Source: a virus. Taken from it: a stretch of DNA of 64,000 nt. Of the stretch, positions 1 through 64,000 are shown piece after piece (the first letter of the stretch is position 1; each line of letters starts with the position of its first letter). Location of the stretch: IMG/VR virus record IMGVR_UViG_3300014839_000005, positions 64,501 through 128,500 of that record. The stretch is one strand, 5' to 3'. The position numbers and the translations under genes were made by a program. The notes beneath the pieces were generated by a model. That model was not told the origin of the DNA and ran no database searches. It saw only the letters and a program-made list of their open reading frames with translations.

Positions 1-9
1 TTTTTCCAT
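1..9 (-). CDS. 5' end of a fourth gene of the DHH-RT-RNase H operon (runs off the window)
   Basis: GAGGAGG RBS followed by ATG GAA AAA just downstream of the RNase H stop. Confidence 0.5.
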
Positions 10-36
10 ATTAACCTCCTCGATAAAAATGGAAGA

Positions 37-525
37 TTACTTTGAACCATTCCTTATCAGTTCTATATGGTTTTGGGCGATAATATCAGCCCGATTGTTG
101 AACCGATTGCTTGAGTGGCCCTTGACCCATTGAAATATAACAGACTTGAACTCGGAGGTTTCTTTGTCTATTCTTTTCCATAAGTCAATATTTGCGACCT
201 GTCCTCCACTGGACTTTCGCCATCCATTGGATTTCCAAGTTTCAAAGTAATCATTCCAATTATCACAGACATATTTTGAATCGGTTAGTATGGTACAACT
301 GGTTTCACTGGTTAACTGGTTCTTTTTGGTTAGGTACTGATTCAACTTGTTCAATCCCGCTGCTACAGCGGTAAGTTCCATGCAGTTGTTTGTTGTCCCT
401 CGTAAATGTCCCCCGCCCTCAATAGTATCTTGTTCTGGCGTTACAATAACATAACCGTAACCGCCAGGACAATTTTTTGAAGCATCATTACCGGAACAGC
501 CACCGTCAGTATATATCAGATACAT
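37..525 (-). CDS. rnhA: Ribonuclease HI
   Basis: YTDGGC, TNNCMEL, TDSKYV, WVKGH and NRAD motifs give the full D-E-D-H-D catalytic set. Confidence 0.95.
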   Translation of the reverse strand: MYLIYTDGGCSGNDASKNCPGGYGYVIVTPEQDTIEGGGHLRGTTNNCMELTAVAAGLNKLNQYLTKKNQLTSETSCTILTDSKYVCDNWNDYFETWKSNGWRKSSGGQVANIDLWKRIDKETSEFKSVIFQWVKGHSSNRFNNRADIIAQNHIELIRNGSK

Positions 526-565
526 GGTTTATCCCTTACTTAACAAAGATCAGGTAGGATTATTG

Positions 566-1675
566 TCAAGCAGCTGCTCTCCCGAACTTTCTTTCTTCGA
601 ATTCTTTGAGCATCATCATATACTTTTCGCCCTTTTTCCTGTCTACGCTCATAAGATAGGAAGCGAATCCTTTCAGTTTTCTTATCTCTCCCTTTGTGGT
701 CTTGGCTGCATTTTTGAATTTTGATGTCGCATTAAAAACTGCAGCCCTGAAATTATTTACTACTTTTTTCGGTAGAGATGTTTTTTCATTGACAACAATC
801 CCGCATACTTTAAGTCTGCCGGCATGTGATTTCCAATTTGTTTTATCCTTATTAGGAATAAAACCATAAGCCCACAATAACCTATATACTTTTGTCTGTA
901 TTAATTTCCTCAATTGCCACTTATCATGGGTTTTTGAAGAAAAACACAAATCATCAGCATATCGAGTATAAATGATGTCATTGGCTTGACAATATTCTAC
1001 CATTGACTCATCAAATCCTCTAAGAACTATGTTCGCTATAATGGGAGATGTTGGAAATCCCTGAGCGGTAAATCCATTATAAATACAGAGTTTGATCACT
1101 CTTGTAAGCAGAGATTGATATCCAGTTTTTTCGCAATAATCAGGAATGTGAACAGCTTTGATCTCTTCACATTTATGAGGAAAGTTCTTGTTCTTATTAT
1201 GATATAAAGACGGATGGCATTTTCCTTCCAGCATATATTCATAATACCTGCAATAACGGCAGATATTTTTATTGCCAAATAGGCAATTCTTTAAATGTTT
1301 TTCGGAAATACTGTCAAAAAAACTCTTTATATCAATTTTTCCAAGACTTTTTGCGCCTACATGTTTTTTAGCATTGGTTACAATGCCACGTTTGATGATA
1401 AAACCGTGAACAGCTTCGTTAGGTTTGTACCTTCTGAATATTCTCCAATACACAGCCTTCTGAAGATATTTAAGAGTACCGTCGGGAGCCAGTACCTTTC
1501 TCACGGAACCATCTTTTTTAGGTATTTCAATCTTCCTTACATGCATTGGCAGATCATTAATAATCGTATCAACTTTTTCAAGTGGTTGACCAAAAATATC
1601 TGACAATTTAAAGTTACTGTAAGGAGTTGGTGGTTTAACAGCTTTTTCAGCTGTGGCTTGGTTCTGCTGGTCCAC
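566..1675 (-). CDS. Retron-type reverse transcriptase with a Cys/His-rich insertion
   Basis: NAKKH (retron region X NAxxH), DIKSFF, QGFPTSP, YTRYADD, KVCG (region Y VTG-like); GTG start with AGGAGG RBS. Confidence 0.9.
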   Translation of the reverse strand: MDQQNQATAEKAVKPPTPYSNFKLSDIFGQPLEKVDTIINDLPMHVRKIEIPKKDGSVRKVLAPDGTLKYLQKAVYWRIFRRYKPNEAVHGFIIKRGIVTNAKKHVGAKSLGKIDIKSFFDSISEKHLKNCLFGNKNICRYCRYYEYMLEGKCHPSLYHNKNKNFPHKCEEIKAVHIPDYCEKTGYQSLLTRVIKLCIYNGFTAQGFPTSPIIANIVLRGFDESMVEYCQANDIIYTRYADDLCFSSKTHDKWQLRKLIQTKVYRLLWAYGFIPNKDKTNWKSHAGRLKVCGIVVNEKTSLPKKVVNNFRAAVFNATSKFKNAAKTTKGEIRKLKGFASYLMSVDRKKGEKYMMMLKEFEERKFGRAAA

Positions 1676-2753
1676 TGGTTTCCTCCTGTGTTTTTACTTT
1701 CTCCCTGGCTTCATCGATATTTTGAGCCGCACCTGTTTTTATAAGATCTTCGGCTTTTTTCTCAAATTTGTCATCTGCCTTATCAACACCGTATTTTTCC
1801 ATACCCTCCTCTTTATAGTTATTTGTGATTTTGGAAAAATCATCAATGAAGGATTCGATGCTATCTTCTTTAATAAATCCTCCACCGACATTATAATGGC
1901 CACCACCTTTAACATAATCAAGGTTGGCCAGGAACCTTCCAATATGGAGATCATTCTTTTCAGAATGCCAACGATTGAAGGCGACCTGCAGATGCCATCT
2001 TTTATTCCATACTGAAGATATTCTGATGTTATACTTAACATCAGGCCTTATGAAAGCTTCGGAATATCTGGGAAACTGACCTGTCCTTCTTTGACGAATA
2101 ACGGAAATCTTATTATAGACTTCCATATTCTGCTTTGCTTTCATAACATCGCCACGAAGATCATCAATGACGGATGCGTCGAGATTTAATATGGCGATTG
2201 TTTCATCAAGATCAAATTCTGTATTTACCAGGACTTCGACAATTCTGTTAAAAATCATGTCGTTGGGCTGTATTCTTTCAAGATACGCCCTTATAATCAT
2301 GATAGGACTTGCATTGGTAAAAACAAAATTAACATCCTGATAAAGTGCCGCATCAATCATATTGATGCTTTTAACCAATTCAGGAAGAAGGATGTTTGTA
2401 TTGCATTCTGCCCTATTTTTCTTTAAATAGTTAAAAAGAAGTTGGAATGCTGAATATGCCGCTGGATCATAAATAGTTTCATCATTGATTACCGGCTTAT
2501 GCCCAAGATCTTTATTGGGATGATGGTCTACCCAAAATGTGGATTGTCTGTGATCTTCAAAGTCGAAAATTGATAATGTATCATTCTCCCCAAGATTGAG
2601 TTTTGTGACAAGTTCGTTAAATTTTTCTCCTCTGGAATAAGACATCACAGGATAAAGGCGATAATTGATTTTGTTATTGATTATGTACTTTAAATACAAG
2701 GCGGCACAACAAATCCCGTCTACATCAGCGTGATACACGACATGATGGCTCAT
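1647..2753 (-). CDS. DHH/DHHA1-family phosphoesterase
   Basis: HADVDG, IFDF, WVDHHP and C-terminal GGGHYNVGGG motifs. Confidence 0.85.
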   Translation of the reverse strand: MSHHVVYHADVDGICCAALYLKYIINNKINYRLYPVMSYSRGEKFNELVTKLNLGENDTLSIFDFEDHRQSTFWVDHHPNKDLGHKPVINDETIYDPAAYSAFQLLFNYLKKNRAECNTNILLPELVKSINMIDAALYQDVNFVFTNASPIMIIRAYLERIQPNDMIFNRIVEVLVNTEFDLDETIAILNLDASVIDDLRGDVMKAKQNMEVYNKISVIRQRRTGQFPRYSEAFIRPDVKYNIRISSVWNKRWHLQVAFNRWHSEKNDLHIGRFLANLDYVKGGGHYNVGGGFIKEDSIESFIDDFSKITNNYKEEGMEKYGVDKADDKFEKKAEDLIKTGAAQNIDEAREKVKTQEETSGPAEPSHS

Positions 2754-2820
2754 GGTTCCTCCGGTTTGTTTTAAGTAAAAAAAGGCAGGTAGGGGTAGGT
2801 AAAAAGATAATTAAATCTTT

Positions 2821-2855
2821 CAATATTGTTATTACAGGAATGATATTAAAATAAC
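2821..2855 (-). promoter_or_regulatory. GTTAT-N18-ATAAC dyad motif, copy 1, upstream of the DHH-RT operon
   Basis: Half-sites at 2828-2832 and 2851-2855, followed on minus by AATATTG. Confidence 0.7.
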
Positions 2856-2878
2856 AATATCGAAATAACAAATAACTA

Positions 2879-2913
2879 CATTATAGTTATGTCATATAAT
2901 CATTAAAAATAAC
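2879..2913 (-). promoter_or_regulatory. GTTAT-N18-ATAAC-TATAATG motif, copy 2
   Basis: Half-sites at 2886-2890 and 2909-2913 with a perfect TATAAT adjacent. Confidence 0.75.
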
Positions 2914-2919
2914 AGAGGA

Positions 2920-4314
2920 TTATTTAGATCCGACTTCTTGAAGAGCTTTAAGAAATTGATTATTTAAAGCAGATTTTTGATTGGATAACATCTGAAGATA
3001 TTCATCAGTACCTTTATCTCGATGTTTGAAGATAAAACCATGTTTTCGTGGTTGAGCGACAAAGTTCTGTACCTCAACCTTTCTCTCTTCTTCTGGCAAA
3101 TCAGTATGTGATTTATATCGAACAACCCTACCCTTTACCTGTTCAAGCTGAGGATTGTTCCAATGAGGTTCCATAACTTGCATTAATTTAGTGCCTCTTA
3201 AATCTAGCCCTTCTCCACCAGCTCCAGATATCAACAGTTGTTTTATTTTACCCGTATTATAATTTTTGATAATTTGATGTCTTTGTCCTATAGGAGTTTT
3301 TCCAGTAAATTCAGCATAAGGAACTTTATTTTTTTCTAATAATGATCCAAGAGGCTTAATACCATGCCCGAGATAATTAGAATATGTAACCCCTTTATAA
3401 TTTTTATCTGATTTAAGTTTATTTGCTATTTCACTATATGCCCTCGTGATCTTTGGAGCATCTTTTATATCAGCAGAAAGATTGTATTCTCCAGGATAGT
3501 TTGAAATTTGTCTTGTAGCAGTTAAAAAAGCATTCATTTCTTTTGATTCAGATTTTGATGGCGCAATACCATGTCCTATTTTATATGCAAAAGAAGGATG
3601 TCCCTTTAAGGCCATCTTATAAGCGGCTTCTTGTTTAGGAGACATCTCAACATCAATTTCTTTTTCTTCTACTTTTGGATAATCTTTTGTTGGAGGTTTA
3701 TAATAATCAACTTTTCCTTTAAAACCTTCTTTAATTTCGTTAATATTTTTTGCTACTTGAACTTCACCAGGTTTGATTCCTCTAAATACTCTTGCAAAAA
3801 TATTAGGATTAATTTTTTTAGTTGTTATATATCTTTGATTAAATAGTTTTTCATCTCTTGGAGCTTTCATATTTAAACCCCTCATAATTGGAATTAATTC
3901 ACTTGGCCTATTTCGAAGAGGGGTTCCAGTAAGAAATAATGTTTTATCACCTTTAAGTTGATCTGGAAGATGTGACCTTTGACTATCCATCCTGCCCATT
4001 CTATGAGCTTCATCAAATACCAACATTCTTCCTTTTGCGGATTCAGGGGGTTTATTGTATGAATATGCAGTGACTGGTTCATTAATTTTATGTTTAGCTT
4101 TTTCTTTTGCAAAATTAAATTTTAACGATGCGGGACCGACGACTGTAAGGGGTTTATTAAATGCTTTGCCGGCAGCTAATGCTGTAAGAGTTTTACCAGA
4201 ACCTAATCCGTGATAAACCAAAAGAGCATCTTGATTTTGTAATTTTTCACTTACTCTTTTTTGATGTTCTTGCAATTCGTAAGCAAATTTTATAAGAACA
4301 TTATGATTTATCAT
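2920..4314 (-). CDS. SNF2/SF2 helicase-like ATPase
   Basis: HGLGSGKT Walker A, FDEAH, LTGTP, GGEGLDL, QVKGRVVR. Confidence 0.9.
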   Translation of the reverse strand: MINHNVLIKFAYELQEHQKRVSEKLQNQDALLVYHGLGSGKTLTALAAGKAFNKPLTVVGPASLKFNFAKEKAKHKINEPVTAYSYNKPPESAKGRMLVFDEAHRMGRMDSQRSHLPDQLKGDKTLFLTGTPLRNRPSELIPIMRGLNMKAPRDEKLFNQRYITTKKINPNIFARVFRGIKPGEVQVAKNINEIKEGFKGKVDYYKPPTKDYPKVEEKEIDVEMSPKQEAAYKMALKGHPSFAYKIGHGIAPSKSESKEMNAFLTATRQISNYPGEYNLSADIKDAPKITRAYSEIANKLKSDKNYKGVTYSNYLGHGIKPLGSLLEKNKVPYAEFTGKTPIGQRHQIIKNYNTGKIKQLLISGAGGEGLDLRGTKLMQVMEPHWNNPQLEQVKGRVVRYKSHTDLPEEERKVEVQNFVAQPRKHGFIFKHRDKGTDEYLQMLSNQKSALNNQFLKALQEVGSK

Positions 4315-4317
4315 AAT

Positions 4318-5076
4318 TTAATAAGAGTAATAAGGGCGTGAAGTATCTTTTTTCTTTGTTGATATCATTTTTTTTGCAAGAGAAAGTCCCACAGCTGTAG
4401 TACCTAATGCCATTTTTGATTTACTAAGATTTTCTCCAAAACTGCTTATTTCACGGTCTATAGACATATTGGGGGATTGTTTTTTAACATAAGCTGTTTT
4501 TAAATCTGACAAAGCGTTTCCAAGGTTTTTATAAGATCCAGCAATATAAGAAGGAGATAATTTTTCTTTAGCTTTATTAATGGCGGCCAATGATAAATCC
4601 CCACCAACTCTTAACCCAGCAACAATTTTTGTGCTGAGTGGTACTGTTGCTATTTTTGCAAGTTCATCTCGAAAGGCATATTCAGAAATTTTCATCATTC
4701 TATCTTGAGGTTGTGGAGTATTTCTTAATAAATTCATTATATACATTGAATCTGGGTCTTGATACGATGCCTCATGTAATTTTTTTAAAATTCCAAGTTG
4801 CCCTCTCTGATGTCCTGCTTTATATCCTAAATATCCTGACCCTCCACTAAGCCCAGCCAATCCTAAGCCAATAGCTAATCGTTTTAAAGTTTGAGCCTTG
4901 GGAAGTTTGAAATCTGAAATTTTTTCAAGATTTTCACTAATACCACCTATTAACTTTGTCTTACCTTTTTTCTGTCCTGCCTTATATCCTAAATGAGCTG
5001 AACCAGCAGCAATACCGGCAGCGCCAAGGCCCATAGCTGTTCTTTTAAGAAATGTTTTATTAATATCTACCTTCAT
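4318..5076 (-). CDS. Putative virion protein with duplicated Gly/Ala-rich helices and an AFRDELAKIA motif
   Basis: Two similar LKRxAxGLGxAG...LGYKAG repeats; shares the F-x-D-E-L-x-K-I-A motif with head-cluster proteins. Confidence 0.6.
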   Translation of the reverse strand: MKVDINKTFLKRTAMGLGAAGIAAGSAHLGYKAGQKKGKTKLIGGISENLEKISDFKLPKAQTLKRLAIGLGLAGLSGGSGYLGYKAGHQRGQLGILKKLHEASYQDPDSMYIMNLLRNTPQPQDRMMKISEYAFRDELAKIATVPLSTKIVAGLRVGGDLSLAAINKAKEKLSPSYIAGSYKNLGNALSDLKTAYVKKQSPNMSIDREISSFGENLSKSKMALGTTAVGLSLAKKMISTKKKDTSRPYYSY

Positions 5077-5133
5077 TATTCCTCCTGGTGGTATTTGAAT
5101 AGTCCTATCTAATTATAATATAAATTATTAGAG

Positions 5134-5163
5134 TTGCCAACTCAAAGTTTTGGATGATATAAT
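5134..5163 (+). promoter_or_regulatory. Sigma70-like promoter for the terminase operon
   Basis: TTGCCA-N18-TATAAT with TG at the extended -10 position. Confidence 0.55.
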
Positions 5164-5195
5164 ATTTTATAGTATATTTGGTGTAGAGGCACTCT

Positions 5196-6239
5196 TTGAT
5201 GTCAAAAATACCATTTGAGCGTTTTATCATTACTTTTCTGATTTTGGGAAAAGATGTGGCATTTATTGTGTCTAAACTAAAAGAATTTCATTATCATATT
5301 GATCCAAATGAAGTTAGCGAACTTTTTGAGAATTTAAAACAAACAATATCGCCGAATTTAAAACTTAAACTTGATACGCAAACCCCATGGTCATTATCCG
5401 ATGAACAAGATCAACAATGGCTTAAGCAATTAGGCATATTTGAATATTATGATTATTTAATTAGAAGAACCGCAAACATTACTGGCGACCCGCCTCCTTA
5501 CTTTAAATGGTTTCGAGAAAGTCTTTGGATTCACGCCCATGAAGATGTGATGTCTATTATCAATATTTTTATATTTAATAAAGAACCGCTTGAATCAATA
5601 TCTGATATTATTTCATTCAGATATAAAAAGAAAATTGGTATTGAAGCATTAGAGTGCCATAAAAAAATATATTGGGATTGTGATATTATATCTGCCAAAG
5701 AAGCCTTATATCATTGTATACCATTTCGTAAAAACGCCCTTATTGTCAGAAATATAAAATTTGCCAATATTACAACAATTGTTAAATTAAATGAAGAAGA
5801 AGATGATGGTTCAGATACATCTTTTGTTTTCCATGATAGTAATTACATTAAGTGGAAAATAGGTTATAAAAAACTTACGGTTCCTGGAACTAAAGATTTT
5901 CTCGAACAAGTAAAACAAGATAGTTATTTCAAATACTATGAATCAATGATGATGTCTCAAAGTGTAGAAGTAGAAGAAGAAGCTGGTAATAATGATTTTG
6001 GACCATTTGATAAACGAGTAGTTAAAAGAAGGAATGTTGAAGAACAAAAGGCAAGAGCTGCCAAACACTGGTTAGAATTATATCTTAAGGCCAATGAATC
6101 AATGCCAGAAGGTGAGAAAAAAGGTGAAATAAATTTCTTTGAAAAAATGTCTCAGTTGTCATTGCAATTTGATGACGAAAAAATAATGACAATAGATGAG
6201 CTGCCTGATGTTCTTAAGGATATTAGTGGTGATAGGTAA
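5196..6239 (+). CDS. Hypothetical protein, positional candidate for terminase small subunit
   Basis: 347-aa ORF ending 2 nt before the large terminase; no recognised motif. Confidence 0.55.
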   Translation: MMSKIPFERFIITFLILGKDVAFIVSKLKEFHYHIDPNEVSELFENLKQTISPNLKLKLDTQTPWSLSDEQDQQWLKQLGIFEYYDYLIRRTANITGDPPPYFKWFRESLWIHAHEDVMSIINIFIFNKEPLESISDIISFRYKKKIGIEALECHKKIYWDCDIISAKEALYHCIPFRKNALIVRNIKFANITTIVKLNEEEDDGSDTSFVFHDSNYIKWKIGYKKLTVPGTKDFLEQVKQDSYFKYYESMMMSQSVEVEEEAGNNDFGPFDKRVVKRRNVEEQKARAAKHWLELYLKANESMPEGEKKGEINFFEKMSQLSLQFDDEKIMTIDELPDVLKDISGDR

Positions 6240-6241
6240 AT

Positions 6242-7903
6242 ATGGCATTAACCCCTGTCGATCTTGCTTGTGGTCTATTTTATATCGATGGTGCTCCATT
6301 ACAAATGCCCAAAGAGTCCATGAAGCATTTGTGGCCAATTTATAATAAACCATCCAGTTCTTTACTTCTTAAATTTGGAAGACAAACTCATAAAAGTACC
6401 ACCATCAGCAATCATATAGTTTTACCATGTGCCAAGTATGATAATTATCATGTGCTATATGTAGCTCCCACTGGTAATCAGGTTTCTGTTTTCTCTACTG
6501 ATAAATTAAACTCCAGTCTTCGTGGTTCCCCTGTTATTAAGGCAAATTATTTAAATCCTCAAACTAAAGATCAAGTTTATTATAAAGAATTATGTAATGA
6601 AAGTAAAATCTATTTACGTTCTGCATTCCACTCTGCGGATAGTTCTCGCGGTATATCAGCTGACGAGGTATGTATAGATGAATTACAAGATGTATTATCA
6701 GATCATGTTCCTATTTTACAACAAACAATGTCTCACTCTTTAGCTAAATGGAAAGAGATGTCTAAACGGGTTTCAAATTTACCAAGTCATTTATTTAATC
6801 ATAAAATTTATGCAGGAACTCCTAAGACTGTTGAAAATACTCTTGAGAGATACTGGGCTAATTCAACTCAAAATGAATGGATTATTAAATGTCTTCATTG
6901 TAATAAGTATAATTATATCAATGAATATAACGTAGGAGAAACTTGTTTAATATGCAATAAATGCGATAAACCGATATTTTATGAAGATGGCCAATGGATA
7001 GCGATGAATCCTAAGGGATTTATTGAAGGATATAGATTACCTCAAATAGTTCTTAATTGGATTAATGATAGGACCGATCCTAAAGCTTGGAGAATACAGG
7101 TAATTGAAACAAGGAAGTCATATTCATCCGAAAAATTCTTTAATGAAGTTTTAGCGCTTCCATATGCCAATGCTAAAAACCCATTGAACCCAGATGATAT
7201 TCATAGAGTCTGTAAAGATTATAATATGGTCGATACTCCCGAAAGTTCTAAATATATAGAAAATGCTTCAACAGTTTTTGCAGGTATTGATTGGGGTCAT
7301 GGGGATACAACTACAGGAACATCTTTTTCAATGTTAGCAATTGGTGCATATATACAAAATAGATTTAAACTTTTATTCATAAAAAAATATATTGGCAAAA
7401 TGTCTGACGCTTTATTACAAATAGATGATATGTATGCATTGATAAAAAGATACGGAGTTTCTTTTACAATGGCTGATTGGGGAGATGGTAGAACATCAAA
7501 TGCTGTATTAGTTAAAAAATTAAGTCCTAGAAATTTTGCCGAAGTATACGAACATGGTACTCAAGCTAAAAAAATTAAATGGGATCCAACAAAGGGTATT
7601 TATGTTATTAATAGAACTCAAGTAATGACCGATATGTTTATGGAGATTAAAGAAGATAAAGTTGATTTTTTTAACTATGAACAATTTGATCCTTTTAGAA
7701 TTGATTTTCTCAATATCTATTCTGAATATTCTGAGCAAACAAGAATGACAAGATATGATCATGTTGGAGCTGATGATGCTTTTCACGCTTATATGTTTTG
7801 TCGTTTAGCAGGTATGTTAATTAATGGAGAATTAAATAAGTATCTTGTTGGTGGTGAAAATACGTCTGATAATGACGAAGAAACTGCTATAGCATTACAA
7901 TAG
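6242..7903 (+). CDS. terL: Terminase large subunit (lambda GpA-like)
   Basis: FGRQTHKST ATPase motif, CIDELQD Walker B, CxxC-CxxC zinc finger, nuclease motifs AGIDWG and DDAFHA. Confidence 0.85.
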   Translation: MALTPVDLACGLFYIDGAPLQMPKESMKHLWPIYNKPSSSLLLKFGRQTHKSTTISNHIVLPCAKYDNYHVLYVAPTGNQVSVFSTDKLNSSLRGSPVIKANYLNPQTKDQVYYKELCNESKIYLRSAFHSADSSRGISADEVCIDELQDVLSDHVPILQQTMSHSLAKWKEMSKRVSNLPSHLFNHKIYAGTPKTVENTLERYWANSTQNEWIIKCLHCNKYNYINEYNVGETCLICNKCDKPIFYEDGQWIAMNPKGFIEGYRLPQIVLNWINDRTDPKAWRIQVIETRKSYSSEKFFNEVLALPYANAKNPLNPDDIHRVCKDYNMVDTPESSKYIENASTVFAGIDWGHGDTTTGTSFSMLAIGAYIQNRFKLLFIKKYIGKMSDALLQIDDMYALIKRYGVSFTMADWGDGRTSNAVLVKKLSPRNFAEVYEHGTQAKKIKWDPTKGIYVINRTQVMTDMFMEIKEDKVDFFNYEQFDPFRIDFLNIYSEYSEQTRMTRYDHVGADDAFHAYMFCRLAGMLINGELNKYLVGGENTSDNDEETAIALQ

Positions 7904-7905
7904 CT

Positions 7906-7940
7906 AAAAAAAAGGACCACCCCTGGTGGAGAGGTGATCC
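7906..7940 (-). terminator. Intrinsic terminator
   Basis: On minus: GGATCACCTC-loop-GGGGTGGTCC followed by T8. Confidence 0.7.
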
Positions 7941-7982
7941 CATGAGCGCTTCACTCCCGATATTTTGGAAGCCGAGTGTCCT

Positions 7983-8147
7983 TTAGGCCCCTTTGTGCTC
8001 TTCCGCAGCGGGTTCCTGTTTCGCCTGGGCCGGTCTGGCCTGGGCGGTTTTGGGCATGTTTTTCTCGATGGCAATGCCAACGCCAACACCGGCACTGAAG
8101 CATATCGTGCAAAGCACGACGGTTGTAATAACGGGATGTCCGAACAT
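7983..8147 (-). CDS. 54-aa protein with N-terminal hydrophobic helix (MFGHPVITTVVLCTICFSAGVGVGIAIEK...)
   Basis: AAGGAG RBS 8 nt before ATG, dyad motif upstream, terminator downstream; below the ORF-track cutoff. Confidence 0.65.
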   Translation of the reverse strand: MFGHPVITTVVLCTICFSAGVGVGIAIEKNMPKTAQARPAQAKQEPAAEEHKGA

Positions 8148-8236
8148 AAATGTGACTCCTTATTTTTGACGTGAAAGTCTTATATGACTGTCCAGCCACC
8201 ACCAGACAGCCACATACTAAGCATTATTGCCCAGTA

Positions 8237-8271
8237 CATTATAGTTATACCACATAATGGGTAAAAATAAC
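8237..8271 (-). promoter_or_regulatory. GTTAT-N18-ATAAC-TATAATG motif, copy 3
   Basis: Half-sites at 8244-8248 and 8267-8271. Confidence 0.75.
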
Positions 8272-8338
8272 AATTGAGCAGGAAAGGGTAAGGAAAGGGT
8301 AGACAACCAAGACCTACCCCTCCCTATTCTCACCCGCC

Positions 8339-8425
8339 TCAGTCTGATTCTGTCAATATATTGATGATTATTAACATAATCAGACTGGCACCGATGATAA
8401 AAAAGCCTCTTATAATCGTTTTCAT
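8339..8425 (-). CDS. 28-aa hydrophobic peptide (MKTIIRGFFIIGASLIMLIIINILTESD)
   Basis: GGAGGATTTTATG start context, identical to that of the divergent gene at 8519. Confidence 0.45.
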   Translation of the reverse strand: MKTIIRGFFIIGASLIMLIIINILTESD

Positions 8426-8464
8426 AAAATCCTCCATAGACAAGTGATTAAAATGTCCTTAATT

Positions 8465-8492
8465 GTTATACCATATAACCGTTATAAATAAC
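8465..8492. promoter_or_regulatory. GTTAT-N18-ATAAC motif, copy 4, between divergent genes
   Basis: Half-sites at 8465-8469 and 8488-8492. Confidence 0.65.
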
Positions 8493-8518
8493 TTATATTA
8501 TAAAAAAGGGAGGATTTT

Positions 8519-8896
8519 ATGCCATTTAAAAATAAAGCCCAGATGAGAGCTTGTTTTGCGAAGAAAAATGCCGGTACAGCTGGTAGTTGGAACTGTGAAG
8601 AGTGGGCTAAACATACTCCAAATCCAAAATCCCTACCCGAACATTCCAAAAAAGCATTTGATATCAATTTTATACAATCTCCAGAGTTCGTAAAAATAGC
8701 AAAAAAACTATTTAACCCTGATAAAGCTCCACCCGTACCAGAAGTAGAGTTGGAATCAAGACAGACTGCTCCATTAGTCCAGGATGTTATATCTAAAAGA
8801 GTGGCTAAAAGAGAAAAAGCATCAAAAATGCCTATGCAAAAACAGGCGTCAATGGGTTGGGAATTGGGTGTTACTATTGTTAATTGGGCAAAATAA
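8519..8896 (+). CDS. Small head-cluster protein with an MPFKNKAQ-type domain and KxA(S) motifs
   Basis: GGAGG RBS; N-terminal domain similar to the internal domain of 13261-13755; VKIAK and QKQAS. Confidence 0.7.
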   Translation: MPFKNKAQMRACFAKKNAGTAGSWNCEEWAKHTPNPKSLPEHSKKAFDINFIQSPEFVKIAKKLFNPDKAPPVPEVELESRQTAPLVQDVISKRVAKREKASKMPMQKQASMGWELGVTIVNWAK

Positions 8897-9293
8897 GACC
8901 TGATGGTGTAGTTTTGTGTGTTTGCTGATATGCAGGTCTATTTATATCAAGTTTTGATTGAATTATCATACTATCTTCACCTTTATGCGCTAATCCGGCA
9001 TCATTAACGATCTCTTGAACTGTTTTTTCAAACAGTTCTTCGTATTTTTCAACTGACATTTGTATCATTTCAAGAGAAGCTTTTCTGAACTCACTAATGA
9101 GATTGCGTTTTATCTCGACCAAGGCGTCATATGGAAGGCGATCAGGAGTTTTGCTTTTTTTAATAGCTATTTCGAACATTTTTGCAACATAAATTTTAAA
9201 AATATCTTCCAAAAGCTCTTTTTTGTTGAGTTTTGGATCAGCATTGTTGATAGAATTTTCAAGATCTGTTTGGAAATTGTATTCTGTTGACAT
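8880..9293 (-). CDS. Hypothetical protein
   Basis: 137-aa helical ORF with plausible composition. Confidence 0.6.
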   Translation of the reverse strand: MSTEYNFQTDLENSINNADPKLNKKELLEDIFKIYVAKMFEIAIKKSKTPDRLPYDALVEIKRNLISEFRKASLEMIQMSVEKYEELFEKTVQEIVNDAGLAHKGEDSMIIQSKLDINRPAYQQTHKTTPSGLILPN

Positions 9294-9359
9294 TGAGCCA
9301 CCCCTGGTTAATGTGTATTAATAATATAGCATATAAGATTTTGTCTTTCAACTAATTAT

Positions 9360-9388
9360 TTGATAAAAAACATCATTTTAATTATATT
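9360..9388 (+). promoter_or_regulatory. Sigma70-like (probably late) promoter
   Basis: TTGATA-N17-TATATT; similar TTG...TATATT sites at 15984 and 37461. Confidence 0.5.
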
Positions 9389-9439
9389 CTAAATAGGTCT
9401 TCCTTATTTAATTAAAACATATTATAATTTATATATATT

Positions 9440-9631
9440 ATGATACAAAAATTCCTACCTTACTTTAAGCAAGAAATCATAAAAATCGCAATGAGTCCTA
9501 GCGTTGTAAAGCCATCTCTTAATGCTATATTAAGAAAACCTGGTTTAAAAGGTGTTTCAATTGGTGGAAAAATAAGAAATTCTATAGTAAATCGAATTAG
9601 TAAAGTTGAAGCTCCTGTAGGCGTTGTGTAA
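9440..9631 (+). CDS. Small KxA-motif protein
   Basis: YFKQEIIKIAM motif. Confidence 0.6.
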   Translation: MIQKFLPYFKQEIIKIAMSPSVVKPSLNAILRKPGLKGVSIGGKIRNSIVNRISKVEAPVGVV

Positions 9632-9645
9632 ATAAAAGGAAAAAT

Positions 9646-10335
9646 ATGCATATTAAAATAGCTTCATTACAATCATTCAATACTGAGATGATTAAAATAG
9701 CGCTTCCAGTCCCCGCTCCTGCAGAACATGCAGTAGCTTCAATGATATCTCCTATAGCACATACCCTTGCTGGAAAAAGTAGTTATATGGGAGCACCATC
9801 AATTCAGGGTGGAGTGATGAGGGGGCTTTCAAAATTTCAAAAAGGCGCTGAAAATGTATTTTTTGGCAAAAATCCAGTAATGAGGCCTGGAACGCAAAAA
9901 CCCCTTATGAATCTTAAAACAGGACAACCACTTTTAGAACCAACTATTGAAAGAAAATCTATCGGGAAAACAGGTTGGGCTGCCGACTCTCAAAAAGTAC
10001 TTAATGCTGAGAAAGATACTCCACTAAAACCAGGAGTTAAAAGAATTGAGGCATCAAAACGTGCTGCTACTCCAATTACAGATCCAAATACTGGTCATCC
10101 TATAGCGACCCCACAAAAAGGACAAGTAGTGATGAGTCCCAATTCTGGAAAGCCACAATATCGTCAAGGATGGCGCACTGCCGGTAATGTAGCTAAAGGC
10201 GCGGCAGGTGGAGTGGCGTTAGGCGCAGGAATTCTTGGAGCTGGAACTGTTTGGGGAGGACTCACAATGGATCCTGCGATGAATGCATCATTTTCTGGAG
10301 AGGGCCCCTCTTCTCAAGGGCCTATGTTTGGATAA
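9646..10335 (+). CDS. KxA-motif protein with C-terminal Gly/Ala-rich hydrophobic helix
   Basis: IKIAS and FNTEMIKIAL; GAAGGVALGAGILGAG segment. Confidence 0.7.
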   Translation: MHIKIASLQSFNTEMIKIALPVPAPAEHAVASMISPIAHTLAGKSSYMGAPSIQGGVMRGLSKFQKGAENVFFGKNPVMRPGTQKPLMNLKTGQPLLEPTIERKSIGKTGWAADSQKVLNAEKDTPLKPGVKRIEASKRAATPITDPNTGHPIATPQKGQVVMSPNSGKPQYRQGWRTAGNVAKGAAGGVALGAGILGAGTVWGGLTMDPAMNASFSGEGPSSQGPMFG

Positions 10336-10338
10336 TAA

Positions 10339-11328
10339 ATGTCTGATTTAGCAGATAAAATTAAAGAAGCTGCACATTTGGTATCCGAAGATTACCTGCT
10401 TAATCATATTAGTATGAATGATTCTATTTTTTTAAGATCAAGTAATGAAGGTTTTAATTCTGAAATAGTAAAAAGAATATGTGAATTAGCAAATCAAAAT
10501 GTTTATCTTTCATTGTTTAATGATCCTTCTATCAATAAAGCTAACATTCAATTTGAATTAGCAGATTATAGTCAAATATCAGATAAACTTCAAAAAAGTG
10601 AGAATGACATGAAAGAATATAAGCTTGTTCCGAAAGGATTCAAAACGCAGTTAGCTTTTGATAGAGCTAAAAAAGAAGCGCTGAGTCAAGTTGACTTTCA
10701 GCAAAAGAAATTAGCATCACTAGATGAGTTGCAATATGGAAAACATAAATTTGAGGCTTTATTAAATAGTCTTGAAACTATCAAAGTCGCCTCTGAAGAT
10801 GATGCTAAAGAGGCCTTTGGAAGATTATTTAATGATTCTAAACTTCTTGTTGCTCAAGGTGACTCAATTGCTGATATGGCTAAGATAGCTATGCGGCATG
10901 TAAAAGATTCTGGTTTTGAAATGATTAAAATCGCAAGAGCTTATGATCTTATTTCAACTGAATTAAAAAATAATGGATATACTGTAAATGAAGAATTAAC
11001 TAAAATGTCATCTCTTGCAATTAATAAAGAGTCTAAACTTTTAGAACCATCAATGGATTATATAGTTGGTATTGAAAAAGTTGCTGCATTACACGAGATG
11101 TGTAAAAATGTTAAAGCAACAATTGACATGTTTGATCAAGCAATTGAAAAAACTGCAGCAATTCCTAAAGTTGTTACAAAATTGCCTCAGCAAATTAAAG
11201 ATTATGGTAAATATATTGTAACTCATAAAAAAGATATTCTTACTAATCAGGGAATTGGACTTGGGCTTGATGTAGCAGCTGGTGGCCTTGCTGGTCATGC
11301 AGCCGCTCAGCATCACAATAAGAAATAG
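10339..11328 (+). CDS. Helical KxA-motif head-associated protein
   Basis: KKLAS, IKVAS, AKIAM, EKVAA, EKTAA; C-terminal Gly/Ala-rich segment. Confidence 0.7.
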   Translation: MSDLADKIKEAAHLVSEDYLLNHISMNDSIFLRSSNEGFNSEIVKRICELANQNVYLSLFNDPSINKANIQFELADYSQISDKLQKSENDMKEYKLVPKGFKTQLAFDRAKKEALSQVDFQQKKLASLDELQYGKHKFEALLNSLETIKVASEDDAKEAFGRLFNDSKLLVAQGDSIADMAKIAMRHVKDSGFEMIKIARAYDLISTELKNNGYTVNEELTKMSSLAINKESKLLEPSMDYIVGIEKVAALHEMCKNVKATIDMFDQAIEKTAAIPKVVTKLPQQIKDYGKYIVTHKKDILTNQGIGLGLDVAAGGLAGHAAAQHHNKK

Positions 11329-11336
11329 CAATTCTA

Positions 11337-12032
11337 ATGAATATCGCTCATATATTAACAAAACCATTATTAGCAATTACTCCTGATAAAGAAATAGGAT
11401 ATGGTCCATGGCATCAATTAGGTCTTGGAGCGTTTTTGGGAGGTGCTCCTGTTGGAGCTGCTGCATTAATGAAAAGGCCTTTAAAATCAGCTATCCCTAC
11501 ATCTATAGCTGGGTTAGCACTTGGGATTAGTGCATTGCCACTGCACAATGCTCTTGTAAAATATAAACAGGAACAAAAATTAAAAGAATTTGAAAATGAA
11601 TTAACGCAGCATTTCTTCCCAGAATCAGATCCTGGAATTCATGTAAAAAATATTTTTCATACAATGTCTAATATTAAAGCTTCTATACCAAAAGGTTTTT
11701 CAAAAGAAGCAAAGTTAATAAATAAAGTTTTAGACAAAGCTACTGAATTTGCTGGAAAAAGTACTTGGAGCGGCGCTAAAGCAATAACAAGATCACTTTT
11801 TCCTTTAGAAAAAAACGCTCCTCTTGGAGAAAAGATATTAGGTGGAGCAGTAAAGGGAACAGCAATTGGTGCGGCAGGATATGGAACATATAAAGGTATA
11901 GATTATCTTAAGAAAAAACAACCATATAATTATACTACCATGTTAAGAAATAATATTTTACATGGAAAAATTCAACCATCTGAATTAAATAGCAATGAAT
12001 TACAAGAAGTAAAAAGATTAGGTATGAAATGA
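11337..12032 (+). CDS. Head-cluster protein with Gly/Ala-rich hydrophobic segments
   Basis: Co-oriented, 8 nt after the previous stop; hydrophobic helices; SKEAK. Confidence 0.7.
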   Translation: MNIAHILTKPLLAITPDKEIGYGPWHQLGLGAFLGGAPVGAAALMKRPLKSAIPTSIAGLALGISALPLHNALVKYKQEQKLKEFENELTQHFFPESDPGIHVKNIFHTMSNIKASIPKGFSKEAKLINKVLDKATEFAGKSTWSGAKAITRSLFPLEKNAPLGEKILGGAVKGTAIGAAGYGTYKGIDYLKKKQPYNYTTMLRNNILHGKIQPSELNSNELQEVKRLGMK

Positions 12033-12283
12033 ATATTCAAGATATTAAATCATTTTCAAATGAATTAAGAAAAATAGCTGGTATTGGTAAAATTATTGGA
12101 GGAGTAATAGGAGGGGGTTTTGCCGGCTTATCTGTATTAGGCGCTCATAATGCCGGTAAACAAAGTGCTATGAAATTGGGAAGAGGAAATGCCCCATTAC
12201 CAATTCAACCTTCTCAAAATATTTTACGAAAAAATCCTTTAGATAAAGGTATAGGAACAAGTGAAAATATTGGCAGTTTTTAG
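12029..12283 (+). CDS. Small KxA-motif protein
   Basis: SFSNELRKIAG followed by a Gly-rich hydrophobic helix; ATGA overlap. Confidence 0.7.
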   Translation: MNIQDIKSFSNELRKIAGIGKIIGGVIGGGFAGLSVLGAHNAGKQSAMKLGRGNAPLPIQPSQNILRKNPLDKGIGTSENIGSF

Positions 12284-12303
12284 ATATATTAAAAGGAGTA
12301 TTT

Positions 12304-12912
12304 ATGTTAATTAAAGAAGCTGTACAAAGTTTATATGATAAGAAACAAATTACAGAGCAGGAGTATAAACTTTTAAATGACAATCTTCCAGAATTAGAAA
12401 AAACAGCCGGTGTGACAATTCATATTCCTGATGCCGAAGCACTACTAGGTGGACTAATAGATGCGGATGGTAGTGCCCCACATCTTATGAAAAGTATTTG
12501 GGAAATTGCTAAACAAATTGCCGCTGGTGGCGCTGTAGCTACTGGTGGAGTTCTTGCTGGAGTAGAATTAGATAAGTATCTTAAATCAAAGCGTGATATT
12601 GAGAATTCTTATAATACTATGAATGAAAAAGTTCCAGCTCTTACTGAATATCCTCAGGATAAAATTAAAGATTATTTTGAAGTTATTAAAACATTTTCTC
12701 CACGATCAGCTTCTAATCCTTTAGTTGCCGGTGCTCTTGTTCACAAAATGCTGGAATTTGGTGGAGTAGATCATAAACTTGTTCAAGATCTTGCCAGGAT
12801 GGAAATGCCACAACAAAGTCTTGTATATGAATATGCAAAATCTGGTCTTGGCGGATTAGCACAACCTCCAAAGTTTGATAAATATGAACATGACCAGTCC
12901 TGGAATGATTAA
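12304..12912 (+). CDS. KxA-motif head-cluster protein
   Basis: AGGAG RBS; IKEAV, EKTAG; Gly/Ala helix. Confidence 0.7.
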   Translation: MLIKEAVQSLYDKKQITEQEYKLLNDNLPELEKTAGVTIHIPDAEALLGGLIDADGSAPHLMKSIWEIAKQIAAGGAVATGGVLAGVELDKYLKSKRDIENSYNTMNEKVPALTEYPQDKIKDYFEVIKTFSPRSASNPLVAGALVHKMLEFGGVDHKLVQDLARMEMPQQSLVYEYAKSGLGGLAQPPKFDKYEHDQSWND

Positions 12913-13243
12913 AACAACTTATAAAGCATTTAAAGAAGAACTTTTCCTTGAGAAAAATGCTGATGCATTTAATCTTATTGGGAAACTAGTGTCAAAGGGA
13001 GCAAAGGCTGCATGGGAACACCCTAAAACAACGCTAGGTATTATTGGTGGAACTGTTGCGGCTGATATGATTGGAAGATCTTTATTTCCAGCTTTAGTTG
13101 TCGCCAATCAAGCCGATCAAACAGTACATCTTGATAGCCAAAATTCTTTATTGAATGATATACTTATGCAGGAACGAATAAGAAATATAAAACCTAGACC
13201 TGTTACTCCAATGTACAGGCCAATACAACGTCCTTTAGTTTAA
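12905..13243 (+). CDS. KxA-motif protein with hydrophobic helix
   Basis: Start reassigned to the ATG overlapping the upstream stop; AFKEELFLEKNA. Confidence 0.65.
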   Translation: MIKTTYKAFKEELFLEKNADAFNLIGKLVSKGAKAAWEHPKTTLGIIGGTVAADMIGRSLFPALVVANQADQTVHLDSQNSLLNDILMQERIRNIKPRPVTPMYRPIQRPLV

Positions 13244-13260
13244 TTAATTAAGGAGCAAAT

Positions 13261-13755
13261 ATGCCATTACCATTATCTCAAATCGGCGGAGCTGTTAAAA
13301 GTTTTGTAAAACCAATTGGTCAAGCTTTTCAGGGATTGGGTGGAGGACAGAAAGCAGCTATTGGTTTAACTGGCGGACTTCTTGCTGGAAAAGCTTTAAG
13401 CGGGGGGCAAAGAAATACTACTATTAACAAATTATCATTTGATGAAATTTCTGAGAATGCATTTAAAGATGAACTTCAGAAAATAGCTAAGAAAACTCAT
13501 CCAGTTTCTAAGAGCCAAGAACGTTGGGCTTTTGCCGCTGAAGAACGCGGGGAACTTCCTAAAGGGAAAGCAGAAAAATGGGCAAAGAGAGCAAAGGGTA
13601 AACATCTGCCCGAAAAAACCGCGTCTGATGAAATTACTGATAAAGCTTTCATTGAAGAGTTAAATAAATTGGCATCTGAAAAAGGGTTGAAAAAGCTTAT
13701 TAAAAAAATTCATAAAACACATCCAGAAGCTTTTGCAGGAATTGGTGCAAAATGA
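13261..13755 (+). CDS. KxA-motif protein with an internal SKSQERWAFA domain
   Basis: AAGGAG RBS; AFKDELQKIA, EKTAS, AFIEELNKLAS. Confidence 0.75.
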   Translation: MPLPLSQIGGAVKSFVKPIGQAFQGLGGGQKAAIGLTGGLLAGKALSGGQRNTTINKLSFDEISENAFKDELQKIAKKTHPVSKSQERWAFAAEERGELPKGKAEKWAKRAKGKHLPEKTASDEITDKAFIEELNKLASEKGLKKLIKKIHKTHPEAFAGIGAK

Positions 13756-14024
13756 TTAACCTTGAAAAAATAGTTCAAGATGCTTTTATAGATGAACTTC
13801 AAAAACTTTCTAATGAAGAATCTCAACTTGAGCGAGGCATTGAGGTTGAAAAAGAACATTTGCCTACAGTGAAAAAAATACAGGCTAGTATTAAAGATGG
13901 TAAAATTACAATGCCTCATAAAAAGATATATGAATCTATTGCTGAAGATCATTTAAATGAGGAAGATAACCCAAAACGAAAACAGTATTATACATTACTT
14001 AAAAAATTTGTAGATCCAAGTTAA
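13752..14024 (+). CDS. Small phage protein resembling the DUF5661 pattern
   Basis: QLERGIEVEKEH...IAEDHLNE...YY; N-terminal AFIDELQKLS. Confidence 0.6.
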   Translation: MINLEKIVQDAFIDELQKLSNEESQLERGIEVEKEHLPTVKKIQASIKDGKITMPHKKIYESIAEDHLNEEDNPKRKQYYTLLKKFVDPS

Positions 14025-14045
14025 TAAATATTTTAGAAAATTAAA

Positions 14046-15917
14046 ATGATTAAATATTTTGAATTTGATTCTATTGATGAGTATGGTCAACATATCATAC
14101 CCATTAATCCCGAATCACCACTTACTAAATTAGCTTCTCCTGGCTATTCTCCAGAGCTTATGAAAGTAATCATAGCTATGAAGAGGGTTCCAGAATATTA
14201 TTATGTTGTAATCAATGCTCTTGGTTCATATGAGGTTTGGGGAAGCAACCGTAATGGAGATGCCTTTCCTGAAAAAGGATTAAGGCATCTTTCGTTACGG
14301 AGTGATATGGGAACGGATCAGGATTATGGATATAAAACTTTTGAATATTATGCAAAATTATTTAAGCATCATGTTAATAAAGATCCTAAAAATTCTTTTG
14401 GCGATATCATTTTTTCCCATTGGAATGATAAGCTTAAAAGAGTTGAACTTATAGTTGGTATTGATAGAGTTAAAGGCGGTGATATTATAGCGGCTCTTGA
14501 AAATGGTGATAATGTCAGTGTATCAATGGGAGCAAAAGTAAAATTTGATAGATGTAATATTTGTGACAATAAATCCTCTACAAGAGAAGCGTATTGTAAA
14601 CATTTAAAGAATTATTTAAGAGCCCTTGTCACTGACGATCTTGCGAGACAATGGTCAAGAGAGACTGGAAAACTCATTCTCCCTGGTACAGTTGTTTTTG
14701 CTATTAATGATTTTCCAAGATTTTTTGATATTAGCAAGGTATGGATTGGGGCGGATAGAACGTCTTATATATTAGGAAAAGCAGCTTCCAGATGTGCAGT
14801 AATATCAGGTATAGATATGGCAGATTCCTTTGGAATTACAGATATAATGATTGATAAATTATCAGCTTTTGGAAAGAAAAGTGAAATAGATAAAGAACTT
14901 GGTGGAGATGCTTTAAGTAATGATAAGTCCAAGGACGGTGAAATTGTCGCTATTCCCAAATCTGATGCATTAAAAAAAGCTATTGACGCTACAATGCAAA
15001 GAACTATAGCTGAAGAACCAAGAATACCAAATTCTATTCTTGATCCCATTGCTTCCACTTTTCCGCTAAACAATATATTCTCTACTTTATTCGGCCTTGG
15101 TATTCATCCTAAGCCAGTAGAAACTCAAAGAATTATTATTATAGCAATTAAACGCCCTGATATAGCAAATTATTTAGATCAAAATAATATGTGTTTTGAT
15201 AGTCAGGAGCCTGTAGAACAATCCGCAGATATTGATATTAATGATAAATTATTTAATGATGTTATTGCAAGAGCATTAATGCCGTATATTGAAAAAAGAA
15301 GTGCCTTTCCTACTTTCTTAGATGCAAGGATGCAAAAAACTCTTGAAAAATATGCTGAGTCAAATGGAATTGAAAGTGTTATTAATAATAATGATTATTG
15401 GTTGCAACAAGGTCCTGGAACTGGGTCTCTTATACAAACATCAAAATTACCTGTTGAATTAGCAGCTCTTGGTGGATTAGCGGCTATTTATGCTGGGTTA
15501 AAATTAAAAGCTGCCGGATATAGCCCTAAAAGAGTTGCAGAAATTTTCATTAATAAACCATGGCTTCGAAATATAATTGGAGGAGGAGTAATGGTTGAAT
15601 TAATGAATCGAATGATTGGTAATGCAGCAAGATTAGATCCATATATTACAAGACCAGCCAATGAATATGAAGATATTTTACAAGATACAAATTTTTCTGG
15701 TCATATACAAAAATACGCTTCAATGGCTAATGCTTTAGGGCTTGGCATTGGTGCTGGTGCAGTAATACTTCCAAGTGCCTATATGATAAATTCGTATAGT
15801 CAAAAATCACTTGTTCCTCCTAAAAGAACTGCCGCTGTTGGGGGAACACTTACTGCATTAGGAACATTAGGATATGATGAAATAAATAAAGCTATTACAA
15901 AAGCTAAAAGATATTAA
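14046..15917 (+). CDS. Prohead (capsid maturation) protease with a long C-terminal extension
   Basis: SNRNGDAF, HHVNKD, VSMG (His/Ser), CxxC...CxH; upstream of scaffold and capsid genes. Confidence 0.75.
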   Translation: MIKYFEFDSIDEYGQHIIPINPESPLTKLASPGYSPELMKVIIAMKRVPEYYYVVINALGSYEVWGSNRNGDAFPEKGLRHLSLRSDMGTDQDYGYKTFEYYAKLFKHHVNKDPKNSFGDIIFSHWNDKLKRVELIVGIDRVKGGDIIAALENGDNVSVSMGAKVKFDRCNICDNKSSTREAYCKHLKNYLRALVTDDLARQWSRETGKLILPGTVVFAINDFPRFFDISKVWIGADRTSYILGKAASRCAVISGIDMADSFGITDIMIDKLSAFGKKSEIDKELGGDALSNDKSKDGEIVAIPKSDALKKAIDATMQRTIAEEPRIPNSILDPIASTFPLNNIFSTLFGLGIHPKPVETQRIIIIAIKRPDIANYLDQNNMCFDSQEPVEQSADIDINDKLFNDVIARALMPYIEKRSAFPTFLDARMQKTLEKYAESNGIESVINNNDYWLQQGPGTGSLIQTSKLPVELAALGGLAAIYAGLKLKAAGYSPKRVAEIFINKPWLRNIIGGGVMVELMNRMIGNAARLDPYITRPANEYEDILQDTNFSGHIQKYASMANALGLGIGAGAVILPSAYMINSYSQKSLVPPKRTAAVGGTLTALGTLGYDEINKAITKAKRY

Positions 15918-16083
15918 ATAATTTATTTTATTCTGTACAAATTATGAGATTAATGATAAAATTTAATAGTAAAAGAAGATAATTTGCTTTTTTTATCTTA
16001 TAGATATTATATTAATTATGTATATATTTGACAGATAGAACGTTAACCAGTCTGTTTCGTTTCACAATATATGGAGGTTTCAA

Positions 16084-16980
16084 ATGCCTAAGTCATCTTT
16101 TGAAGATCACATGAGGATTGTAGAAGGTTCGCACACCAAAACGGCGAGTGCAAAAACAGTTACGCCAAGTCTTCTGGACAAACTTGCAGCTGAGATGGCT
16201 GGTGGTGCGGTTGATTCCACCGCAAAAGCTGCAGTTCCAGATCAGTCAACAGTTGCCGAAGCTGCTCCAGCCGTTGTGGCAGCGACAGAAGCTATTGCTG
16301 TTCCGCAGACAACTATTGCGGGTGGAAATGAAGCTGAGAAGGAAAAAGGGATGATGCCGGCTCCTTCTAAACCTGCTGTTTTTGTTATCGGTGATGGTGA
16401 TAAGAAAGTTACTGATGCTCAGAATTTCAGCAAAGAACCAGCTGCCGTTGCTGAGGCGGCAAAAAATACTGGTGGGTCAGAAAAAACATCTTCTGACAAA
16501 GAGGCTGAAGAGATTGGCCGTACAATGGCTCATTCTTATGTTACTGAAATGCGCAAAATTGCTGTTGATGAACAGTATGATACGGCTGTTGGAATTCTTA
16601 AAGAGGCTGGACTTCTTGATAATTATAAAGTCGATGAATCGCTTGAAAAGAAAGCCTCCGATGAGCCATCCGCCCTTGATAAGATTGCAAACAAGCAGCC
16701 TTTGACAAGGGAAGATATGGTAAAAGCAGCTAATGAATATGTTGAATTATCAAAACAGGCTGAAGAGGCGGATGCTTTTGGCCGTCAGAAAGCCCATGAG
16801 TATTTTGATTCTCTTGTAAAACAAGCTGCTGAGGAAATGGAATCTGAAGAGGAAAAAGACGAGGAAGAGAAAAAGGGAAAGAAAAAAGCTGAAAAAGAAG
16901 AGGGTGAAAAAACAGCCTCTGACGAATCTATTGAAAAAGCAGTTGCAGTTCTTGTAAAAGCTGGAATCGTTCAGGCCTAA
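16084..16980 (+). CDS. Putative scaffold protein
   Basis: Acidic Ala/Glu/Lys-rich helical protein between protease and capsid; many KTAS/KxAA motifs. Confidence 0.65.
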   Translation: MPKSSFEDHMRIVEGSHTKTASAKTVTPSLLDKLAAEMAGGAVDSTAKAAVPDQSTVAEAAPAVVAATEAIAVPQTTIAGGNEAEKEKGMMPAPSKPAVFVIGDGDKKVTDAQNFSKEPAAVAEAAKNTGGSEKTSSDKEAEEIGRTMAHSYVTEMRKIAVDEQYDTAVGILKEAGLLDNYKVDESLEKKASDEPSALDKIANKQPLTREDMVKAANEYVELSKQAEEADAFGRQKAHEYFDSLVKQAAEEMESEEEKDEEEKKGKKKAEKEEGEKTASDESIEKAVAVLVKAGIVQA

Positions 16981-17016
16981 TTTTTTTACCCATTATCAGG
17001 GAAAAGGTTTGGCTAA

Positions 17017-17517
17017 ATGACTCCAACTGTAGAACAGTTGATTAGAGAAGCGGCTGGATTAAATGCTCAAAACATTGAGAAGGCCGCTTCTTCTAAAATT
17101 GATAAAACTGAAGCGAAAAAAATTTCGCAAGGATTGATGAAGGTAGCTTCTTTACCATATAAGGAAGCATCTTACAATTCAATCCAAGAAATAATGAAAA
17201 TTGCGTCGACATCTCTTGATTCTTTACTTAATGAGTTAGAAGAAAGAGATAAAAGAATTAATCAATTAAGTAAAATCGCTGAAGTTAGAGAAGTTATTGA
17301 TTCAATGATTGATAGGAGGTTGATTGAGTATCCTGGCATTCAAGAAAAAACAGCAGAACTTCTCAAAAAAAGCGATCATGAATTAGAAATTATTAAAGAA
17401 GCAATAGCTCTTGGAAGCGTTACTTCAAAAAATATATTCTTCGAAGAGAGCGAAAAAATAGCATCAGAGACTCCTGCAAAACGCGGCATATTCGATGGAG
17501 TCGAAGGTTTAGCTTAA
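17017..17517 (+). CDS. Coiled-coil KxAS-motif head protein
   Basis: EKAAS, MKVAS, MKIAS, SKIAE, EKIAS. Confidence 0.65.
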   Translation: MTPTVEQLIREAAGLNAQNIEKAASSKIDKTEAKKISQGLMKVASLPYKEASYNSIQEIMKIASTSLDSLLNELEERDKRINQLSKIAEVREVIDSMIDRRLIEYPGIQEKTAELLKKSDHELEIIKEAIALGSVTSKNIFFEESEKIASETPAKRGIFDGVEGLA

Positions 17518-17535
17518 TTAAAAAGGAGAATTACT

Positions 17536-17979
17536 ATGTTAGATATTCGAACCCCCTTAAGCAGGGTTGTTAGGGTAACAAGAAAGATTGATATAGGCAA
17601 TTTAGTTGCGGTTCCTGGCGTTTGGGTTGGTATTGATAATGATGGAAAAGCCTATAATGTCGTAACCCCGACAGTTCCTGCCGTTTGCAAACTTGTTATT
17701 GGTTATGCTTCTGCTAATATGTATGAAAGTAATGATGTAAAGGTTGGAAGAATTACGACTCTTGAAAGTATCGGTTGTAGATTTGGTGTTGATTCCGATG
17801 GTTTCAGTGAAGTTGCTGCTGCTGGTAATTATCTTTCTGTTGATGCTTCGTCAACACCAAAAGCTGGAAAGCTTAAAGTTGCTGACTCTGGTGAAACAAT
17901 TGTTGCTGTCGCGGAAGGATATGATGGAGCAACAGGAATTTTGACTTTTACAATCTGTTGCCCAAGTATCATGCCTTAA
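17536..17979 (+). CDS. Capsid decoration/cement-like protein, paralog 1
   Basis: AGGAG RBS; aligns with the next two ORFs (GxWV, YESxDVxVGxITTxETxG); just upstream of the capsid gene. Confidence 0.6.
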   Translation: MLDIRTPLSRVVRVTRKIDIGNLVAVPGVWVGIDNDGKAYNVVTPTVPAVCKLVIGYASANMYESNDVKVGRITTLESIGCRFGVDSDGFSEVAAAGNYLSVDASSTPKAGKLKVADSGETIVAVAEGYDGATGILTFTICCPSIMP

Positions 17980-18020
17980 TATTGAATTATTTAATGTTAA
18001 CATTAAAATAGGAGAGAACC

Positions 18021-18527
18021 ATGTTAGATATCAAAACCCCGCTTAGCAAATGCACTCGCGTTTCCAGGAAAATTTTTGATCTTTCTACGTTTACCGCTCT
18101 TCCTGGAATATGGCTCAAAGTAAATAATGATGGTTCCGTACAGAATGTCGGAACAAGTTCAAATCCTGCAGTAGCGAAACTCTGCATTGGAAGTTGCACT
18201 GACAATATCTATGAGAGTCATGATGTTGAAGTTGGTAGGATTACAACTCTTGAAACTATCGGCGTCAGATATGCTGTTGATGCTGATGGTTATAATGGTG
18301 CCACTTTCTATCCTGGTGAATATCTTGCTGTTGATTCTGCTTCTACTTTTGAGGGGAAGCTTTCAATGGCAGCGAATGGCGAGACAGTTGTTGCAGTTGT
18401 TGAGGGTTGGGATGGAATTAATGGTCTTCTGACCGTTATCACAGTTGATCCATCCATTATGCCGTCGGTAACGCAGACGACTACCACTACAACGACGACA
18501 ACGACAACTACAACGCCGGCTCCATAA
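18021..18527 (+). CDS. Capsid decoration-like protein, paralog 2, with a poly-Thr tail
   Basis: Paralogous core plus C-terminal TQ-T13-PAP. Confidence 0.6.
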   Translation: MLDIKTPLSKCTRVSRKIFDLSTFTALPGIWLKVNNDGSVQNVGTSSNPAVAKLCIGSCTDNIYESHDVEVGRITTLETIGVRYAVDADGYNGATFYPGEYLAVDSASTFEGKLSMAANGETVVAVVEGWDGINGLLTVITVDPSIMPSVTQTTTTTTTTTTTTTPAP

Positions 18528-18547
18528 TAAAAAAGAAGGAGTGATAA

Positions 18548-19249
18548 ATGTTAAATATTTTAACATTGCTAAATAAAACCGTTAGGGTCACAAGACAAGT
18601 GAATCTTAGTGGTTTTACAATTGAACCTGGAATGTGGGTTCAAGTTGACAATGACGGCGTTGTCTCCAATATTACGACTGGAACCGCTCCTGCAACTGCA
18701 AAATTATGTATTACTCCAGTTACTGGAAATACATATGAAAGTCATGATGTCAAAGTCGGTCATATTACGACGATGGAAACAATTGGTTGCAGATATGAAG
18801 TGAGTAATGTTGGTTTTACTGGCGGATATTTAAGCAAAGGTGCTTATCTTACAGTTGATACTACTGCTGGGAATAAAGGAAAATTGAGATATGCTCTTGG
18901 TGGAGAACGTGTAGTTGCTGTTGTGGAAAAATATGATTCTGGTGCTGGACTTTTAACTTGTATGATTGTTTCCCCTATTCTTAAGGGAGCGCAATCAAGT
19001 CCGTCAGCATCTGAAAGTCCATCAGCTTCTACCAGTCCTAGTAGTTCAACAAGCGCCTCTGTAAGTCCGTCAGCATCTACTAGCCCTAGCAGTTCAGCTA
19101 GTGCGTCTGTCAGTCCGTCGGCGTCTACAAGTCCAAGTAGTTCAACTAGTGCTTCTGTCAGTCCGTCGGCGTCTAAAAGTCCTAGCAGTTCAGCAAGTAG
19201 GTCTATAAGTCCGTCGGGTTCTGTAAGTCCTAGTGCAAGTGCATCGTAA
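18548..19249 (+). CDS. Capsid decoration-like protein, paralog 3, with an 83-aa Ser/Pro/Ala repeat tail
   Basis: Paralogous core plus an alternating-Ser tail. Confidence 0.6.
   Translation: MLNILTLLNKTVRVTRQVNLSGFTIEPGMWVQVDNDGVVSNITTGTAPATAKLCITPVTGNTYESHDVKVGHITTMETIGCRYEVSNVGFTGGYLSKGAYLTVDTTAGNKGKLRYALGGERVVAVVEKYDSGAGLLTCMIVSPILKGAQSSPSASESPSASTSPSSSTSASVSPSASTSPSSSASASVSPSASTSPSSSTSASVSPSASKSPSSSASRSISPSGSVSPSASAS
18998..19246 (+). repeat. Coding serine-rich repeat, 16-aa unit SPSASTSPSSS[T/A]SASV about x3 plus partial units
   Basis: Directly visible in translation; Ser at essentially every second residue. Confidence 0.9.
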
Positions 19250-19330
19250 GGTTTATGGGGTTGAGCCTTAATCAACCCCAAGTATTATAACTGTTACTAA
19301 ACTTATTCAAATTATTCAAGGAGTCTTATT

Positions 19331-20350
19331 ATGATTAACGACATCAGTGTAACCCAGTTTAACGAGTCCTTCCTTGAAAAGGTTGCGACAGTTGCTGGTC
19401 AAGCTGAACTCCAAGAGTCTGGTCGTCAGTATGTGAAGACAGAACTCATGGAAGCAGCGTTTTCAAGGGCTATTATTCCACAGGAGCCGATCACAACGGC
19501 AGATTGTCAGCGTAACGTCAAAGACAATTCTCTGTATATCATCAGGGATATCGAACCTACAGCATATGCTGTTGGTGTAGATAATCTTGGTGAGCCGGAC
19601 GGCCAGTATGTAAAGGGCGAAAGGTATATCATACCTATCGTCAATTTCGTGACAAAGCGTTTCCAGATTACGGTTGAAGACCTCAGGGCTTATCAGTATA
19701 AGATCACGAAGAGGATCGAAGATAAGTCAGTTCCTGTTCTTGAGAAGTTGGAAGATAAGTTCTTCCTCCGCCTTATGGGTGCTGCTCTCAGCATTTCCAA
19801 AAAAGGCGTAAAGTATACTGGTTCGCCAACAGTTGATCTTTATATTGCGCACGGCGATATGGTCAAACTGAAGAATACATTGGCTTCTGGTATCAATGCC
19901 AATGATCCAAAGCGCAAAGAGGTTGCCTGTGTTCTGATGTGTCAGGAAGTATGGGAAACTGTTGTTGTTCTGCCAAACGTCGGTGATGACTTTGGTAAGG
20001 ACCGTGTGCTGAATGGCATCACGTCGGATACTCTCCATGGAACGAAAGTGGTTCGCACGATCAAGAGTGATATCCTTCCTATGGGTCATCTCTGGGCGTT
20101 TACGAATCCTGATTTCCTTGGTCACAACTTCGCATTAGGCGATCCTTCTTTTGAGATCAAGTCGACTTTCGGTCTCATTGAATGGCAGACAAAGGAATCT
20201 ATTGGTATGGGTATCGGTAATGCGATGTCTTCGACGCTTCTGACTCTTAAGGGCTCGAAGGCTCCTGGAACATCGACGAATCTTGAGATTTCTGCAGATG
20301 GTACAATTGATGCGGATATCTCGACATATTATGCTTCGTTGACGGTGTAA
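19331..20350 (+). CDS. Major capsid protein (HK97-like fold)
   Basis: 339 aa, downstream of protease/scaffold/decoration genes, AAGGAG RBS, C-ending-rich codons, followed by a strong terminator. Confidence 0.8.
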   Translation: MINDISVTQFNESFLEKVATVAGQAELQESGRQYVKTELMEAAFSRAIIPQEPITTADCQRNVKDNSLYIIRDIEPTAYAVGVDNLGEPDGQYVKGERYIIPIVNFVTKRFQITVEDLRAYQYKITKRIEDKSVPVLEKLEDKFFLRLMGAALSISKKGVKYTGSPTVDLYIAHGDMVKLKNTLASGINANDPKRKEVACVLMCQEVWETVVVLPNVGDDFGKDRVLNGITSDTLHGTKVVRTIKSDILPMGHLWAFTNPDFLGHNFALGDPSFEIKSTFGLIEWQTKESIGMGIGNAMSSTLLTLKGSKAPGTSTNLEISADGTIDADISTYYASLTV

Positions 20351-20375
20351 GTCTCCTTTGGTGGATGGTGATGGG

Positions 20376-20411
20376 AAAGGCCTGGCCTGACAAACGGGCT
20401 GGGCCTTTTTA
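20376..20411 (+). terminator. Intrinsic terminator after the capsid gene
   Basis: AAGGCCTGGCC/GGCTGGGCCTT stem followed by a T-run. Confidence 0.8.
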
Positions 20412-20428
20412 GCTTAAAGGTAAAATGA

Positions 20429-20728
20429 ATGTTATATAAAAATATTTCAGATACTCCAGTTTGGATACTGTGCAATAGCATGAAGACCTTGGTATGTCCT
20501 GGGGAAGTTATTAATTTAAGTATTCCTGATATTAATCATTCAGGATCAACAATGAGATTTTTTGAATCTCTTGCTAAACATCAGGTTGTAAAAACAAATG
20601 GATGGGATATGGCGGAGAAATTAAAAAAAGATCCCATTGCTCAAAAAATCAATGATGAAAATATGCCTGAATTAACGATAGAAAAAAATTTACTTTCTGA
20701 TAAAGCTTCAATAAATGAGGGTAAATAA
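20429..20728 (+). CDS. Hypothetical head/neck-region protein
   Basis: 99-aa ORF directly after the capsid gene. Confidence 0.55.
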   Translation: MLYKNISDTPVWILCNSMKTLVCPGEVINLSIPDINHSGSTMRFFESLAKHQVVKTNGWDMAEKLKKDPIAQKINDENMPELTIEKNLLSDKASINEGK

Positions 20729-20730
20729 TT

Positions 20731-21216
20731 ATGGCTATATTAACTGAAGCTGATTATATTTCTGCTTTAAGAGATTTTATTAAAGATTATGCTGAACTAA
20801 ATAGACTATTAAAATTTCGTGAAGAAAATAAAGGAAATTTAATAAGTCTATATTTAAATATGGCTTTGGGGTTTTTAAATTCAATTCCTCCATTAATTGC
20901 ATCTTTTGATTTTTCAACATTTCCAATACCGAGTTTATTACTTCATCAAAGTGCAATAGAGGCCTTAATATCAAATGGAATATGCCAGGCGAGAAATGAC
21001 CTTACTTATAACAATGGCGGTATTACAGTTAAAATAAGTGATAAAGAACGTTATTTACAGTTTATACAATTATTAACTAGAATAGCTGACAGCGAAATTA
21101 ATAATTTTAAACAAATGAAAGTTAGCATTAATATTGATAATGCTTGGGGTGGAGTTTCAAGTCCTTACAACACAATACATGGTAATTTGCCTATTAAGCC
21201 GAATAGCATCTTATAG
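20731..21216 (+). CDS. Putative head-tail adaptor (neck) protein
   Basis: About 160-aa helical protein two genes after the capsid gene; positional inference. Confidence 0.55.
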   Translation: MAILTEADYISALRDFIKDYAELNRLLKFREENKGNLISLYLNMALGFLNSIPPLIASFDFSTFPIPSLLLHQSAIEALISNGICQARNDLTYNNGGITVKISDKERYLQFIQLLTRIADSEINNFKQMKVSINIDNAWGGVSSPYNTIHGNLPIKPNSIL

Positions 21217-21246
21217 TTCAATGACTTACAAAAGGAGTTATGTTTT

Positions 21247-21990
21247 ATGAAAAAAGATGAATTACTTAAAATGGCTAAAGAGAACAAGGAAGTTGCTGAC
21301 GCTATCATTTTTCTCACAAAATCAGCTCAAGCTGCAACAAATTTTGATGAATCAGTTCCAGCGGTTGGTGGTGCTGCTGAGCAACAGGGCACTGGCGCTG
21401 CCCCAATAGGACAGGCAGCCCCAGTACAGGCTCCTGCCGGCGCTGCAGCCGTCCCAGCTGACCAACAGGCACTTCAAATGGCTGGTGGTGGACAACCGGC
21501 TGTCGACCCCGCTGCAGAAGGTGCTAAGGCCGCTCAGGCTTTCCTAGCCCCTGCATTTCAGGCAGCTGCTCAAGGTGACGCTAACGCACAGCAAACTATT
21601 GCTTTGGCGGCTGGACAGATTGCCAGGGGTGTTGCGGAGGCTGCTAATGAAGCTTCTGGTGGAGGTGGAGGTCAAATACCGCCTGAAGCAGCTGCGGGTG
21701 CTCCAGGCGCTCCAGCAGCCCCAGCAGTACCAGCAACACCTGAATCTCAGGTTGCTGATCAAATAGTAGCTTCTCCTGTTCAGGCTAAAGCAAATGCTAC
21801 TCCAGAAGGTGAGCAGGGCGCAGAAGAGCAAAAAGCTGAAGGAGAAGGTGATGGAGCTGCTGAAGCAAAAGATAAAGATAAAAAAGAAAAAGACAAAAAG
21901 AAACCACCATTTGAAAAGAAATCAGAATTAATGTTCAGCGCTGACACTGTTCGTGGATTAATTCAACTGTCAAAGGCTGGAATTATTTAA
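21247..21990 (+). CDS. Ala/Gly/Pro/Gln-rich low-complexity protein
   Basis: AAGGAG RBS, disordered central region, acidic/basic C-terminus. Confidence 0.7.
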   Translation: MKKDELLKMAKENKEVADAIIFLTKSAQAATNFDESVPAVGGAAEQQGTGAAPIGQAAPVQAPAGAAAVPADQQALQMAGGGQPAVDPAAEGAKAAQAFLAPAFQAAAQGDANAQQTIALAAGQIARGVAEAANEASGGGGGQIPPEAAAGAPGAPAAPAVPATPESQVADQIVASPVQAKANATPEGEQGAEEQKAEGEGDGAAEAKDKDKKEKDKKKPPFEKKSELMFSADTVRGLIQLSKAGII

Positions 21991-22015
21991 TTCTGTTCTT
22001 TATTTTGTCTTAAAC

Positions 22016-22043
22016 AAAGGGCGGAAACAACCGCCCTTTTTTA
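22016..22043 (+). terminator. Intrinsic terminator
   Basis: AAAGGGCGG-AAACAA-CCGCCCTTT plus T-run. Confidence 0.85.
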
Positions 22044-22052
22044 ATATAATGG

Positions 22053-22703
22053 TTGGGTAATTATGTAAATTTAGCTATATTTTATATGATGGAGATAAAT
22101 TTTATAATTACGTGTTTTAATAAAGAGCAATATTGGCCTTATCTGCGTACTATATTAAATTCATATATAAAGATCCAACCTCATATCGCATATTGTTACA
22201 ATGGAAAAAATGAAAAAGAAATATGTGATTTTAAATGTGAAAATAGAGGACAATCTCCAGGCGATGCTGACTTAATTATTGGAGGATATAGATTATTAAA
22301 GAATAATGGTATTAAAAAATGGATAAAATTAAGTGTTGATAGTTGGTTATTAAATGAAGATATAATATTAGATATATTTAATAATATGGAAAAAAAAAAT
22401 ATGTGGTATGGTGGGGCTACATGGGTTCATTCTAACCATATGGCAACAGATATAATTTTTGCAACTACTGAATTATTAGAAGAATTTTGCAATTCAATGA
22501 AAGAATTTAATAAGAATATCAACATGCCACTTGAACAACACATGTATAAAATAGTAACAAAAAGAAAATATTATTTAATTCCAGGAAGGCATCCCGTTCC
22601 CTATGGATCAGAAGGAACACGACATATTGCTAACTCTCTTGGATGGACAATGCAGCATAAATTAGAAGATAATATCGCCTTTATGAATAACTATCATCAA
22701 TGA
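22053..22703 (+). CDS. Putative GT-A-like glycan-modifying protein (start may be ATG 22086)
   Basis: First gene of the glycosylation cluster; KLSVDSWL resembles a DxD-region strand. Confidence 0.45.
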   Translation: MGNYVNLAIFYMMEINFIITCFNKEQYWPYLRTILNSYIKIQPHIAYCYNGKNEKEICDFKCENRGQSPGDADLIIGGYRLLKNNGIKKWIKLSVDSWLLNEDIILDIFNNMEKKNMWYGGATWVHSNHMATDIIFATTELLEEFCNSMKEFNKNINMPLEQHMYKIVTKRKYYLIPGRHPVPYGSEGTRHIANSLGWTMQHKLEDNIAFMNNYHQ

Positions 22704-22725
22704 CCTTAACATTAAGGATACTTTC

Positions 22726-24303
22726 ATGAGACTTACTATTGGAATGCCGGCTTATAAAAATTTTACTGAAGTCTGGTTCACAGTTCAGTCTTTACGACTT
22801 TATCAAGATTTAACAGATTGTGAGATTTTAATCGTTGATAATTTTGGCGATAAAGATTTAGAAAACTTTGCAAAAAATGATGGAAATGGAATAGTACGTT
22901 ATGAGAAATTTACTAATATCGTAGGTACAAGTGAGGTAAGAAATAAAGTATTTGATTTTGCAAAAGGTGAAATGGTGTTATGTATGGATTCTCATGTCAT
23001 GCTTAAGCCTGGTGCATTAAAAAATATTCCAGTAACAGATAATTTAATTCATGGTCCCTTATTATATGATAACACCAAAGGTTATACCTGCGAATGGAAA
23101 CCAATATGGCGTGATCATATGTGGGGAATATGGGGTGATTATCTCAATAAACTTCCCGAACAGCCATTTGAAATATGGGGGGCTGGTCTTGGAATATTCT
23201 TAGCAAAGAAAAATTCATGGCTTCGTTTTAATGAAAATTTCAGAGGTTTCGGTGGTGAAGAAGGTTACATTCATGAGAAATATCGAAAAGCCGGCAGAAA
23301 GGTAATGTGCTATCCCAATCTTGTCTGGATGCATTTATTTAAAAAACCAATACCTTATCCATTAAATATGATTGATAGGGTTAGAAATTATATCATAGGC
23401 TTCGAAGAACTTGGTCTTGATACTAAACCAATACAAACTCAATTTGATGCTAAAATGGTAGCAGATGCATATCAATTAATTAAGAGTTCAAAGGTTGTAG
23501 TAGAAAAACCTCTCAGTAATAAAATATCCTGCGTAATGACTACCTATCGAAGATTTACCTGTGTAGAACGTTCAATTGCTATGTTCTTAAATCAGGATTA
23601 TAAGGGTGAATCAGAACTTATTATTTATAATACTGATATTGAACATGCTTTAATTTTGGGAGATAATTTAAAAAATAAGAATATAAAAATATTCAATTGC
23701 GCTATTGATTCCGTAACTCATCAACCATATACAAATATCGGCGCTATTCGAAGAGATGCTGTGGCAAAGGCAACTGGTGGATATTATATATGCTGGGATG
23801 ATGACGATATCTTTCTTCCATGGAATAATAGACAGGGAATGGATGGTATACAAAGGTATAAAACAAAAGCTTTTAAACCAGAACGTTCATTTTTTGCTAG
23901 AAAAACAGGAGTTGAACTTGCTAAAAATACAATGGAAGCCAGTGTTATTGTTTCATTGAAAGAAGTAAATTTTGCAATGAAGACTGGCTCAGAACACTTG
24001 CTATGGTATACAAGATTAAGAGATATGGGACAATTAAAAGAAAATTCTACTGATTCAGTACCAGGATATTCTTTTAATTGGAGCGATCCTCCACAAGTAG
24101 CTGGACATAAACAAAGTGGACAAATTGATAATCCTAATAATTTTGAGAATCATAAATTACAATCTACAGATTTCGCAAAACGACCATTAGAACTTATAAA
24201 TCTAAACGGTATCTATCAACCATATTATGATTATTTTAAAACACATAAAGATCAATTCAATCCCGAATATTATAATAAGTATGTAGTTCCATATCTTAAA
24301 TAA
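22726..24303 (+). CDS. Two-domain glycosyltransferase (ppGalNAc-T/GT27-like plus GT2)
   Basis: LTIGMPAY, IVDN, CMDSH, GFGGEEG in domain 1; SCVMTTY, IRRDAV, WDDDD in domain 2. Confidence 0.85.
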   Translation: MRLTIGMPAYKNFTEVWFTVQSLRLYQDLTDCEILIVDNFGDKDLENFAKNDGNGIVRYEKFTNIVGTSEVRNKVFDFAKGEMVLCMDSHVMLKPGALKNIPVTDNLIHGPLLYDNTKGYTCEWKPIWRDHMWGIWGDYLNKLPEQPFEIWGAGLGIFLAKKNSWLRFNENFRGFGGEEGYIHEKYRKAGRKVMCYPNLVWMHLFKKPIPYPLNMIDRVRNYIIGFEELGLDTKPIQTQFDAKMVADAYQLIKSSKVVVEKPLSNKISCVMTTYRRFTCVERSIAMFLNQDYKGESELIIYNTDIEHALILGDNLKNKNIKIFNCAIDSVTHQPYTNIGAIRRDAVAKATGGYYICWDDDDIFLPWNNRQGMDGIQRYKTKAFKPERSFFARKTGVELAKNTMEASVIVSLKEVNFAMKTGSEHLLWYTRLRDMGQLKENSTDSVPGYSFNWSDPPQVAGHKQSGQIDNPNNFENHKLQSTDFAKRPLELINLNGIYQPYYDYFKTHKDQFNPEYYNKYVVPYLK

Positions 24304-24315
24304 TGGAGGTAGTTA

Positions 24316-24888
24316 ATGGGCGATTTGACTAATAATATAAGTTATAAAGAATTAAGACCATTCGGAACTCCTGATACATGGAAACCCGCCTTTCCATTAC
24401 AAGAATTAATGATTAGAAATCTTGCTAAAAATATTCAAATTGTAATAGATAGAGTTGGTGGTCACGTTACTTTTTCAAGTGGAGTAAGAGAAGCGTCTGA
24501 TTATAATAGATTGGTTAAAGAAGGATATAATCCTTCTCCTAAATCAGATCATTTTTGTGGAAATATTGTTCCAGTTGACCCAATTCAACAGCCAGATAAC
24601 TATAAACAATTTGGCCCCTTTTATATGTTTGCTGTTGGGGCTGCTGATACAATCCCAACAATAATTATTAATGATTTTTTTAATGCTGCTGTTAATCTTA
24701 ATAAGATTGGAATAACTAATTTTGGGCAGGTAATACATGAGAAAGACCCTATAAAAAAAACAGAATGGGTTCATCTTTCAAATAATAAAAGTACATTTTT
24801 TTCTAAAGATATATGCAATATTGATCCTAAATCGCCATACTTATATACTATAGATGGCGGAAAAAGTTATAATGTATATAATGGATAA
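24316..24888 (+). CDS. Peptidase M15-like protein (possible endolysin)
   Basis: SSGVR, SDH, AAD and WVHLS zinc-ligand pattern. Confidence 0.7.
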   Translation: MGDLTNNISYKELRPFGTPDTWKPAFPLQELMIRNLAKNIQIVIDRVGGHVTFSSGVREASDYNRLVKEGYNPSPKSDHFCGNIVPVDPIQQPDNYKQFGPFYMFAVGAADTIPTIIINDFFNAAVNLNKIGITNFGQVIHEKDPIKKTEWVHLSNNKSTFFSKDICNIDPKSPYLYTIDGGKSYNVYNG

Positions 24889-24901
24889 CTAAAGGAATTT
24901 T

Positions 24902-26662
24902 ATGACTGTAAGCATTAGTTCAATACTTGTTAATGGTCAAATGGCGGCTACAGTATTAGTTGGAGAACAAGCAACTATTACTGTCGTAGTTCATAGTAAT
25001 ATAGGTGGAATGCGATATGATTGGTGGAAAGAAAATGAACTAGATGAAAACAGCCCATCTTATTTAGGCGAAGGAGATCATAATGGCAATTACATTATTC
25101 CTTCGTGTACATTAGAAAATAATGGAGAATATTGGTGTGAAATTTCAGATACAGATGGGCCAGATGTGTCGAGCAATGTTACACTTCATGTTTTAAGTAC
25201 TACGACAACAACCAGCACAACGCCGGTTCCTACTACAACTGGACCTACTACCACAACCACGCCGGCACCAACTACGACTACTACGATAGCGCCGTCAACC
25301 AGCACGACTCCAGAACCGACAACCACTACTACACCAGCGCCGACTACGACCACAACTACTACTCGCGCTCCCACTGATTATTTAACAGCATATATAGAAA
25401 TTAATGGGCTTCAATCTATACAGCTCCCATATCAAGCAACTGCTACAATAATAGTTTATACTACTGGTGTGGTTGGTACATTAACTTATGATTTTTATAA
25501 ATTAACTGATGATTATGATGACCCTATTCAATCAGGCCCAAATAATACATACGTTATAAATTCATGTGGAGAAAATGATGTTGGAGATTATTATTGCATT
25601 GTAACAGATGATATGAATTCTACTGATAGAACTGATTGGAAATCTGTATTAGCAGGTTATGTTTATTTATTGGTTTATGGATATCCTACAACTACTACGA
25701 CAACCACAACGACCTCAACAACTACAACTACTTCTACAAGTACAACAGCGGCTCCTCAACCAGCAGAAGCTACTACGACAAGATATCCGCCTGTTACAAC
25801 GACAACACTTCCGCCAAGTACATTAACTAGTAAGATTTGTTTTTCTGAATTAGAGGTAATTAAAACTATAGAGAATTCTCATTATCTTGAATGGAATATA
25901 ATTCCTGATCCAACAATTCCAACTGAAGTAGTTGATGATTACAATTTCAGAATATGGTATAGTAGAAATCCAGAATTTGGATTTGTTGATTTAGGTGTTT
26001 TAATCGATGGAGCCATAGGCCCATTATCGTATACACATACAGAAATTCAATATGATTTCAGTCAAGACCATTATTATAAAATTGAATTAATTGCTAAAGC
26101 CGATTCTAATGCTTATAAATTTTCTGAAATGCAATTTATAGGAGAAAATTTTAATGGATTACATGATACAATGCGATATGCCGAATCATTATTATATGAA
26201 TATTATGATGGGGAGCCATCATATATAGTAAAAAAGAAAGTTACAGGAGCACACTGTCCAGAATGTTGGAGTACTTTTAGACAGCAAAGAATTAAGACAG
26301 TTTGCAATACTTGTCATGGTAGTGGTTTTGCTGATGGATATTATAGCGCCATTCTTGTACAAATGGCTTATGATGCTGATCCTAAACAATCAAAACTTGA
26401 AGAAACATCTGAAGATTTAACAGTAACTCTTCAAGCAAGAATATCAAATTATCCATTAATAAGAAATAAAGATATAATTATAAATAAAGATACAAGAAAA
26501 CGTTATATAGTTTTAAAAGTAAACGTAACAAAACTACCTAAATTAAGCGAAAATCATCATATATATTCTAAACAAAATTATGTTATAAGTCAAATATTAT
26601 GGCTTAAAGAATTAAATTCTTCTGATATTCAGTATAATATTAATGTGCCAGGTTTAGAATGA
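24902..26662 (+). CDS. Neck/head-closure-like protein with two Ig-like domains and Thr-rich stalks
   Basis: YxWxK...YWC/YYC Ig pattern twice, poly-Thr/Pro linkers, C-terminal CPEC...CNTCHGSG zinc finger. Confidence 0.65.
   Translation: MTVSISSILVNGQMAATVLVGEQATITVVVHSNIGGMRYDWWKENELDENSPSYLGEGDHNGNYIIPSCTLENNGEYWCEISDTDGPDVSSNVTLHVLSTTTTTSTTPVPTTTGPTTTTTPAPTTTTTIAPSTSTTPEPTTTTTPAPTTTTTTTRAPTDYLTAYIEINGLQSIQLPYQATATIIVYTTGVVGTLTYDFYKLTDDYDDPIQSGPNNTYVINSCGENDVGDYYCIVTDDMNSTDRTDWKSVLAGYVYLLVYGYPTTTTTTTTTSTTTTTSTSTTAAPQPAEATTTRYPPVTTTTLPPSTLTSKICFSELEVIKTIENSHYLEWNIIPDPTIPTEVVDDYNFRIWYSRNPEFGFVDLGVLIDGAIGPLSYTHTEIQYDFSQDHYYKIELIAKADSNAYKFSEMQFIGENFNGLHDTMRYAESLLYEYYDGEPSYIVKKKVTGAHCPECWSTFRQQRIKTVCNTCHGSGFADGYYSAILVQMAYDADPKQSKLEETSEDLTVTLQARISNYPLIRNKDIIINKDTRKRYIVLKVNVTKLPKLSENHHIYSKQNYVISQILWLKELNSSDIQYNINVPGLE
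25196..25375 (+). repeat. Coding mucin-like Thr/Pro repeat (PTTTTTPAP-like units)
   Basis: Direct translation; a second stretch lies at 25685-25822. Confidence 0.9.
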
Positions 26663-27273
26663 AAACTTTTATTTACGCATTAATAGATCCTAAAAAACAA
26701 CAAGAATTTCATATTTATATTGGTAAAAGTAATAATCCATATTTAAGATATTATCAACATTTAAAAGATAAAAATCATACATATAAAACTTGTTGGATTA
26801 AATCATTATTAATAAACAAATTAGTTCCTGATATTCAAATATTAGAACAGTGTAATGTAAAAGATTGGGAAAATAAAGAAAAATCTTGGATTACTTTTTA
26901 TAAAAATTGTGGATATATAGTTGTTAATTCTACCGATGGTGGAGAAAGTGGCCCCTTTACTGAAGAACATCGAAAAAAAATTAGTGATAGTAAAAAAGGA
27001 CAATTACCATGGATTTCTGGAAAACATCATTCAAAAAAATCAAAAATTAAAATGAGTTTATCACACAAAAATCAAACTCCTTATTGGAGGGGTAAACATC
27101 TTAGTGAAGTAACAAAAAAGAAATTAAGAGATTTTAATAATGGAAAACATCTCTCTAAAAAAACTAAAAATAAAATTAGAAAAGCTAGATTAGGAAAACA
27201 TCATAATATAAAATCTATTCAAAAAATGAAAAAAATTAAATTACAATATTGGAAAAATCGTAAATCTAATTAG
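26659..27273 (+). CDS. GIY-YIG homing endonuclease with NUMOD3 repeats
   Basis: FIYAL...IYIGKS...R; C-terminal GKHHS/GKHLS repeats. Confidence 0.85.
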   Translation: MKTFIYALIDPKKQQEFHIYIGKSNNPYLRYYQHLKDKNHTYKTCWIKSLLINKLVPDIQILEQCNVKDWENKEKSWITFYKNCGYIVVNSTDGGESGPFTEEHRKKISDSKKGQLPWISGKHHSKKSKIKMSLSHKNQTPYWRGKHLSEVTKKKLRDFNNGKHLSKKTKNKIRKARLGKHHNIKSIQKMKKIKLQYWKNRKSN

Positions 27274-27284
27274 GAGTTAATAGT

Positions 27285-28148
27285 ATGGTACAGACCAGTG
27301 TTATTATTCCTTCAAGGAATGAAATTTTCTTACAAAAAACTATTGATGATATCTTTGAAAAAGCCACAAAAGATATTGAAGTAATAGCAGTCCTTGATGG
27401 TTATTGGCCGAATCCCCCATTAAAAGATGTTAAGAATTTAACTCTTATCCATGTTACAGACGCACAAGGAATGAGGCCGGCAATTAATTCTGCTGCTAGA
27501 ATTGCCAATGGAAAATACTTAATGAAACTTGATGCTCATTGTATGCTTGATAAGGGCTTTGATGAGAAGATGGCCTCCAATTGCGATGTGGATTGGGTTT
27601 CAATACCTCGTAGATACAGTTTGGACGGCGAGGCATGGAAGATAGCTGAAACTGGAAGGCCACCCGTTGATGCTCATTATTTAACATATCCTTATTTAAA
27701 ACCAGAAGAAATCGGTATGCATGGAGATGTATGGAAAGAACGTGCCGCTAAAAATATTGATACTCCGATACTTGATGAGATGTCGTCTCAAGGCTCTTGC
27801 TGGTTTATGCATAAAGAATATTTCTGGAAATTCGGAGGAATGACTTGCGAAGGATATGGAAATTTTGTACAGGAAGCTCAGGAAATATGTAATAGAACAT
27901 GGCTTTCTGGAGGTAGAGTTATATGCAATAAAAACACATGGTATGCCCATCTTCATAAAGGTAAAAAGTATGGCAGAGGATATTATATCTCGAAACAAAA
28001 AATGGTTGATGGTGCAATTTTTTCAGCTGATTATTGGATGAATAATAAATGGCCAGGAAGAACTAAAGATATAGAATGGTTAATTGATAAATTCTGGCCT
28101 GTTCCAACGTGGCCTGAGAATTGGAAGGAGCTGCGTAAGCCAAAATGA
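27285..28148 (+). CDS. Glycosyltransferase, ppGalNAc-T/GT27-like
   Basis: SVIIPSRNE, VLDG, MKLDAHC, EICNRTWLSGG. Confidence 0.85.
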   Translation: MVQTSVIIPSRNEIFLQKTIDDIFEKATKDIEVIAVLDGYWPNPPLKDVKNLTLIHVTDAQGMRPAINSAARIANGKYLMKLDAHCMLDKGFDEKMASNCDVDWVSIPRRYSLDGEAWKIAETGRPPVDAHYLTYPYLKPEEIGMHGDVWKERAAKNIDTPILDEMSSQGSCWFMHKEYFWKFGGMTCEGYGNFVQEAQEICNRTWLSGGRVICNKNTWYAHLHKGKKYGRGYYISKQKMVDGAIFSADYWMNNKWPGRTKDIEWLIDKFWPVPTWPENWKELRKPK

Positions 28149-28870
28149 TTAATGGAAGTAAAATTGGTATAGTAACTGGTGTTATGAATCGTCTAATTTA
28201 TCTTTCGCAATCTCTTCCAACATGGGTTAAATTAAAGGAAATCGATAAAATAGTAATAGTTGATTGGAATTCTGAAGAAGATATTATTCCATTAATAAAC
28301 AGTATAAATGACAGTAGAGTATATGTTGCACGAATTCCTAATCAACAATACTGGGATCCAGGAAGAGTATTTAATATAGGGACAAGATTTTCAGATACAG
28401 ATTTTGTTTTTATCACTGGTTGTGATATTAAAATAAACTATCCATGTTTTGATTCTATCAAACCGCTTCCAAGTAAAGAATTTTATATAAGATCAGATAA
28501 ATGGAAGGGGGCCCCTCATAAACTCAGGGGATTATATGGTACATGCATATTTCAAAAGAAAATGTGGATGGAAACTGGTGGATATATAGAAGAAAAAAAA
28601 TCATATGGATTAGAGGATTCAAATTTTTTTACAAGAGCCCAAGAATTTGGTTATACTCAAATTAAATGTTTAACAGCAAATCAAATAACACACATATCTC
28701 ATGGATATGATATAAGGCAAAAATATTATAAAGAAAAATATGATAATATTCAAGATGCAGTTCGTTTATCAGAACAACAACTGAATGAAATTGGAAAACA
28801 TAGAGGAATGAAAATAATGCATGGACTTGTTTATCATAATGGAGCGTGGAGTAACATTCAACCAATTTAA
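28145..28870 (+). CDS. Glycosyltransferase with a GT7-like C-terminal motif
   Basis: VIVDWNS; TGGYIEE..SYGLED. Confidence 0.75.
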   Translation: MINGSKIGIVTGVMNRLIYLSQSLPTWVKLKEIDKIVIVDWNSEEDIIPLINSINDSRVYVARIPNQQYWDPGRVFNIGTRFSDTDFVFITGCDIKINYPCFDSIKPLPSKEFYIRSDKWKGAPHKLRGLYGTCIFQKKMWMETGGYIEEKKSYGLEDSNFFTRAQEFGYTQIKCLTANQITHISHGYDIRQKYYKEKYDNIQDAVRLSEQQLNEIGKHRGMKIMHGLVYHNGAWSNIQPI

Positions 28871-28881
28871 GGGATGCTATC

Positions 28882-29487
28882 ATGGATACTGTAGAAAAAA
28901 TTTTAGGAAAATATGATAAATTGAATTATTCTGGAGAAATGCCAATACAGCTTTCAATTGATCGTGAAAATTTTTCTGAATTGTTTTGTGAACTTAATCT
29001 TAAAATTGGAGCAGAGATAGGTGTTGAACAAGGTGCTTTTTCGGAATCTTTATGTCAAAACAATCCCCATGTTAAACATTTTGCTATTGATCCATGGAAA
29101 GCTTATCATGGATATCGTGACCATGTTAATCAGGAAAAACTTAACAGATTTTTTGAAGCAACAAAAGAAAGACTTTTATCTAAATATGACTGCATAATAA
29201 TGAGGGAATTCAGTCTTGATATAGTCAAAACATTTAAAGATGAATCACTTGATTATATTTATATCGATGCAAATCATACCTTTCAAAATTTTACAAATGA
29301 TTTATGTGAATGGTCTAAAAAAGTAAGAGTTGGCGGAATAATATCAGGACATGATTATCATAAAGAGGGAACTCAGGTTAATAACCATGTATTTCAAGTA
29401 ATTAATGCTTATACTGATGCATATTTTATTAAACCTTGGTTTGTGACATCAGAACGTTCCAAATCATTCTTTTGGGTAAAACAATGA
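28882..29487 (+). CDS. Class I SAM-dependent methyltransferase (Methyltransf_24-like)
   Basis: GAEIGVEQG, YIYIDANH, GGIISGHDY. Confidence 0.85.
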   Translation: MDTVEKILGKYDKLNYSGEMPIQLSIDRENFSELFCELNLKIGAEIGVEQGAFSESLCQNNPHVKHFAIDPWKAYHGYRDHVNQEKLNRFFEATKERLLSKYDCIIMREFSLDIVKTFKDESLDYIYIDANHTFQNFTNDLCEWSKKVRVGGIISGHDYHKEGTQVNNHVFQVINAYTDAYFIKPWFVTSERSKSFFWVKQ

Positions 29488-30134
29488 TACAATCAACAGT
29501 GGTTTATTATACTTCTAATACTGAAAATGAACAATTTGAAAAAAAGATAAGAGATGAAATTTGGAAAAATAAGGGTGAGCTATCACTTATTTCAGTATCA
29601 AGAAAACCTATTGATTTTGGAACGAATATATGTGTAGGTGAAATACCTTATTGTGATATGTCAGCATTTAAACAATTACTTATTGGATTAAAAGAAGTTA
29701 AAACAGAATTTGCTCATGCAGCAGAATCCGATGTTTTATATCCTCCAGAATATTTTTCATTTATTCCTCCAACAAATGATAACGTATACAGATATAAGAA
29801 TGTATGGGTATTCTGGGGATGGGTTGGAAATTTTCACAAAAATTTGTTTTGGAAAAAACAATATACAGAAGGTGCCCAGTGTTGTGGAACAGCATTTTGG
29901 ATTAAATCTCTGGAAAAGTTATTAAAATTACTTGAAACAAATAAAATAAGGGCAGAAGCGTTTCATACTTTTGATTTATTTAATTGGGTTGCACAAAATC
30001 CAGTTATTACTATAAAAACAGGACATAGTTTAAGAAATAGAACCAGCACATATAATATATCGACAGATACGCTCCCATATTGGGGAACTGCTACTGACCT
30101 TAGAAATAGATTGTGGGGAAACAATGAGATTTAA
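29484..30134 (+). CDS. GT-A-like protein, VYYT family paralog 1
   Basis: Start reassigned to the ATGA overlap; VYYT, ISVS, AESDVLY; paralogous to 30627 and the C-terminus of 32999. Confidence 0.65.
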   Translation: MIQSTVVYYTSNTENEQFEKKIRDEIWKNKGELSLISVSRKPIDFGTNICVGEIPYCDMSAFKQLLIGLKEVKTEFAHAAESDVLYPPEYFSFIPPTNDNVYRYKNVWVFWGWVGNFHKNLFWKKQYTEGAQCCGTAFWIKSLEKLLKLLETNKIRAEAFHTFDLFNWVAQNPVITIKTGHSLRNRTSTYNISTDTLPYWGTATDLRNRLWGNNEI

Positions 30135-30624
30135 TATGGCCTGGGGTACACATATGCCTGTTCTGATTAATTTAACAAACAAAACAAGCGGTCCAATACT
30201 TGAATTAGGAACTGGTTTGTATAGTACTCCATATCTGCATTGGGCATGTTTTGATAAAAAAAGGACACTTGTATCATATGATAGCGAAGAAAAATATTTT
30301 AATCTTAGTACACAATATCGTTCTGATTTTCATGAAGTAAATTTTGTCACTAATTGGGATGAAATACCAATATCAGATAAAAAATGGGATATAGCTTTTA
30401 TAGATAATCATCCTGCTGAAAAAAGAAAAGATTTAGCATTAAAAGTAAAAGATTGTGCTCGTTTTATTATTCTTCATGATGCGTGGTGGAAAGAAGATTA
30501 TGCCTATCATTATAAGGAAATTTATCCATTATTTAAATATATTTATATCCATCCCGTTACAAGAAAAGGCCCATCAGCAATTTTAAGTAATTTCGAAAAT
30601 ACTGAAGTTTTTTATAAGAGTTAA
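30124..30624 (+). CDS. SAM-dependent methyltransferase-like protein
   Basis: ILELGTGLYS, IAFIDN, IILHD. Confidence 0.7.
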   Translation: MRFNMAWGTHMPVLINLTNKTSGPILELGTGLYSTPYLHWACFDKKRTLVSYDSEEKYFNLSTQYRSDFHEVNFVTNWDEIPISDKKWDIAFIDNHPAEKRKDLALKVKDCARFIILHDAWWKEDYAYHYKEIYPLFKYIYIHPVTRKGPSAILSNFENTEVFYKS

Positions 30625-30626
30625 AT

Positions 30627-31322
30627 ATGAATGATATTACCATTGTTTATTATACTGCAAATTTTATCAATAGTTTTTCAGCTGAAGCTATTAGAAATCA
30701 ATTATTAATCGCAAAAGGTGATATACCGCTTATAAGTGTTTCTCAAAAACCTATTAATTTTGGTGAAAATATTTGTGTTGGAAATATAGGAAGATCACAA
30801 ATTAATATTTATAGACAAGTTCTTATTGGCGCAAAAGCTGTTAAAACAAAATATGTAGCCCTATGTGAAGATGATTGTCTTTACTCACCAAGTCATTTTA
30901 CTTGCTTCAGACCTAAAGATAATGAGTTTGCATATAATTGGAATCGCTGGGGACTTTATACATGGTCGAGGCCTCCTGTATTTTCAAATAAACATAGAAT
31001 TGTTTTAAGTAATTGTATTGCTCCTAAAGATTTAATAATTGAAACATCTGAGGAGCGATTTGCCAGATATCCAGATGAAAGTCAAATACCATTACATCAT
31101 TTTGCTGAATTTGGAAAATATGAGAAATGGATGAATATTACAAGAAGACCTGTTGTAATATTTGAATCTCCAGAACCAACTGTTATGTTTTCTCATCCTG
31201 AAGCATTAGGTTTTGCGGGTCTTGGAACAAGAAAGGGACTTGGCGGTGATCGTTGTTTTGAACTTCCATATTGGGGAACAGCAAAAGATGTTTTAAAAAA
31301 GTATTTTGGTATTGAGGTATAA
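30627..31322 (+). CDS. GT-A-like protein, VYYT family paralog 2
   Basis: VYYT, ISVSQKPI, LCEDDCLY. Confidence 0.65.
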   Translation: MNDITIVYYTANFINSFSAEAIRNQLLIAKGDIPLISVSQKPINFGENICVGNIGRSQINIYRQVLIGAKAVKTKYVALCEDDCLYSPSHFTCFRPKDNEFAYNWNRWGLYTWSRPPVFSNKHRIVLSNCIAPKDLIIETSEERFARYPDESQIPLHHFAEFGKYEKWMNITRRPVVIFESPEPTVMFSHPEALGFAGLGTRKGLGGDRCFELPYWGTAKDVLKKYFGIEV

Positions 31323-31327
31323 ATAAT

Positions 31328-32005
31328 ATGAAAATTGCAATTATAACAGCAAATTTAGGACATTTTGATCCTCCTTCTTATATTGTTCCTCAGATACCAA
31401 TAGAAAATGTTGAAATAGATATACATAGATTTGATGATAATAATTTTCCTCCAAGAATTAAAGCAATGACTCCAAGACTTCAAGCAAGAATTCCTAAAAT
31501 GTTTGGATATGATATGGTTCCAGGATATGATTATTATATATGGTTAGATGGATCTTTTTCAATTTTAAATGAACAAACTATTCAATGGTATTTATCGATA
31601 ATAGCATCAAAAGATATTGTCTTTTTTAAACATCCCACTCGTAATAATATTAAAAGTGAAGCGGACTTTATTAGAAAAAAAATTGAAGATAAAAATGAAT
31701 ATTTAACATCAAGATATTGGGGTGAATTAATTGATGACCAATTAGCTGCATGTAATAAACCAGGATATGAAGACGATCTTCTTCTTGCAACATGCTCTTT
31801 TATTTATAAAAACTGCGATAGCGTGAAAACTCTTTTAAAAGAATGGTGGATTCACACATCACGTTATCATATAGTAGATCAACTTTCAATTCCATTTCTT
31901 TTAAAAACATCAAATTGTAAATTTATGGTTATTGATGAAGATATTTATCATATTCCATATGTGACATATACTAGAAATCAAACTGCTCCATATAAAACAA
32001 AATAG
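31328..32005 (+). CDS. DUF616-like putative glycosyltransferase
   Basis: YIWLDGS, FKHPTR, DQLSIPF. Confidence 0.65.
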   Translation: MKIAIITANLGHFDPPSYIVPQIPIENVEIDIHRFDDNNFPPRIKAMTPRLQARIPKMFGYDMVPGYDYYIWLDGSFSILNEQTIQWYLSIIASKDIVFFKHPTRNNIKSEADFIRKKIEDKNEYLTSRYWGELIDDQLAACNKPGYEDDLLLATCSFIYKNCDSVKTLLKEWWIHTSRYHIVDQLSIPFLLKTSNCKFMVIDEDIYHIPYVTYTRNQTAPYKTK

Positions 32006-32013
32006 AGATAACA

Positions 32014-32979
32014 ATGCATCAATCAGAAACGATTCTTGTTACCGGCGCAGCTGGATTTATCGGCTATCATGTATCAAAACAACTCTGCCAACTTGGCCGT
32101 GTAGTTATCGGTGTTGATAATATTAATTCATATTATGATCCGTCATTAAAAAAAGCGCGTATTAAACAATTAAAAATATATGAGCATTTTCATTTTTATA
32201 AAATGGATATTTGTAATTATAAAAAATTATCTCATTTAGTAAAAAAATATAAAATTACAAAAATTTGCCATCTTGCTGGACAACCTGGAGTACATTATTC
32301 AATAACAAATCCTTTTGAATTTCAAATATCCAATAATGAAGGCTTTCTTAGTGTTATTGAGGTAGCTAGGAATAATAGAATAGGAAATTTTGTTTATGCA
32401 TCATCCTCGTCAGTATATGGATCAATGCCTAAAGATCCATCTATAGAAACTGAAAGAGTTGATGAACCAGTTTCTTTATATGCTGCAACAAAACGCTCTA
32501 ATGAATTAGTAGCATATTGTTATAGTCATTTATATGGACTTAATTGTAGTGGATTAAGATTCTTTACTGTATATGGACCATGGGGCCGTCCAGATATGGC
32601 ATTATTTATTTTTACAAAAGCAATTCTTAAAGGGGAACCTATTGAAGTTTATAATCATGGAAAAATGAAAAGAAATTTTACTTATATAGATGATATAGTA
32701 GATGGAGTTATACTTGCACTATTAAATCCATTACCATGTGAGATATATAATATTGGTAATAGTAAAAGTGAAGAACTAATGAATTTCATTACAGAAATAG
32801 AAAAAAGTTGTAATAAAAAAGCAATTATTAACTATAAATCTATGCAACTTGGAGATGTATTTGAAACTGTTGCTAATATTGAAAAATTGTCTAAATTAGG
32901 TTATTATCCAAGAGTAAATATTGATGTTGGAATTAAACAATTTGTTGAATGGTATAAAAAATATTATAAGATTTTTTAA
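32014..32979 (+). CDS. NAD-dependent epimerase, UDP-glucuronate 4-epimerase-like
   Basis: GAAGFIG, ASSSSVYG, YAATK, FFTVYGPWGRPDMA. Confidence 0.9.
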   Translation: MHQSETILVTGAAGFIGYHVSKQLCQLGRVVIGVDNINSYYDPSLKKARIKQLKIYEHFHFYKMDICNYKKLSHLVKKYKITKICHLAGQPGVHYSITNPFEFQISNNEGFLSVIEVARNNRIGNFVYASSSSVYGSMPKDPSIETERVDEPVSLYAATKRSNELVAYCYSHLYGLNCSGLRFFTVYGPWGRPDMALFIFTKAILKGEPIEVYNHGKMKRNFTYIDDIVDGVILALLNPLPCEIYNIGNSKSEELMNFITEIEKSCNKKAIINYKSMQLGDVFETVANIEKLSKLGYYPRVNIDVGIKQFVEWYKKYYKIF

Positions 32980-32998
32980 TTGAAAGGATGGCTACTTC

Positions 32999-34618
32999 AT
33001 GGACCTCTCTGTGATAATACCGGCTAGAAACGAAGAGTTTCTGCAACAAACAATTGATTCTATAACAAAAGCTATCAAGGCTGATACTGAAGTTATAGCA
33101 GTGTTGGATGGTTATTGGCCTGAAGTAGGCCTTGCAGATCATCCTAAAGTTAGACTGATTCATCATACTGAATCAATAGGACAAAGAGCTGCAACAAATG
33201 AAGGGGTGAAATTAAGCGAAGCAAAATATATAATGAAAATAGATGCTCATTGCGCTATCGATGAGGGATTTGATGTTAAGATGATGCAGGAAATGCATCG
33301 TGATTGGACGATGATTCCAAGAATGTATAATCTTCACGTATTTGATTGGAAATGTAAAAAATGTAATAATCAAACTTATCAAGGCCCCAAACCAACAAAA
33401 TGTGAAAAATGTGATAATACAACTGAATTCGAAAGAATAATGATTTGGACTCCTCGTTGGAATAGAGTTTCAGATTTTGCAAGATTTGACAGCACTCTTC
33501 ATTTTCAATATTGGGGGGATTTTAAAAAACGTCCTGAAGCTCAGGGCGATATATGTGATACTATGAGTCAGATTGGTGCATGTTGGATGATGGAAAAAGA
33601 TCGCTATTGGGAACTTGGTGGCTTAGATGAAAATCACGGTTCGTGGGGACAAATGGGTACTGAAATATCCTGCAAAACATGGTTATCTGGCGGTAGGCAA
33701 GTTGTTAATAAAAAAACATGGTTCAGTCATTTATTTAGAACTCAGCCAGGATTTGGTTTTCCTTATCCCAATCCAGGAATTGGAAAAGCTAGGGAACATT
33801 CAAGAAAGTTATGGATTGAAAATACATGGCCTGGAGCAAAGTATCCTTTAAAATGGCTTATTAAAAAATTTGGTCCTGTTCCTGACTGGCCCGATGAAAC
33901 AAGTAAAAAAGTTTCAAAAGGAGTCATATATTATACTGACAATCTTCCCGATCCATTAATATTGGAAATATGTCAAAAAAATATTCTTCAAAGATGTAAT
34001 GGATTTGATATTGTATCAGTTTCTTTAAAACCAATACCACACTTTGGTCGTAACATTGTTCTTCCTCTTGAGCGTGGTATTATAACAATGTTTAAACAAA
34101 TATTAACAGGACTTGAAGCCTGTACAGCTGATGTCGTATATATGTGTGAACATGATATGATTTATCATGAAAGTCATTTTGATTTCGTTCCTCCGAAAGA
34201 AAATGTATACTATTATAATGAGAACACATGGAAGGTAGATTCTATAAGTGGCCAAGCATTGTTTTATTATTGCAAACAAACTTCAGGACTTGTTGCTTAT
34301 AGAAAACTTCTTGTAGAACATTATAGAAAACGTATTGCAAAAATGGAGGCCGAAGGCGGCATATATAACAGAAGCACGGGATTTGAGCCTGGAACTCATT
34401 CAATGCCGAGAGGAATAGATAATTATCCAGCAGAAAGATTTTTTTCTGAAGTTCCTAATATAGATATAAGACACACTGTAAATCTTACTCGTAATAGATG
34501 GCGTCAAGATCAATTCAGAAATCAGAAATCATGTCAAGGTTGGAAAATGGCTGATGATGTTCCAGGATGGGGAAAATCAAAGGGAAGATTCAAGGATTTT
34601 CTGTTGGAGGTATTATGA
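32999..34618 (+). CDS. Two-domain glycosyltransferase (ppGalNAc-T-like with zinc-ribbon insert, plus a VYYT-family domain)
   Basis: SVIIPARNE, KIDAHC, CKKC...CEKC, LGGLDE..GSWG..GTEISCKTWLSGG; C-terminal IYYT, CEHDMIY. Confidence 0.85.
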   Translation: MDLSVIIPARNEEFLQQTIDSITKAIKADTEVIAVLDGYWPEVGLADHPKVRLIHHTESIGQRAATNEGVKLSEAKYIMKIDAHCAIDEGFDVKMMQEMHRDWTMIPRMYNLHVFDWKCKKCNNQTYQGPKPTKCEKCDNTTEFERIMIWTPRWNRVSDFARFDSTLHFQYWGDFKKRPEAQGDICDTMSQIGACWMMEKDRYWELGGLDENHGSWGQMGTEISCKTWLSGGRQVVNKKTWFSHLFRTQPGFGFPYPNPGIGKAREHSRKLWIENTWPGAKYPLKWLIKKFGPVPDWPDETSKKVSKGVIYYTDNLPDPLILEICQKNILQRCNGFDIVSVSLKPIPHFGRNIVLPLERGIITMFKQILTGLEACTADVVYMCEHDMIYHESHFDFVPPKENVYYYNENTWKVDSISGQALFYYCKQTSGLVAYRKLLVEHYRKRIAKMEAEGGIYNRSTGFEPGTHSMPRGIDNYPAERFFSEVPNIDIRHTVNLTRNRWRQDQFRNQKSCQGWKMADDVPGWGKSKGRFKDFLLEVL

Positions 34619-35064
34619 GTTTTGTAGTTGTGTTTAGTAAAGAAACGGGACGTATACGTTCAATTTTTGTTCCCGATAATGATGAACAAATAAAAGATCT
34701 TTTATATTTAGATGGGGAAGATTCTATAATATTTGATGATAAAGAAGTGCCACCATTAGAAGATTTACAAAAATTAGTCAGTGATAAAACAGGATTAATT
34801 CCTAAAGATGATAGATATGCAGTAGTTGATGATAAAGGAGAAGTTAAAGCAATTATAATTGCAGATCCAAAATGTGGAGACAGTATTAAAGATCATGAAT
34901 TAATAGCATCCATTGATGCCGAAATGCAAGATGTTTATGATAAAAGCGCCCAAGTGTTCATAAAATCAGTAAAAGAAACTACTACAACACCAAGACCAGA
35001 ACCATCTCCTTCTCCAGCTATTATAGATGTTACTGATGTTACTGATATTAAAAAAATCGGCTAA
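34615..35064 (+). CDS. Hypothetical tail-fibre-associated protein
   Basis: GGAGG RBS with ATGA overlap; acidic; short TTTTPRPEPSPSP segment. Confidence 0.55.
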   Translation: MSFVVVFSKETGRIRSIFVPDNDEQIKDLLYLDGEDSIIFDDKEVPPLEDLQKLVSDKTGLIPKDDRYAVVDDKGEVKAIIIADPKCGDSIKDHELIASIDAEMQDVYDKSAQVFIKSVKETTTTPRPEPSPSPAIIDVTDVTDIKKIG

Positions 35065-35067
35065 TTT

Positions 35068-36300
35068 ATGGCGTATGTATACATATTATCTGGCACTTCT
35101 TGGGCTGGTGCCCATACTGATGGAAGTAACATCAAGGTTGAATGTATTGGTGGTGGCGGCGGAGGAATATCAAGTACAACTGTTATTGATGGTGGTGGAG
35201 GAGGAGAATATCGAACATCAACAGTAGCATATACATCAGATACAACCATAAATGGGATTCAAATTGGGCAAGGTGGAACAGGTGGAACTACTGGTGGAGA
35301 TGCAACAAACACAATATGGAATACTAATGTTGTAATAGCGGTAGGTGGAAAGGGAGCAGTTGCCGGCGGTGCAGGTGGCACTGGAGGAACAGGAACTACT
35401 GGATATGTTGGTGGTGGAGCACTTGGTCCTGGAGGATATGCTGGTGGATCAGGGGGAGGTGGAGCGGCTGGACCAGCTGGAAGAGGTCAACCAGCTGGAT
35501 CACGTACTGGTGGTGGAAACACAAAAGGTGGTGCTGGTGGCGGTGGAGCTGGTAATGGAAGCGCAGTAGCAACAACAAATTCTAGTACTACTTCAGGTAC
35601 TGACGGGGGAGATGGCCCAGGAGGAACAGGGCATGGAACTGGATCGACTTCAAATGTTGCTCCTGGCGCTGCATCAGCAGGTGGTGGTGGAGGTGGAAGT
35701 TTTAGTGATGGTTCGTATCCAGGCGGAGCTGGATCAACAGCAACCAGTTGGGATGCCGGATATGGCCCTGGTGGTGGCGGCGGAGGAGGCGGTAGGGCAA
35801 ATAGTGGTGGAAATGGTGCATTATATGGGGGTGGTGGAGGAAATTCTGGATATCGTTTAGCTGCAGAAACTGGTGGTAATGGCGCTAATGGTATTATCGT
35901 TATCACTTATACTCCACATGCTCCATCGGCATCAGTCAGCCCTTCAGCTTCACGTAGTCCATCGGCATCGCAAAGTCCTTCAGCTTCAATTAGCCCATCA
36001 TCCAGTGCATCAGCTTCTTTAAGTCCTTCTGCATCTATAAGTCCCTCGTCTAGTGCATCAGCATCTAGAAGTCCTTCAGCATCAATTTCTCCATCATCAA
36101 GCGCTAGTAAGTCACGATCTCCTTCAGCCAGTAGAAGCCCTTCGGCTTCGAGAAGTCCATCAGCAAGTATTTCAAGATCAGTAAGTCCGTCAGCTTCTAT
36201 AAGTCCGTCGGAATCCGCAAGTCCAAGTGAACCAATATCAAATTGGTTTTTATTACATATGAAGAATTATATTTATAATACAACAAATCAAATGAGGTAA
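35068..36300 (+). CDS. Glycine-rich tail-fibre-like protein with a serine-rich repeat
   Basis: CIGGGGGG start and GGNGANGIIVITY end typical of phage Gly-rich domains; about 105-aa alternating-Ser tail. Confidence 0.7.
   Translation: MAYVYILSGTSWAGAHTDGSNIKVECIGGGGGGISSTTVIDGGGGGEYRTSTVAYTSDTTINGIQIGQGGTGGTTGGDATNTIWNTNVVIAVGGKGAVAGGAGGTGGTGTTGYVGGGALGPGGYAGGSGGGGAAGPAGRGQPAGSRTGGGNTKGGAGGGGAGNGSAVATTNSSTTSGTDGGDGPGGTGHGTGSTSNVAPGAASAGGGGGGSFSDGSYPGGAGSTATSWDAGYGPGGGGGGGGRANSGGNGALYGGGGGNSGYRLAAETGGNGANGIIVITYTPHAPSASVSPSASRSPSASQSPSASISPSSSASASLSPSASISPSSSASASRSPSASISPSSSASKSRSPSASRSPSASRSPSASISRSVSPSASISPSESASPSEPISNWFLLHMKNYIYNTTNQMR
35920..36234 (+). repeat. Coding serine-rich repeat (SPSAS[R/I/Q/V] and SPSSSASAS units)
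   Basis: Direct translation. Confidence 0.9.
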
Positions 36301-36303
36301 TAT

Positions 36304-37446
36304 ATGGCATTTGTACATTACGGTGTATCTCCAACAAATGTAGTACTTAGAATAAAATTGATGAATAGAAAATCAATGGAAGGTGATGGGTTGACGGGAG
36401 TATCTAATACATCAACGGGATTAATTATAAGTACTATTAAAATTAATGAATCTACTCCAGTTACTTATCAAAGTTCAGATTCTACTATAGATAGTATTAC
36501 AACTCTTGGAGTGTATCAAGTGCCAACTGCGGGACATTGCAGATTTAGAGAATTAGATCCCACAAATAATCCTGGCATTTATGAAGTTCAATTTGAAAAT
36601 TCAAGATTTCAAAATACTGATTCTTTTCTTTTATCTCTTTCTGGAGCTTACCATCTTGCTGAATTTGACGGAGTGGTTCAATGTAAAAACTTGGCAGCAG
36701 ATATGGAACAAATTCAAGGAGCAGATGTTAATACTGATGAAGCTCAGGTTGGAGTAAATGTTGTAAGCCAGAATAATATCGATTTTGGTACATTACAAAA
36801 AGAATCTATTGATGAAATTATCACAAATAATGAACAGATACAAGAAATACATACGGCTGTCATGGCTGGAGAAGGAATATATTCAGTAACATTACATCTG
36901 CAGACATCTCCTGGCGCTCCAATTAATGATGCGAGTATTCAAATATTCGATCAAAGCGAATTAACTTTACAAGCTGTCGGAGAAAGCGATGTTGATGGTA
37001 ATAAAGTTTTTGCCCTTGATGCTGGAACGTATCATATCCTTATTTCCAAACAAGGGACATATAGTTTTACAGTTCCAGAAGTAATAACAGTAACTGGGAA
37101 TGCGACATTTACATTCGTCGGAACCCCCGTTCCTATAGTTCCTCCAACAGCAAATTGCCAACTTGTTTATTTGTATCCCATTGATATTTCTAGTGTAATA
37201 AGTACTTGCGATGAAATTACAATAACTCCATCCAGCGATATTCAAAATCCATATATCTTGGTTCGAAATAAAGTTAAAATGCAATATATTGCCGCACGTG
37301 GACGCTATGAAGCTAATATTATTAAACAATCAGAAGTCACTGTAGATGGTTGGAGCAAGGGAAGACAGTTCATATATGGAACTGGAATAATTGATACTGA
37401 CGCAACAAAGAATTTAGTTGATTATGAATGGATTACATCGCAGTAA
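36304..37446 (+). CDS. Putative virion structural protein (beta-rich)
   Basis: Co-oriented within the tail cluster; beta-sandwich-like C-terminal half. Confidence 0.5.
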   Translation: MAFVHYGVSPTNVVLRIKLMNRKSMEGDGLTGVSNTSTGLIISTIKINESTPVTYQSSDSTIDSITTLGVYQVPTAGHCRFRELDPTNNPGIYEVQFENSRFQNTDSFLLSLSGAYHLAEFDGVVQCKNLAADMEQIQGADVNTDEAQVGVNVVSQNNIDFGTLQKESIDEIITNNEQIQEIHTAVMAGEGIYSVTLHLQTSPGAPINDASIQIFDQSELTLQAVGESDVDGNKVFALDAGTYHILISKQGTYSFTVPEVITVTGNATFTFVGTPVPIVPPTANCQLVYLYPIDISSVISTCDEITITPSSDIQNPYILVRNKVKMQYIAARGRYEANIIKQSEVTVDGWSKGRQFIYGTGIIDTDATKNLVDYEWITSQ

Positions 37447-37526
37447 GAATTTTGAAATAGTTGTAAATATCGCTTTAGAATACTATATTATATTAGGAGG
37501 CTCTCAAATACGGAGAAATTATATAA

Positions 37527-38444
37527 ATGCCATCTGATTTGCTGAATTTACCTTTTGGTCTTGTAGTAGATGGCTTTTTATCATTTATTCAAAGCAGATT
37601 TTCAAACCCAGAAATAACGCCTCCTGCATATAGATGGAATCCAGATGAAACTCAGAGTAGAATAAGAATTTCAAGTACTTATGTTATTGATAATGCAAAA
37701 TCGGGAAGTATACCATCTATAACAGTAAGAAGAAGCGGTCTTCAATTTGCATCAAGGGTAATGGATAATCTAGCATCAGCTGATGCAAATGTTTTAACAA
37801 ACGCACAATATGAAGACTGGGCAGACGGTACGATTGATATACTTTGTGAAGCGGGAAGCGCTTCCGAAGCTTCAAGTCTTGCAAATTTTTTAGCTATTGA
37901 AATACAGGCCAATAGAAAAGGAATCAAATATACATTACCGTTCATGAGATACATTTCGTGGGCGGATGTGGGTCCTGAAACGCCTGTTGAACAAAATGTA
38001 GAAGTAAGACGTTGGCAAGTATTTTTAAGAATAAAAATTTCAGTATATCTTGGATGGATTAAAAAAGAAATAGACTTAGATCCATTTAATAAAATTTCGA
38101 TTACTAATATTTCATCTGAAAATACTTGGAATTCTGATTCTGGAACTATAACTCCTGGGCAACCTTATATAGTAGATAATACAGCTGATTTTGGGATTTT
38201 AAAAACAAATAATCCTCAATTATTATCAGCTGAATTAAATAAAAAATGGTATTATGTATTGATAGGCGAGGATACGAGATTGTATACTATAGAAGAAATT
38301 ATTAATAATCATCAAATACGTTTATCTGACAGAGACTTGAATAATAGTGTAATTCCATTTAATCCGCCAGAAGGACTTACTACTCATTATAGGATTGTTT
38401 GGAATACAATACACTTAAAAGTTGAATTACCGAAGGCGTCTTAA
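37527..38444 (+). CDS. Putative tail completion/terminator protein
   Basis: Immediately upstream of the sheath gene; GGAG RBS; promoter TTGTAA-N17-TATATT at 37461. Confidence 0.5.
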   Translation: MPSDLLNLPFGLVVDGFLSFIQSRFSNPEITPPAYRWNPDETQSRIRISSTYVIDNAKSGSIPSITVRRSGLQFASRVMDNLASADANVLTNAQYEDWADGTIDILCEAGSASEASSLANFLAIEIQANRKGIKYTLPFMRYISWADVGPETPVEQNVEVRRWQVFLRIKISVYLGWIKKEIDLDPFNKISITNISSENTWNSDSGTITPGQPYIVDNTADFGILKTNNPQLLSAELNKKWYYVLIGEDTRLYTIEEIINNHQIRLSDRDLNNSVIPFNPPEGLTTHYRIVWNTIHLKVELPKAS

Positions 38445-38464
38445 TTTAATTAAAGGAGAATGAT

Positions 38465-41074
38465 ATGTCATACCAGGGCCCAAATGTATCAGTACAACAA
38501 AATTTTTTAGCGACTCCTCCGGCTACTGCAGTTGAAAATCTGCCCCCTGCCGGAATAGGAACAGCATATGATGTATATAGTAAAGAAGCTCTCGGAACAT
38601 CATATGGTATACATTCAAATACCTTTCTTTGGGGAGCTGACGATGTCATATGGGGTGAAAGTGTTATTGGAGATCGTCTTTATAATTTTTATCCCGTGAC
38701 AGCTTATGCAAATCCAACATTAAGGTATAGAAATACCGCTTCTCTTGGTAATATTGCCATCAACCCGACAAAAAGTTCTACAGGAATCACACTTGGCAAA
38801 GATGACAGATATACAGTTCCGAATACGGAACAACTTGAAGGCCTTTGCGAAGCTTTTATTCCCTACTATCACAAAACTCTTGGAACTGATAAGGTTCAAA
38901 TTCTTGCTGGAAAACTTGATACTGTAATTGCCACTGGAGCTTCTTTTGCAACATCAAAACTTCAACCAGGACAGGCAGTAATTGCTGGTAATGCTGCTAG
39001 TTTAGCTTCATTTGTTTTACTTGGAACTATTCAATCTGTTGGTATCGATGAAATTACTATTAAATTGACAAAAGCTTATTCAGGCGCTGTCAGTTTTGAT
39101 ACTATCATCATCGGTACTTCAACAGTTGGTGGTGATCATGATTTTGATGATCTTGATAATGCTAATTGTCTGTATGACCCTAATGCCGATTTTATTACTA
39201 ATCAAGTTAATGTCGGAGATCTTGTTAGATTTTCAAGTCTTGCTCTTGGATCAACTAATGTATTTACCGCATCAATTACTTCAGTAGTAAATAAAAACAT
39301 GATTCAGTTTAATACTATTGAGTCTACTGCCGGTGAGGAAGATTTTAATTTTTATACTTATTTTCCGAAGAATAGAGACTCACAGGCAACTCCTGCTTCA
39401 ACAGTTGCAATTTCTACATATCGCATTGAACGATTTGTTGGATTTTCACAGAATTATGGTTTTTCCAGTATGGATTGTGTAAGACTTTCTGATACTTCAT
39501 TTGCAATTGCCGTGAGTAAGGGAGCGGCACTTCTGAGTAAAGGTGATTATATTGCGGCCACAGTACTTGATATTACAACTCCTACACATTATTACATAAT
39601 CGATACAGTTACTATAGGAACAATCACTATTTCTGGGACAACTACTACAACAACTACCTCGACTACGGCAGCTCCTGAACTTTATCAGATTTATACAACT
39701 CTTGAGGTTATTCTTAATGATGCTGACAGCGCTATTGCAACAGGTAATTTCATTCATGCCTGGCACCCTATGATTACCAGCAATATTCTTGCTGATTTCA
39801 GGGCTGTTCGTCCTGAAGAGTATATGATTGCCAAACGCATTACCAGTCAGCAGGATATAGTGACTGCATGGTGCAAAGACAATGTTATCAGCCCATATAA
39901 TGAACTGGCATATGCAATGTCAATTGCTCTTTCTTCTGCAGGTGGTAATGTTTGTTATGGAATTAATGTTAATTCAACTGCTATTAATCTTTCCGCAGAA
40001 TATGCAGAAGCAATGGAAGAACTTAAAATGCTTGATATATACAGTCATTTCTTCTGTACGACTGATAGCGGTGTAAACGCTCTTATGTCTCCATATTGTT
40101 TGGAACAATCCGAACCTTATGAAGCTCATGAGCGCATCGGACTTCTTTGCTATGATTCTCAGGATGTTTATTTACAGGGCGTAGGAACAGGAACAACAAA
40201 TTCAGGTGGAGTTATTACTATAGCATCTGGAACAATCAATCTTCCTGTTATTGGAGTTAGTAAGGGTGATGCGGTTGAAATTTATAATAGTAATGGTGTT
40301 TATAAAGCAACCGTTAATGTTATATCAACACCATCATCTGCAATTCCTAATGTGTGTGATACAGATGGTGATAATGCTTATAGTAGTGCTACTATGACAT
40401 TTAAATTCATGTCCAATAGGAAAGATGATCAAGCCATCAGGATAGGCGCTCTTGCTGCAGGTGATCGTCGTGTATCAATCGTGTGGCCTGGATGGTTTGA
40501 TGCTAATATTGGAACTACCGCACTTACTTTGCCTCCGTATTATATTGCAGCGGTAATTGCTGGTATGGATAGTGTTAATAATCCAGCTCAGTCTTTCACG
40601 AATAAGAATTTTTCAATTCCTGGTGTTTCTAATATTCAATTGAACACAAATTCTTATTTCAGGAAAGCGCAGTTGGATACTATTGGCGGTGGCGGTATCG
40701 ATATCATGATTCAAGACGGAAGTATCTCGCAGGTTATTCGTTCACGTCATGATTTGACAACGAATATGGATGCCGTCGAATATAGGGAACGCTCTATCAC
40801 AAAACAGGCTGATGTATCAGCCAAAACACTCCGTAATTCGATTAACCCATATGTCGGTAAATATAATATTACCGGATCTTTACTTACTTTTATAGGTCAA
40901 GTTTGCGCTATTGTTGCTACGACTCTCGTTAAAAATGGTATTATTGCTAATATGTCAATTGGATCAATCGTAAGAGATAAAAATATCGCCGACAAGATTA
41001 ATATTAATGTAACAACAACGGTCTTTGTCGCCGGTAATTACTATGATATTCAGATGCTTATCGTTTCGAGGTAA
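38465..41074 (+). CDS. Contractile tail sheath protein (enlarged)
   Basis: C-terminal sheath-like region (RHDLTT, ERSITKQAD, PYVGKYN), followed by a tube-sized gene; internal poly-Thr insert. Confidence 0.8.
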   Translation: MSYQGPNVSVQQNFLATPPATAVENLPPAGIGTAYDVYSKEALGTSYGIHSNTFLWGADDVIWGESVIGDRLYNFYPVTAYANPTLRYRNTASLGNIAINPTKSSTGITLGKDDRYTVPNTEQLEGLCEAFIPYYHKTLGTDKVQILAGKLDTVIATGASFATSKLQPGQAVIAGNAASLASFVLLGTIQSVGIDEITIKLTKAYSGAVSFDTIIIGTSTVGGDHDFDDLDNANCLYDPNADFITNQVNVGDLVRFSSLALGSTNVFTASITSVVNKNMIQFNTIESTAGEEDFNFYTYFPKNRDSQATPASTVAISTYRIERFVGFSQNYGFSSMDCVRLSDTSFAIAVSKGAALLSKGDYIAATVLDITTPTHYYIIDTVTIGTITISGTTTTTTTSTTAAPELYQIYTTLEVILNDADSAIATGNFIHAWHPMITSNILADFRAVRPEEYMIAKRITSQQDIVTAWCKDNVISPYNELAYAMSIALSSAGGNVCYGINVNSTAINLSAEYAEAMEELKMLDIYSHFFCTTDSGVNALMSPYCLEQSEPYEAHERIGLLCYDSQDVYLQGVGTGTTNSGGVITIASGTINLPVIGVSKGDAVEIYNSNGVYKATVNVISTPSSAIPNVCDTDGDNAYSSATMTFKFMSNRKDDQAIRIGALAAGDRRVSIVWPGWFDANIGTTALTLPPYYIAAVIAGMDSVNNPAQSFTNKNFSIPGVSNIQLNTNSYFRKAQLDTIGGGGIDIMIQDGSISQVIRSRHDLTTNMDAVEYRERSITKQADVSAKTLRNSINPYVGKYNITGSLLTFIGQVCAIVATTLVKNGIIANMSIGSIVRDKNIADKININVTTTVFVAGNYYDIQMLIVSR

Positions 41075-41111
41075 ACTGTAATTTTTAGTAACGACTAACA
41101 AGGAGTATTAT

Positions 41112-41933
41112 ATGGCTGATAATGGAGTAACAGGACCCAGCACAATAAGTAATGTTGTAAACCATGCGAGTGGTTGGGATTGGGAAAATAAACACGTTAC
41201 CGGCTCATTTGAGGATGTGAGCGGAAAACCAAAAAATATTTCTATTTATGATATCATTGAATCAGGAACTGTATTAATTGCAGCTGGACCAGCGGATATT
41301 AGCGCTGCGGCGACACCTCCTACTGGGTCTGGAACAAATACTGTTGGTGGTGTTCGAATAGTTCCTATAGGCCTTGTTGAGACAGTTCAAATTAATATGA
41401 ATAAGCCCCTAAGTCGTATTTTTGAAATTGGATCAAAACTTAGTTACATTATTCCAGGCAGAACAGTAGGTGCTATTTCAATTAATAGAGTTTTCTTTGA
41501 TGGACCAAGTCTTCTTAAAATTTTGTATGCTGGTGAAGTTGATGAAACTACTGAGGCATCAGATTTGATTAACAGATATGGAAATTTTAAGAGTGACGCA
41601 CGGGCCCTTGGCAGGTATGCTCATATTAGTTCTGGTAATATAGCAATGAATCTGGCATCTACATTTTTTGATCAACCTGTTGGTCTCGCATTTTTCTTTG
41701 CTGATAGAGCAAACCAGACTGTTGGTCAAATTTATTTTGAAGGATGCAGTGTTAGTGCTTATAATATGGGAATTTCTGCAAATATGAATGTTCTTACTGA
41801 AGCTATTAATATGGAATTTATTCGCTGTCGCCCCATTGTTACAACATCGTCTGACGCATGGGTTGATGGCACCAATATGTTGGCGGATCTTAACATTGTT
41901 GGCCCAAAAGATAATACACCAACGCCTCCTTAA
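41112..41933 (+). CDS. Tail tube protein
   Basis: Follows the sheath gene; PIGLV...RIFEIGS...IPGR. Confidence 0.7.
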   Translation: MADNGVTGPSTISNVVNHASGWDWENKHVTGSFEDVSGKPKNISIYDIIESGTVLIAAGPADISAAATPPTGSGTNTVGGVRIVPIGLVETVQINMNKPLSRIFEIGSKLSYIIPGRTVGAISINRVFFDGPSLLKILYAGEVDETTEASDLINRYGNFKSDARALGRYAHISSGNIAMNLASTFFDQPVGLAFFFADRANQTVGQIYFEGCSVSAYNMGISANMNVLTEAINMEFIRCRPIVTTSSDAWVDGTNMLADLNIVGPKDNTPTPP

Positions 41934-41966
41934 TAATAGCTAAAAAAAAGAACGTTTAAGTTCTTT

Positions 41967-41995
41967 AAAACCCCTCTAAAAAGAGGGGTTTTTTA
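41967..41995. terminator. Terminator at the convergence of the structural and early regions
   Basis: AAAACCCCTC-TAAAA-GAGGGGTTTT plus T-run; a second hairpin near 42013-42040 on minus. Confidence 0.8.
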
Positions 41996-42009
41996 TTTCT
42001 ATTTCATAC

Positions 42010-42549
42010 CTAAAAACGGCGTCCCCCTGTTCGGGGGCGTCTATCAAACTGTGTCTTAGAAATGACAGGTCGTTTGCCATTAGAGCAACCAAGACCTCTA
42101 GCAGCAAGGTTTCCCACCACTCCCTTGACTGTACCTTTGGGTGACTTGTCGGAGACCCTTGGGATCTTTTTATCCAGCTTTACTGGAGCAATTTTTATTG
42201 ATGAAATCTGCTTCAATTTAGCAGCAGCTTTCAATATACTAATAGGAATATTAACTGTTTTTTGTAAATCATCAAACCACATGAGAAATAATAGACAGCA
42301 TATTGCATGAGCAAGATGTGCTATACCGCTATCTGAATCTTTAATTTTATTTTTTCTCCAATCAACGATATGACGCATAGCCGCAGCATAATATCGAGGT
42401 CCTGGATTACTGACCATTTCCCAGTTATAATCGCCATACTTAATAGCGCCGTGCGTAAGTACAGCAACAACTTGTTCAATTTGTTCCATAGGAAGCAGAT
42501 CCCATCTAAGTTTCCCAAGGTCATCTTTTCTGCCAATCTTTTCCGGCAC
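42010..42549 (-). CDS. dATP/dGTP diphosphohydrolase-like (DUF5664-type) protein with a basic tail
   Basis: KDDLGKLRWDLLP, GAIKYGDYNW, HLAHAICCLLF; GTG start after GGAGG. Confidence 0.75.
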   Translation of the reverse strand: MPEKIGRKDDLGKLRWDLLPMEQIEQVVAVLTHGAIKYGDYNWEMVSNPGPRYYAAAMRHIVDWRKNKIKDSDSGIAHLAHAICCLLFLMWFDDLQKTVNIPISILKAAAKLKQISSIKIAPVKLDKKIPRVSDKSPKGTVKGVVGNLAARGLGCSNGKRPVISKTQFDRRPRTGGRRF

Positions 42550-42599
42550 TTTCACCTCCGATAAATTGTTAAAATGTTTTTTCCAACCTTGATTGAACA

Positions 42600-43075
42600 A
42601 TGAGTAGACTGTGACCCACGGCAGCAGCGGCTGCATAGGGTCCCCGAGATCTTATAATATAAGAAGGGATTCGCCGTCATTTATGTCGCAATCGAAGGTC
42701 GACACCCGATGTCGGCATCCATCTCATTGTATTTACCTTTTCACGAGCGCAACATATCTGATCAAAGAATTATGATATCGATAAGAGCGAAGTGAAAAGG
42801 TAAATAATAAGAAACTGGAACGTTACGTTCCAAAAAGGTCGTTGGAAAAATGAATTTTTAAGACATGCTTTAACTAGTAGAACAATGTGAAACTATGGAA
42901 ATTATAGCACTGCAGCATGTGAGATCCCAATCCAGGATACTTCCCATTCTTGCAGGTCGATTCTTCATTCCTCAAGGCGTAGCACTTGAGGAATGTATTT
43001 GCAGAAAAGCGTTTCGCTTCCCTAATACAAAGCCTTAAAGCAGAAGAGGAAGTAACGATTTTAATCATTACTTCC
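42600..43075 (-). ncRNA. Candidate large structured RNA (unidentified)
   Basis: Perfect inverted repeats of 15 bp (42730-44/42792-806), 11 bp (42966-76/42985-95) and 8 bp long-range (42866-73/43035-42); dyad motif at 43085. Confidence 0.5.
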
Positions 43076-43077
43076 TC

Positions 43078-43112
43078 CATTATAGTTATTCCAAAAAACG
43101 ACTTAAAATAAC
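43078..43112 (-). promoter_or_regulatory. GTTAT-N18-ATAAC-TATAATG motif, copy 5
   Basis: Half-sites at 43085-43089 and 43108-43112. Confidence 0.75.
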
Positions 43113-43268
43113 ATTCACAATTTAAACTAAAGATCGAAACGGTTGCACGTAGTAATCAACGCCTGACTCAGGATCCTAGGTCCGCGCCGGCGCTGGGCCC
43201 CGAAGGCCATCTGAAGATTTCCCTGCGTCATCGCAGGGAAAATATCGAAAGAGTCTGGTGCAGACTCC
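43113..43268. repeat. Structured intergenic element A (paralog of 45290-45450)
   Basis: Shared TTAAACT(AA)AGATCGA, GCCTGA, GCCGGCG and a covarying GAG[T/G]CTG-GTG-CAG[A/C]CTC hairpin. Confidence 0.6.
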
Positions 43269-43296
43269 TATAGATATTGCTTTAAATTTGTGAATA

Positions 43297-43605
43297 TTAT
43301 CTTACCATTTCAATATAATCTTTGCACTTACGACTTCCAACTAAACAAGATTTAATTCGGCCTTTTTTGAATGAGATGACTGTGGGGACTGACATAACTG
43401 AAAAACGGGTAGCGGTTTCTGGAGCATGGAAGACATTTATTTTTACTATTTTTACTGAGTCTCCTAGCTCTTTTTCCGCATCTGTCAAGGCTTTTTCTAC
43501 TTGGGAACAAGGGACACAGGAGGGGCTATAAAAATCTACGATTACATCTTTGTCTTCACACATCACTTCCGACTCAAATGAATTATCATGGATTTCTCTT
43601 GGCAT
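43297..43605 (-). CDS. trxA: Thioredoxin
   Basis: VIVDFYSPSCVPC, VMSVPTV. Confidence 0.85.
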   Translation of the reverse strand: MPREIHDNSFESEVMCEDKDVIVDFYSPSCVPCSQVEKALTDAEKELGDSVKIVKINVFHAPETATRFSVMSVPTVISFKKGRIKSCLVGSRKCKDYIEMVR

Positions 43606-43742
43606 AGCTTTTTCTCCTGTGATTTTATAATGGAAGGTGTCCTTGAGGTTAGTATAATTAATATATCATATCGTGATTTCTTCATCAAGATTTTTCGAGA
43701 TAAATAATCACTTTATTCAGAGCAAAGCCCGTGCCCCTTAAC

Positions 43743-44003
43743 TTAAATATTTAAACCCCAGATCAAGGCCGTCTTTCCAGTTACTGAACACCTTCTTTTA
43801 CCTTTTTCAACCACTATCCCCATTTTTCGCATCTCACTTAAGCGCTTCCATAATCCCTCAATTCCGGCATTCATACATATTTCTCTGCCAGTAAGAGGAT
43901 ATTTGCTTATTTCAAGAGTTTCGATAACAGTTCTTATTAATTTGGCATGTGATTCAGAACTCTTAAACTCATCCCATGACTTTTTGCTCGTCTCCTGTTC
44001 CAT
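43743..44003 (-). CDS. Small winged-HTH-like protein
   Basis: LTGREI...KRLSEMRKMGIVVEKGKR. Confidence 0.5.
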   Translation of the reverse strand: MEQETSKKSWDEFKSSESHAKLIRTVIETLEISKYPLTGREICMNAGIEGLWKRLSEMRKMGIVVEKGKRRCSVTGKTALIWGLNI

Positions 44004-44580
44004 ACGTTAGCTCCAATTCCATTTGTTCATACCATTTTTTATCTTTATCTTCAGATTTAACAAGATTAAAATTATCAGGCTTATATTTCATAATCTTCGT
44101 TATTTCTATTAAAGATAAAGGATAAAAATTATTATTATCTACTCCAACATCGTGGCTTTTACCTTCGGAGGGAAGTTTACCATGACTATGGCCATATAAA
44201 TGCCATGAATTATAATGTGATTTGGGCCACACTCGCATACACCAATGACAAAGAGTAATTGGTGTAGGAGAATGATTTAACATCATTAATGATGTATTAT
44301 CACTTATCTGTGCTAAACCAGTATACCAAGGGCCATCATGATCTCCTCTAATTAAAATGATTTGACCATTTAATTTTGAAATAATATTTTTTCGTTCTAT
44401 TTTAGAATGAGTATAAATAAAATCTCCAACGACGTATACAACATCAATAGCATTTTTAACCTTACTATTCCATCTTTCAATCAGAGTTTTATTCATATGT
44501 TCAATATTATTAAATGGTCGATGACAATATTTGATAATATTGGTATGACAAAAATGTTGATCTGCAGTAAAAAAAATCAT
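43969..44580 (-). CDS. Calcineurin-like metallophosphoesterase
   Basis: ADQH, VGD, RGDHD, HLYGHSH, DVGVD. Confidence 0.85.
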   Translation of the reverse strand: MIFFTADQHFCHTNIIKYCHRPFNNIEHMNKTLIERWNSKVKNAIDVVYVVGDFIYTHSKIERKNIISKLNGQIILIRGDHDGPWYTGLAQISDNTSLMMLNHSPTPITLCHWCMRVWPKSHYNSWHLYGHSHGKLPSEGKSHDVGVDNNNFYPLSLIEITKIMKYKPDNFNLVKSEDKDKKWYEQMELELTYGTGDEQKVMG

Positions 44581-44589
44581 TCTTACTCC

Positions 44590-45228
44590 TTAGAATGGAA
44601 CTTCAGTTTTAATTTCCAGTTCAAGTCCTTCCAATTTAAATACTTCCTGAATAGTCCATTCATGATATTTTTGTTTGATAAAAATCATAGCGATATCTTC
44701 ATCGCCATTTTTATGAATCCATTCCGCCAGTTTTTCGGGTTCATAAAATCTGAGAACAGTTCTTGGACAATCCCTAAGCGTCATAATATAATCACAACCA
44801 TTAATCTGGTCTGAACCGACAGCGTCATCAAATTTTATTTGAGTTTCAGCTTCAAAGAATTCAATTTTATCCACTATTTCAAATTTTGCAAGTTTGCCTT
44901 TCCAAATGATAAAATGAATTTCATCGTAGGTTTCACTCATTTTGGTATTAAATGAGTCACATTCTCCTTCTAAAGCTGAAACTAAATCTTTGGGATACTC
45001 AAAGGGATCAACAATTCCGTCATTATAAATGATGCAATTGTCACCGATTAATTCTACGAAATCAAGAATATCATCAGATTCCAATAATGCCTTTTTATCA
45101 ATTCCATATTTTTCAACAACTTCCTGAAGTTTAAGTTGTTGAAGAGGATTTGCCAATGGATTAACTCGCGTACATAACGAGCAATGCGTGTCGATTTCAT
45201 TTAGAAAAGCGCCACAAACACATTTCAT
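44590..45228 (-). CDS. Hypothetical acidic protein with an N-terminal zinc ribbon
   Basis: CVCG...CSLC; GAGGT RBS. Confidence 0.6.
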   Translation of the reverse strand: MKCVCGAFLNEIDTHCSLCTRVNPLANPLQQLKLQEVVEKYGIDKKALLESDDILDFVELIGDNCIIYNDGIVDPFEYPKDLVSALEGECDSFNTKMSETYDEIHFIIWKGKLAKFEIVDKIEFFEAETQIKFDDAVGSDQINGCDYIMTLRDCPRTVLRFYEPEKLAEWIHKNGDEDIAMIFIKQKYHEWTIQEVFKLEGLELEIKTEVPF

Positions 45229-45254
45229 AATTTACCTCACTGGTTAATTTGTTT

Positions 45255-45289
45255 CATTATTGTTATTACAAAAATTCAATTTTAATAAC
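45255..45289 (-). promoter_or_regulatory. GTTAT-N18-ATAAC-AATAATG motif, copy 6
   Basis: Half-sites at 45262-45266 and 45285-45289. Confidence 0.75.
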
Positions 45290-45450
45290 GTAAGTTTGAT
45301 TAAACTAGATCGACGCGATTTTGTATGTCACGGCAGCCTGAAGACCTTATAATAATACTAATAAGCGGAGCTGCAGTCGACTACGTTCCAGCCGGCGTTA
45401 CTCTTCATCGTTCTACGATGAAATAAAAAGGAGGCTGGTGCAGCCTCCAT
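45290..45450. repeat. Structured intergenic element C (paralog of 43113-43268); includes the RNR terminator
   Basis: Shared blocks as for element A; GGAGGCTG-CAC-CAGCCTCC plus T-run on minus. Confidence 0.6.
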
Positions 45451-45472
45451 ATTTCAAATCTTTAATCAAAAC

Positions 45473-48400
45473 TTAATGATCGCAACCATTACTATGTCCA
45501 CAAGGACATGTTCGACAGCCTTCTTTATATTCTATCTTGCCTTTACATTTATCACAAATACCGGCAGTCTGATCAAGATATTTGCTTAAAATATTGGCAA
45601 TCTGAACATGAAGAGACATCATCCATGAAAATGGAATTTTCTTCAACTGTTTAATAATAACAGTTAAAGGAACTCCATAGCGCATCTGATATGATATTGA
45701 CATACCAAGAGACTCAATCATTTGAGCTTTAAGTTGATTAGCCTCAGTCGCATTGTCGGACTGTCTTTTATAATCAATAAATAATTGTACAGGCCTTCTT
45801 TTGATAAGACCTATATGAATATAAAAAGACTGATCTGGCTCCTCTTTACCTAAAGAAGCTTTAATACGATATGTTTTGGCATCCATTTCTTGAGGAAGGG
45901 TTATCTCTCCATGAACTATCTGACTATCAGGATCGTCAGTTTTCTTTCCGACAGACCCGACATTATTTAAAACCTGCTTTTCCCTGCTTCCATCTCTATA
46001 TACAGTCAATCCTTTGCATTTTAATTCCCAAGCCATAAATATTGCATCAGCTACATCTTTTTCTGTAGCTGAGTTAGGAAGGCCGACTGTTTTTGAAATT
46101 GAAGAGTCAACATATTGCTGAAATGCAGCTTGAACTTTTATATGATCTTGCCAGGGTATTTCTAATGATCTTACAAAATATTCAGGTAGACTGATCTTTG
46201 AATAATCAACTGGAATATTATTCTTAGAACAATCTATGATATATTGTTTCTGATCTTCAGAAATTTTATCATTAACAATGCCTTCAAATACAAGAACTCG
46301 CTTATCATTAATAACTCTCTCGTGATAGTAATTAAAATAAGGCTCAATTCCTGAACTGGCGTTACAAAACATTGACGTAGTTCCAGTTGGAGCTATCGTT
46401 AATAAAGCTTTGTGTTTTCTTTTTCCTCCACCCATCGCTATTGATACGGCATTTGCTTTTTCTTTATAAAATGACATAATATTATGAACTAGCTCAATAC
46501 ATTCAGGAGAGCCATATTTAATATGTAATTTTATAAGAAGATCGGCAAAACCCATTATGCCAGCGCCAATACGACGAGACTCTAACGATTTCTTTTCTAT
46601 TTGAGGAAGAGGAAACTTGTTAACATCAAGAATCATATCGAGCATTTGAATGATAAGTTCAATATTCTTTTCAAATTTCTCATAGTCAAATTCATATTGA
46701 TCCTTATCATTTTTCTTGACCATTAAGCCAAGATTGATGGCTGCTAAATTGCACGACCCCCAATCAGCGAGTGGTTGTTCACCACAATTATGAACAACAA
46801 AATCATTAACAAAACCCCAATTTACTCCAGGAGCTGAAAAGTCATACACTTCTTCTGGAAAAGTATTTTCTTCAATTTTATAAACCTTAGGACACCTTTC
46901 AATTAAAAGATTTAAAAGACTTTCAGTTTTATAAGAATGAACAAAACCGATTTCCTCATAAAATTTTACTATATTAGCAAATTGACCAATATTTAAATCA
47001 TAACTTTCTTTCATCATATATTCACCATTTTTAAACTTATTTAATCTAGTTTTATTTGTAGTAATGTATGAATCAATATCGAATAACAATAAAAGAGATT
47101 GAACTTTTTCAATCATTTTTTTACAAGTAGATTTAAGTGCAATTCTAGATGTAGTTATAACACTACCATTAGCACTATAAAGACCTCTTAAAAATGATTT
47201 GAGTTGTAACAAGGTTACCCTGTCAATAATAGTTGGCAAAGTTCTATATGGAAGAGATTCTTCAGAAAATTCATACTTTTTTAATATATCAGTAAATTCA
47301 TCAGTATAATATTTTCTTCCATCTCTTTCATAATTAAATAATTTCAATATATCATCATCATTTTCACCTATATTAATTTCTAATCCCTTATGACGATATT
47401 TACTTTTTAATCTTCCTAAATTGCCGTCACCTTGTATATAACCCAATTTAACCCATAAAAGATTATGATCAGAAGATGGTTCTGAAAATGCTCTTAACCT
47501 TTCTCCTGTCGTATCCTTGGCTTGAATTTCTCTACCATCAGAAGTCATTATAATATGATTTGGAGTAACTTTTAAGTCATTACTTCCAAAACATTTTAAA
47601 GTTATAGTTTTTTTAACTCCAGTCTTCCAAACCTTACCCTTAACATTTCCAACAGGAGTTTTTATAATAACTTCTTTTCCATCAAGATATTTCAATTGTT
47701 CGTATCCATTTTTAGTGCTTAAAAAACAATCCCCAGAAAAACAGGGGTTCGTACAGTTTATTATATCCTTAGTAAACCCTTCAGGAACTTGTTCCCTATT
47801 AATCGTATCAATAAACAATATTCCTGGCTCTCCATTCTTCCAGGATTGCCTTACTATAGTATCAAACAAATCTCTTGCTTGAACAGTTTGATAAACCTTA
47901 TCCTGCCATTTCAGTTCCCAGGATTGATTATTTTTTACAGATTCCATAAATTTATCTGTAAGCATAACTGATAAATTAAAATTAGATATCTCGCCCTCTT
48001 TATCTTTGATGGTAATAAAATCAAATACATTAGGGTGACCCACATCGAAAGTAGCCATATTTGCACCGCGACGCTTACCACCTTGTTTAATAACATTGGT
48101 AGCGGCATCAAATACTTTTAAAAACGATAATGGTCCAGAAGCCTTACCATTAGTAGATTTAACTAAAGAATCAGTTGGCCTTAAAGATGAAAAACATAGT
48201 CCGGTCCCCCCACCCATTTTATGCACCATAGCTACATTATGAAGCGATTCAAAGATCCCGTGCATAGAGTCCTCCAAAGGCAGTACGAAGCACGCAGACG
48301 CCATAGGAAGATCTCCACCGAGATTCATAAGGGCAGGACTGTTGGGCATCACAGTGCCTTCCTCAAGGGCATTTAAGAAGGATTCAGCCAATTCTTTCTT

Positions 48401-48520
48401 TTTTGATTTAAGCGGTTTAATAATAGCATTTACTACTCTTCTAAACATATCGTGTTCATTTTTTTCCCCAGGATGTAGATATCGTTCTTTTAACACATCT
48501 CTTACTGCCTCATTAATCAT
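45473..48520 (-). CDS. nrdJ: Class II (B12-dependent) ribonucleotide reductase, intein-containing
   Basis: PNSP, SACFV, GGGTG, GEPG, TNPC/GEQPL, TIAPTG, KGLTVYRDGSR, C-terminal zinc ribbon; no beta-subunit gene adjacent. Confidence 0.9.
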   Translation of the reverse strand: MINEAVRDVLKERYLHPGEKNEHDMFRRVVNAIIKPLKSKKKELAESFLNALEEGTVMPNSPALMNLGGDLPMASACFVLPLEDSMHGIFESLHNVAMVHKMGGGTGLCFSSLRPTDSLVKSTNGKASGPLSFLKVFDAATNVIKQGGKRRGANMATFDVGHPNVFDFITIKDKEGEISNFNLSVMLTDKFMESVKNNQSWELKWQDKVYQTVQARDLFDTIVRQSWKNGEPGILFIDTINREQVPEGFTKDIINCTNPCFSGDCFLSTKNGYEQLKYLDGKEVIIKTPVGNVKGKVWKTGVKKTITLKCFGSNDLKVTPNHIIMTSDGREIQAKDTTGERLRAFSEPSSDHNLLWVKLGYIQGDGNLGRLKSKYRHKGLEINIGENDDDILKLFNYERDGRKYYTDEFTDILKKYEFSEESLPYRTLPTIIDRVTLLQLKSFLRGLYSANGSVITTSRIALKSTCKKMIEKVQSLLLLFDIDSYITTNKTRLNKFKNGEYMMKESYDLNIGQFANIVKFYEEIGFVHSYKTESLLNLLIERCPKVYKIEENTFPEEVYDFSAPGVNWGFVNDFVVHNCGEQPLADWGSCNLAAINLGLMVKKNDKDQYEFDYEKFEKNIELIIQMLDMILDVNKFPLPQIEKKSLESRRIGAGIMGFADLLIKLHIKYGSPECIELVHNIMSFYKEKANAVSIAMGGGKRKHKALLTIAPTGTTSMFCNASSGIEPYFNYYHERVINDKRVLVFEGIVNDKISEDQKQYIIDCSKNNIPVDYSKISLPEYFVRSLEIPWQDHIKVQAAFQQYVDSSISKTVGLPNSATEKDVADAIFMAWELKCKGLTVYRDGSREKQVLNNVGSVGKKTDDPDSQIVHGEITLPQEMDAKTYRIKASLGKEEPDQSFYIHIGLIKRRPVQLFIDYKRQSDNATEANQLKAQMIESLGMSISYQMRYGVPLTVIIKQLKKIPFSWMMSLHVQIANILSKYLDQTAGICDKCKGKIEYKEGCRTCPCGHSNGCDH
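46787..47743 (-). mobile_element. Intein (319 aa) with a LAGLIDADG endonuclease
   Basis: CFSGD start, VVHN end, Cys at +1; LGYIQGDG and FLRGLYSANG motifs. Confidence 0.9.
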
Positions 48521-48852
48521 AAGTATCTTCCTCCTGTTATTCCCAAATTAGTATTATAAATATTATTTTCTGTATATATCCATTCAGTTTGATTAACATT
48601 AATTGTATTAAATATTGTATCTTGAATGCCAGGTGTATTTACAATATTTGTTTCATCCCACTGATAATGCCAATTAGTATCAGTACCAGTGTCAGTATCT
48701 ATTCGCCATTCAGTCATATTAGCATTTACTGCACCAAATATAGCATTATATTGAAAATGCCAAGCATCTCTTTTTCCAGATAATAATTTTTTCCAATCTA
48801 ATAATGCATAATGTTCTTGAGTGTCTGTAAAACTAAATAACAATTCTTTCAT
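48517..48852 (-). CDS. Hypothetical protein
   Basis: GGAGG RBS; ATGA overlap with nrdJ. Confidence 0.6.
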   Translation of the reverse strand: MKELLFSFTDTQEHYALLDWKKLLSGKRDAWHFQYNAIFGAVNANMTEWRIDTDTGTDTNWHYQWDETNIVNTPGIQDTIFNTINVNQTEWIYTENNIYNTNLGITGGRYL

Positions 48853-49019
48853 TAGCTATCCTCCTTTGGGATAGCCACATACTCAGGCTTTTCTCCATAT
48901 TCACCTTCAATTTTAATTCCTTCAGACTCTATATTGAGCCTATTCATATTTGTTATCATATTATCTAATTTTGGTTTTAGTTTTTCAGGAACCGAAATTA
49001 AGATGAATACTCTAGCCAT
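48852..49019 (-). CDS. 55-aa hypothetical protein (MARVFILISVPEK...)
   Basis: AAGGA RBS; TAATG coupling to the next gene. Confidence 0.55.
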   Translation of the reverse strand: MARVFILISVPEKLKPKLDNMITNMNRLNIESEGIKIEGEYGEKPEYVAIPKEDS

Positions 49020-49039
49020 ATAATGTCCTTTCAGTAATT

Positions 49040-49065
49040 AAAAAAAAGGGCGCAATGTAGCGCCC
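49040..49065 (-). terminator. Intrinsic terminator
   Basis: GGGCGC-TACATT-GCGCCC plus T7 or longer. Confidence 0.8.
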
Positions 49066-49068
49066 ATA

Positions 49069-49103
49069 CATTATTGTTATTACAGAAAAAACATTATTCT
49101 AAC
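49069..49103 (-). promoter_or_regulatory. Dyad motif, copy 7 (one mismatch)
   Basis: On minus: GTTAG-N18-ATAAC-AATAATG. Confidence 0.6.
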
Positions 49104-49107
49104 CCCG

Positions 49108-49317
49108 TTAGATTTGTTCTGATATTTTATCGACACCTTCCTGAATTGATGTCAATCCAGTCTCGATGTCATCTACTGCTGTATCCCATGTATCAAGAAG
49201 AGTTTCGAGTTCATCAGAGATTTCTCTTAACTCATCTCTTTTCTTAGCCATTTCATCCTTTTTTGCCGTTATCTTGGCAACTAAGGTTTTTATTTCTTCA
49301 ATTTTCATATCTTTCAT
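49108..49317 (-). CDS. Small acidic coiled-coil protein
   Basis: Start reassigned to the TAATG overlap; heptad pattern. Confidence 0.6.
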   Translation of the reverse strand: MKDMKIEEIKTLVAKITAKKDEMAKKRDELREISDELETLLDTWDTAVDDIETGLTSIQEGVDKISEQI

Positions 49318-49661
49318 TACCATCTCCTGTCTGGATTTTGTTCCAGTTCTGCCATGGTTCTTGATACTTCGTCGCAATTGTATGAAATATCGGATTCACC
49401 ATCTAAGGCGTCGACCATATCGGATAAATTCGTATTGGAACCTTCAAGATCTGATACTACCAAATCCAGGTCACTGTCTGCGTCGGGGCCAATCAGACAG
49501 CGAAGTGTATCACATAACCCACTGATTGTTACTATTTTTGGATTTAAATCCGCCTTAGCTATTTTAATGGATGCTAAAACCTCATCTTCTTTTGTTTTGA
49601 TTTCACTCAGAATTTTCTCTATCTCATTTTTGTGGGTTTTCCACTGATCTTCACTTGACAT
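49317..49661 (-). CDS. Acidic coiled-coil protein
   Basis: Start reassigned to MSSEDQ after GGAG; the upstream ORF-track extension overlaps a tRNA. Confidence 0.65.
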   Translation of the reverse strand: MSSEDQWKTHKNEIEKILSEIKTKEDEVLASIKIAKADLNPKIVTISGLCDTLRCLIGPDADSDLDLVVSDLEGSNTNLSDMVDALDGESDISYNCDEVSRTMAELEQNPDRRW

Positions 49662-49702
49662 AATAATCTCTCCTAAAAAAGGGTTAATTAATATAAAATA
49701 AA

Positions 49703-49776
49703 TCGGAGTGACTGGACTCGAACCAGCAACCGCGTGGTCCCAAACCACGAACTCTAACCTATTGAGCTACACTCCG
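49703..49776 (-). tRNA. tRNA-Pro(TGG)
   Basis: Cloverleaf: CGGAGTG/CACTCCG acceptor, CGTGG-TTTGGGA-CCACG anticodon arm, GGTTCGAGTCC T arm. Confidence 0.95.
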
Positions 49777-50268
49777 TTTTTTGCGCATCCAAAGTCTATC
49801 ATATTCTCTTTTACCCTTAATGCATAGTAAACATCTACATTTATGATAATGATAACCATTTTTGGTTCCATGCGGAATTGATTTTTTAAATCTTAACGGA
49901 ATATAATAACTATTAGCACAAGAAATACTACAAAAATGTTTATCTTTCTTTGTAATGCGCCGTTTCCATATTTTAAATGGTTTTTTACAATAAAAACAAA
50001 TAAGTTTTACAATATTCTTTTTTCGTAAATGATATTTATTATGTTCTATTATAGTTGTTATTTTTAAATTACGATAATTGTTATGTTTTGTATTTTTATC
50101 ATTGTGATGGATAATTTCCTCTGGAAGTAAATATCTTTTAATATGTCTTTCAGCGATATATCTATGTAATAATATTCTTCCCCTTTTATCACAATAAGGA
50201 TGACAAAAATTAGTAATACATAAATATTTTCCCCTACTAGTAATTGGAAAACCATCAATAGATCTCAT
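49759..50268 (-). CDS. HNH homing endonuclease-like protein
   Basis: HRYIAE...IHHNDK...NN..NL; CxxC motifs. Confidence 0.75.
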   Translation of the reverse strand: MRSIDGFPITSRGKYLCITNFCHPYCDKRGRILLHRYIAERHIKRYLLPEEIIHHNDKNTKHNNYRNLKITTIIEHNKYHLRKKNIVKLICFYCKKPFKIWKRRITKKDKHFCSISCANSYYIPLRFKKSIPHGTKNGYHYHKCRCLLCIKGKREYDRLWMRKKRSVAQ

Positions 50269-50282
50269 AATATTTTCCTAAA

Positions 50283-50732
50283 CTACTTTAGAGTATTTAA
50301 TTTGACAAACTCTTCAAATTCTTTAATCGTTTTAATGACAATGTCAGGAAGTTTTTCATTATGTTTGAAATAAAGATGGAAAAACTTATGGTGCTTAGAA
50401 ACGCCTTTTGTAGCATTGGCATCAAAAAACATACAATCATTGCCATTTTCAATTATATCGCCAACCTCGATATTTATATCCCAAACATAACGTTCCTGTT
50501 CTTCTATGCTTTTTGTCCAATCTCCTTTATGCCAATGCCATTCTAATGTTATCTCACCTTCCCCGTTGGCAGATAATTCATCAGGACACATTAAATGTGC
50601 AGCACTGAGTTTAGATAATACATCTACAACATTTGCATAACCAGAAAATGGAACAGCATCTCCTTCTTTATATTTATAAGCATCCATTAATAATTTTGGT
50701 AAATCAACAATCATTAACGTTTTGTATGACAT
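50283..50732 (-). CDS. Hypothetical protein
   Basis: 149-aa ORF in a coupled gene string. Confidence 0.6.
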   Translation of the reverse strand: MSYKTLMIVDLPKLLMDAYKYKEGDAVPFSGYANVVDVLSKLSAAHLMCPDELSANGEGEITLEWHWHKGDWTKSIEEQERYVWDINIEVGDIIENGNDCMFFDANATKGVSKHHKFFHLYFKHNEKLPDIVIKTIKEFEEFVKLNTLK

Positions 50733-50914
50733 AAATGTTTTCCTGTTTTATAAGATTCGTCATATGATTTTTGTTCCTCTTCTGACGATCTTGGATAATC
50801 CATTTTTTGACATATTTTGGCAATTGCCGTACTTTGAATTTGAAATGGTCGACCAGCTCCTATTCTAGCCCAATCTCCTTTTCTAAAAATCTCTTTCTTC
50901 ATCGAGCTTCCCAC
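50714..50914 (-). CDS. Small hypothetical protein
   Basis: Overlapping gene string. Confidence 0.5.
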   Translation of the reverse strand: MGSSMKKEIFRKGDWARIGAGRPFQIQSTAIAKICQKMDYPRSSEEEQKSYDESYKTGKHLCHTKR

Positions 50915-51083
50915 TCCTTACTAGTTCGTCATGGATGGACTTTTTATGTTCAGTAATATATTGAACAACATCTGGAAACTTTCCTATCCAATCCTGGCCA
51001 ATAAGCCAATCTAGATAATCAGCAGGAATATTATCCATATCCCTGCCTTTATATTTACCAAACGGCATTAAGTTGTTTGGCAT
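50883..51083 (-). CDS. DUF3820-like small protein
   Basis: MPFGKYKG...IPADYLDWL. Confidence 0.7.
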   Translation of the reverse strand: MPNNLMPFGKYKGRDMDNIPADYLDWLIGQDWIGKFPDVVQYITEHKKSIHDELVRSGKLDEERDF

Positions 51084-51298
51084 TCAACCTCCTGCTTTGT
51101 ATGTTCACATCTTAAACATTTTCCTTCAAAATGCCATGTGACAGCTTCGCAGACTTTACATTCCAATGTATGAACATGACCAGTCCTGGCAAGTCTATTG
51201 ACACAAATAGAAGGAGGGTCGCAAAAACATTTACATATTCCATCAGGGCAGTTGCAACCTTCAGCATGAATATCAATTTCAGAACTCATTCTTCCCAC
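51068..51298 (-). CDS. Small Cys-rich protein
   Basis: Multiple CxC/CxxC motifs. Confidence 0.45.
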   Translation of the reverse strand: MGRMSSEIDIHAEGCNCPDGICKCFCDPPSICVNRLARTGHVHTLECKVCEAVTWHFEGKCLRCEHTKQEVECQTT

Positions 51299-51675
51299 CG
51301 ATCTTCCATTAATTTAATTACTTCAGGAGGAACGGGATGAATTGTTCCAAAATTTCCCCTACATATATAAATTGACAATTTTGCCTTAGCTCTATTGGCA
51401 ATATCTATATAAGGTGCTATTTCCTGATACTGAGTAAAAGTATTGGAAACAACACAACTTTCTCCATGCATAAGATTATAAAATGTTTGAGCAAGGCAGG
51501 ATGCGTGATAATAACCGGCATTTTCTTTTACATATAGATATTGATCATCGGGGCATTCAGGAACCCACATATCGGCTTCTAAATGGGCGGCATCATGTTC
51601 TTCAGCATACTTCTTGGCAAAAGTAGATTTACCTGACCCAGGCAATCCTCTTACCAATAAAAGAAAAGTAGCCAT
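51286..51675 (-). CDS. P-loop kinase (AAA_33/PNK-kinase-like)
   Basis: VRGLPGSGKST, VVSNTF. Confidence 0.8.
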   Translation of the reverse strand: MATFLLLVRGLPGSGKSTFAKKYAEEHDAAHLEADMWVPECPDDQYLYVKENAGYYHASCLAQTFYNLMHGESCVVSNTFTQYQEIAPYIDIANRAKAKLSIYICRGNFGTIHPVPPEVIKLMEDRWEE

Positions 51676-51709
51676 ATAGTAACCTTTCTAGTAACCGTGT
51701 TAAGATCAA

Positions 51710-51946
51710 TTATTTAATCGTATCTTTTTTTACTTTATGAACAGTATCAACAACTGTCTTTACAACAGGAACTAAAGTATCATATTTATACCACTTACTT
51801 GAATCGCACTTCCAGACCTTACCTGAATCAATAACGACTCGATATTTGCCAATACTCTGTGCGGTTGATTTAACTGGAGTGGCAGAAAATATTCTAACAG
51901 AAACTATAGCAATAAGTAACAGAATAATAGCAAAATTTTGTTTCAT
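51710..51946 (-). CDS. Small secreted or membrane protein
   Basis: Signal-peptide-like N-terminus MKQNFAIILLLIAIVS; GGGAG RBS. Confidence 0.6.
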   Translation of the reverse strand: MKQNFAIILLLIAIVSVRIFSATPVKSTAQSIGKYRVVIDSGKVWKCDSSKWYKYDTLVPVVKTVVDTVHKVKKDTIK

Positions 51947-51965
51947 TATAATCTCCCTTGTTTGA

Positions 51966-52268
51966 TTATTCAAAAAGTTCTAAAGATGTTATTATCTTTT
52001 TTTCACATTCATCAATTACTTTGTTTAACTCTGAAATTTTATCGAAATAACTCTGAATTTGTTGTCTGATAATTGATAATTCATTTAATGCTTCTTTCAA
52101 ATCAGACAGAATAAATTCTTTTCTAAATTTTTTAGCATATTTTTCGATCCATTCCTGAATAGCTTCTTGACCTGGATCGCAACCTCGTCTTTCACCTTCT
52201 TGCCATTTATATAACTCAATAGCCTTTTTTTGAGCTTCCATGAAGGATGCAAATATTGCTTCATTCAT
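51966..52268 (-). CDS. Hypothetical protein with a C-terminal coiled coil
   Basis: AGGAG RBS; YKWQEGERRGCDPG...EWIEKY. Confidence 0.65.
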   Translation of the reverse strand: MNEAIFASFMEAQKKAIELYKWQEGERRGCDPGQEAIQEWIEKYAKKFRKEFILSDLKEALNELSIIRQQIQSYFDKISELNKVIDECEKKIITSLELFE

Positions 52269-52291
52269 ATGAATACTCCTAGGTAAAATAA

Positions 52292-52388
52292 GGGAGCCCT
52301 CGTCTTTATGGGGGAGATACGCTTAACTCGATACTCCCCGTTAGACAGCACTGCATTCCAGTTAAGTGGACGCAGGTGGAGGACTCCC
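52292..52388 (-). ncRNA. Candidate three-way-junction RNA with complementary (kissing) loops
   Basis: 10-bp closing stem GGGAGUCCUC/GAGGGCUCCC; loops CUUAAC and AGUUAAG are complementary. Confidence 0.55.
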
Positions 52389-52402
52389 AATAATTAAAGC
52401 TC

Positions 52403-52437
52403 CCTAATTGTTATTTCATATTAATGAAATTAATAAC
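52403..52437 (-). promoter_or_regulatory. Dyad motif, copy 8
   Basis: Half-sites at 52410-52414 and 52433-52437. Confidence 0.65.
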
Positions 52438-52442
52438 TGGGA

Positions 52443-52685
52443 TTATTTTGGCTTGGCCTCATTAACAACTAGAGGACGGGAATCTACTATTTTTCCATTT
52501 AGCTTTATAATAGCCTGATCATGGTTAGTCATTTCAATAAAACCAAAGCCTTTTGATCTGCCTGTTTCTCTATCCTTGATAATCTTTACACTATACACTT
52601 CTCCAACAGTAGCAAACAGGTCTCTTAATTCGTCTTCGGTAACTTTCCATGGAAGATTACCTACAAACAGTTTACCAGTACCCAC
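52443..52685 (-). CDS. RRM (RNA recognition motif) protein
   Basis: RNP2 KLFVGNL, RNP1 SKGFGFIEM; GGAGG RBS, GTG start. Confidence 0.92.
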   Translation of the reverse strand: MGTGKLFVGNLPWKVTEDELRDLFATVGEVYSVKIIKDRETGRSKGFGFIEMTNHDQAIIKLNGKIVDSRPLVVNEAKPK

Positions 52686-52764
52686 AAAGACCCTCCTTTA
52701 AAATAAGACTACAAACATTAATATCTAATATTATAAATATAATAAATTTCAGTATTAATAGCTA

Positions 52765-53109
52765 TCAGCACCCAAACGATAAATCAGTTCCAAACATATT
52801 TGTCTTTCCTTCACATGATAATACTCCATAACAACTGCCATCATATGATGCTGATTCTCTTCTATCCATTATTCTTTTATTTTTGATTTTTCTTTTATTA
52901 CATTTAAATTTATGCCGTAAGAAACTAAGATCAAGTTTGTGATGATATTGGCGTCGTTCAATTTTTCTTCGTTGGCGTTTTCTTCGTTCTTTTCTTTTAG
53001 GTCGTATTCTAGGCCTTCCCACACGTCTGGGCCTCCCTACTTTTCTATTTTTCTTAATTCTAGGCCTTCCAACTCTTCTCGATCTACCGCGACGCCTTTT
53101 TTTAGCCAT
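52765..53109 (-). CDS. Arg/Lys-rich basic protein with three AT-hook-like VGRPR motifs
   Basis: GAGGT RBS; highly basic N-terminal 80 aa. Confidence 0.65.
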   Translation of the reverse strand: MAKKRRRGRSRRVGRPRIKKNRKVGRPRRVGRPRIRPKRKERRKRQRRKIERRQYHHKLDLSFLRHKFKCNKRKIKNKRIMDRRESASYDGSCYGVLSCEGKTNMFGTDLSFGC

Positions 53110-53154
53110 AGTACCTCATAGCTGAAAAAAAACAAACTTATAACTTTATGAGTC

Positions 53155-54414
53155 TTGTGAGAGAAAACCACGGGCCTCGTGCCCGTGGATGAATCGAGTC
53201 ATTAAATAGTTTAAAATAAACCTTATATTTTGTGCAAAACAGAGTATATTACTACCAAATGCGCAAAACCTTTAAATATCGTCTATACCCTACAAGACTT
53301 CAGATAACCAAGATGAATAACATCTTAGAACTGACTCGATGGGTCTATAATGAAACCCTTGCGCTTCGAAAAAACGCCTGGGAGTCTGAAAAGAAATCCA
53401 TCTCTTTGTATGATACTGCTAACCATCTTCCCATTTGGAAATCTCAGAGACCAGAACTTCATAATGTACACTCTCAAATTTTGCAGAATGCTCAAATCAG
53501 AGTAGACCTTGCTTTTAAAGCTTTCTGGAGACGCTGTAAGGCTGGTGAAAAACCGGGCTTTCCTCGTTTCAAAGGAAAAGGCTGGTACGATTCTGTCACT
53601 TATCCTCAGTCCGGGTTTAGACTTCATCCTGACGGGGTGTATCTTTCTAAGATCGACCGTGTCAAGATTATCCTTCATAGACCTATCGAAGGTAAAATTA
53701 AAACCTGTACTGTTAAAAGGACTCCTACAAATAAGTGGTACGTATATTTTTCTTGCATTATTGAGCAACCAGAACCTCTTCCAAAAACTGATAAAATTGT
53801 TGGGATCGATCTCGGACTTATTACTTATGTCCAATGCTCGGATGGATCTAAAATAGACAAACCTCGATTTTTTAATGAGGAAAAGAAAGCTCTTGCTCAG
53901 GCTAAAAGGCGAGAGAATATAACTTTTAAAGCCAAACATAAAAGAGTTTTGGCTATGATCCACGAGAGGATAAAAAACAAGAGAGAGGATTTTTGTCACA
54001 AAACTTCTAAGAAACTTGTAGATAAGTATGATTTTATCGCTCATGAAGACCTTAACGTTAAAAATCTTATTGAGAAAAAAGAAAATAGTAAAAACATTTC
54101 TGATGCTTCTTGGTCTACTTTGATCCAATACACGACCGCCAAGGCTGAAAGCGCCGGGCGAGTCGTGGTAGCAGTAGACCCAAGGGGTACAAGTCAGAGA
54201 TGCTCCCAATGTGGGACTGATGTTCCTAAGACTATCGAGATTCGAGTACATCATTGTCCTCATTGTGGTTTTAAGACTGGCAGAGATTTAAACTCTGCCT
54301 TAGAGATACTCAGACTCGGGATGGAGTCTGTTGAGCGACCGTCGCGTTGCCGCAAGGCAGTTGCGCTGGTTTGACTCATGGAAGCCACGCCCCTTGTGGG
54401 CGTGGAGCATTCAC
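53155..54414 (+). mobile_element. IS200/IS605-family (IS1341-type, tnpB-only) element
   Basis: Subterminal hairpins CCACGGGC/GCCCGTGG (53168-88) and CCACGCCC/GGGCGTGG (54385-405); right end TTCAC; left boundary approximate. Confidence 0.8.
53232..54374 (+). CDS. tnpB: RNA-guided endonuclease TnpB
   Basis: KTFKYRLYP, GIDLG, HEDL, CSQC...CPHC, RDLNSA; RuvC D-E-D triad present. Confidence 0.92.
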   Translation: MQNRVYYYQMRKTFKYRLYPTRLQITKMNNILELTRWVYNETLALRKNAWESEKKSISLYDTANHLPIWKSQRPELHNVHSQILQNAQIRVDLAFKAFWRRCKAGEKPGFPRFKGKGWYDSVTYPQSGFRLHPDGVYLSKIDRVKIILHRPIEGKIKTCTVKRTPTNKWYVYFSCIIEQPEPLPKTDKIVGIDLGLITYVQCSDGSKIDKPRFFNEEKKALAQAKRRENITFKAKHKRVLAMIHERIKNKREDFCHKTSKKLVDKYDFIAHEDLNVKNLIEKKENSKNISDASWSTLIQYTTAKAESAGRVVVAVDPRGTSQRCSQCGTDVPKTIEIRVHHCPHCGFKTGRDLNSALEILRLGMESVERPSRCRKAVALV

Positions 54415-54620
54415 TATACTATTAACTTCTTTGCATCTTCCATAAGTTCTTCCAATTGTTTTTGAGCTTCTTTACATAATTGTCTAAGTTTATCTATTTC
54501 AATTATCAATGAAGATTTTTCACTGAATCCCGCATTAAATCCTTTTTGAAAACAATCTTCTCCTGGACAAAATGGTCCTTTTTCACAATGACTTTTACAC
54601 TGTTCAAGTTCATGACTCAT
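54414..54620 (-). CDS. Small Cys-rich protein, probable paralog of 54915-55136
   Basis: C-x3-C...C..EDCF.KGF.A pattern; AAGGAG RBS. Confidence 0.55.
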   Translation of the reverse strand: MSHELEQCKSHCEKGPFCPGEDCFQKGFNAGFSEKSSLIIEIDKLRQLCKEAQKQLEELMEDAKKLIV

Positions 54621-54648
54621 TCAATACTCCTTTGCGTTATTGTAAGCA

Positions 54649-54900
54649 GAGTTGCCGCCCCAGATTCTGGCCGGTCATTTATTGTCATTTATCACTGGAG
54701 CCAACCTCTTCTTATATCGAGGAAGGAATCCTCTTTTACTCCATTAATAAAAGAGTAAAGGACTCGATATAATAAATCTGGGCGCAACTCCTCGGAGCCG
54801 AATTGCACTAGGCAAGGACTCCGTAAAAAATGTAAGGAGGGGACGGTATATGCTATGTTCCATTTTTGTCCGTCCCACGTGCATAGCTTCGACGCCGGCA
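54649..54900 (-). ncRNA. Candidate structured RNA with an H-type pseudoknot
   Basis: Interleaved stems GCUAUG/CAUAGC and GGGACGG/CCGUCCC; 10-bp UUAUAUCGAG/CUCGAUAUAA; closing GAGUUGC/GCAACUC. Confidence 0.45.
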
Positions 54901-54914
54901 TTTCTACCGCTCCA

Positions 54915-55136
54915 TTAAAATACTTTATGTGGCAATTTTATAATTGCTGCACCATATCCAGCTTTATCAGATAAGTGTATGATATCAGTATATTTCTCTT
55001 CAATCGCTTTCATACAAGCTATCCATCCGGCAGTAAAACATTCTTCACTATTACATTCAGAACCACATTCACAGGAATTTAAGCATTCTCCATAACTATT
55101 ATTTATTTTATCTTTAATTTTCATATTTTTCTCCAT
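54915..55136 (-). CDS. Small Cys-rich protein
   Basis: CLNSCECGSECNSEECFTAGW. Confidence 0.55.
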   Translation of the reverse strand: MEKNMKIKDKINNSYGECLNSCECGSECNSEECFTAGWIACMKAIEEKYTDIIHLSDKAGYGAAIIKLPHKVF

Positions 55137-55310
55137 ATATTATGTCTCTACTTATTATAGATAACTCCTCGCAAGATATGGATTCTCCCAAGGAATATTA
55201 TCCTGATATTTTTTTGGGCGGGTCCTCTTTTTCCTTCTGGTAGAAGGTAGCTGTCACCAGCGAGAACGGCCTCAGACAGTTTTGAGACGGCGACTGAGAA
55301 GGCTTATTCA

Positions 55311-55652
55311 TTAACTTAATGTTACCTGTGCTATCGTTTTTAGTTCTATATGCAAATCATGCTTACAATAGGGACATTGAATGGGAGTTTTTTGAGGAAT
55401 AGGAATATGCTTCATCGGTAATTCAGGCGTAGAAAAAATTTCAGGATCAGGTTTATATTTACATTTGTCGCCTTTTTTAAATTCTTTTTTAGCACAAACA
55501 AATGACCATCCCCCATTAATTAATTCCTGAACCATTTGTCCCTTATATCCAGCATCATTTTTTCCCATTAACATCATATCATTAATAATGCCGCCATGTA
55601 TATGATAAGCAACTGAACCAACAGGAATTATATCTGTAACCTTCAATTTCAT
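55311..55652 (-). CDS. Hypothetical protein with a C-terminal CxxC
   Basis: AAGGAG RBS. Confidence 0.6.
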   Translation of the reverse strand: MKLKVTDIIPVGSVAYHIHGGIINDMMLMGKNDAGYKGQMVQELINGGWSFVCAKKEFKKGDKCKYKPDPEIFSTPELPMKHIPIPQKTPIQCPYCKHDLHIELKTIAQVTLS

Positions 55653-55665
55653 ATTATCTCCTTTT

Positions 55666-55696
55666 AAAAAAAGAGGGGAGTTGTTATCCTCCCCTT
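55666..55696 (-). terminator. Intrinsic terminator
   Basis: GGGGAG-loop-CTCCCC plus T-run. Confidence 0.75.
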
Positions 55697-55699
55697 AAT

Positions 55700-56548
55700 T
55701 TAATCAAAAAATGCCACGCCAGTCTTATGTTCAGTACTTAATACAACTTTATGCCATACGTTACCAAGATCTAAAGTAGCGTGTTCAGGATGAGTAATTT
55801 TTCCTTTAACATAAGTTGTAGGGTCTTTTACCTGTTGTACCCAAAACGCTTTTTTAGCAGAAGCCTTTTTCATTGCAGCTTTACGTTGGCTATCAGTAAA
55901 TCCTTGAGCCAAAGAAGCGAGATATTGATCAGAAACCCAAACAGTTGTTCCACCAGTATGATATTCAAATTCTGCCGTATGAATATGCAAACCACCCCTT
56001 CTTAATGGCGCATTTTTGTGAATTGCAACTAATGCACCTTCAGGAAGTGTAAAGTCTTTTACAGGAATGAACATGAATTCACCCTGCCTGTGAACCTTCA
56101 ATCCTGATTTAAGTAAACGGTGACGTTTATGGGCTTTTGAAGCTTTAAGCCCATGTTTGGTTTCAAAATCCCTTAATACTGGAGGTTTTAAAACTTGTTT
56201 TGCTTGAGTTACCGAAGTGACTGAAGTAGGAATACCGCAGACAAACCAATTACGTTCATCGTGGCCGCATAAGAAATAAGTAACCGATGGTTTACCTGAT
56301 TTATTCTTATTACCAAAATCCCTTACCATTAACAGTAGGTGACGATCTTTCTTTTGAACATCAGTAACTACTACTTCTACCAACTTTTTAACTCTGATAT
56401 CAAAATATTCACCCTTCAAATCTCTTTGAATGGTGATGGAATTTGCAAAAGATAAATAGTTAGAAATTTCGGGAACATTATAAACTTTTACCCTTGATCC
56501 GATCTTTTCAAACTTATCAACTATTGCCTGTAACAGTGCTAATAACAT
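55700..56548 (-). CDS. Hypothetical protein with a His-rich C-terminal domain
   Basis: RQGEFMFIP, HIH, HPEH. Confidence 0.65.
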   Translation of the reverse strand: MLLALLQAIVDKFEKIGSRVKVYNVPEISNYLSFANSITIQRDLKGEYFDIRVKKLVEVVVTDVQKKDRHLLLMVRDFGNKNKSGKPSVTYFLCGHDERNWFVCGIPTSVTSVTQAKQVLKPPVLRDFETKHGLKASKAHKRHRLLKSGLKVHRQGEFMFIPVKDFTLPEGALVAIHKNAPLRRGGLHIHTAEFEYHTGGTTVWVSDQYLASLAQGFTDSQRKAAMKKASAKKAFWVQQVKDPTTYVKGKITHPEHATLDLGNVWHKVVLSTEHKTGVAFFD

Positions 56549-56559
56549 AATCAGATCCT

Positions 56560-56766
56560 TTATTTATGTTTAGTGGTATCCACCTTTGTTTCCGACTGTT
56601 TTGTCGGTCCTTCCCAAATTTGCGTTACTGCACCCTTTAAACCGTGCTTCTGAACTTCTCCACATCCTTTAATGCAAAGGGCGAGTGCAATAATGCCAAC
56701 TGCTAGAATCATAAGAAAAAATATTACGACCAGCAGTTCAATAAGCGTGTAGCCTTTATTTTTCAT
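56560..56766 (-). CDS. Prepilin-type N-terminal cleavage/methylation-motif protein
   Basis: MKNKG/YTLIELLVV followed by a hydrophobic helix. Confidence 0.75.
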   Translation of the reverse strand: MKNKGYTLIELLVVIFFLMILAVGIIALALCIKGCGEVQKHGLKGAVTQIWEGPTKQSETKVDTTKHK

Positions 56767-56795
56767 ATTATTCCTTTATTTAAAGTGATAATTTT

Positions 56796-56866
56796 CTGGG
56801 GCTGATGGACTCGAACCACCGATGCTAGGACCAAAACCTAGTGACTTACCACTTGTCGAAGCCCCA
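56796..56866 (-). tRNA. tRNA-Gln(TTG)
   Basis: TGGGGCT/AGCCCCA acceptor, CTAGG-TTTTGGT-CCTAG anticodon arm, GGTTCGAGTCC. Confidence 0.93.
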
Positions 56867-56936
56867 GTTAATAATGTAATAATAATTGATAGCTACGTCA
56901 TGACTAGCCTTATCTTTTAAAATTACATTATATTTT

Positions 56937-57179
56937 TTAATCAAGATTCATTTCACGCGGTTTGTGTTTTTTGAAAAAATGACAATTCTTACAAAGAATA
57001 ATTGATGAAGGCTGACGCCTTAGAAACTTTAAAGCAAAACGATAAAACAAAGAACTTTTAAAATAAAGACATTTATTGTCTTTATTTAATTTTTCACATT
57101 CACCATAAACATAATTTTCCTTAAGACCCGTAATCTTATTCATAGCCAATTGTATTATAAATGTACATCTATGTTCCAC
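56937..57179 (-). CDS. Small Cys-containing hypothetical protein
   Basis: GGAGG RBS. Confidence 0.55.
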   Translation of the reverse strand: MEHRCTFIIQLAMNKITGLKENYVYGECEKLNKDNKCLYFKSSLFYRFALKFLRRQPSSIILCKNCHFFKKHKPREMNLD

Positions 57180-57206
57180 TTAAACCTCCATGTTTAAGAA
57201 AAAAAA

Positions 57207-57323
57207 GTTGCGAGGCGGCGCAACGCAGCCGGCCATCACATCTACGCTCTCCGGTCTCCGGTGCGTGACCATAAAAATGTGATCGGCTTGGCCATGGTAT
57301 GACTCCATACCGCCCAACAACCC
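57207..57323 (-). ncRNA. Candidate 117-nt rod-shaped RNA (unidentified)
   Basis: Nested stems GUUG/CAAC, GGGCGG/CCGCCU, AUCACAU/AUGUGAU, ACGC/GCGU, CCGG/CCGG; ends in U8. Confidence 0.55.
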
Positions 57324-57327
57324 TTTT

Positions 57328-57960
57328 TTAAAATAAATGATATATTAAATTAGGATCAATTATTTGTCCAGCATTACAAGATATTCTTATCACATTCCAG
57401 CCAAAATTTTTAGCTTCCATAGTTTTCTTTTCATCAATTTCTTGTTGAATTTTAGAACAATGATATATTCCATCAAATTCAACAAAAAGCTTTAAATCAA
57501 GTAATGCTAAATCAAATATTCCAGATCCACAAGGAAATTCAAATTGATACCTAATATTACTTTTATCAAGAAAATTTTTAATTAAAGAATATTTCCAAGA
57601 TTCTCTTGATCTTAACCCCTTAGATAAAACTTTATTATTACATACATATTTATTATTTTTTTTTCCCATTTCAGACGCTTTAACTCTACGATATTTAGTA
57701 ATACTTCCGCTTGAAGCACAAGACCTTGAACAAAAAGTTGCTCCCTTTTTCTTAGTAGAGGCAAAAAATTTATTTTTACAAACAGGACAAATTTTTTCTA
57801 TAATAGGAAGTTTTTTACTTAAATTTCTTTTTTTTGCAACACAACTTAGACTACAAAAAAAATATTGTCTTCCATTTTTAATTTGTCTATGATATTCCCC
57901 ATTTGATAGTATAAATTTATTATTACACCACGCACAATGTAATTCCACGCCTTGTTGCAT
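57328..57960 (-). CDS. Zinc-finger plus DUF559/Vsr-like endonuclease
   Basis: Repeated CxxC...FCSxxC; FDLAL...VEFDGIYH; start reassigned after GGAGG. Confidence 0.7.
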   Translation of the reverse strand: MQQGVELHCAWCNNKFILSNGEYHRQIKNGRQYFFCSLSCVAKKRNLSKKLPIIEKICPVCKNKFFASTKKKGATFCSRSCASSGSITKYRRVKASEMGKKNNKYVCNNKVLSKGLRSRESWKYSLIKNFLDKSNIRYQFEFPCGSGIFDLALLDLKLFVEFDGIYHCSKIQQEIDEKKTMEAKNFGWNVIRISCNAGQIIDPNLIYHLF

Positions 57961-58024
57961 ATTACCTCCTAATATAAATAGCATATTATGGAGATAATAT
58001 GCAACGAAAATAGTGGAGATTAAT

Positions 58025-58429
58025 TGGATCCGCTGGGAATCGAACCCAGGTCCTAAAGGCAATCATAATGTAATACTACATGTTTATCTTCTGTTTTATT
58101 TAATATCAAGATCGTTCAGAAGCAAACTACCTTGATACGAACTTCAGATATTCTTCAGATACATACTTCACGAAGTCACCCTTATGTATCCTACACCTAT
58201 ATTTCGCTTAAACAGTTCGGTCTTCTGTAAAAGCTAGTCGCCTTTTGTTAGGCAACACATGCCGGTGCCATCGAAAAGCTGCACATGGTCGCAAAACCAA
58301 GTGCAAACTTAGCACCGATCTGACTACCCAGATTGGCAGTTAGATTGTAATGGATATTTTAGGAGGCCAACCATTATCCTCCACATGCATTACAAAACTC
58401 TTGACCTTAGTCGAAACCAATTCGGACCC
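58025..58429 (-). ncRNA. ssrA: tmRNA
   Basis: 5' GGGUCCGAAUUGGUUUCGAC; 3' T arm GGGUUCGAUUCCC and acceptor CGGAUCCA with a G3-U wobble; internal tag ORF. Confidence 0.9.
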
Positions 58430-58449
58430 ATATTATATTTTAATCCACC

Positions 58450-58720
58450 CATAGGGTGGATATAATTTTAAGTGACTGGTTGCATATTACTATGCCCTCT
58501 TATCTATTTGTTATATTGTGTATCAAAAAAAGCCAGTTACTTGTGCCCTAATCCTTGAGAGGTTGACGAGTACAACCAGCAAAAGTCACGTCATTGGTGG
58601 TAGCAACACCCCTCCATAATATAAACTACAAAAGATGTCTGCGGCAATGCCCAGTTTCAAAAAACATCACCGCAGACCGCAGGAGTTTCCTGCAAAGCTC
58701 AATCAATTTCGACGGGTAGA
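58450..58720 (-). ncRNA. Candidate structured RNA upstream of the tmRNA
   Basis: Begins after dyad motif copy 9; stems GUCUGCGG/CCGCAGAC, GCAGG/CCUGC, AAGUAACUGG/CCAGUCACUU; no ORF of 60 aa or more. Confidence 0.45.
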
Positions 58721-58726
58721 ACTATC

Positions 58727-58761
58727 CATTATAGTTATTCCTAATTATTCAAACAAATAAC
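58727..58761 (-). promoter_or_regulatory. GTTAT-N18-ATAAC-TATAATG motif, copy 9
   Basis: Half-sites at 58734-58738 and 58757-58761. Confidence 0.75.
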
Positions 58762-58762
58762 A

Positions 58763-59020
58763 TTAGGATATTTTGAATTTCTTGAACATATCGATATGGG
58801 TTTGTACCATATCAATATCCTTAGCAACATCCCACCAGCAAACCATATCCAACGTTGCCGGCAAATTTCGAACATTCTTATTCTCTTCTTCACTTGGATT
58901 AACCAAAGTGAATTCTGCCTCAGTGGCAGGATTAAATCTTGATGAAATGTGTCCAATGCCATCCTCTTCTTCATAACGCTCTACTATAAAATACCTCTTT
59001 CGATTAATTGTGAATAACAA
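58763..59020 (-). CDS. Hypothetical protein (start uncertain)
   Basis: 85-aa ORF, TTG start. Confidence 0.45.
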   Translation of the reverse strand: MLFTINRKRYFIVERYEEEDGIGHISSRFNPATEAEFTLVNPSEEENKNVRNLPATLDMVCWWDVAKDIDMVQTHIDMFKKFKIS

Positions 59021-59031
59021 TTATATCCCTT

Positions 59032-59066
59032 TATTATTGTTATTCCCAATTATCGAATCAAATAAC
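59032..59066 (-). promoter_or_regulatory. GTTAT-N18-ATAAC-AATAATA motif, copy 10
   Basis: Half-sites at 59039-59043 and 59062-59066. Confidence 0.7.
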
Positions 59067-59145
59067 AACTACCAATTTATTACTATTCGGGTGTTTTCAA
59101 ATATACTTATTAGCGAAAGATCTATACAAATAATTGAAAATATTA

Positions 59146-59379
59146 TTATAACCTCAAACCAGGTTCAGCCGCCTTTGTTGCGTTATCTTGTGAATTATTC
59201 TCTGCATTTCTTATATATCGTAATGCTGTTTGAAATCTTGTTTCGTCTGGAAATTTTCGTTGAACAGCAAATAATAATGTATCATATTCAATTTCATCTT
59301 CTGTTCTTGCACGAGTAAATTGCGAAAGTTCTAAAAAAAGCTTGTCTATTAATTCTGTTTCAAATTTATCTAATTCCAT
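59146..59379 (-). CDS. Hypothetical protein
   Basis: AAGGA RBS; 77 aa. Confidence 0.6.
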   Translation of the reverse strand: MELDKFETELIDKLFLELSQFTRARTEDEIEYDTLLFAVQRKFPDETRFQTALRYIRNAENNSQDNATKAAEPGLRL

Positions 59380-59401
59380 AACACTATCCTTTCTGATGGC
59401 T

Positions 59402-59434
59402 AAAAAAAGAGAGAGTTAATCTTCTCTCTTTTTT
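59402..59434. terminator. Bidirectional intrinsic terminator
   Basis: A7-GAGAGAG-loop-CTTCTCTC-T7. Confidence 0.75.
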
Positions 59435-59440
59435 TGTGAT

Positions 59441-59618
59441 TATGGGCGACCATACGCAACCTGATATCTCTTTCGTGGTGCAACTGCATCATACACGTGT
59501 TATAGAGGCAACCTCATATGCAGGACACCCACTAATAGAGGCTTTTTCAATCAAACAGGAAACAGCTGTTGCGGTTGGCACATACTGGTAACATTTCCTG
59601 AGCTGCGTCACGCCCATA
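59441..59618 (-). ncRNA. Candidate 178-nt structured RNA
   Basis: Closing stems UAUGGGCG/CGCCCAUA and ACGCAGC/GUUGCGU; extended -10 TGCCATAAT 6 nt upstream; terminator downstream. Confidence 0.55.
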
Positions 59619-59673
59619 TGATTTATTATGGCAAACCAATCAATGATATTAATTGTCTTTCGTTCTTATCATA

Positions 59674-59841
59674 TTAATTAGCCCCTGTTTCAATAACTTT
59701 AACATCAATTTTTTCTGTTTGATCTTCACCAACTTTATGACCAGTTAAAATAACTCCTTCTTTCAAAGCTTTTATAATGTTTTCTCTATCTTCTTTTGTC
59801 ATATTAGAAGTGCCATCAGCTCTTATAATAATATTTTTCAT
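59674..59841 (-). CDS. Small hypothetical protein
   Basis: Start reassigned after GGAG. Confidence 0.5.
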   Translation of the reverse strand: MKNIIIRADGTSNMTKEDRENIIKALKEGVILTGHKVGEDQTEKIDVKVIETGAN

Positions 59842-59842
59842 A

Positions 59843-60841
59843 TTACACTCCTGCCAATTGTAATGCCGAATCCCAAGCATATTGCTTCAACATAGCTGAT
59901 CCGCCAAACCAGATGCTCTGTAAACGAGATTCTCCGTCTTTTTCATTTCTTACAGTTTTAAAATGATCAGCATATTCCGTAACGGCATTATAAGCAGTCC
60001 ACATTGTGTGCTTGATCTCAGGAATATCGTTACCCTTGCCAGCATCGAATAAATATGTAACTTTACCCCTGATTTCTTCAATATGTTCTTTAGTGACTTT
60101 TGTTGAGTCAGCAGAAAGTGGAAAAACCTTATTTAAATAATTTGCAAACTTCTGAGCATCAACTGATACTGTTGCAAGATAATTTGAGGCTTCTTCAAAT
60201 TTTCTATAATGATTAATAGCAATACCAAGAGCGTCTCTCGCCATCACAACTTTTGATTTTGCATTCTTTGTATGCCTGATTGATACCTTGTCTGTAGCGT
60301 CGCCCATGGCAGCTCTTAATGTATTCCAGCACACAACTCTAGTTGGTGTACACATCATTTGTAAAGCCCCGGTGGCGTCATGAGACGTAGTTAATAAAAT
60401 AAATTTTTCTATCTCATCTTTTCCTTTGATAATTATATTATTAGGCAACTTTGCCAGAATCCATATTTTTTTTCCAAAACTTAAAGCGCCAGCTGTATGG
60501 TATATTGCCTGCCCTGCGCCAACAACTGAATCAAAAAAATCAAAACTTTCTAAATTATCTATAGTAACATAGTCATTTCCTACACAAGCTAAAACGCTAT
60601 GTATTGAATCATCACTATTCATTCTTGCTACAGCCATTTTTTCAGGAACTTCAATATCGGTTCCAGTTATCATCATTTTAAATTTTTTAACCTTCCAGTT
60701 TAATCTTGCTGATTCAATAGCTTCTGCAGCTGTTGCGGGAGCATCAAGTGGCGTTCCAAGACCATGCCATGGAGGATTATCTCTTCCAACATACATCATT
60801 TCAGCTTTACCATCTTCATCTACAGTTAAATTATGCGACAT
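59843..60841 (-). CDS. DUF932-family phage/plasmid protein
   Basis: PWHGLG, TAGAL..GKKIWILAKL, SHDATG, RVVCWNT, WTAYNAVTEY. Confidence 0.85.
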   Translation of the reverse strand: MSHNLTVDEDGKAEMMYVGRDNPPWHGLGTPLDAPATAAEAIESARLNWKVKKFKMMITGTDIEVPEKMAVARMNSDDSIHSVLACVGNDYVTIDNLESFDFFDSVVGAGQAIYHTAGALSFGKKIWILAKLPNNIIIKGKDEIEKFILLTTSHDATGALQMMCTPTRVVCWNTLRAAMGDATDKVSIRHTKNAKSKVVMARDALGIAINHYRKFEEASNYLATVSVDAQKFANYLNKVFPLSADSTKVTKEHIEEIRGKVTYLFDAGKGNDIPEIKHTMWTAYNAVTEYADHFKTVRNEKDGESRLQSIWFGGSAMLKQYAWDSALQLAGV

Positions 60842-62693
60842 TTTTATTCTCCTTTAAATGAGCCATAAGTTCATAATGACCTATATCATTTATATCTATT
60901 TTACCCCATTTTCTTTCAAGATATGGAATATTTAAATCAAGTATATATTGTTTCAATTTTCTAATAAATTCTTTACTATTTATAGAAACATCTATATAAT
61001 ATTTTTTTTGAACTTTATTCCAACAAGGTCTATCGTGTATTGTACATTCAACATTTAAAATTTTTGTCATCCTATTAAATGTTATAACTAACCACTCTTT
61101 CCATGACATATGACAATGAACATGCATTGAACAATGATATCCCTTACTACCCTGCATCCATTCTATATAGCCATCTCCGTCAAGATATCCTATCATATAA
61201 GACATAAATAATTGATCATTATCAGATATTTTTGAAAATGGAGGTTCATATGTTTTTCTATTAGTAAAACCAAATTTTTCTTTAATTTTTATTACAACAG
61301 CAGCATGATCACATTTAACAAAGTGTTGAGGATGTTTAGATATTATACGTAAATGTCTAACCTCTCCATTTACAAATTTAGAATATTTTTTTAATTGATC
61401 TAAATCTTTATCAGCTAACGATATATTAATCCATCTCTTATCAAAATGAGCATCAGCTGATAAATAACCAATCCAATAATATGCTAAATTACTTTCATTT
61501 AATAAGGGAGATAGATCACATTTAGATGATGGTAGACGATATATGTTTCTATTAACACTTAATCCAAGCTCTTTTGCTTTTCCTTTTATACCATTCCGCG
61601 ATCTAGATGTATTATGTAAAACTACTGAACTACCATTATTAGAATAAGATTCTTTTAATAATTGTAACTCTCGTTCATTCCAATAACTTTCACTTTCTTT
61701 TTTTAATCTTTTTAAATTAAAATATCTACCTCTAACTTTTATTTGTTCTCGATTTCTTCCTGGAAGCATTTCTTCAAGTTGTTTCCACTTAGCAGCGGGA
61801 TAGTTATTTTTTATTATTTCATCTTCCTCTTTAGTCCAATATGGAGCAACACTTCTTTGAATATTTATTCTTTTTAAATTTAATGCAAATGCTCTAGCCT
61901 TTATAGATGTCGGAGTATTAATCTTTCTTGAAAATAAAGATTTTAATTCATCCCAAGATGCTGTAGAATAATTTTTTATAAGAAGATTATCTTCATCTTT
62001 AGTCCAATCTCTAAAATGACCTCTTGATAATTTCAACACAACTCTAGCTTGATGATGAATAGAATGTTTTGACCTAAGTGGTAATTTTGATAATAATGCA
62101 TCCCATTCATCAATTGCGTAAAATTGTTCTAATATTTTATTTTCTTCTACAGTCCAAGATCTTCCACCACCAAATGTTTCTTTATGAAAACCATGGCTAT
62201 ATGCAACCCCTATAATTCCTTTTAAAGGTCTATCTGGGAAAGCTTTAATTAATTCTTTATGTGTGGCATATTTAAAAACCTCTTTTAACTTTTTAAGATC
62301 ATTATCTGTCCAATATTTTTTAGATTTTATTCCTAAAAGATGAGCGCGTTGTTTAATAGATTCTGAACTCCTATTAGGAATTAATTTTTCTACTTTTTTT
62401 ATATCTTCAATATAATATTGTTTTATAATATTTTCTTCTTCATTAGTATATTTTACATCAGATCTATATTGAGTAAAAAACAGTTTAGCTCTTTCTTTAT
62501 TAATACATCCACAACTTTTAGTAGGATTTTTTTTTAATTTTAAATTTCCGCCATTAATAATTTTTTTAATTCCACAATCACACCAACAATTCCAAAATAT
62601 ACTTCCATATTTATTTCTATGACTAAGCGATATAACAACTAATCTTCCAAATCTTTGACCAGTTAAATCTAAATGACTATATTGTCTTGGCAT
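60831..62693 (-). CDS. Multidomain protein: DLTGQRFG N-terminal domain, six Myb/SANT-like repeats, LAGLIDADG domain
   Basis: [W/Y]TxEE/DxxLxxxY repeats at about 50-aa spacing; YWIGYLSAD and MIGYLDGDG. Confidence 0.7.
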   Translation of the reverse strand: MPRQYSHLDLTGQRFGRLVVISLSHRNKYGSIFWNCWCDCGIKKIINGGNLKLKKNPTKSCGCINKERAKLFFTQYRSDVKYTNEEENIIKQYYIEDIKKVEKLIPNRSSESIKQRAHLLGIKSKKYWTDNDLKKLKEVFKYATHKELIKAFPDRPLKGIIGVAYSHGFHKETFGGGRSWTVEENKILEQFYAIDEWDALLSKLPLRSKHSIHHQARVVLKLSRGHFRDWTKDEDNLLIKNYSTASWDELKSLFSRKINTPTSIKARAFALNLKRINIQRSVAPYWTKEEDEIIKNNYPAAKWKQLEEMLPGRNREQIKVRGRYFNLKRLKKESESYWNERELQLLKESYSNNGSSVVLHNTSRSRNGIKGKAKELGLSVNRNIYRLPSSKCDLSPLLNESNLAYYWIGYLSADAHFDKRWINISLADKDLDQLKKYSKFVNGEVRHLRIISKHPQHFVKCDHAAVVIKIKEKFGFTNRKTYEPPFSKISDNDQLFMSYMIGYLDGDGYIEWMQGSKGYHCSMHVHCHMSWKEWLVITFNRMTKILNVECTIHDRPCWNKVQKKYYIDVSINSKEFIRKLKQYILDLNIPYLERKWGKIDINDIGHYELMAHLKENKNVA

Positions 62694-62694
62694 T

Positions 62695-63084
62695 TTAGTT
62701 TTCCAACCTTTTTTCTCTCAATACCTTTACAAGTTCTCCAAAAGCCCCATCAAGAATACTCTCTTTATAATGCACTCTAATTGATTTGTCGCACCACCTG
62801 CATTGACAGTCTATAAAACTACTTCCATCACTACCTTTTTCAGTTTTTGATATTTCATGTCCAGTAAGGAACTCGCATATATTTTCAATATGCAATCTTA
62901 ATTTTGCCCTATAAAGAACAAATTGTCCATTTGGATATCGCTCTGTTTTTGCTCTTACCCAACGTTTGGGCATATAGTACCAAAGTTGAGGATAAGACCA
63001 TTTACCCTTTTTCCAATTTTTAGGAAATAACCGTGCTATAAAAGGCAAAATAAGTAAAAAAAATCTTTGCATCATTATAGACAT
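62695..63084 (-). CDS. Hypothetical protein
   Basis: 129-aa ORF; CQCRWC motif. Confidence 0.55.
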   Translation of the reverse strand: MSIMMQRFFLLILPFIARLFPKNWKKGKWSYPQLWYYMPKRWVRAKTERYPNGQFVLYRAKLRLHIENICEFLTGHEISKTEKGSDGSSFIDCQCRWCDKSIRVHYKESILDGAFGELVKVLREKRLEN

Positions 63085-63100
63085 TTATATTGTTCTTTTT

Positions 63101-63568
63101 TTAAAGTGTTATTAATTTATTATTACAATCAAATAAACCAGATGGAGTATCTCTTTTTCGTAGCCAATATAAAAAATCAACAAATTGTTTTTCTAACAAC
63201 CACACACCAGTTTTATCTTTTGGTGTCATATCTATAGCAATGCGATTTAATGCCATAATACTAAATTCAAAACTATCTTCTATTTTTCTATATTTACAAA
63301 AATAAGATGGCAAATGACACATATTTCCTAAATTTATTAATACCTTAAATTCAGGACATTTATTTATTATTATACTACCACAAGGTTCTTTTTTATATTC
63401 AAAAAAAGCTATTGGCATATAAGTATCAAATTCAGTCATAACAAAATCTAGATCAATAGCAGGACAATTAAATCCCCATAATTTATGACGTTCTGAAATT
63501 TCTTCATCCCTCCAATGACTTCGCTCTTCCTTTACTATTGGATAACCTGTTCTACTATCAATCATCAT
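63101..63568 (-). CDS. Hypothetical protein, possible PD-(D/E)xK fold
   Basis: IDLDF...FFEYK. Confidence 0.45.
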   Translation of the reverse strand: MMIDSRTGYPIVKEERSHWRDEEISERHKLWGFNCPAIDLDFVMTEFDTYMPIAFFEYKKEPCGSIIINKCPEFKVLINLGNMCHLPSYFCKYRKIEDSFEFSIMALNRIAIDMTPKDKTGVWLLEKQFVDFLYWLRKRDTPSGLFDCNNKLITL

Positions 63569-63583
63569 AATTTACTCCATTAA

Positions 63584-64000
63584 CTAAAGTTTAAAATCCA
63601 CTTCACATCTTCTGACTGCCTTTTCACACACTCCTTTATCAATATCACATCCTACAAACCTCCGTCCAAGCCTTAATGAAACCAGCGCCGTTGTTCCTCC
63701 ACCAACAAAAGGATCACAAACAATCTGTCCTGGTTCACTCAATCTATCTATCAGGTCAGCCATACCGCTTTCAGACTGTCCCCATTCATGAAACCGTTTG
63801 TCATTCGCATCAGATTTGCATACATCTCCTATCCAGTCCTTTGCCTTTCCAAAAAGCAGGACGGGCTTCCAGTATGCATTGATCTTCGCTTCCCATTGCT
63901 GGGCTGCCTGGCCGCCTGGAGTGAGGTATGCCAGCGTCCACCTGTATTGAAGATGTTTTGTCATAGCAGCTATAATATCAGGAAGGTAGGATTGTCCGCA
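63584..64000 (-). CDS. DNA N4/N6 methyltransferase, C-terminal part (5' end outside the window)
   Basis: CDPFVGGGTT, GRRFVGCDID; frame open to the window edge. Confidence 0.8.
   Translation of the reverse strand, partial: CGQSYLPDIIAAMTKHLQYRWTLAYLTPGGQAAQQWEAKINAYWKPVLLFGKAKDWIGDVCKSDANDKRFHEWGQSESGMADLIDRLSEPGQIVCDPFVGGGTTALVSLRLGRRFVGCDIDKGVCEKAVRRCEVDFKL

Follow-up and report, generated by a model that had tools for sequence, protein, structure and literature searches.

A phage operon encoding a DHH phosphoesterase, a retron-type reverse transcriptase and RNase HI carries a retron-like RNA and probably makes single-stranded DNA

Results

Organization of the operon

The window, i.e. the whole 64,000-nt stretch of DNA that was analysed, comes from an uncultured phage of ~128 kb (128.5-kb genome), and a check of its open reading frames placed the genes of a DHH-DHHA1 phosphoesterase, a retron-type reverse transcriptase (RT) and an RNase HI together on the minus strand (Table 1). 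The co-orientation of the three genes, the 29-nt overlap of DHH with RT and the 40-nt gap between RT and RNase H, all given in a preliminary description made from the sequence alone, are exact by the coordinates of the reading frames. The fourth minus-strand gene that had been seen to start at position 9 is real, and encodes 84 aa once the left flank is added. Fetching the sequence left of the window, as had been proposed, also brought to light an msr-msd-like RNA downstream of RNase H, with the covariation support given below, and an intrinsic terminator, which is the sole minus-strand terminator of the block. The SNF2 helicase gene (2920-4314) was considered as a further part of the module and rejected, as it is missing at that position in relatives and lies elsewhere in the related locus L010.

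Table 1. Features of the operon; positions are those of the window unless preceded by L001
Feature	Position	Strand	Remarks
Two tandem copies of the phage promoter motif	2822-2913	minus	upstream of DHH
DHH-DHHA1 phosphoesterase	1647-2753	minus	368 aa
Retron-type RT	566-1675	minus	GTG start; 369 aa
RNase HI	37-525	minus	162 aa
84-aa ORF	L001:11755-12009 (window 1..9 is part of it)	minus	starts at window position 9 and runs past the left edge
msr-msd-like RNA	L001:11585-11745	minus	161 nt; 255-415 nt left of window base 1
Intrinsic terminator	L001:11545-11575	minus	after the msr-msd-like RNA

The two tandem dyads that had been described in front of the operon are present as two inverted repeats upstream of DHH (fold z = -4.75), and they are tandem promoters and not RNA elements. 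Each is a copy of the phage-specific motif GTTATTT-N12/13-(G)nAATAACWATAAT, where the dyad symmetry arises because GTTATT and AATAAC are mutual reverse complements; the copies in the window begin at 2913 and 2855. The motif occurs 11 times in the 128.5-kb genome, always on the minus strand, compared to 0.1 expected in shuffles, and inspection by eye of the 160 nt preceding DHH showed it in most of 16 related loci. This repetition across the genome, together with the recurrence in most of the relatives examined, rules out the dyads as the msr-msd.

The reverse transcriptase

Profiles, comparison with the sequences of solved structures and the fold all identify the RT as a retron RT, which bears out the grouping that had been suggested from its motifs. 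Pfam assigned it to RVT_1 (5.7e-18), while in PADLOC the best matches were retron RT profiles (1e-54 to 5.8e-60) and the top 25 were all retron RT models, down to 1e-41. Among the sequences of solved structures, the best matches were the RTs of Ec86 (1.7e-37), Ec83, Kva2, Ec78 and Ec67, as against ~1e-9 for full-length group II intron maturases and 3e-7 for DRT2. Likewise, when the predicted structure (pLDDT 88.6) was used in Foldseek, the top 17 matches were all retron RTs, the highest TM being 0.77.

The motifs NAKKH, YADD and VCG named in the preliminary description are all present. NAKKH occupies RT residues 101-105, and in an alignment of 32 homologues N101 and H105 are invariant, as are Y239-A240-D241, C291 and G292, with A102 nearly so. 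VCG is the equivalent of the VTG triplet, where the G is kept and the T is replaced by C throughout the clade. Between motifs A and B lies a Cys4 insertion (CxxC...C...C), whose residues C139, C142, C153 and C169 are invariant. Metagenomes hold at least 120 RT clusters at 55-85% identity.

The DHH enzyme, RNase HI and the small ORF

In Pfam, the DHH protein scored 1.4e-5 (25.8 bits), slightly under the cut-off of 28.1; motifs I-IV, the GGGH motif of DHHA1 and the two-domain fold are all present, and D12, G13, D64, D76-H77-H78, D134 and G284-G285-H286 are invariant among 16 homologues. The best match of the sequence (E 1.3e-9) and of its AF2 model (mean pLDDT 87.2; Foldseek E 1.1e-14) was PggH (7d62), followed by pAp phosphatase, archaeal RecJ2, GdpP and NrnA, the Foldseek E values ranging from 1e-14 to 1e-8. 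The enzyme is NrnA/PggH-like rather than RecJ-like. It shares the two-domain fold with Vibrio cholerae PggH, NrnA, pAp phosphatase and the catalytic domain of GdpP, and has all the catalytic motifs (DxD, D, DHH, D, GGGH) of the stand-alone DHH-DHHA1 phosphodiesterases; however, it is only 10-15% identical to these, adds a conserved C-terminal tail of two helices (MEKYGVDKxDPVEKKAxELVKTG...) and, unlike them, is encoded by a gene that overlaps an RT gene. Since the stand-alone enzymes act on di- and oligonucleotides, the DHH enzyme could have a job separate from that of the RT. Judging from sequence and model, its NrnA/PggH-like identity would fit the clearing of short oligonucleotides better than debranching.

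RNase HI matched PF00075 over residues 3-153 of 162 (5.6e-29; 101.6 bits, compared to a cut-off of 25.8) and phrog_531 at 2.6e-40. The positional homologues of the 84-aa ORF in relatives are 48-81 aa long and mostly basic, and have a common FNxxIDAxxxFxKAIFP helix, with an identity of only 5-18% to the copy in this phage.

A conserved RNA with the layout of a retron ncRNA

As had been noted, no msr-msd lies immediately upstream of the RT. In this phage and in all the relatives, the msr-msd-like RNA is the last element of the operon, 3' of the RT, RNase H and small-ORF genes, and immediately precedes the terminator. Its a1 strand, which closes a 9-bp helix with a2, is followed by a conserved G, a pair of hairpins on the 5' side, a long hairpin and finally a2 (fold z = -6.3). 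A covariance model of this RNA, R1, detected a single copy per related locus, past RNase H and the small ORF, wherever the locus extends there, its matches including at least 10 loci outside the seed set. The covariation is strong: compensatory changes occur in 22 of the 29 pairs, the aligned cells are paired in 91.5% of cases compared to 40-50% in slid controls, and 0 of 500 shuffles attained the observed score. The two 5' hairpins are also recovered on a sequence-only MAFFT alignment (93.3% compared to 40-59%). Cognate a1 and a2 strands form 7.5 of the 9 base pairs and non-cognate ones 5.4, counts that rest on the model-fitted alignment. The putative branch G is present in 23 of 24 rows, and the predicted cDNA folds as a long hairpin (z = -4.2). 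As far as structure goes, then, the RNA has the layout of a retron ncRNA (a1/a2, G, msr hairpins and msd hairpin), with a putative branch.

It could be argued that the conserved RNA is a structured 3' UTR, a regulatory RNA or an RT-binding element, and that the RT copies something else or nothing at all. The 3' end of an mRNA next to a terminator is an unusual place for an msr-msd, and a search of Rfam gave no family, with nothing near any gathering score. Moreover, the CCGACC core of CCCCGACYCCA, an invariant motif of the RNA, recurs in the terminator loop in 13 of 16 loci, whereas the phage's other terminators lack it, as would befit a site bound by a protein. Nevertheless, an a1/a2 helix, a G, two hairpins and a long hairpin make up a layout that is specific to retrons and travels here with a retron RT, and no further msr-like RNA was found in the genome with either the full model or the 5' msr model, with filters on or off. 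We hold it highly improbable that the RNA is something other than the template.

Two further candidates were discarded. A 73-aa ORF over the RNA (L001:11527-11748) might have been a gene or a 'never-ending' ORF in the style of DRT2; there is no RNA-spanning ORF in relatives, and the 73-aa ORF has no PHROG match. As for the predicted msDNA being antisense to another locus of the phage, its matches in the genome do not exceed 17 nt, which is the chance level; the invariant motif of the RNA occurs once in the genome.

Linkage and conservation of the block

The relatives were found in viral contigs with an alignment-based query, a scan with a single-protein query having returned nothing; the GenBank phage collection held no relative at the DNA level, and no paper describing the operon was found in the literature. 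The linkage of DHH and RNase H to the RT is kept in these relatives: the order DHH-RT-RNase H is found in 15 of 15 related IMG/VR loci and in the metagenome loci of sufficient length, with two exceptions, L023 and L029. The linkage is beyond chance. L023 has DHH, RT, the small ORF and the RNA and is devoid of RNase H, which is thus dispensable in at least one relative. In the case of L029, a distant relative with an RT identity of 47%, no RNase H was detected downstream of the RT, and the RT has YAYD where others have YADD.

In every relative whose upstream sequence is long enough, the operon adjoins the terminase gene, and the trio of DHH, RT and RNase H is present in 12 of 12 terminase-anchored contigs having at least 4 kb upstream. 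Identity to relatives is 53-64% for the RT and 56-63% for the large terminase. In conservation, the RT equals the terminase, and the operon is a core block of a lytic phage lineage.

Synteny that is kept in a vertically inherited phage genome is by itself no proof of joint function. The RT and its RNA could constitute a working retron, to which DHH and RNase HI, as ordinary nucleotide and replication enzymes of the phage, are adjacent only by descent, with RNase HI removing primers and DHH salvaging oligonucleotides or degrading host signalling nucleotides. The phage also encodes a primase, helicases, a polymerase-exonuclease and a ribonucleotide reductase, and since it has replication enzymes of its own, a replication RNase H is to be expected. 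The absence of RNase H from L023 points in the same direction, as does the fact that the nearest relatives of the DHH enzyme (PggH, pAp phosphatase, NrnA and GdpP) act on small nucleotides. However, DHH overlaps the start of the RT by 14-119 nt in 13 of the 13 relatives examined, and RT and RNase H overlap by 1-4 nt in 7 of the 13, so that RNase HI is translationally coupled to the RT in many relatives. Also, one promoter and one terminator frame exactly the genes of the operon plus the RNA, the DHH homologues were found on contigs of the same sizes as the RT matches, and the block lies next to the terminase, apart from the replication genes. We consider adjacency by descent unlikely, though it is the strongest of the competing accounts.

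Discussion

Retrons are understood as bacterial immune systems in which the msDNA guards a toxic effector and, to our knowledge, retron-made ssDNA has so far been studied only as a bacterial defence against phages. With the classical retrons (Ec86/Eco1, Ec78/Eco7, Ec83 and Ec67/Eco2), the phage system shares the RT family with its NAxxH motif, accessory genes in the same operon, and a contiguous ncRNA with an a1/a2 helix, a G after a1, msr-type hairpins and a long msd-type hairpin. In contrast to them, it was found in phage and metagenome contigs only, where it is a core gene; its ncRNA is at the 3' end of the operon rather than upstream of the RT; its RT has VCG instead of VTG, and the Cys4 insertion; and there is no recognisable toxic effector. 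The accessory set of DHH-DHHA1, RNase HI and a small basic protein is outside the described retron types I-XIII (PMC7736814), and PADLOC gave no match for DHH or RNase H, in agreement with the earlier impression that this set belongs to no described type. The word 'phosphoesterase' is not in Mestre et al. 2020 (PMC7736814), and our literature search found no paper linking retrons with DHH proteins.

Another lytic phage, the S. aureus jumbo phage of the MarsHill group, is known to encode a retron-like RT as well, again without a recognised effector. That RT is 501 residues long; it has an additional domain at the N-terminus, and 1.2 kb of non-coding sequence precede it. Neither DHH nor RNase H nor a defined ncRNA was reported in the study. 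Within the phage collection, the best match from a Staphylococcus phage, which may not be of the MarsHill group, is only ~28% identical to the RT described here. A global metagenome survey (hLife 2024, PMC13681634) likewise shows retron-like RTs in viral contigs, as clusters RTC3 and RTC5; the survey, which may include the present clade, covers the RT only, without operon, template RNA or processing enzymes.

Could the operon be a conventional defence-type retron that excludes competing phages, its msDNA restraining an effector (DHH, RNase H or the small protein) until a second infection? Every retron characterised so far combines RT, ncRNA and effector into an immune system (Mestre et al. 2020, PMC7736814), retrons are known on prophages, and the authors of the S. 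aureus jumbo phage study raised this very idea for their RT. Yet the defence cargo of phages is usually accessory and patchy, whereas this block is in every relative tested, with an RT conserved like the terminase. None of 185,579 bacterial and archaeal genomes contains the RT clade, their best RT being only 26-33% identical, so there is no sign of carriage on prophages. In addition, a nanoRNase-like DHH and an RNase HI would be atypical as toxic effectors, and no phosphoesterase type exists among types I-XIII. We give little credence to a role in defence.

The explanation that we favour, with moderate confidence, is that of a phage-owned, self-contained retron with processing enzymes of its own; the preliminary description had arrived at a similar reading, and both the grouping of the RT and the linkage of the genes have come out in support of it. 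With a retron-type RT, a nanoRNase-like enzyme, an RNase H, a small protein and a retron-shaped RNA in a fixed operon, the virus itself probably makes small ssDNA. It can be hypothesized that one or two phage promoters give a single transcript for DHH, RT, RNase HI and the small basic protein, the 3' untranslated end of which would fold as the msr-msd-like RNA just before the terminator. The RT would bind this RNA, prime on the 2'-OH of the conserved G following the a1/a2 helix, and copy the 3' half of the RNA, i.e. the invariant CCCCGACYCCA, the covarying hairpin and the long hairpin, into a hairpin ssDNA with a predicted length of ~95 nt here and a greater one in relatives. The copied RNA would be removed by the phage RNase HI, the NrnA/PggH-like DHH enzyme would clear short ribo-oligonucleotides or trim ends, and the small protein may bind the DNA product.

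Since this module belongs to the core genes of a lytic phage lineage, the phage itself is the most likely beneficiary of the DNA, and a function in abortive infection would be less likely. It could act as a decoy or inhibitor of host immunity or nucleases, or as a cofactor in the infection cycle. We would suggest, more tentatively and at somewhat under even odds, that phages of the whole lineage depend on the reverse-transcribed DNA as a pro-viral part of their infection cycle, be it as a decoy or inhibitor of host immunity or nucleases or as a cofactor of replication or packaging. If this is true, it would be the first retron working for a virus and not against one, a block in which an RNase H and a nanoRNase-like enzyme stand in place of a toxin. 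If the DNA is made, the purpose of msDNA would become directly testable in a new setting, and the operon would be a compact, host-independent cassette for producing ssDNA, of interest for retron-based genome editing. Small reverse-transcribed DNAs would then have a pro-viral role, too.

Genetic organization of the block

The window covers the right-hand half of one 128.5-kb contig belonging to a tailed phage, whose large terminase matches phrog_675 (5.7e-58) and which also encodes a prohead-protease-like protein, ribonucleotide reductase, helicases, a primase, a polymerase exonuclease subunit and a 2124-aa RNA-polymerase-like protein. No relative at the DNA level was found in the GenBank phage collection. 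The open reading frames of the preliminary description were all reproduced, including the 29-nt overlap of DHH with RT, the 40-nt gap between RT and RNase H, and a further reading frame starting at position 9, which was completed with the left flank. The phage also carries tRNA-Pro, tRNA-Gln and a tmRNA with an unusual 29-residue tag.

Features of the block and of the phage (L001, sequence including the left flank; window position = L001 position minus 12000)
Feature	Position	Strand	Basis
DHH	window 1647-2753	minus	ORF; Pfam DHH N-terminal match just below cut-off
RT	window 566-1675	minus	ORF; Pfam RVT_1
RNase H	window 37-525	minus	ORF; Pfam RNase_H
Small protein, 84 aa	L001:11755-12009	minus	ORF completed with left flank
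msr-msd-like RNA	L001:11585-11745	minus	fold z = -6.3
Intrinsic terminator	L001:11545-11575	minus	
Promoter-like motif copies	window 2822-2913, 8238-8271, 43079-43112, 58728-58761, 59033-59066, and six sites left of window	minus	pattern count
tmRNA	window 58022-58429		Rfam, 137 bits
tRNA-Pro, tRNA-Gln	window 49703-49776, 56795-56867		

The preliminary description had placed two tandem dyads upstream of DHH. Two elements do lie in this intergenic region, but we read them as copies of a promoter motif, GTTATTT-N12/13-nAATAACWATAAT, their symmetry being a property of the motif. Since the phage genome holds 11 copies, all on the minus strand, where 0.1 would be expected, we take the motif to be a phage promoter class driving non-structural minus-strand genes; in this phage as in its relatives, it probably marks the genes of an early or middle class. 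Judged by eye in 160 nt from each of 16 related loci, the motif precedes DHH in most of them. With the dyads read as promoters, the predicted transcription unit runs from the promoter(s) through DHH, RT, RNase H, the small protein and the RNA to the terminator, which is the sole minus-strand terminator of the block. An SNF2 helicase was rejected as a member, as it is not found at the equivalent position in relatives, and a 252-aa protein further upstream (window 4318-5076) is not part of the unit either. The latter carries a helix of the type xxAFxDELxKIA, also seen in the small proteins preceding the DHH promoter in L002-L016, while the retron proteins have no clear helix of this type.

The reverse transcriptase and the DHH protein

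The enzyme is a retron RT, as had been proposed, and three lines of evidence agree on it. Its best 25 PADLOC matches are all retron RT models (E down to 5.8e-60); a profile of 32 homologues matches the solved RTs Ec86 (1.7e-37), Ec83, Kva2, Ec78, Ec67 and Eco8 with scores far above those of full-length group II intron maturases (about 1e-9) and DRT2; and the 17 best fold matches of its AlphaFold model (pLDDT 88.6) are all retron RTs. NAKKH and YADD are conserved in the homologues, and VCG replaces the retron VTG triplet across the whole clade. Unlike the solved retron RTs matched, the phage enzyme has an insertion of ~55 residues between motifs A and B (window 1080-1300) with invariant C139, C142, C153 and C169, a CxxC...C...C pattern that probably forms a zinc-binding module.

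In the DHH protein, the DHH and DHHA1 catalytic motifs are all invariant among 16 homologues, and a C-terminal helical tail is conserved behind a disordered linker. We assign it to the stand-alone nanoRNase or dinucleotidase type, and reject bacterial RecJ as its identity, because its closest solved relatives are PggH, pAp phosphatase, archaeal RecJ2, GdpP and NrnA.

A conserved template-like RNA

The RNA opens with a 9-bp closing helix, GAUAUGGAA paired with UUCCAUAUC, and a G directly after it, followed by two hairpins, a long hairpin, a short hairpin, a C-rich single strand and the second arm of the helix, a2. In relatives an RNA of 195-251 nt with matching layout lies at the equivalent position. 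Nine copies served as the seed of a covariance model, which gave exactly one strong match in each related locus extending far enough (E 3e-41 to 3e-4), also matching loci outside the seed (L003, L006, L010, L011, L016, L019, L023, L027 and others). In the model-fitted alignment, compensatory changes occur in 22 of 29 pairs, paired cells make up 91.5% vs 40-50% with slid partners, and none of 500 shuffles reaches the observed covariation score. Because this alignment had been fitted to the model, pairs in the two 5' hairpins were counted again after aligning with MAFFT on sequence alone, which gave 93.3% paired vs 40-59% and compensatory changes in 10 of 14 pairs. Cognate arms of the closing helix pair at 7.5/9, non-cognate arms at 5.4/9. 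The G after the first arm is present in 23 of 24 rows, inside a conserved (G/A)AAG, and an invariant CCCCGACYCCA sits just 5' of a2. No Rfam family matches the RNA, no further msr-like RNA was found in the phage genome, and the predicted copied part, msd, had no complementarity to the rest of it. If reverse transcription begins beside a2, in the manner of classical retrons, the predicted cDNA would be ~95 nt with a ~20-bp hairpin stem.

The terminator loop after the RNA reads YCGAYC (mostly CCGACC) in 13/16 loci, seen at L001:11545-11575 and in equivalent hairpins of L002-L023; it has the same core as CCCCGACYCCA and is not found in other terminators of the phage. A protein may bind at this loop, in which case the terminator hairpin would belong to the functional RNA. 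Intrinsic terminators of the phage and its relatives share the tail TTTTTTTAGCTATT (L001:11530-11545; window 7911, 41947 and 59407; downstream of the RNA in L002-L016), a motif that is kept between phages with a protein identity of only about 50-60%. In one subclade (L012; also L011, L014 and L026), a gene for a 286-aa Cys-rich, radical-SAM-like protein (CDNKCKHC; L012:11941-12801) is inserted right after the retron terminator. In L012, an incomplete second RNA copy comes next (13138-13213), consisting of 54 nt and 23 nt at 100% identity with the middle deleted.

Conservation in the phage lineage

The linkage of DHH and RNase H to the RT holds beyond this phage, the order being kept in 15/15 IMG/VR relatives (RT 53-64% identical) and in the long-enough metagenome relatives, with the exceptions of L023 and L029. 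DHH overlaps the RT start in every relative examined (n=13), and 7 of the 13 also show a 1-4-nt overlap between RT and RNase H. The block is always oriented divergently to a conserved 347-aa gene and the large terminase. Of the 19 loci obtained by anchoring on the neighbour gene, 12 extend at least 4 kb upstream, and the trio is found in each of these; two truncated loci end inside DHH. In identity the RT is on a par with the terminase (56-63%) and ahead of the neighbour gene (43-51%), RNase H (39-53%) and DHH (33-47%). Membership in the small-protein family is judged from genomic position and a short common helix, since identity to the window copy is only 5-18%. As for the exceptions, L023 (3844-5332) has DHH, RT, an 81-aa reading frame and the RNA and no RNase H gene; in L029 (623-1756), the most distant member (RT 47% identity), no RNase H was detected downstream of the RT, which may be inactive since its catalytic YADD is replaced by YAYD. 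Among 185,579 bacterial and archaeal species, one genome each, the best match to the RT reaches only 26-33% identity and is a retron RT of the ordinary bacterial kind, so the clade looks phage-specific and not prophage-borne.

Proposed function

The block has the anatomy of a retron that carries its own maturation enzymes. No phosphoesterase-associated type is among the retrons listed by Mestre et al. 2020 (PMC7736814), and our literature search found no paper linking retrons with DHH proteins. Retron-like RTs have been noted in lytic S. aureus jumbo phages, without effector or RNA, and also among viral RTs surveyed in metagenomes (hLife 2024, PMC13681634); we found no publication that describes the operon, its RNA or the operon's core status. 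A moderately likely chain of events is that the RT would copy the 3' half of the RNA, starting from the conserved G, RNase HI would then remove the RNA template, and the DHH enzyme would clear or trim short RNA; the step in which the RT copies the RNA is likelier than the roles proposed for RNase HI and DHH. The core-gene status of the block, its terminase-level conservation, the fact that it was not found in bacteria and the want of any toxin-like partner point to a possible pro-viral role rather than that of a classical abortive-infection retron.

Follow-up and report, generated by a model that had tools for sequence, protein, structure and literature searches.

The DNA examined here belongs to an uncultured peat phage in which genes for sugar-adding enzymes lie between the head and tail genes. 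The window, meaning the whole 64,000-nucleotide stretch that was analysed, is part of a 128.5-kb record whose completeness is 71%. Two accessory islands (22053-24303 and 26659-37446) are located at the head-to-tail junction. The relevant genes, each named by its start position, are as follows.

17536..17979 (+), untagged protein resembling capsid decoration (cement) proteins
18021..18527 (+), decoration-like paralog carrying a poly-Thr tag at its C-terminus
18548..19249 (+), decoration-like paralog, C-terminus tagged with SPSAS
19331..20350 (+), putative major capsid protein (MCP), no tag
22053..22703 (+), island 1, function not assigned
22726..24303 (+), island 1, two-domain GT2 enzyme with DSH in its N-domain and an SpsA-like C-domain
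24902..26662 (+), putative virion-module protein with N-terminal Ig-like (Hoc-like) domains, two Thr/Pro mucin-like linkers and a conserved C-domain (residues 312-586)
26659..27273 (+), GIY-YIG/NUMOD3 homing endonuclease that opens island 2
27285..28148 (+), single-domain GT27-like GT-A enzyme with DAHC
28145..28870 (+), GT-A glycosyltransferase (Glyco_tranf_2_2 and Glyco_transf_7C)
28882..29487 (+), class I SAM methyltransferase (Methyltransf_24)
29436..30134 (+), paralog of the 32999 C-domain
30124..30624 (+), possible second methyltransferase
30627..31322 (+), paralog of the 32999 C-domain
31328..32005 (+), weakly TOD1/MUCI70 GT-like protein
32014..32979 (+), NAD-dependent nucleotide-sugar C4-epimerase-like SDR
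32999..34618 (+), two-domain enzyme: GT27-like GT-A (residues 1-300) and GT-A/nucleotidyltransferase-like C-domain (304-539)
34567..35064 (+), small island protein ending in a T/P/S tail; true start probably the ATG at ~34615
35068..36300 (+), fibre-like, Gly-rich protein that carries an SPSAS array
36304..37446 (+), island protein with a CarboxypepD_reg-like beta-sandwich, without a tract
38465..41074 (+), tail-sheath-like protein with poly-Thr inserted in a loop

The first-pass annotation had drawn attention to Thr/Pro- or Ser/Pro-rich segments near the structural genes. All seven of these tracts are in place, and nowhere else does the 128.5-kb record contain tracts of this kind.

18462-18524, poly-Thr tail of the 18021 protein
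18995-19246, SPSAS tail of the 18548 protein (~85 aa)
25190-25375 and 25679-25831, the two Thr/Pro linkers of the 24902 protein
34972-35022, T/P/S tail of the 34567 protein
35914-36237, SPSAS array of the 35068 protein (~105 aa)
39620-39682, poly-Thr stretch inserted into the 38465 protein

Under a strict filter, S, T or P at 10 or more of 12 residues, 5 of the 27 genes inside 17000-41100 carry a tract and 0 of 145 in the rest of the record do; the sixth carrier, 35068, has an Ala-diluted SPSAS array that is caught by a looser filter only. Within the tracts, Thr is encoded by all four of its codons and Ser by both of its codon boxes (AGY and TCN), which points to selection on the amino acids rather than to a slippery DNA repeat.

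Peat metatranscriptome libraries contain identical contigs across 28 of the 30 bins of 17500-37400. These are consistent with expression of this interval, short of proof.

Two enzymes resemble polypeptide GalNAc-transferases

By sequence profile and predicted structure, the N-domain of 32999 and its paralog 27285 (PF00535 E 3.5e-12; 38% identity to 32999-N, E 1e-61) are specifically similar to the eukaryotic polypeptide GalNAc-transferases (ppGalNAc-Ts, CAZy family GT27), which initiate mucin-type O-glycosylation. This is the family comparison that the first-pass annotation had proposed, and ppGalNAc-Ts prove to be the nearest solved structures on both counts. The single 32999 sequence matches GalNAc-T2 at E 2e-6, and the family profile retrieves GalNAc-T1 from the PDB at E 2.5e-11, with an alignment that takes in the half containing DxH as well as the half containing the Gal/GalNAc-T motif; the 13 best matches are all ppGalNAc-Ts. 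With the AlphaFold model (pLDDT 92), the top Foldseek matches are GalNAc-Ts only (E ~1e-15), and VIA fold comparison gives Z 27.0 for GalNAc-T1 (rmsd 2.5, 263 aa) and Z 24.8 for TgGalNAc-T3, whereas the best chain from outside GT27 reaches 18.6.

The DxH motifs recognized earlier are present (DSH in 22726, DAHC in 27285 and 32999), as is the Gal/GalNAc-T-like segment of 32999, ELGGLDENHGSWGQMGTEISCKTWLSGG. Residues D82, H84 and H244 of 32999, corresponding to the Mn2+-binding triad formed in ppGalNAc-Ts by DxH and a distal His, are invariant among 44 family members and, in the alignment with GalNAc-T2, fall on its DSH and GHVFR. Both phmmer and hmmsearch align SWGQMGTEISCKTWLSGG to the Gal/GalNAc-T motif WGGENxEISFRxWxCGG, of which WG, E-IS, W and GG are retained and show little or no variation across the family.

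There are also clear differences from ppGalNAc-Ts. Identity is ~20%, and the phage GT-A domain contains an inserted 4-Cys zinc ribbon that is invariant in the family. In place of the ricin-type lectin domain, for which 32999 has no Ricin Pfam match, residues 304-539 resemble IspD/MobA-like nucleotidyltransferase folds (Z 11-12). Whereas ppGalNAc-Ts reside in the Golgi by means of a type II membrane anchor, neither 27285 nor 32999 contains a hydrophobic segment, and therefore the phage enzymes would be cytoplasmic. Given the lack of both lectin domain and anchor, we describe them as GT27-like rather than as GT27 members. The resemblance is one of fold and sequence, and does not establish ‘mucin-type’ in the GalNAc sense.

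The first-pass annotation had called the scale unusual for a tailed phage, but among uncultured phages it is not: the 32999 family is represented in 495 stretches of IMG/VR and numbers more than 6,100 proteins. Of 78 loci of this family, 70 encode two or more GT27-like domains.

Other enzymes of the islands

Approximately ten GT-like domains were originally proposed, and five of these have family support, namely the N-domain (PF00535, E 1e-14) and C-domain (SpsA, E 3.5e-4) of 22726, 27285, 28145 and the 32999 N-domain. Residues 266-383 of 22726 additionally give WcaA/PglI-like matches, and the sole match of 28145 among PDB sequences, beta4GalT7, is not significant (E 0.19). The remaining domains are weaker candidates. 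Fold and paralogy suggest that the 32999 C-domain, 29436 and 30627 (E 4e-18 to 32999 residues 309-535) are GT-A/nucleotidyltransferase-like, and 31328 scores under its curated cut-off (E 0.0025). We no longer count 22053, which has no Pfam, NCBIfam or PHROG match and no homolog among relatives, island-bearing or island-free. The two methyltransferases fare differently: 28882 is firm (E 1e-13), and a methyltransferase of its type is found at 54 of 78 loci of the 32999 family, while 30124, which has no family match, is suggested by a motif-I-like segment, LELGTG. The nucleotide-sugar epimerase is also firm (PF01370, E 3e-50). Its best PDB match is 5u4q (E 1e-99), followed by a Bacillus UDP-GlcA 4-epimerase, WbgU and WbpP, and within its clade this genome alone carries it. 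No homolog of 36304 was found in relatives with or without the island.

These enzymes might act on something other than protein, such as phage DNA or the host envelope glycopolymers that seroconverting phages target (LPS, teichoic acid or capsule), with the tracts being bystander linkers. Most phage glycosyltransferases described to date do modify DNA or host surface glycans (PMC12619734), the 32999 family is annotated by source databases as ‘glycosyltransferase involved in cell wall biosynthesis’, and partners could be absent from a record of this completeness. However, no island protein has a TM segment, and the record contains neither a polytopic membrane protein, including GtrA-, flippase- and polymerase-like types, nor a thymidylate-synthase-like hydroxymethylase. 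This combination argues against LPS or DNA, the targets that the first-pass annotation had set against its own interpretation, and the closest structures are of peptide-glycosylating enzymes. Considered with the tag distributions described below, we judge a non-protein target to be quite unlikely.

Tags are grafted onto putative virion proteins

Three decoration-like paralogs are encoded by the phage: untagged, poly-Thr and SPSAS. The untagged 17536 protein, which shares 54% and 48% identity with the 18021 and 18548 proteins, represents the sole type of decoration copy in island-free relatives. The AF2 model of 18021 (pLDDT 90) presents the tail as coil, and its ~45 top Foldseek matches are nearly all auxiliary capsid chains (TM 0.55-0.61, with weak E values of 1e-3 or worse), including those of Sf11, BB1, XM1, phiCD508 and Pam3 and the TW1 capsid-stabilizing protein. 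The modelled fold therefore resembles capsid decoration or cement proteins, with a predicted disordered tail that suggests surface display, and a decoration-like gene lies directly 5' of the putative MCP gene. That gene, 19331, follows protease- and scaffold-like genes and is the best-conserved gene (72-80% identity to relatives); it has no family match and no PDB sequence match, and thus we infer its identity as the MCP. Tags had previously been assigned to the capsid protein, an assignment that we correct here, as the tagged proteins are decoration-like paralogs and not the MCP.

The identities of two other tagged proteins are likewise putative. The 24902 protein, for which the earlier ‘neck’ label is tentative, has an Ig_3 match (E 3e-9) and a weak Hoc-like PHROG match; in island-free relatives it consists of the C-domain alone, for which the closest Atlas clusters are viral hypothetical proteins. 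The candidate sheath, 38465, has no Pfam or PDB match, and its Atlas leads are DUF3383 and Phage_sheath_1C. Over its C-terminal 45%, it matches a structural protein of the Salmonella phage Arash virion (tblastn E 4e-10), whose gene is followed by a tube-sized gene and has a PAAR spike tip among its neighbours. The poly-Thr loop insertion of 38465 is missing in island-free relatives, and another genome (G005) has a poly-Ser insert within the same domain. The homolog of fibre-like 35068 in locus L039 reaches 2,623 aa, and a small tagged gene directly 3' of a glycosyltransferase gene, as seen with 34567, recurs at other loci.

Tags accompany the islands among relatives

Island-free relatives (L017, L019-L021, L011+L041 and L024+L043) have the gene order MCP, 20731, 24316, 24902 C-domain, 37527 and sheath, with a single untagged decoration gene and no tracts (0 of 270 genes). 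In island-bearing relatives there are two or three decoration paralogs, and these have Ser/Thr tails. Otherwise conserved virion proteins are tagged in island-bearing genomes only, which speaks against a non-protein target. On the MCP tree of this clade, island presence switches once only, and thus the contrast represents one evolutionary event. A GT cluster without repeats, which the first-pass annotation would have counted against its proposal, was not encountered among relatives; the apparent exception, L005, carries a SASES array of more than 500 residues in its 24902 homolog. Within the clade, Thr tracts occur only alongside 22726 homologs: this phage, L027/L039 and L029 have both, and L004/L045 and L005 have neither.

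Each enzyme family is paired with one kind of tag

This association extends well beyond the clade. A tract gene is located within 10 kb at 57 of 79 IMG/VR loci of the 32999 family, where 104 of the 106 tract genes share the enzyme's strand, and at 50 of 80 loci from MAGs. Ser-type (SPSxS) tracts accompany the 32999 family at 56 of 78 loci and Thr-type tracts at none, whereas the 15 loci of the 22726-family GT2 include 11 with Thr-type (poly-Thr) tracts, one mixed and none with Ser-type (Fisher p 8e-13). No tract is present within 10 kb at 22 of 78 and 3 of 15 loci, respectively, many of which are truncated. After collapse at 60% enzyme identity, tracts remain in 20 of 25 (32999) and 5 of 7 (22726) clusters; the base-rate control for tracts comes from one phage clade only. 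Contigs with the pairing are binned from Patescibacteria to Planctomycetota, and also derive from archaeal MAGs. These sequence data point to tag-specific pairing of the 32999 family with Ser tags and the 22726 family with Thr tags, with both pairs present in this phage. The reciprocal counts (56:0 versus 0:11) are hard to square with bystander tracts.

Many bacteria glycosylate Ser/Thr-rich linkers, and enzymes of the phage host might initiate glycans on the tags while the phage enzymes extend or remodel them or make precursors, and indeed 28145, the methyltransferase and the epimerase look like elongation or tailoring enzymes. We regard this as unlikely, because the GT27-like enzymes are closer to initiating polypeptide transferases than to elongating ones, island-free sisters in presumably similar hosts have no tags at all, and the same enzyme-tag pairing recurs across Patescibacteria, Planctomycetota and archaeal MAG contigs.

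Disordered Ser/Thr/Pro linkers can also function unmodified. The tracts could be entropic spacers or bristles, with the cluster producing an oligosaccharide (free or lipid-free) or some other small-molecule glycoconjugate, and the case for tag modification here is indirect. Nevertheless, this idea leaves unexplained both the residue-specific co-inheritance of enzyme and tract and their same-strand adjacency (104 of 106), and we consider it highly improbable.

A proposed virion O-glycosylation system

On the basis of sequence, predicted structure and co-occurrence, we estimate a probability of roughly 70% that the region encodes a self-contained cytoplasmic O-glycosylation system for virion proteins, consisting of the two islands and the Ser/Thr-rich acceptor tags grafted onto virion proteins. 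In the first pair, the 32999 N-domain and 27285 would start glycans on Ser residues of SPSxS repeats in decoration paralog 18548 and fibre-like 35068. In the second, the two-domain GT2 22726 would act on the poly-Thr and Thr/Pro tracts of decoration paralog 18021, the 24902 linkers and the sheath loop. Co-occurrence is the basis for this tentative assignment of initiating enzymes to tags. Glycan extension and decoration, and donor sugar supply, would involve 28145, the 32999 C-domain, 29436, 30627, 31328, one or two methyltransferases and the C4-epimerase. Soluble subunits would be modified before or during assembly, such that head, sheath and fibres bear disordered glycosylated bristles. The original interpretation is supported overall, and every computational test proposed with it came out in favour.

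Comparison with known systems

The presumed acceptors, disordered Ser/Thr/Pro-rich repeats, are of the type used by ppGalNAc-Ts. Glycosylated particles of tailed phages have one established precedent, mycobacteriophages Che8, Corndog and Myrna (Freeman et al. 2023, as cited in PMC12619734 and PMC12582341), which carry glycans on the C-termini of capsid and tail-tube subunits. In those phages, glycosyltransferases encoded by the phage act on terminal extensions of its own virion subunits, as proposed for the peat phage, which likewise encodes glycosyltransferases. The peat phage differs in where its tags sit (duplicated decoration-like proteins, fibre-like proteins and a loop of the sheath), in having two tag chemistries with separate enzyme families, in its larger enzyme set, including methyltransferase(s) and an epimerase, and in locating these enzymes within the structural operon.

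In Gram-positive SRRP adhesins, long SASxSAS-type repeats are O-glycosylated in the cytoplasm by soluble enzymes (GtfA/GtfB and GalT1, among others; PMC6973325). The peat phage shares soluble, presumably cytoplasmic enzymes and Ser repeats, the SASESAS array of L005 is very similar, and GalT1 (5hea) is among the weaker PDB matches of 32999. However, SRRP products are secreted adhesins rather than virion parts, the island has GT-A families only, with no GT-B initiator of the GtfA/GtfB type, and no accessory Sec, membrane or secretion proteins were found in the record. Chloroviruses and mimiviruses possess their own host-independent soluble glycosylation machinery, likewise with sugar-nucleotide enzymes, methylated sugars and capsid or fibril decoration (PMC4691112), but they have eukaryotic hosts, N-linked or fibril glycans, other enzyme families and no defined Ser/Thr repeat tags.

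The peat phage very probably coats its own particle with sugars, employing one enzyme family for each kind of tag. Transfer to the tags, the sugars involved and a biological role in shielding, adhesion or stabilisation are all putative, and function as a shield or adhesin is speculation. What this stretch adds is a Thr-specific second pair, tagged paralogs and an island-free sister clade.

Organization of the virion module

The source record is a linear viral sequence of 128.5 kb with 34.5% G+C and an estimated completeness of ~71% (CheckV), and the window corresponds to its second half. Near-identical DNA is present in metagenomes of peat, permafrost and freshwater from many studies, and at some peat sites the phage is abundant. 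Every gene between 14046 and 41933 lies on the + strand, and together these genes constitute one virion module that contains two enzyme-rich islands at the head-tail junction (22053-24303 and 26659-37446). The features are listed below, with genes named by their start coordinates.

Features of the virion module and its islands
virion module, +, protease-like gene (weak PHROG match)
between the protease-like gene and the small paralogs, +, two scaffold-like genes
17536, 18021 and 18548, +, three small decoration-like paralogs ahead of the capsid gene
19331, +, putative major capsid protein (MCP)
between 19331 and 38465, +, head-completion genes, then the enzyme-rich region
22053, +, island ORF without an assigned enzyme class
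26659-27273, +, GIY-YIG/NUMOD3 homing endonuclease inside the enzyme cluster, overlapping the stop of 24902 and marking the start of the second island
28882, +, methyltransferase (firm)
30124, +, methyltransferase (possible)
31328, +, TOD1/MUCI70-like protein (sub-threshold match)
32014, +, SDR C4-epimerase-like enzyme (best solved relatives 5u4q, Bacillus UDP-GlcA 4-epimerase, WbgU and WbpP)
38465, +, sheath-like gene
41112, +, tube-like gene

PHROGs returned no match for the MCP, decoration, sheath, tube or fibre proteins, and Pfam none for the head proteins. Family profiles of the MCP, sheath and decoration proteins found no sequence relatives in the PDB, and therefore these identities rest on fold, synteny or weak matches. 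A tblastn search of the GenBank phage collection yielded only four distant sheath-like matches and nothing useful for the glycosyltransferase (GT).

Two further proteins of this module deserve mention. The 190-amino-acid product of 24316-24888 is retained in all relatives, including those that lack the islands, and has no family match; an SDH...D...WVH pattern noticed by eye recalls M15-type zinc peptidases, and the protein may be a virion-associated cell-wall hydrolase. The product of 21247-21990 is a low-complexity protein rich in Ala, Gly, Pro and Gln, not in Ser/Thr, with a Lys-rich end. It is conserved in relatives both with and without the island.

Enzymes of the islands include a GT27-like core

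Five GT-A domains are supported by family matches (22726-N, 22726-C, 27285, 28145 and 32999-N), and three more (32999-C, 29436 and 30627) are judged GT-A- or nucleotidyltransferase-like on the basis of fold and paralogy. The first-pass annotation had proposed a mucin-type O-glycosylation system with ppGalNAc-T-like enzymes, and the DSH and DAHC motifs and the GalNAc-T-like segment on which it relied are indeed present in the window proteins.

The core enzyme, 32999, belongs to a well-conserved two-domain family with over 6,100 members at E < 1e-5, many of which are 55-65% identical over their full length. The profile of its N-terminal domain matches ppGalNAc-T1 in the PDB at E 2.5e-11, and the 13 best matches are all ppGalNAc-Ts. 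Foldseek places GalNAc-Ts alone at the top for the AlphaFold model (pLDDT 92), and an independent all-against-all structural search gives Z scores of 27.0 for GalNAc-T1 and 24.8 for TgGalNAc-T3, with the runner-up family at 18.6. Across the 32999 family there is little or no variation at D82, H84 and H244 of the metal site or in the WG...E-IS...W-GG motif. This N-terminal domain is thus specifically GT27-like. Unlike GT27 enzymes, however, the family lacks a lectin domain and a membrane anchor, carries an invariant four-Cys zinc ribbon within its catalytic domain, and adds a second domain resembling IspD/MobA, of which 29436 and 30627 are free-standing paralogs. We therefore use the term GT27-like rather than assigning these proteins to GT27. 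A single-domain paralog of 32999-N, 27285, is 38% identical to it, and 70 of the 78 further loci of the family encode two or more GT27-like domains.

The ribbon itself (residues 117-146 of 32999; CxxC...CxxC) weakly matches RCKP-type rubredoxin-like sequences, and one source misnames a homolog 'ribosomal protein L37E'.

Stretches encoding this family number 495 in IMG/VR and 124 in contigs of metagenome-assembled genomes (MAGs), many of the latter binned as Patescibacteria or DPANN. Within genome collections the family appears on MAG contigs only (L137-L216), many from Patescibacteria/CPR or DPANN archaeal bins, and some loci reside within CPR-sized chromosomes of ~0.9 Mb (CP066693.1, OZ246401.1). 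They may be prophages, or the cells may themselves use the system, and the loci offer a hint regarding hosts.

Ser/Thr/Pro tracts cluster in the virion module

The other half of the earlier proposal was that virion proteins carry acceptor repeats, and all seven tract positions it named proved correct. When at least 10 S, T or P residues in a stretch of 12 were required, tract-bearing genes make up 5 of the 27 genes within 17000-41100 of the window, versus none of the 145 in the rest of the record; the SPSAS array of 35068 scores only under a looser filter. Each of the four Thr codons is used in the tracts, as are codons from both boxes for Ser; selection thus acts on the protein rather than on a DNA repeat. 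A low-depth freshwater contig (run X6) lacks 84 nt, in frame, at 36103-36188 inside the 35068 array, a weak indication that tract length is polymorphic, since the flank is only 22 nt.

Each enzyme family is paired with its own tract type

We surveyed 78 further IMG/VR loci of the 32999 family (enzymes 47-62% identical), counting tract genes within 10 kb. An SPSxS-type tract gene is present in 56 of these loci and a Thr-type tract gene in none. Across the 79 loci of this family that were scored, the tract gene shares the strand of the enzyme in 104 of 106 cases and often sits directly downstream, and MAG contigs display the same pattern (50 of 80). Fifteen loci carrying a 22726-type GT2, all devoid of GT27-like genes, served as a second survey: poly-Thr occurs in 11, a mixture in one and Ser-type tracts in none. 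Fisher p for the comparison of tract type between the two enzyme families is 8e-13 (uncorrected), and after clustering at 60% enzyme identity the expected tract accompanies 20 of 25 clusters for 32999 and 5 of 7 for 22726. Because each enzyme family acts as the control for the other, most of the concern over the base rate of low-complexity tracts is removed. In the window's own clade, Thr tracts are found only where 22726 homologs occur, and the window holds both pairs, with one decoration paralog per tag.

This residue-specific pairing is also the main evidence against the idea that the transferases modify the host surface or DNA instead, a reading we disfavour. The solubility of the island enzymes also counts against it, as does the absence of membrane partners and of a ThyA-like hydroxymethylase gene from this 71% complete record.

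Tagged proteins are predicted to lie on the particle surface

The modelled fold of the decoration-like protein 18021 (pLDDT 90) matches almost exclusively small auxiliary chains of phage capsid reconstructions, namely those of Sf11, BB1, XM1, the TW1 capsid-stabilizing protein, phiCD508, Pam3 and T1, at TM 0.55-0.61 and with weak E-values; its tail is modelled as coil. The sheath-like protein 38465 matches a virion structural protein of phage Arash and has sheath-family leads. Its poly-Thr tract is a loop insertion that is absent from island-free relatives. In 24902, Hoc-like Ig domains are joined by Thr/Pro linkers ahead of a C-terminal domain common to all relatives.

Relatives with and without islands

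Approximately 30 relatives in IMG/VR have capsid proteins 72-80% identical to that of the window. The island-free group (L017, L019-L021, and the complete 186-kb and 208-kb genomes behind L011 and L024) has the order MCP, 20731, 24316, the 24902 C-terminal domain only, 37527 and sheath, with ~4.4 kb from MCP to sheath. Its decoration gene is single and untagged, and no tract was found anywhere in the 228 kb sampled. In relatives with islands, the decoration gene is present as two or three paralogs, of which one is untagged and the rest have Ser/Thr tails. With the island, therefore, come enzymes, extra proteins (the tagged 34567 and 35068, and 36304) and tags on resident proteins, all at once. 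Note that island state changes only once on the MCP tree, and thus this clade contrast counts as one independent event and is not used as statistics.

The absence of tags from the island-free sisters, together with the initiator-like fold of the phage enzymes, argues against initiation of tag glycosylation by a host system, which we likewise disfavour.

Two loci were considered as exceptions and rejected. L005 seemed to have GTs without repeats, but it carries a very long SASES array. L028 seemed to have repeats without GTs, but a different GT2/sulfotransferase cassette of L028/G005 lies just beyond the first locus. The 24902-like protein of L005 (L005:17048-21022) contains more than 500 residues of SASESASESASISPSASE-type array and is strikingly similar to serine-rich-repeat adhesins of Gram-positive bacteria.

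The G005 cassette (L044:409-5370) occupies the same slot, between the 24902 and 37527 homologs, and differs from that of the window. It encodes a radical-SAM-like protein (weak), a GT2 of 247 amino acids, a sulfotransferase (PF03567, E 1e-17), a methyltransferase (weak) and an IS605 TnpB. G005 carries pure poly-Ser tags on its decoration, 24902-like and sheath proteins, the last as an insertion of ~68 amino acids in the same domain as the 38465 tract, ~40 residues upstream of that site. This cassette and its poly-Ser tags may constitute a third enzyme-tag pair, and the resulting glycans are perhaps sulfated.

Occurrence in RNA libraries and in a second habitat

Most of 17500-37400 is covered by identical contigs in two peat metatranscriptome libraries, which is not proof of transcription because DNA carry-over is possible; the uncovered stretch at 34764-36091 is a gap in contigs and no evidence either way. 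A 31.8-kb freshwater metagenome contig spans 19188-37400 with only 67 differences, and the whole arrangement is thus stable in a second habitat.

A proposed system of glyco-tags

On comparative evidence, we propose that soluble enzymes in the infected cell would glycosylate disordered tags on virion subunits, with GT27-like enzymes initiating on the Ser residues of SPSxS and 22726 initiating on Thr tracts. GalNAc-Ts prefer Pro at positions +1 and +3, and the SPSxS unit presumably places Pro favourably for this preference. Judging from family membership, the other GT-A domains would lengthen the glycans, one or more methyltransferases would cap the sugars, and the epimerase would provide a C4-epimerised UDP-sugar.

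More broadly, uncultured phages might possess modular, orthogonal 'glyco-tag' systems, in which every short encoded tag has its own enzyme cassette that reads it and is inherited along with it: GT27-like enzymes for SPSxS, 22726-type GT2 enzymes for poly-Thr and possibly a GT2/sulfotransferase set for poly-Ser, as in G005. Cassettes and tags would be exchanged at one head-tail slot, with the tags grafted onto duplicated virion subunits. We place this general reading at slightly under even odds (roughly 0.45). If it is true, different glycans could be placed at defined positions on the particle, and the catalytic core of mucin-type O-glycosylation would be present in the prokaryotic virosphere.

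To our knowledge, the glycosylated phage particles documented experimentally so far are those of a few mycobacteriophages. In the literature searched, we found no description in phages of GT27-like enzymes paired with Ser repeats, of mucin-like tags or of tag-specific enzyme families. Virion glycosylation as such is known from mycobacteriophages, as cited in two papers (PMC12619734, PMC12582341). The new elements here are a second pair specific for Thr, the presence of both pairs in one phage, decoration paralogs and a sheath loop that bear tags, and a sister clade lacking the islands.

The enzymes are candidate soluble peptide O-glycosyltransferases with defined short acceptor tags, of possible use in glyco-engineering, and they bear on the origin of the GT27 fold. 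This locus and its hundreds of relatives suggest that virion self-glycosylation is widespread in environmental phages, and that it employs enzymes structurally closest to the initiators of animal mucin glycosylation under a simple tag-and-enzyme logic, which is relevant to the shielding, stabilisation or adhesion of phage particles in peat and freshwater.
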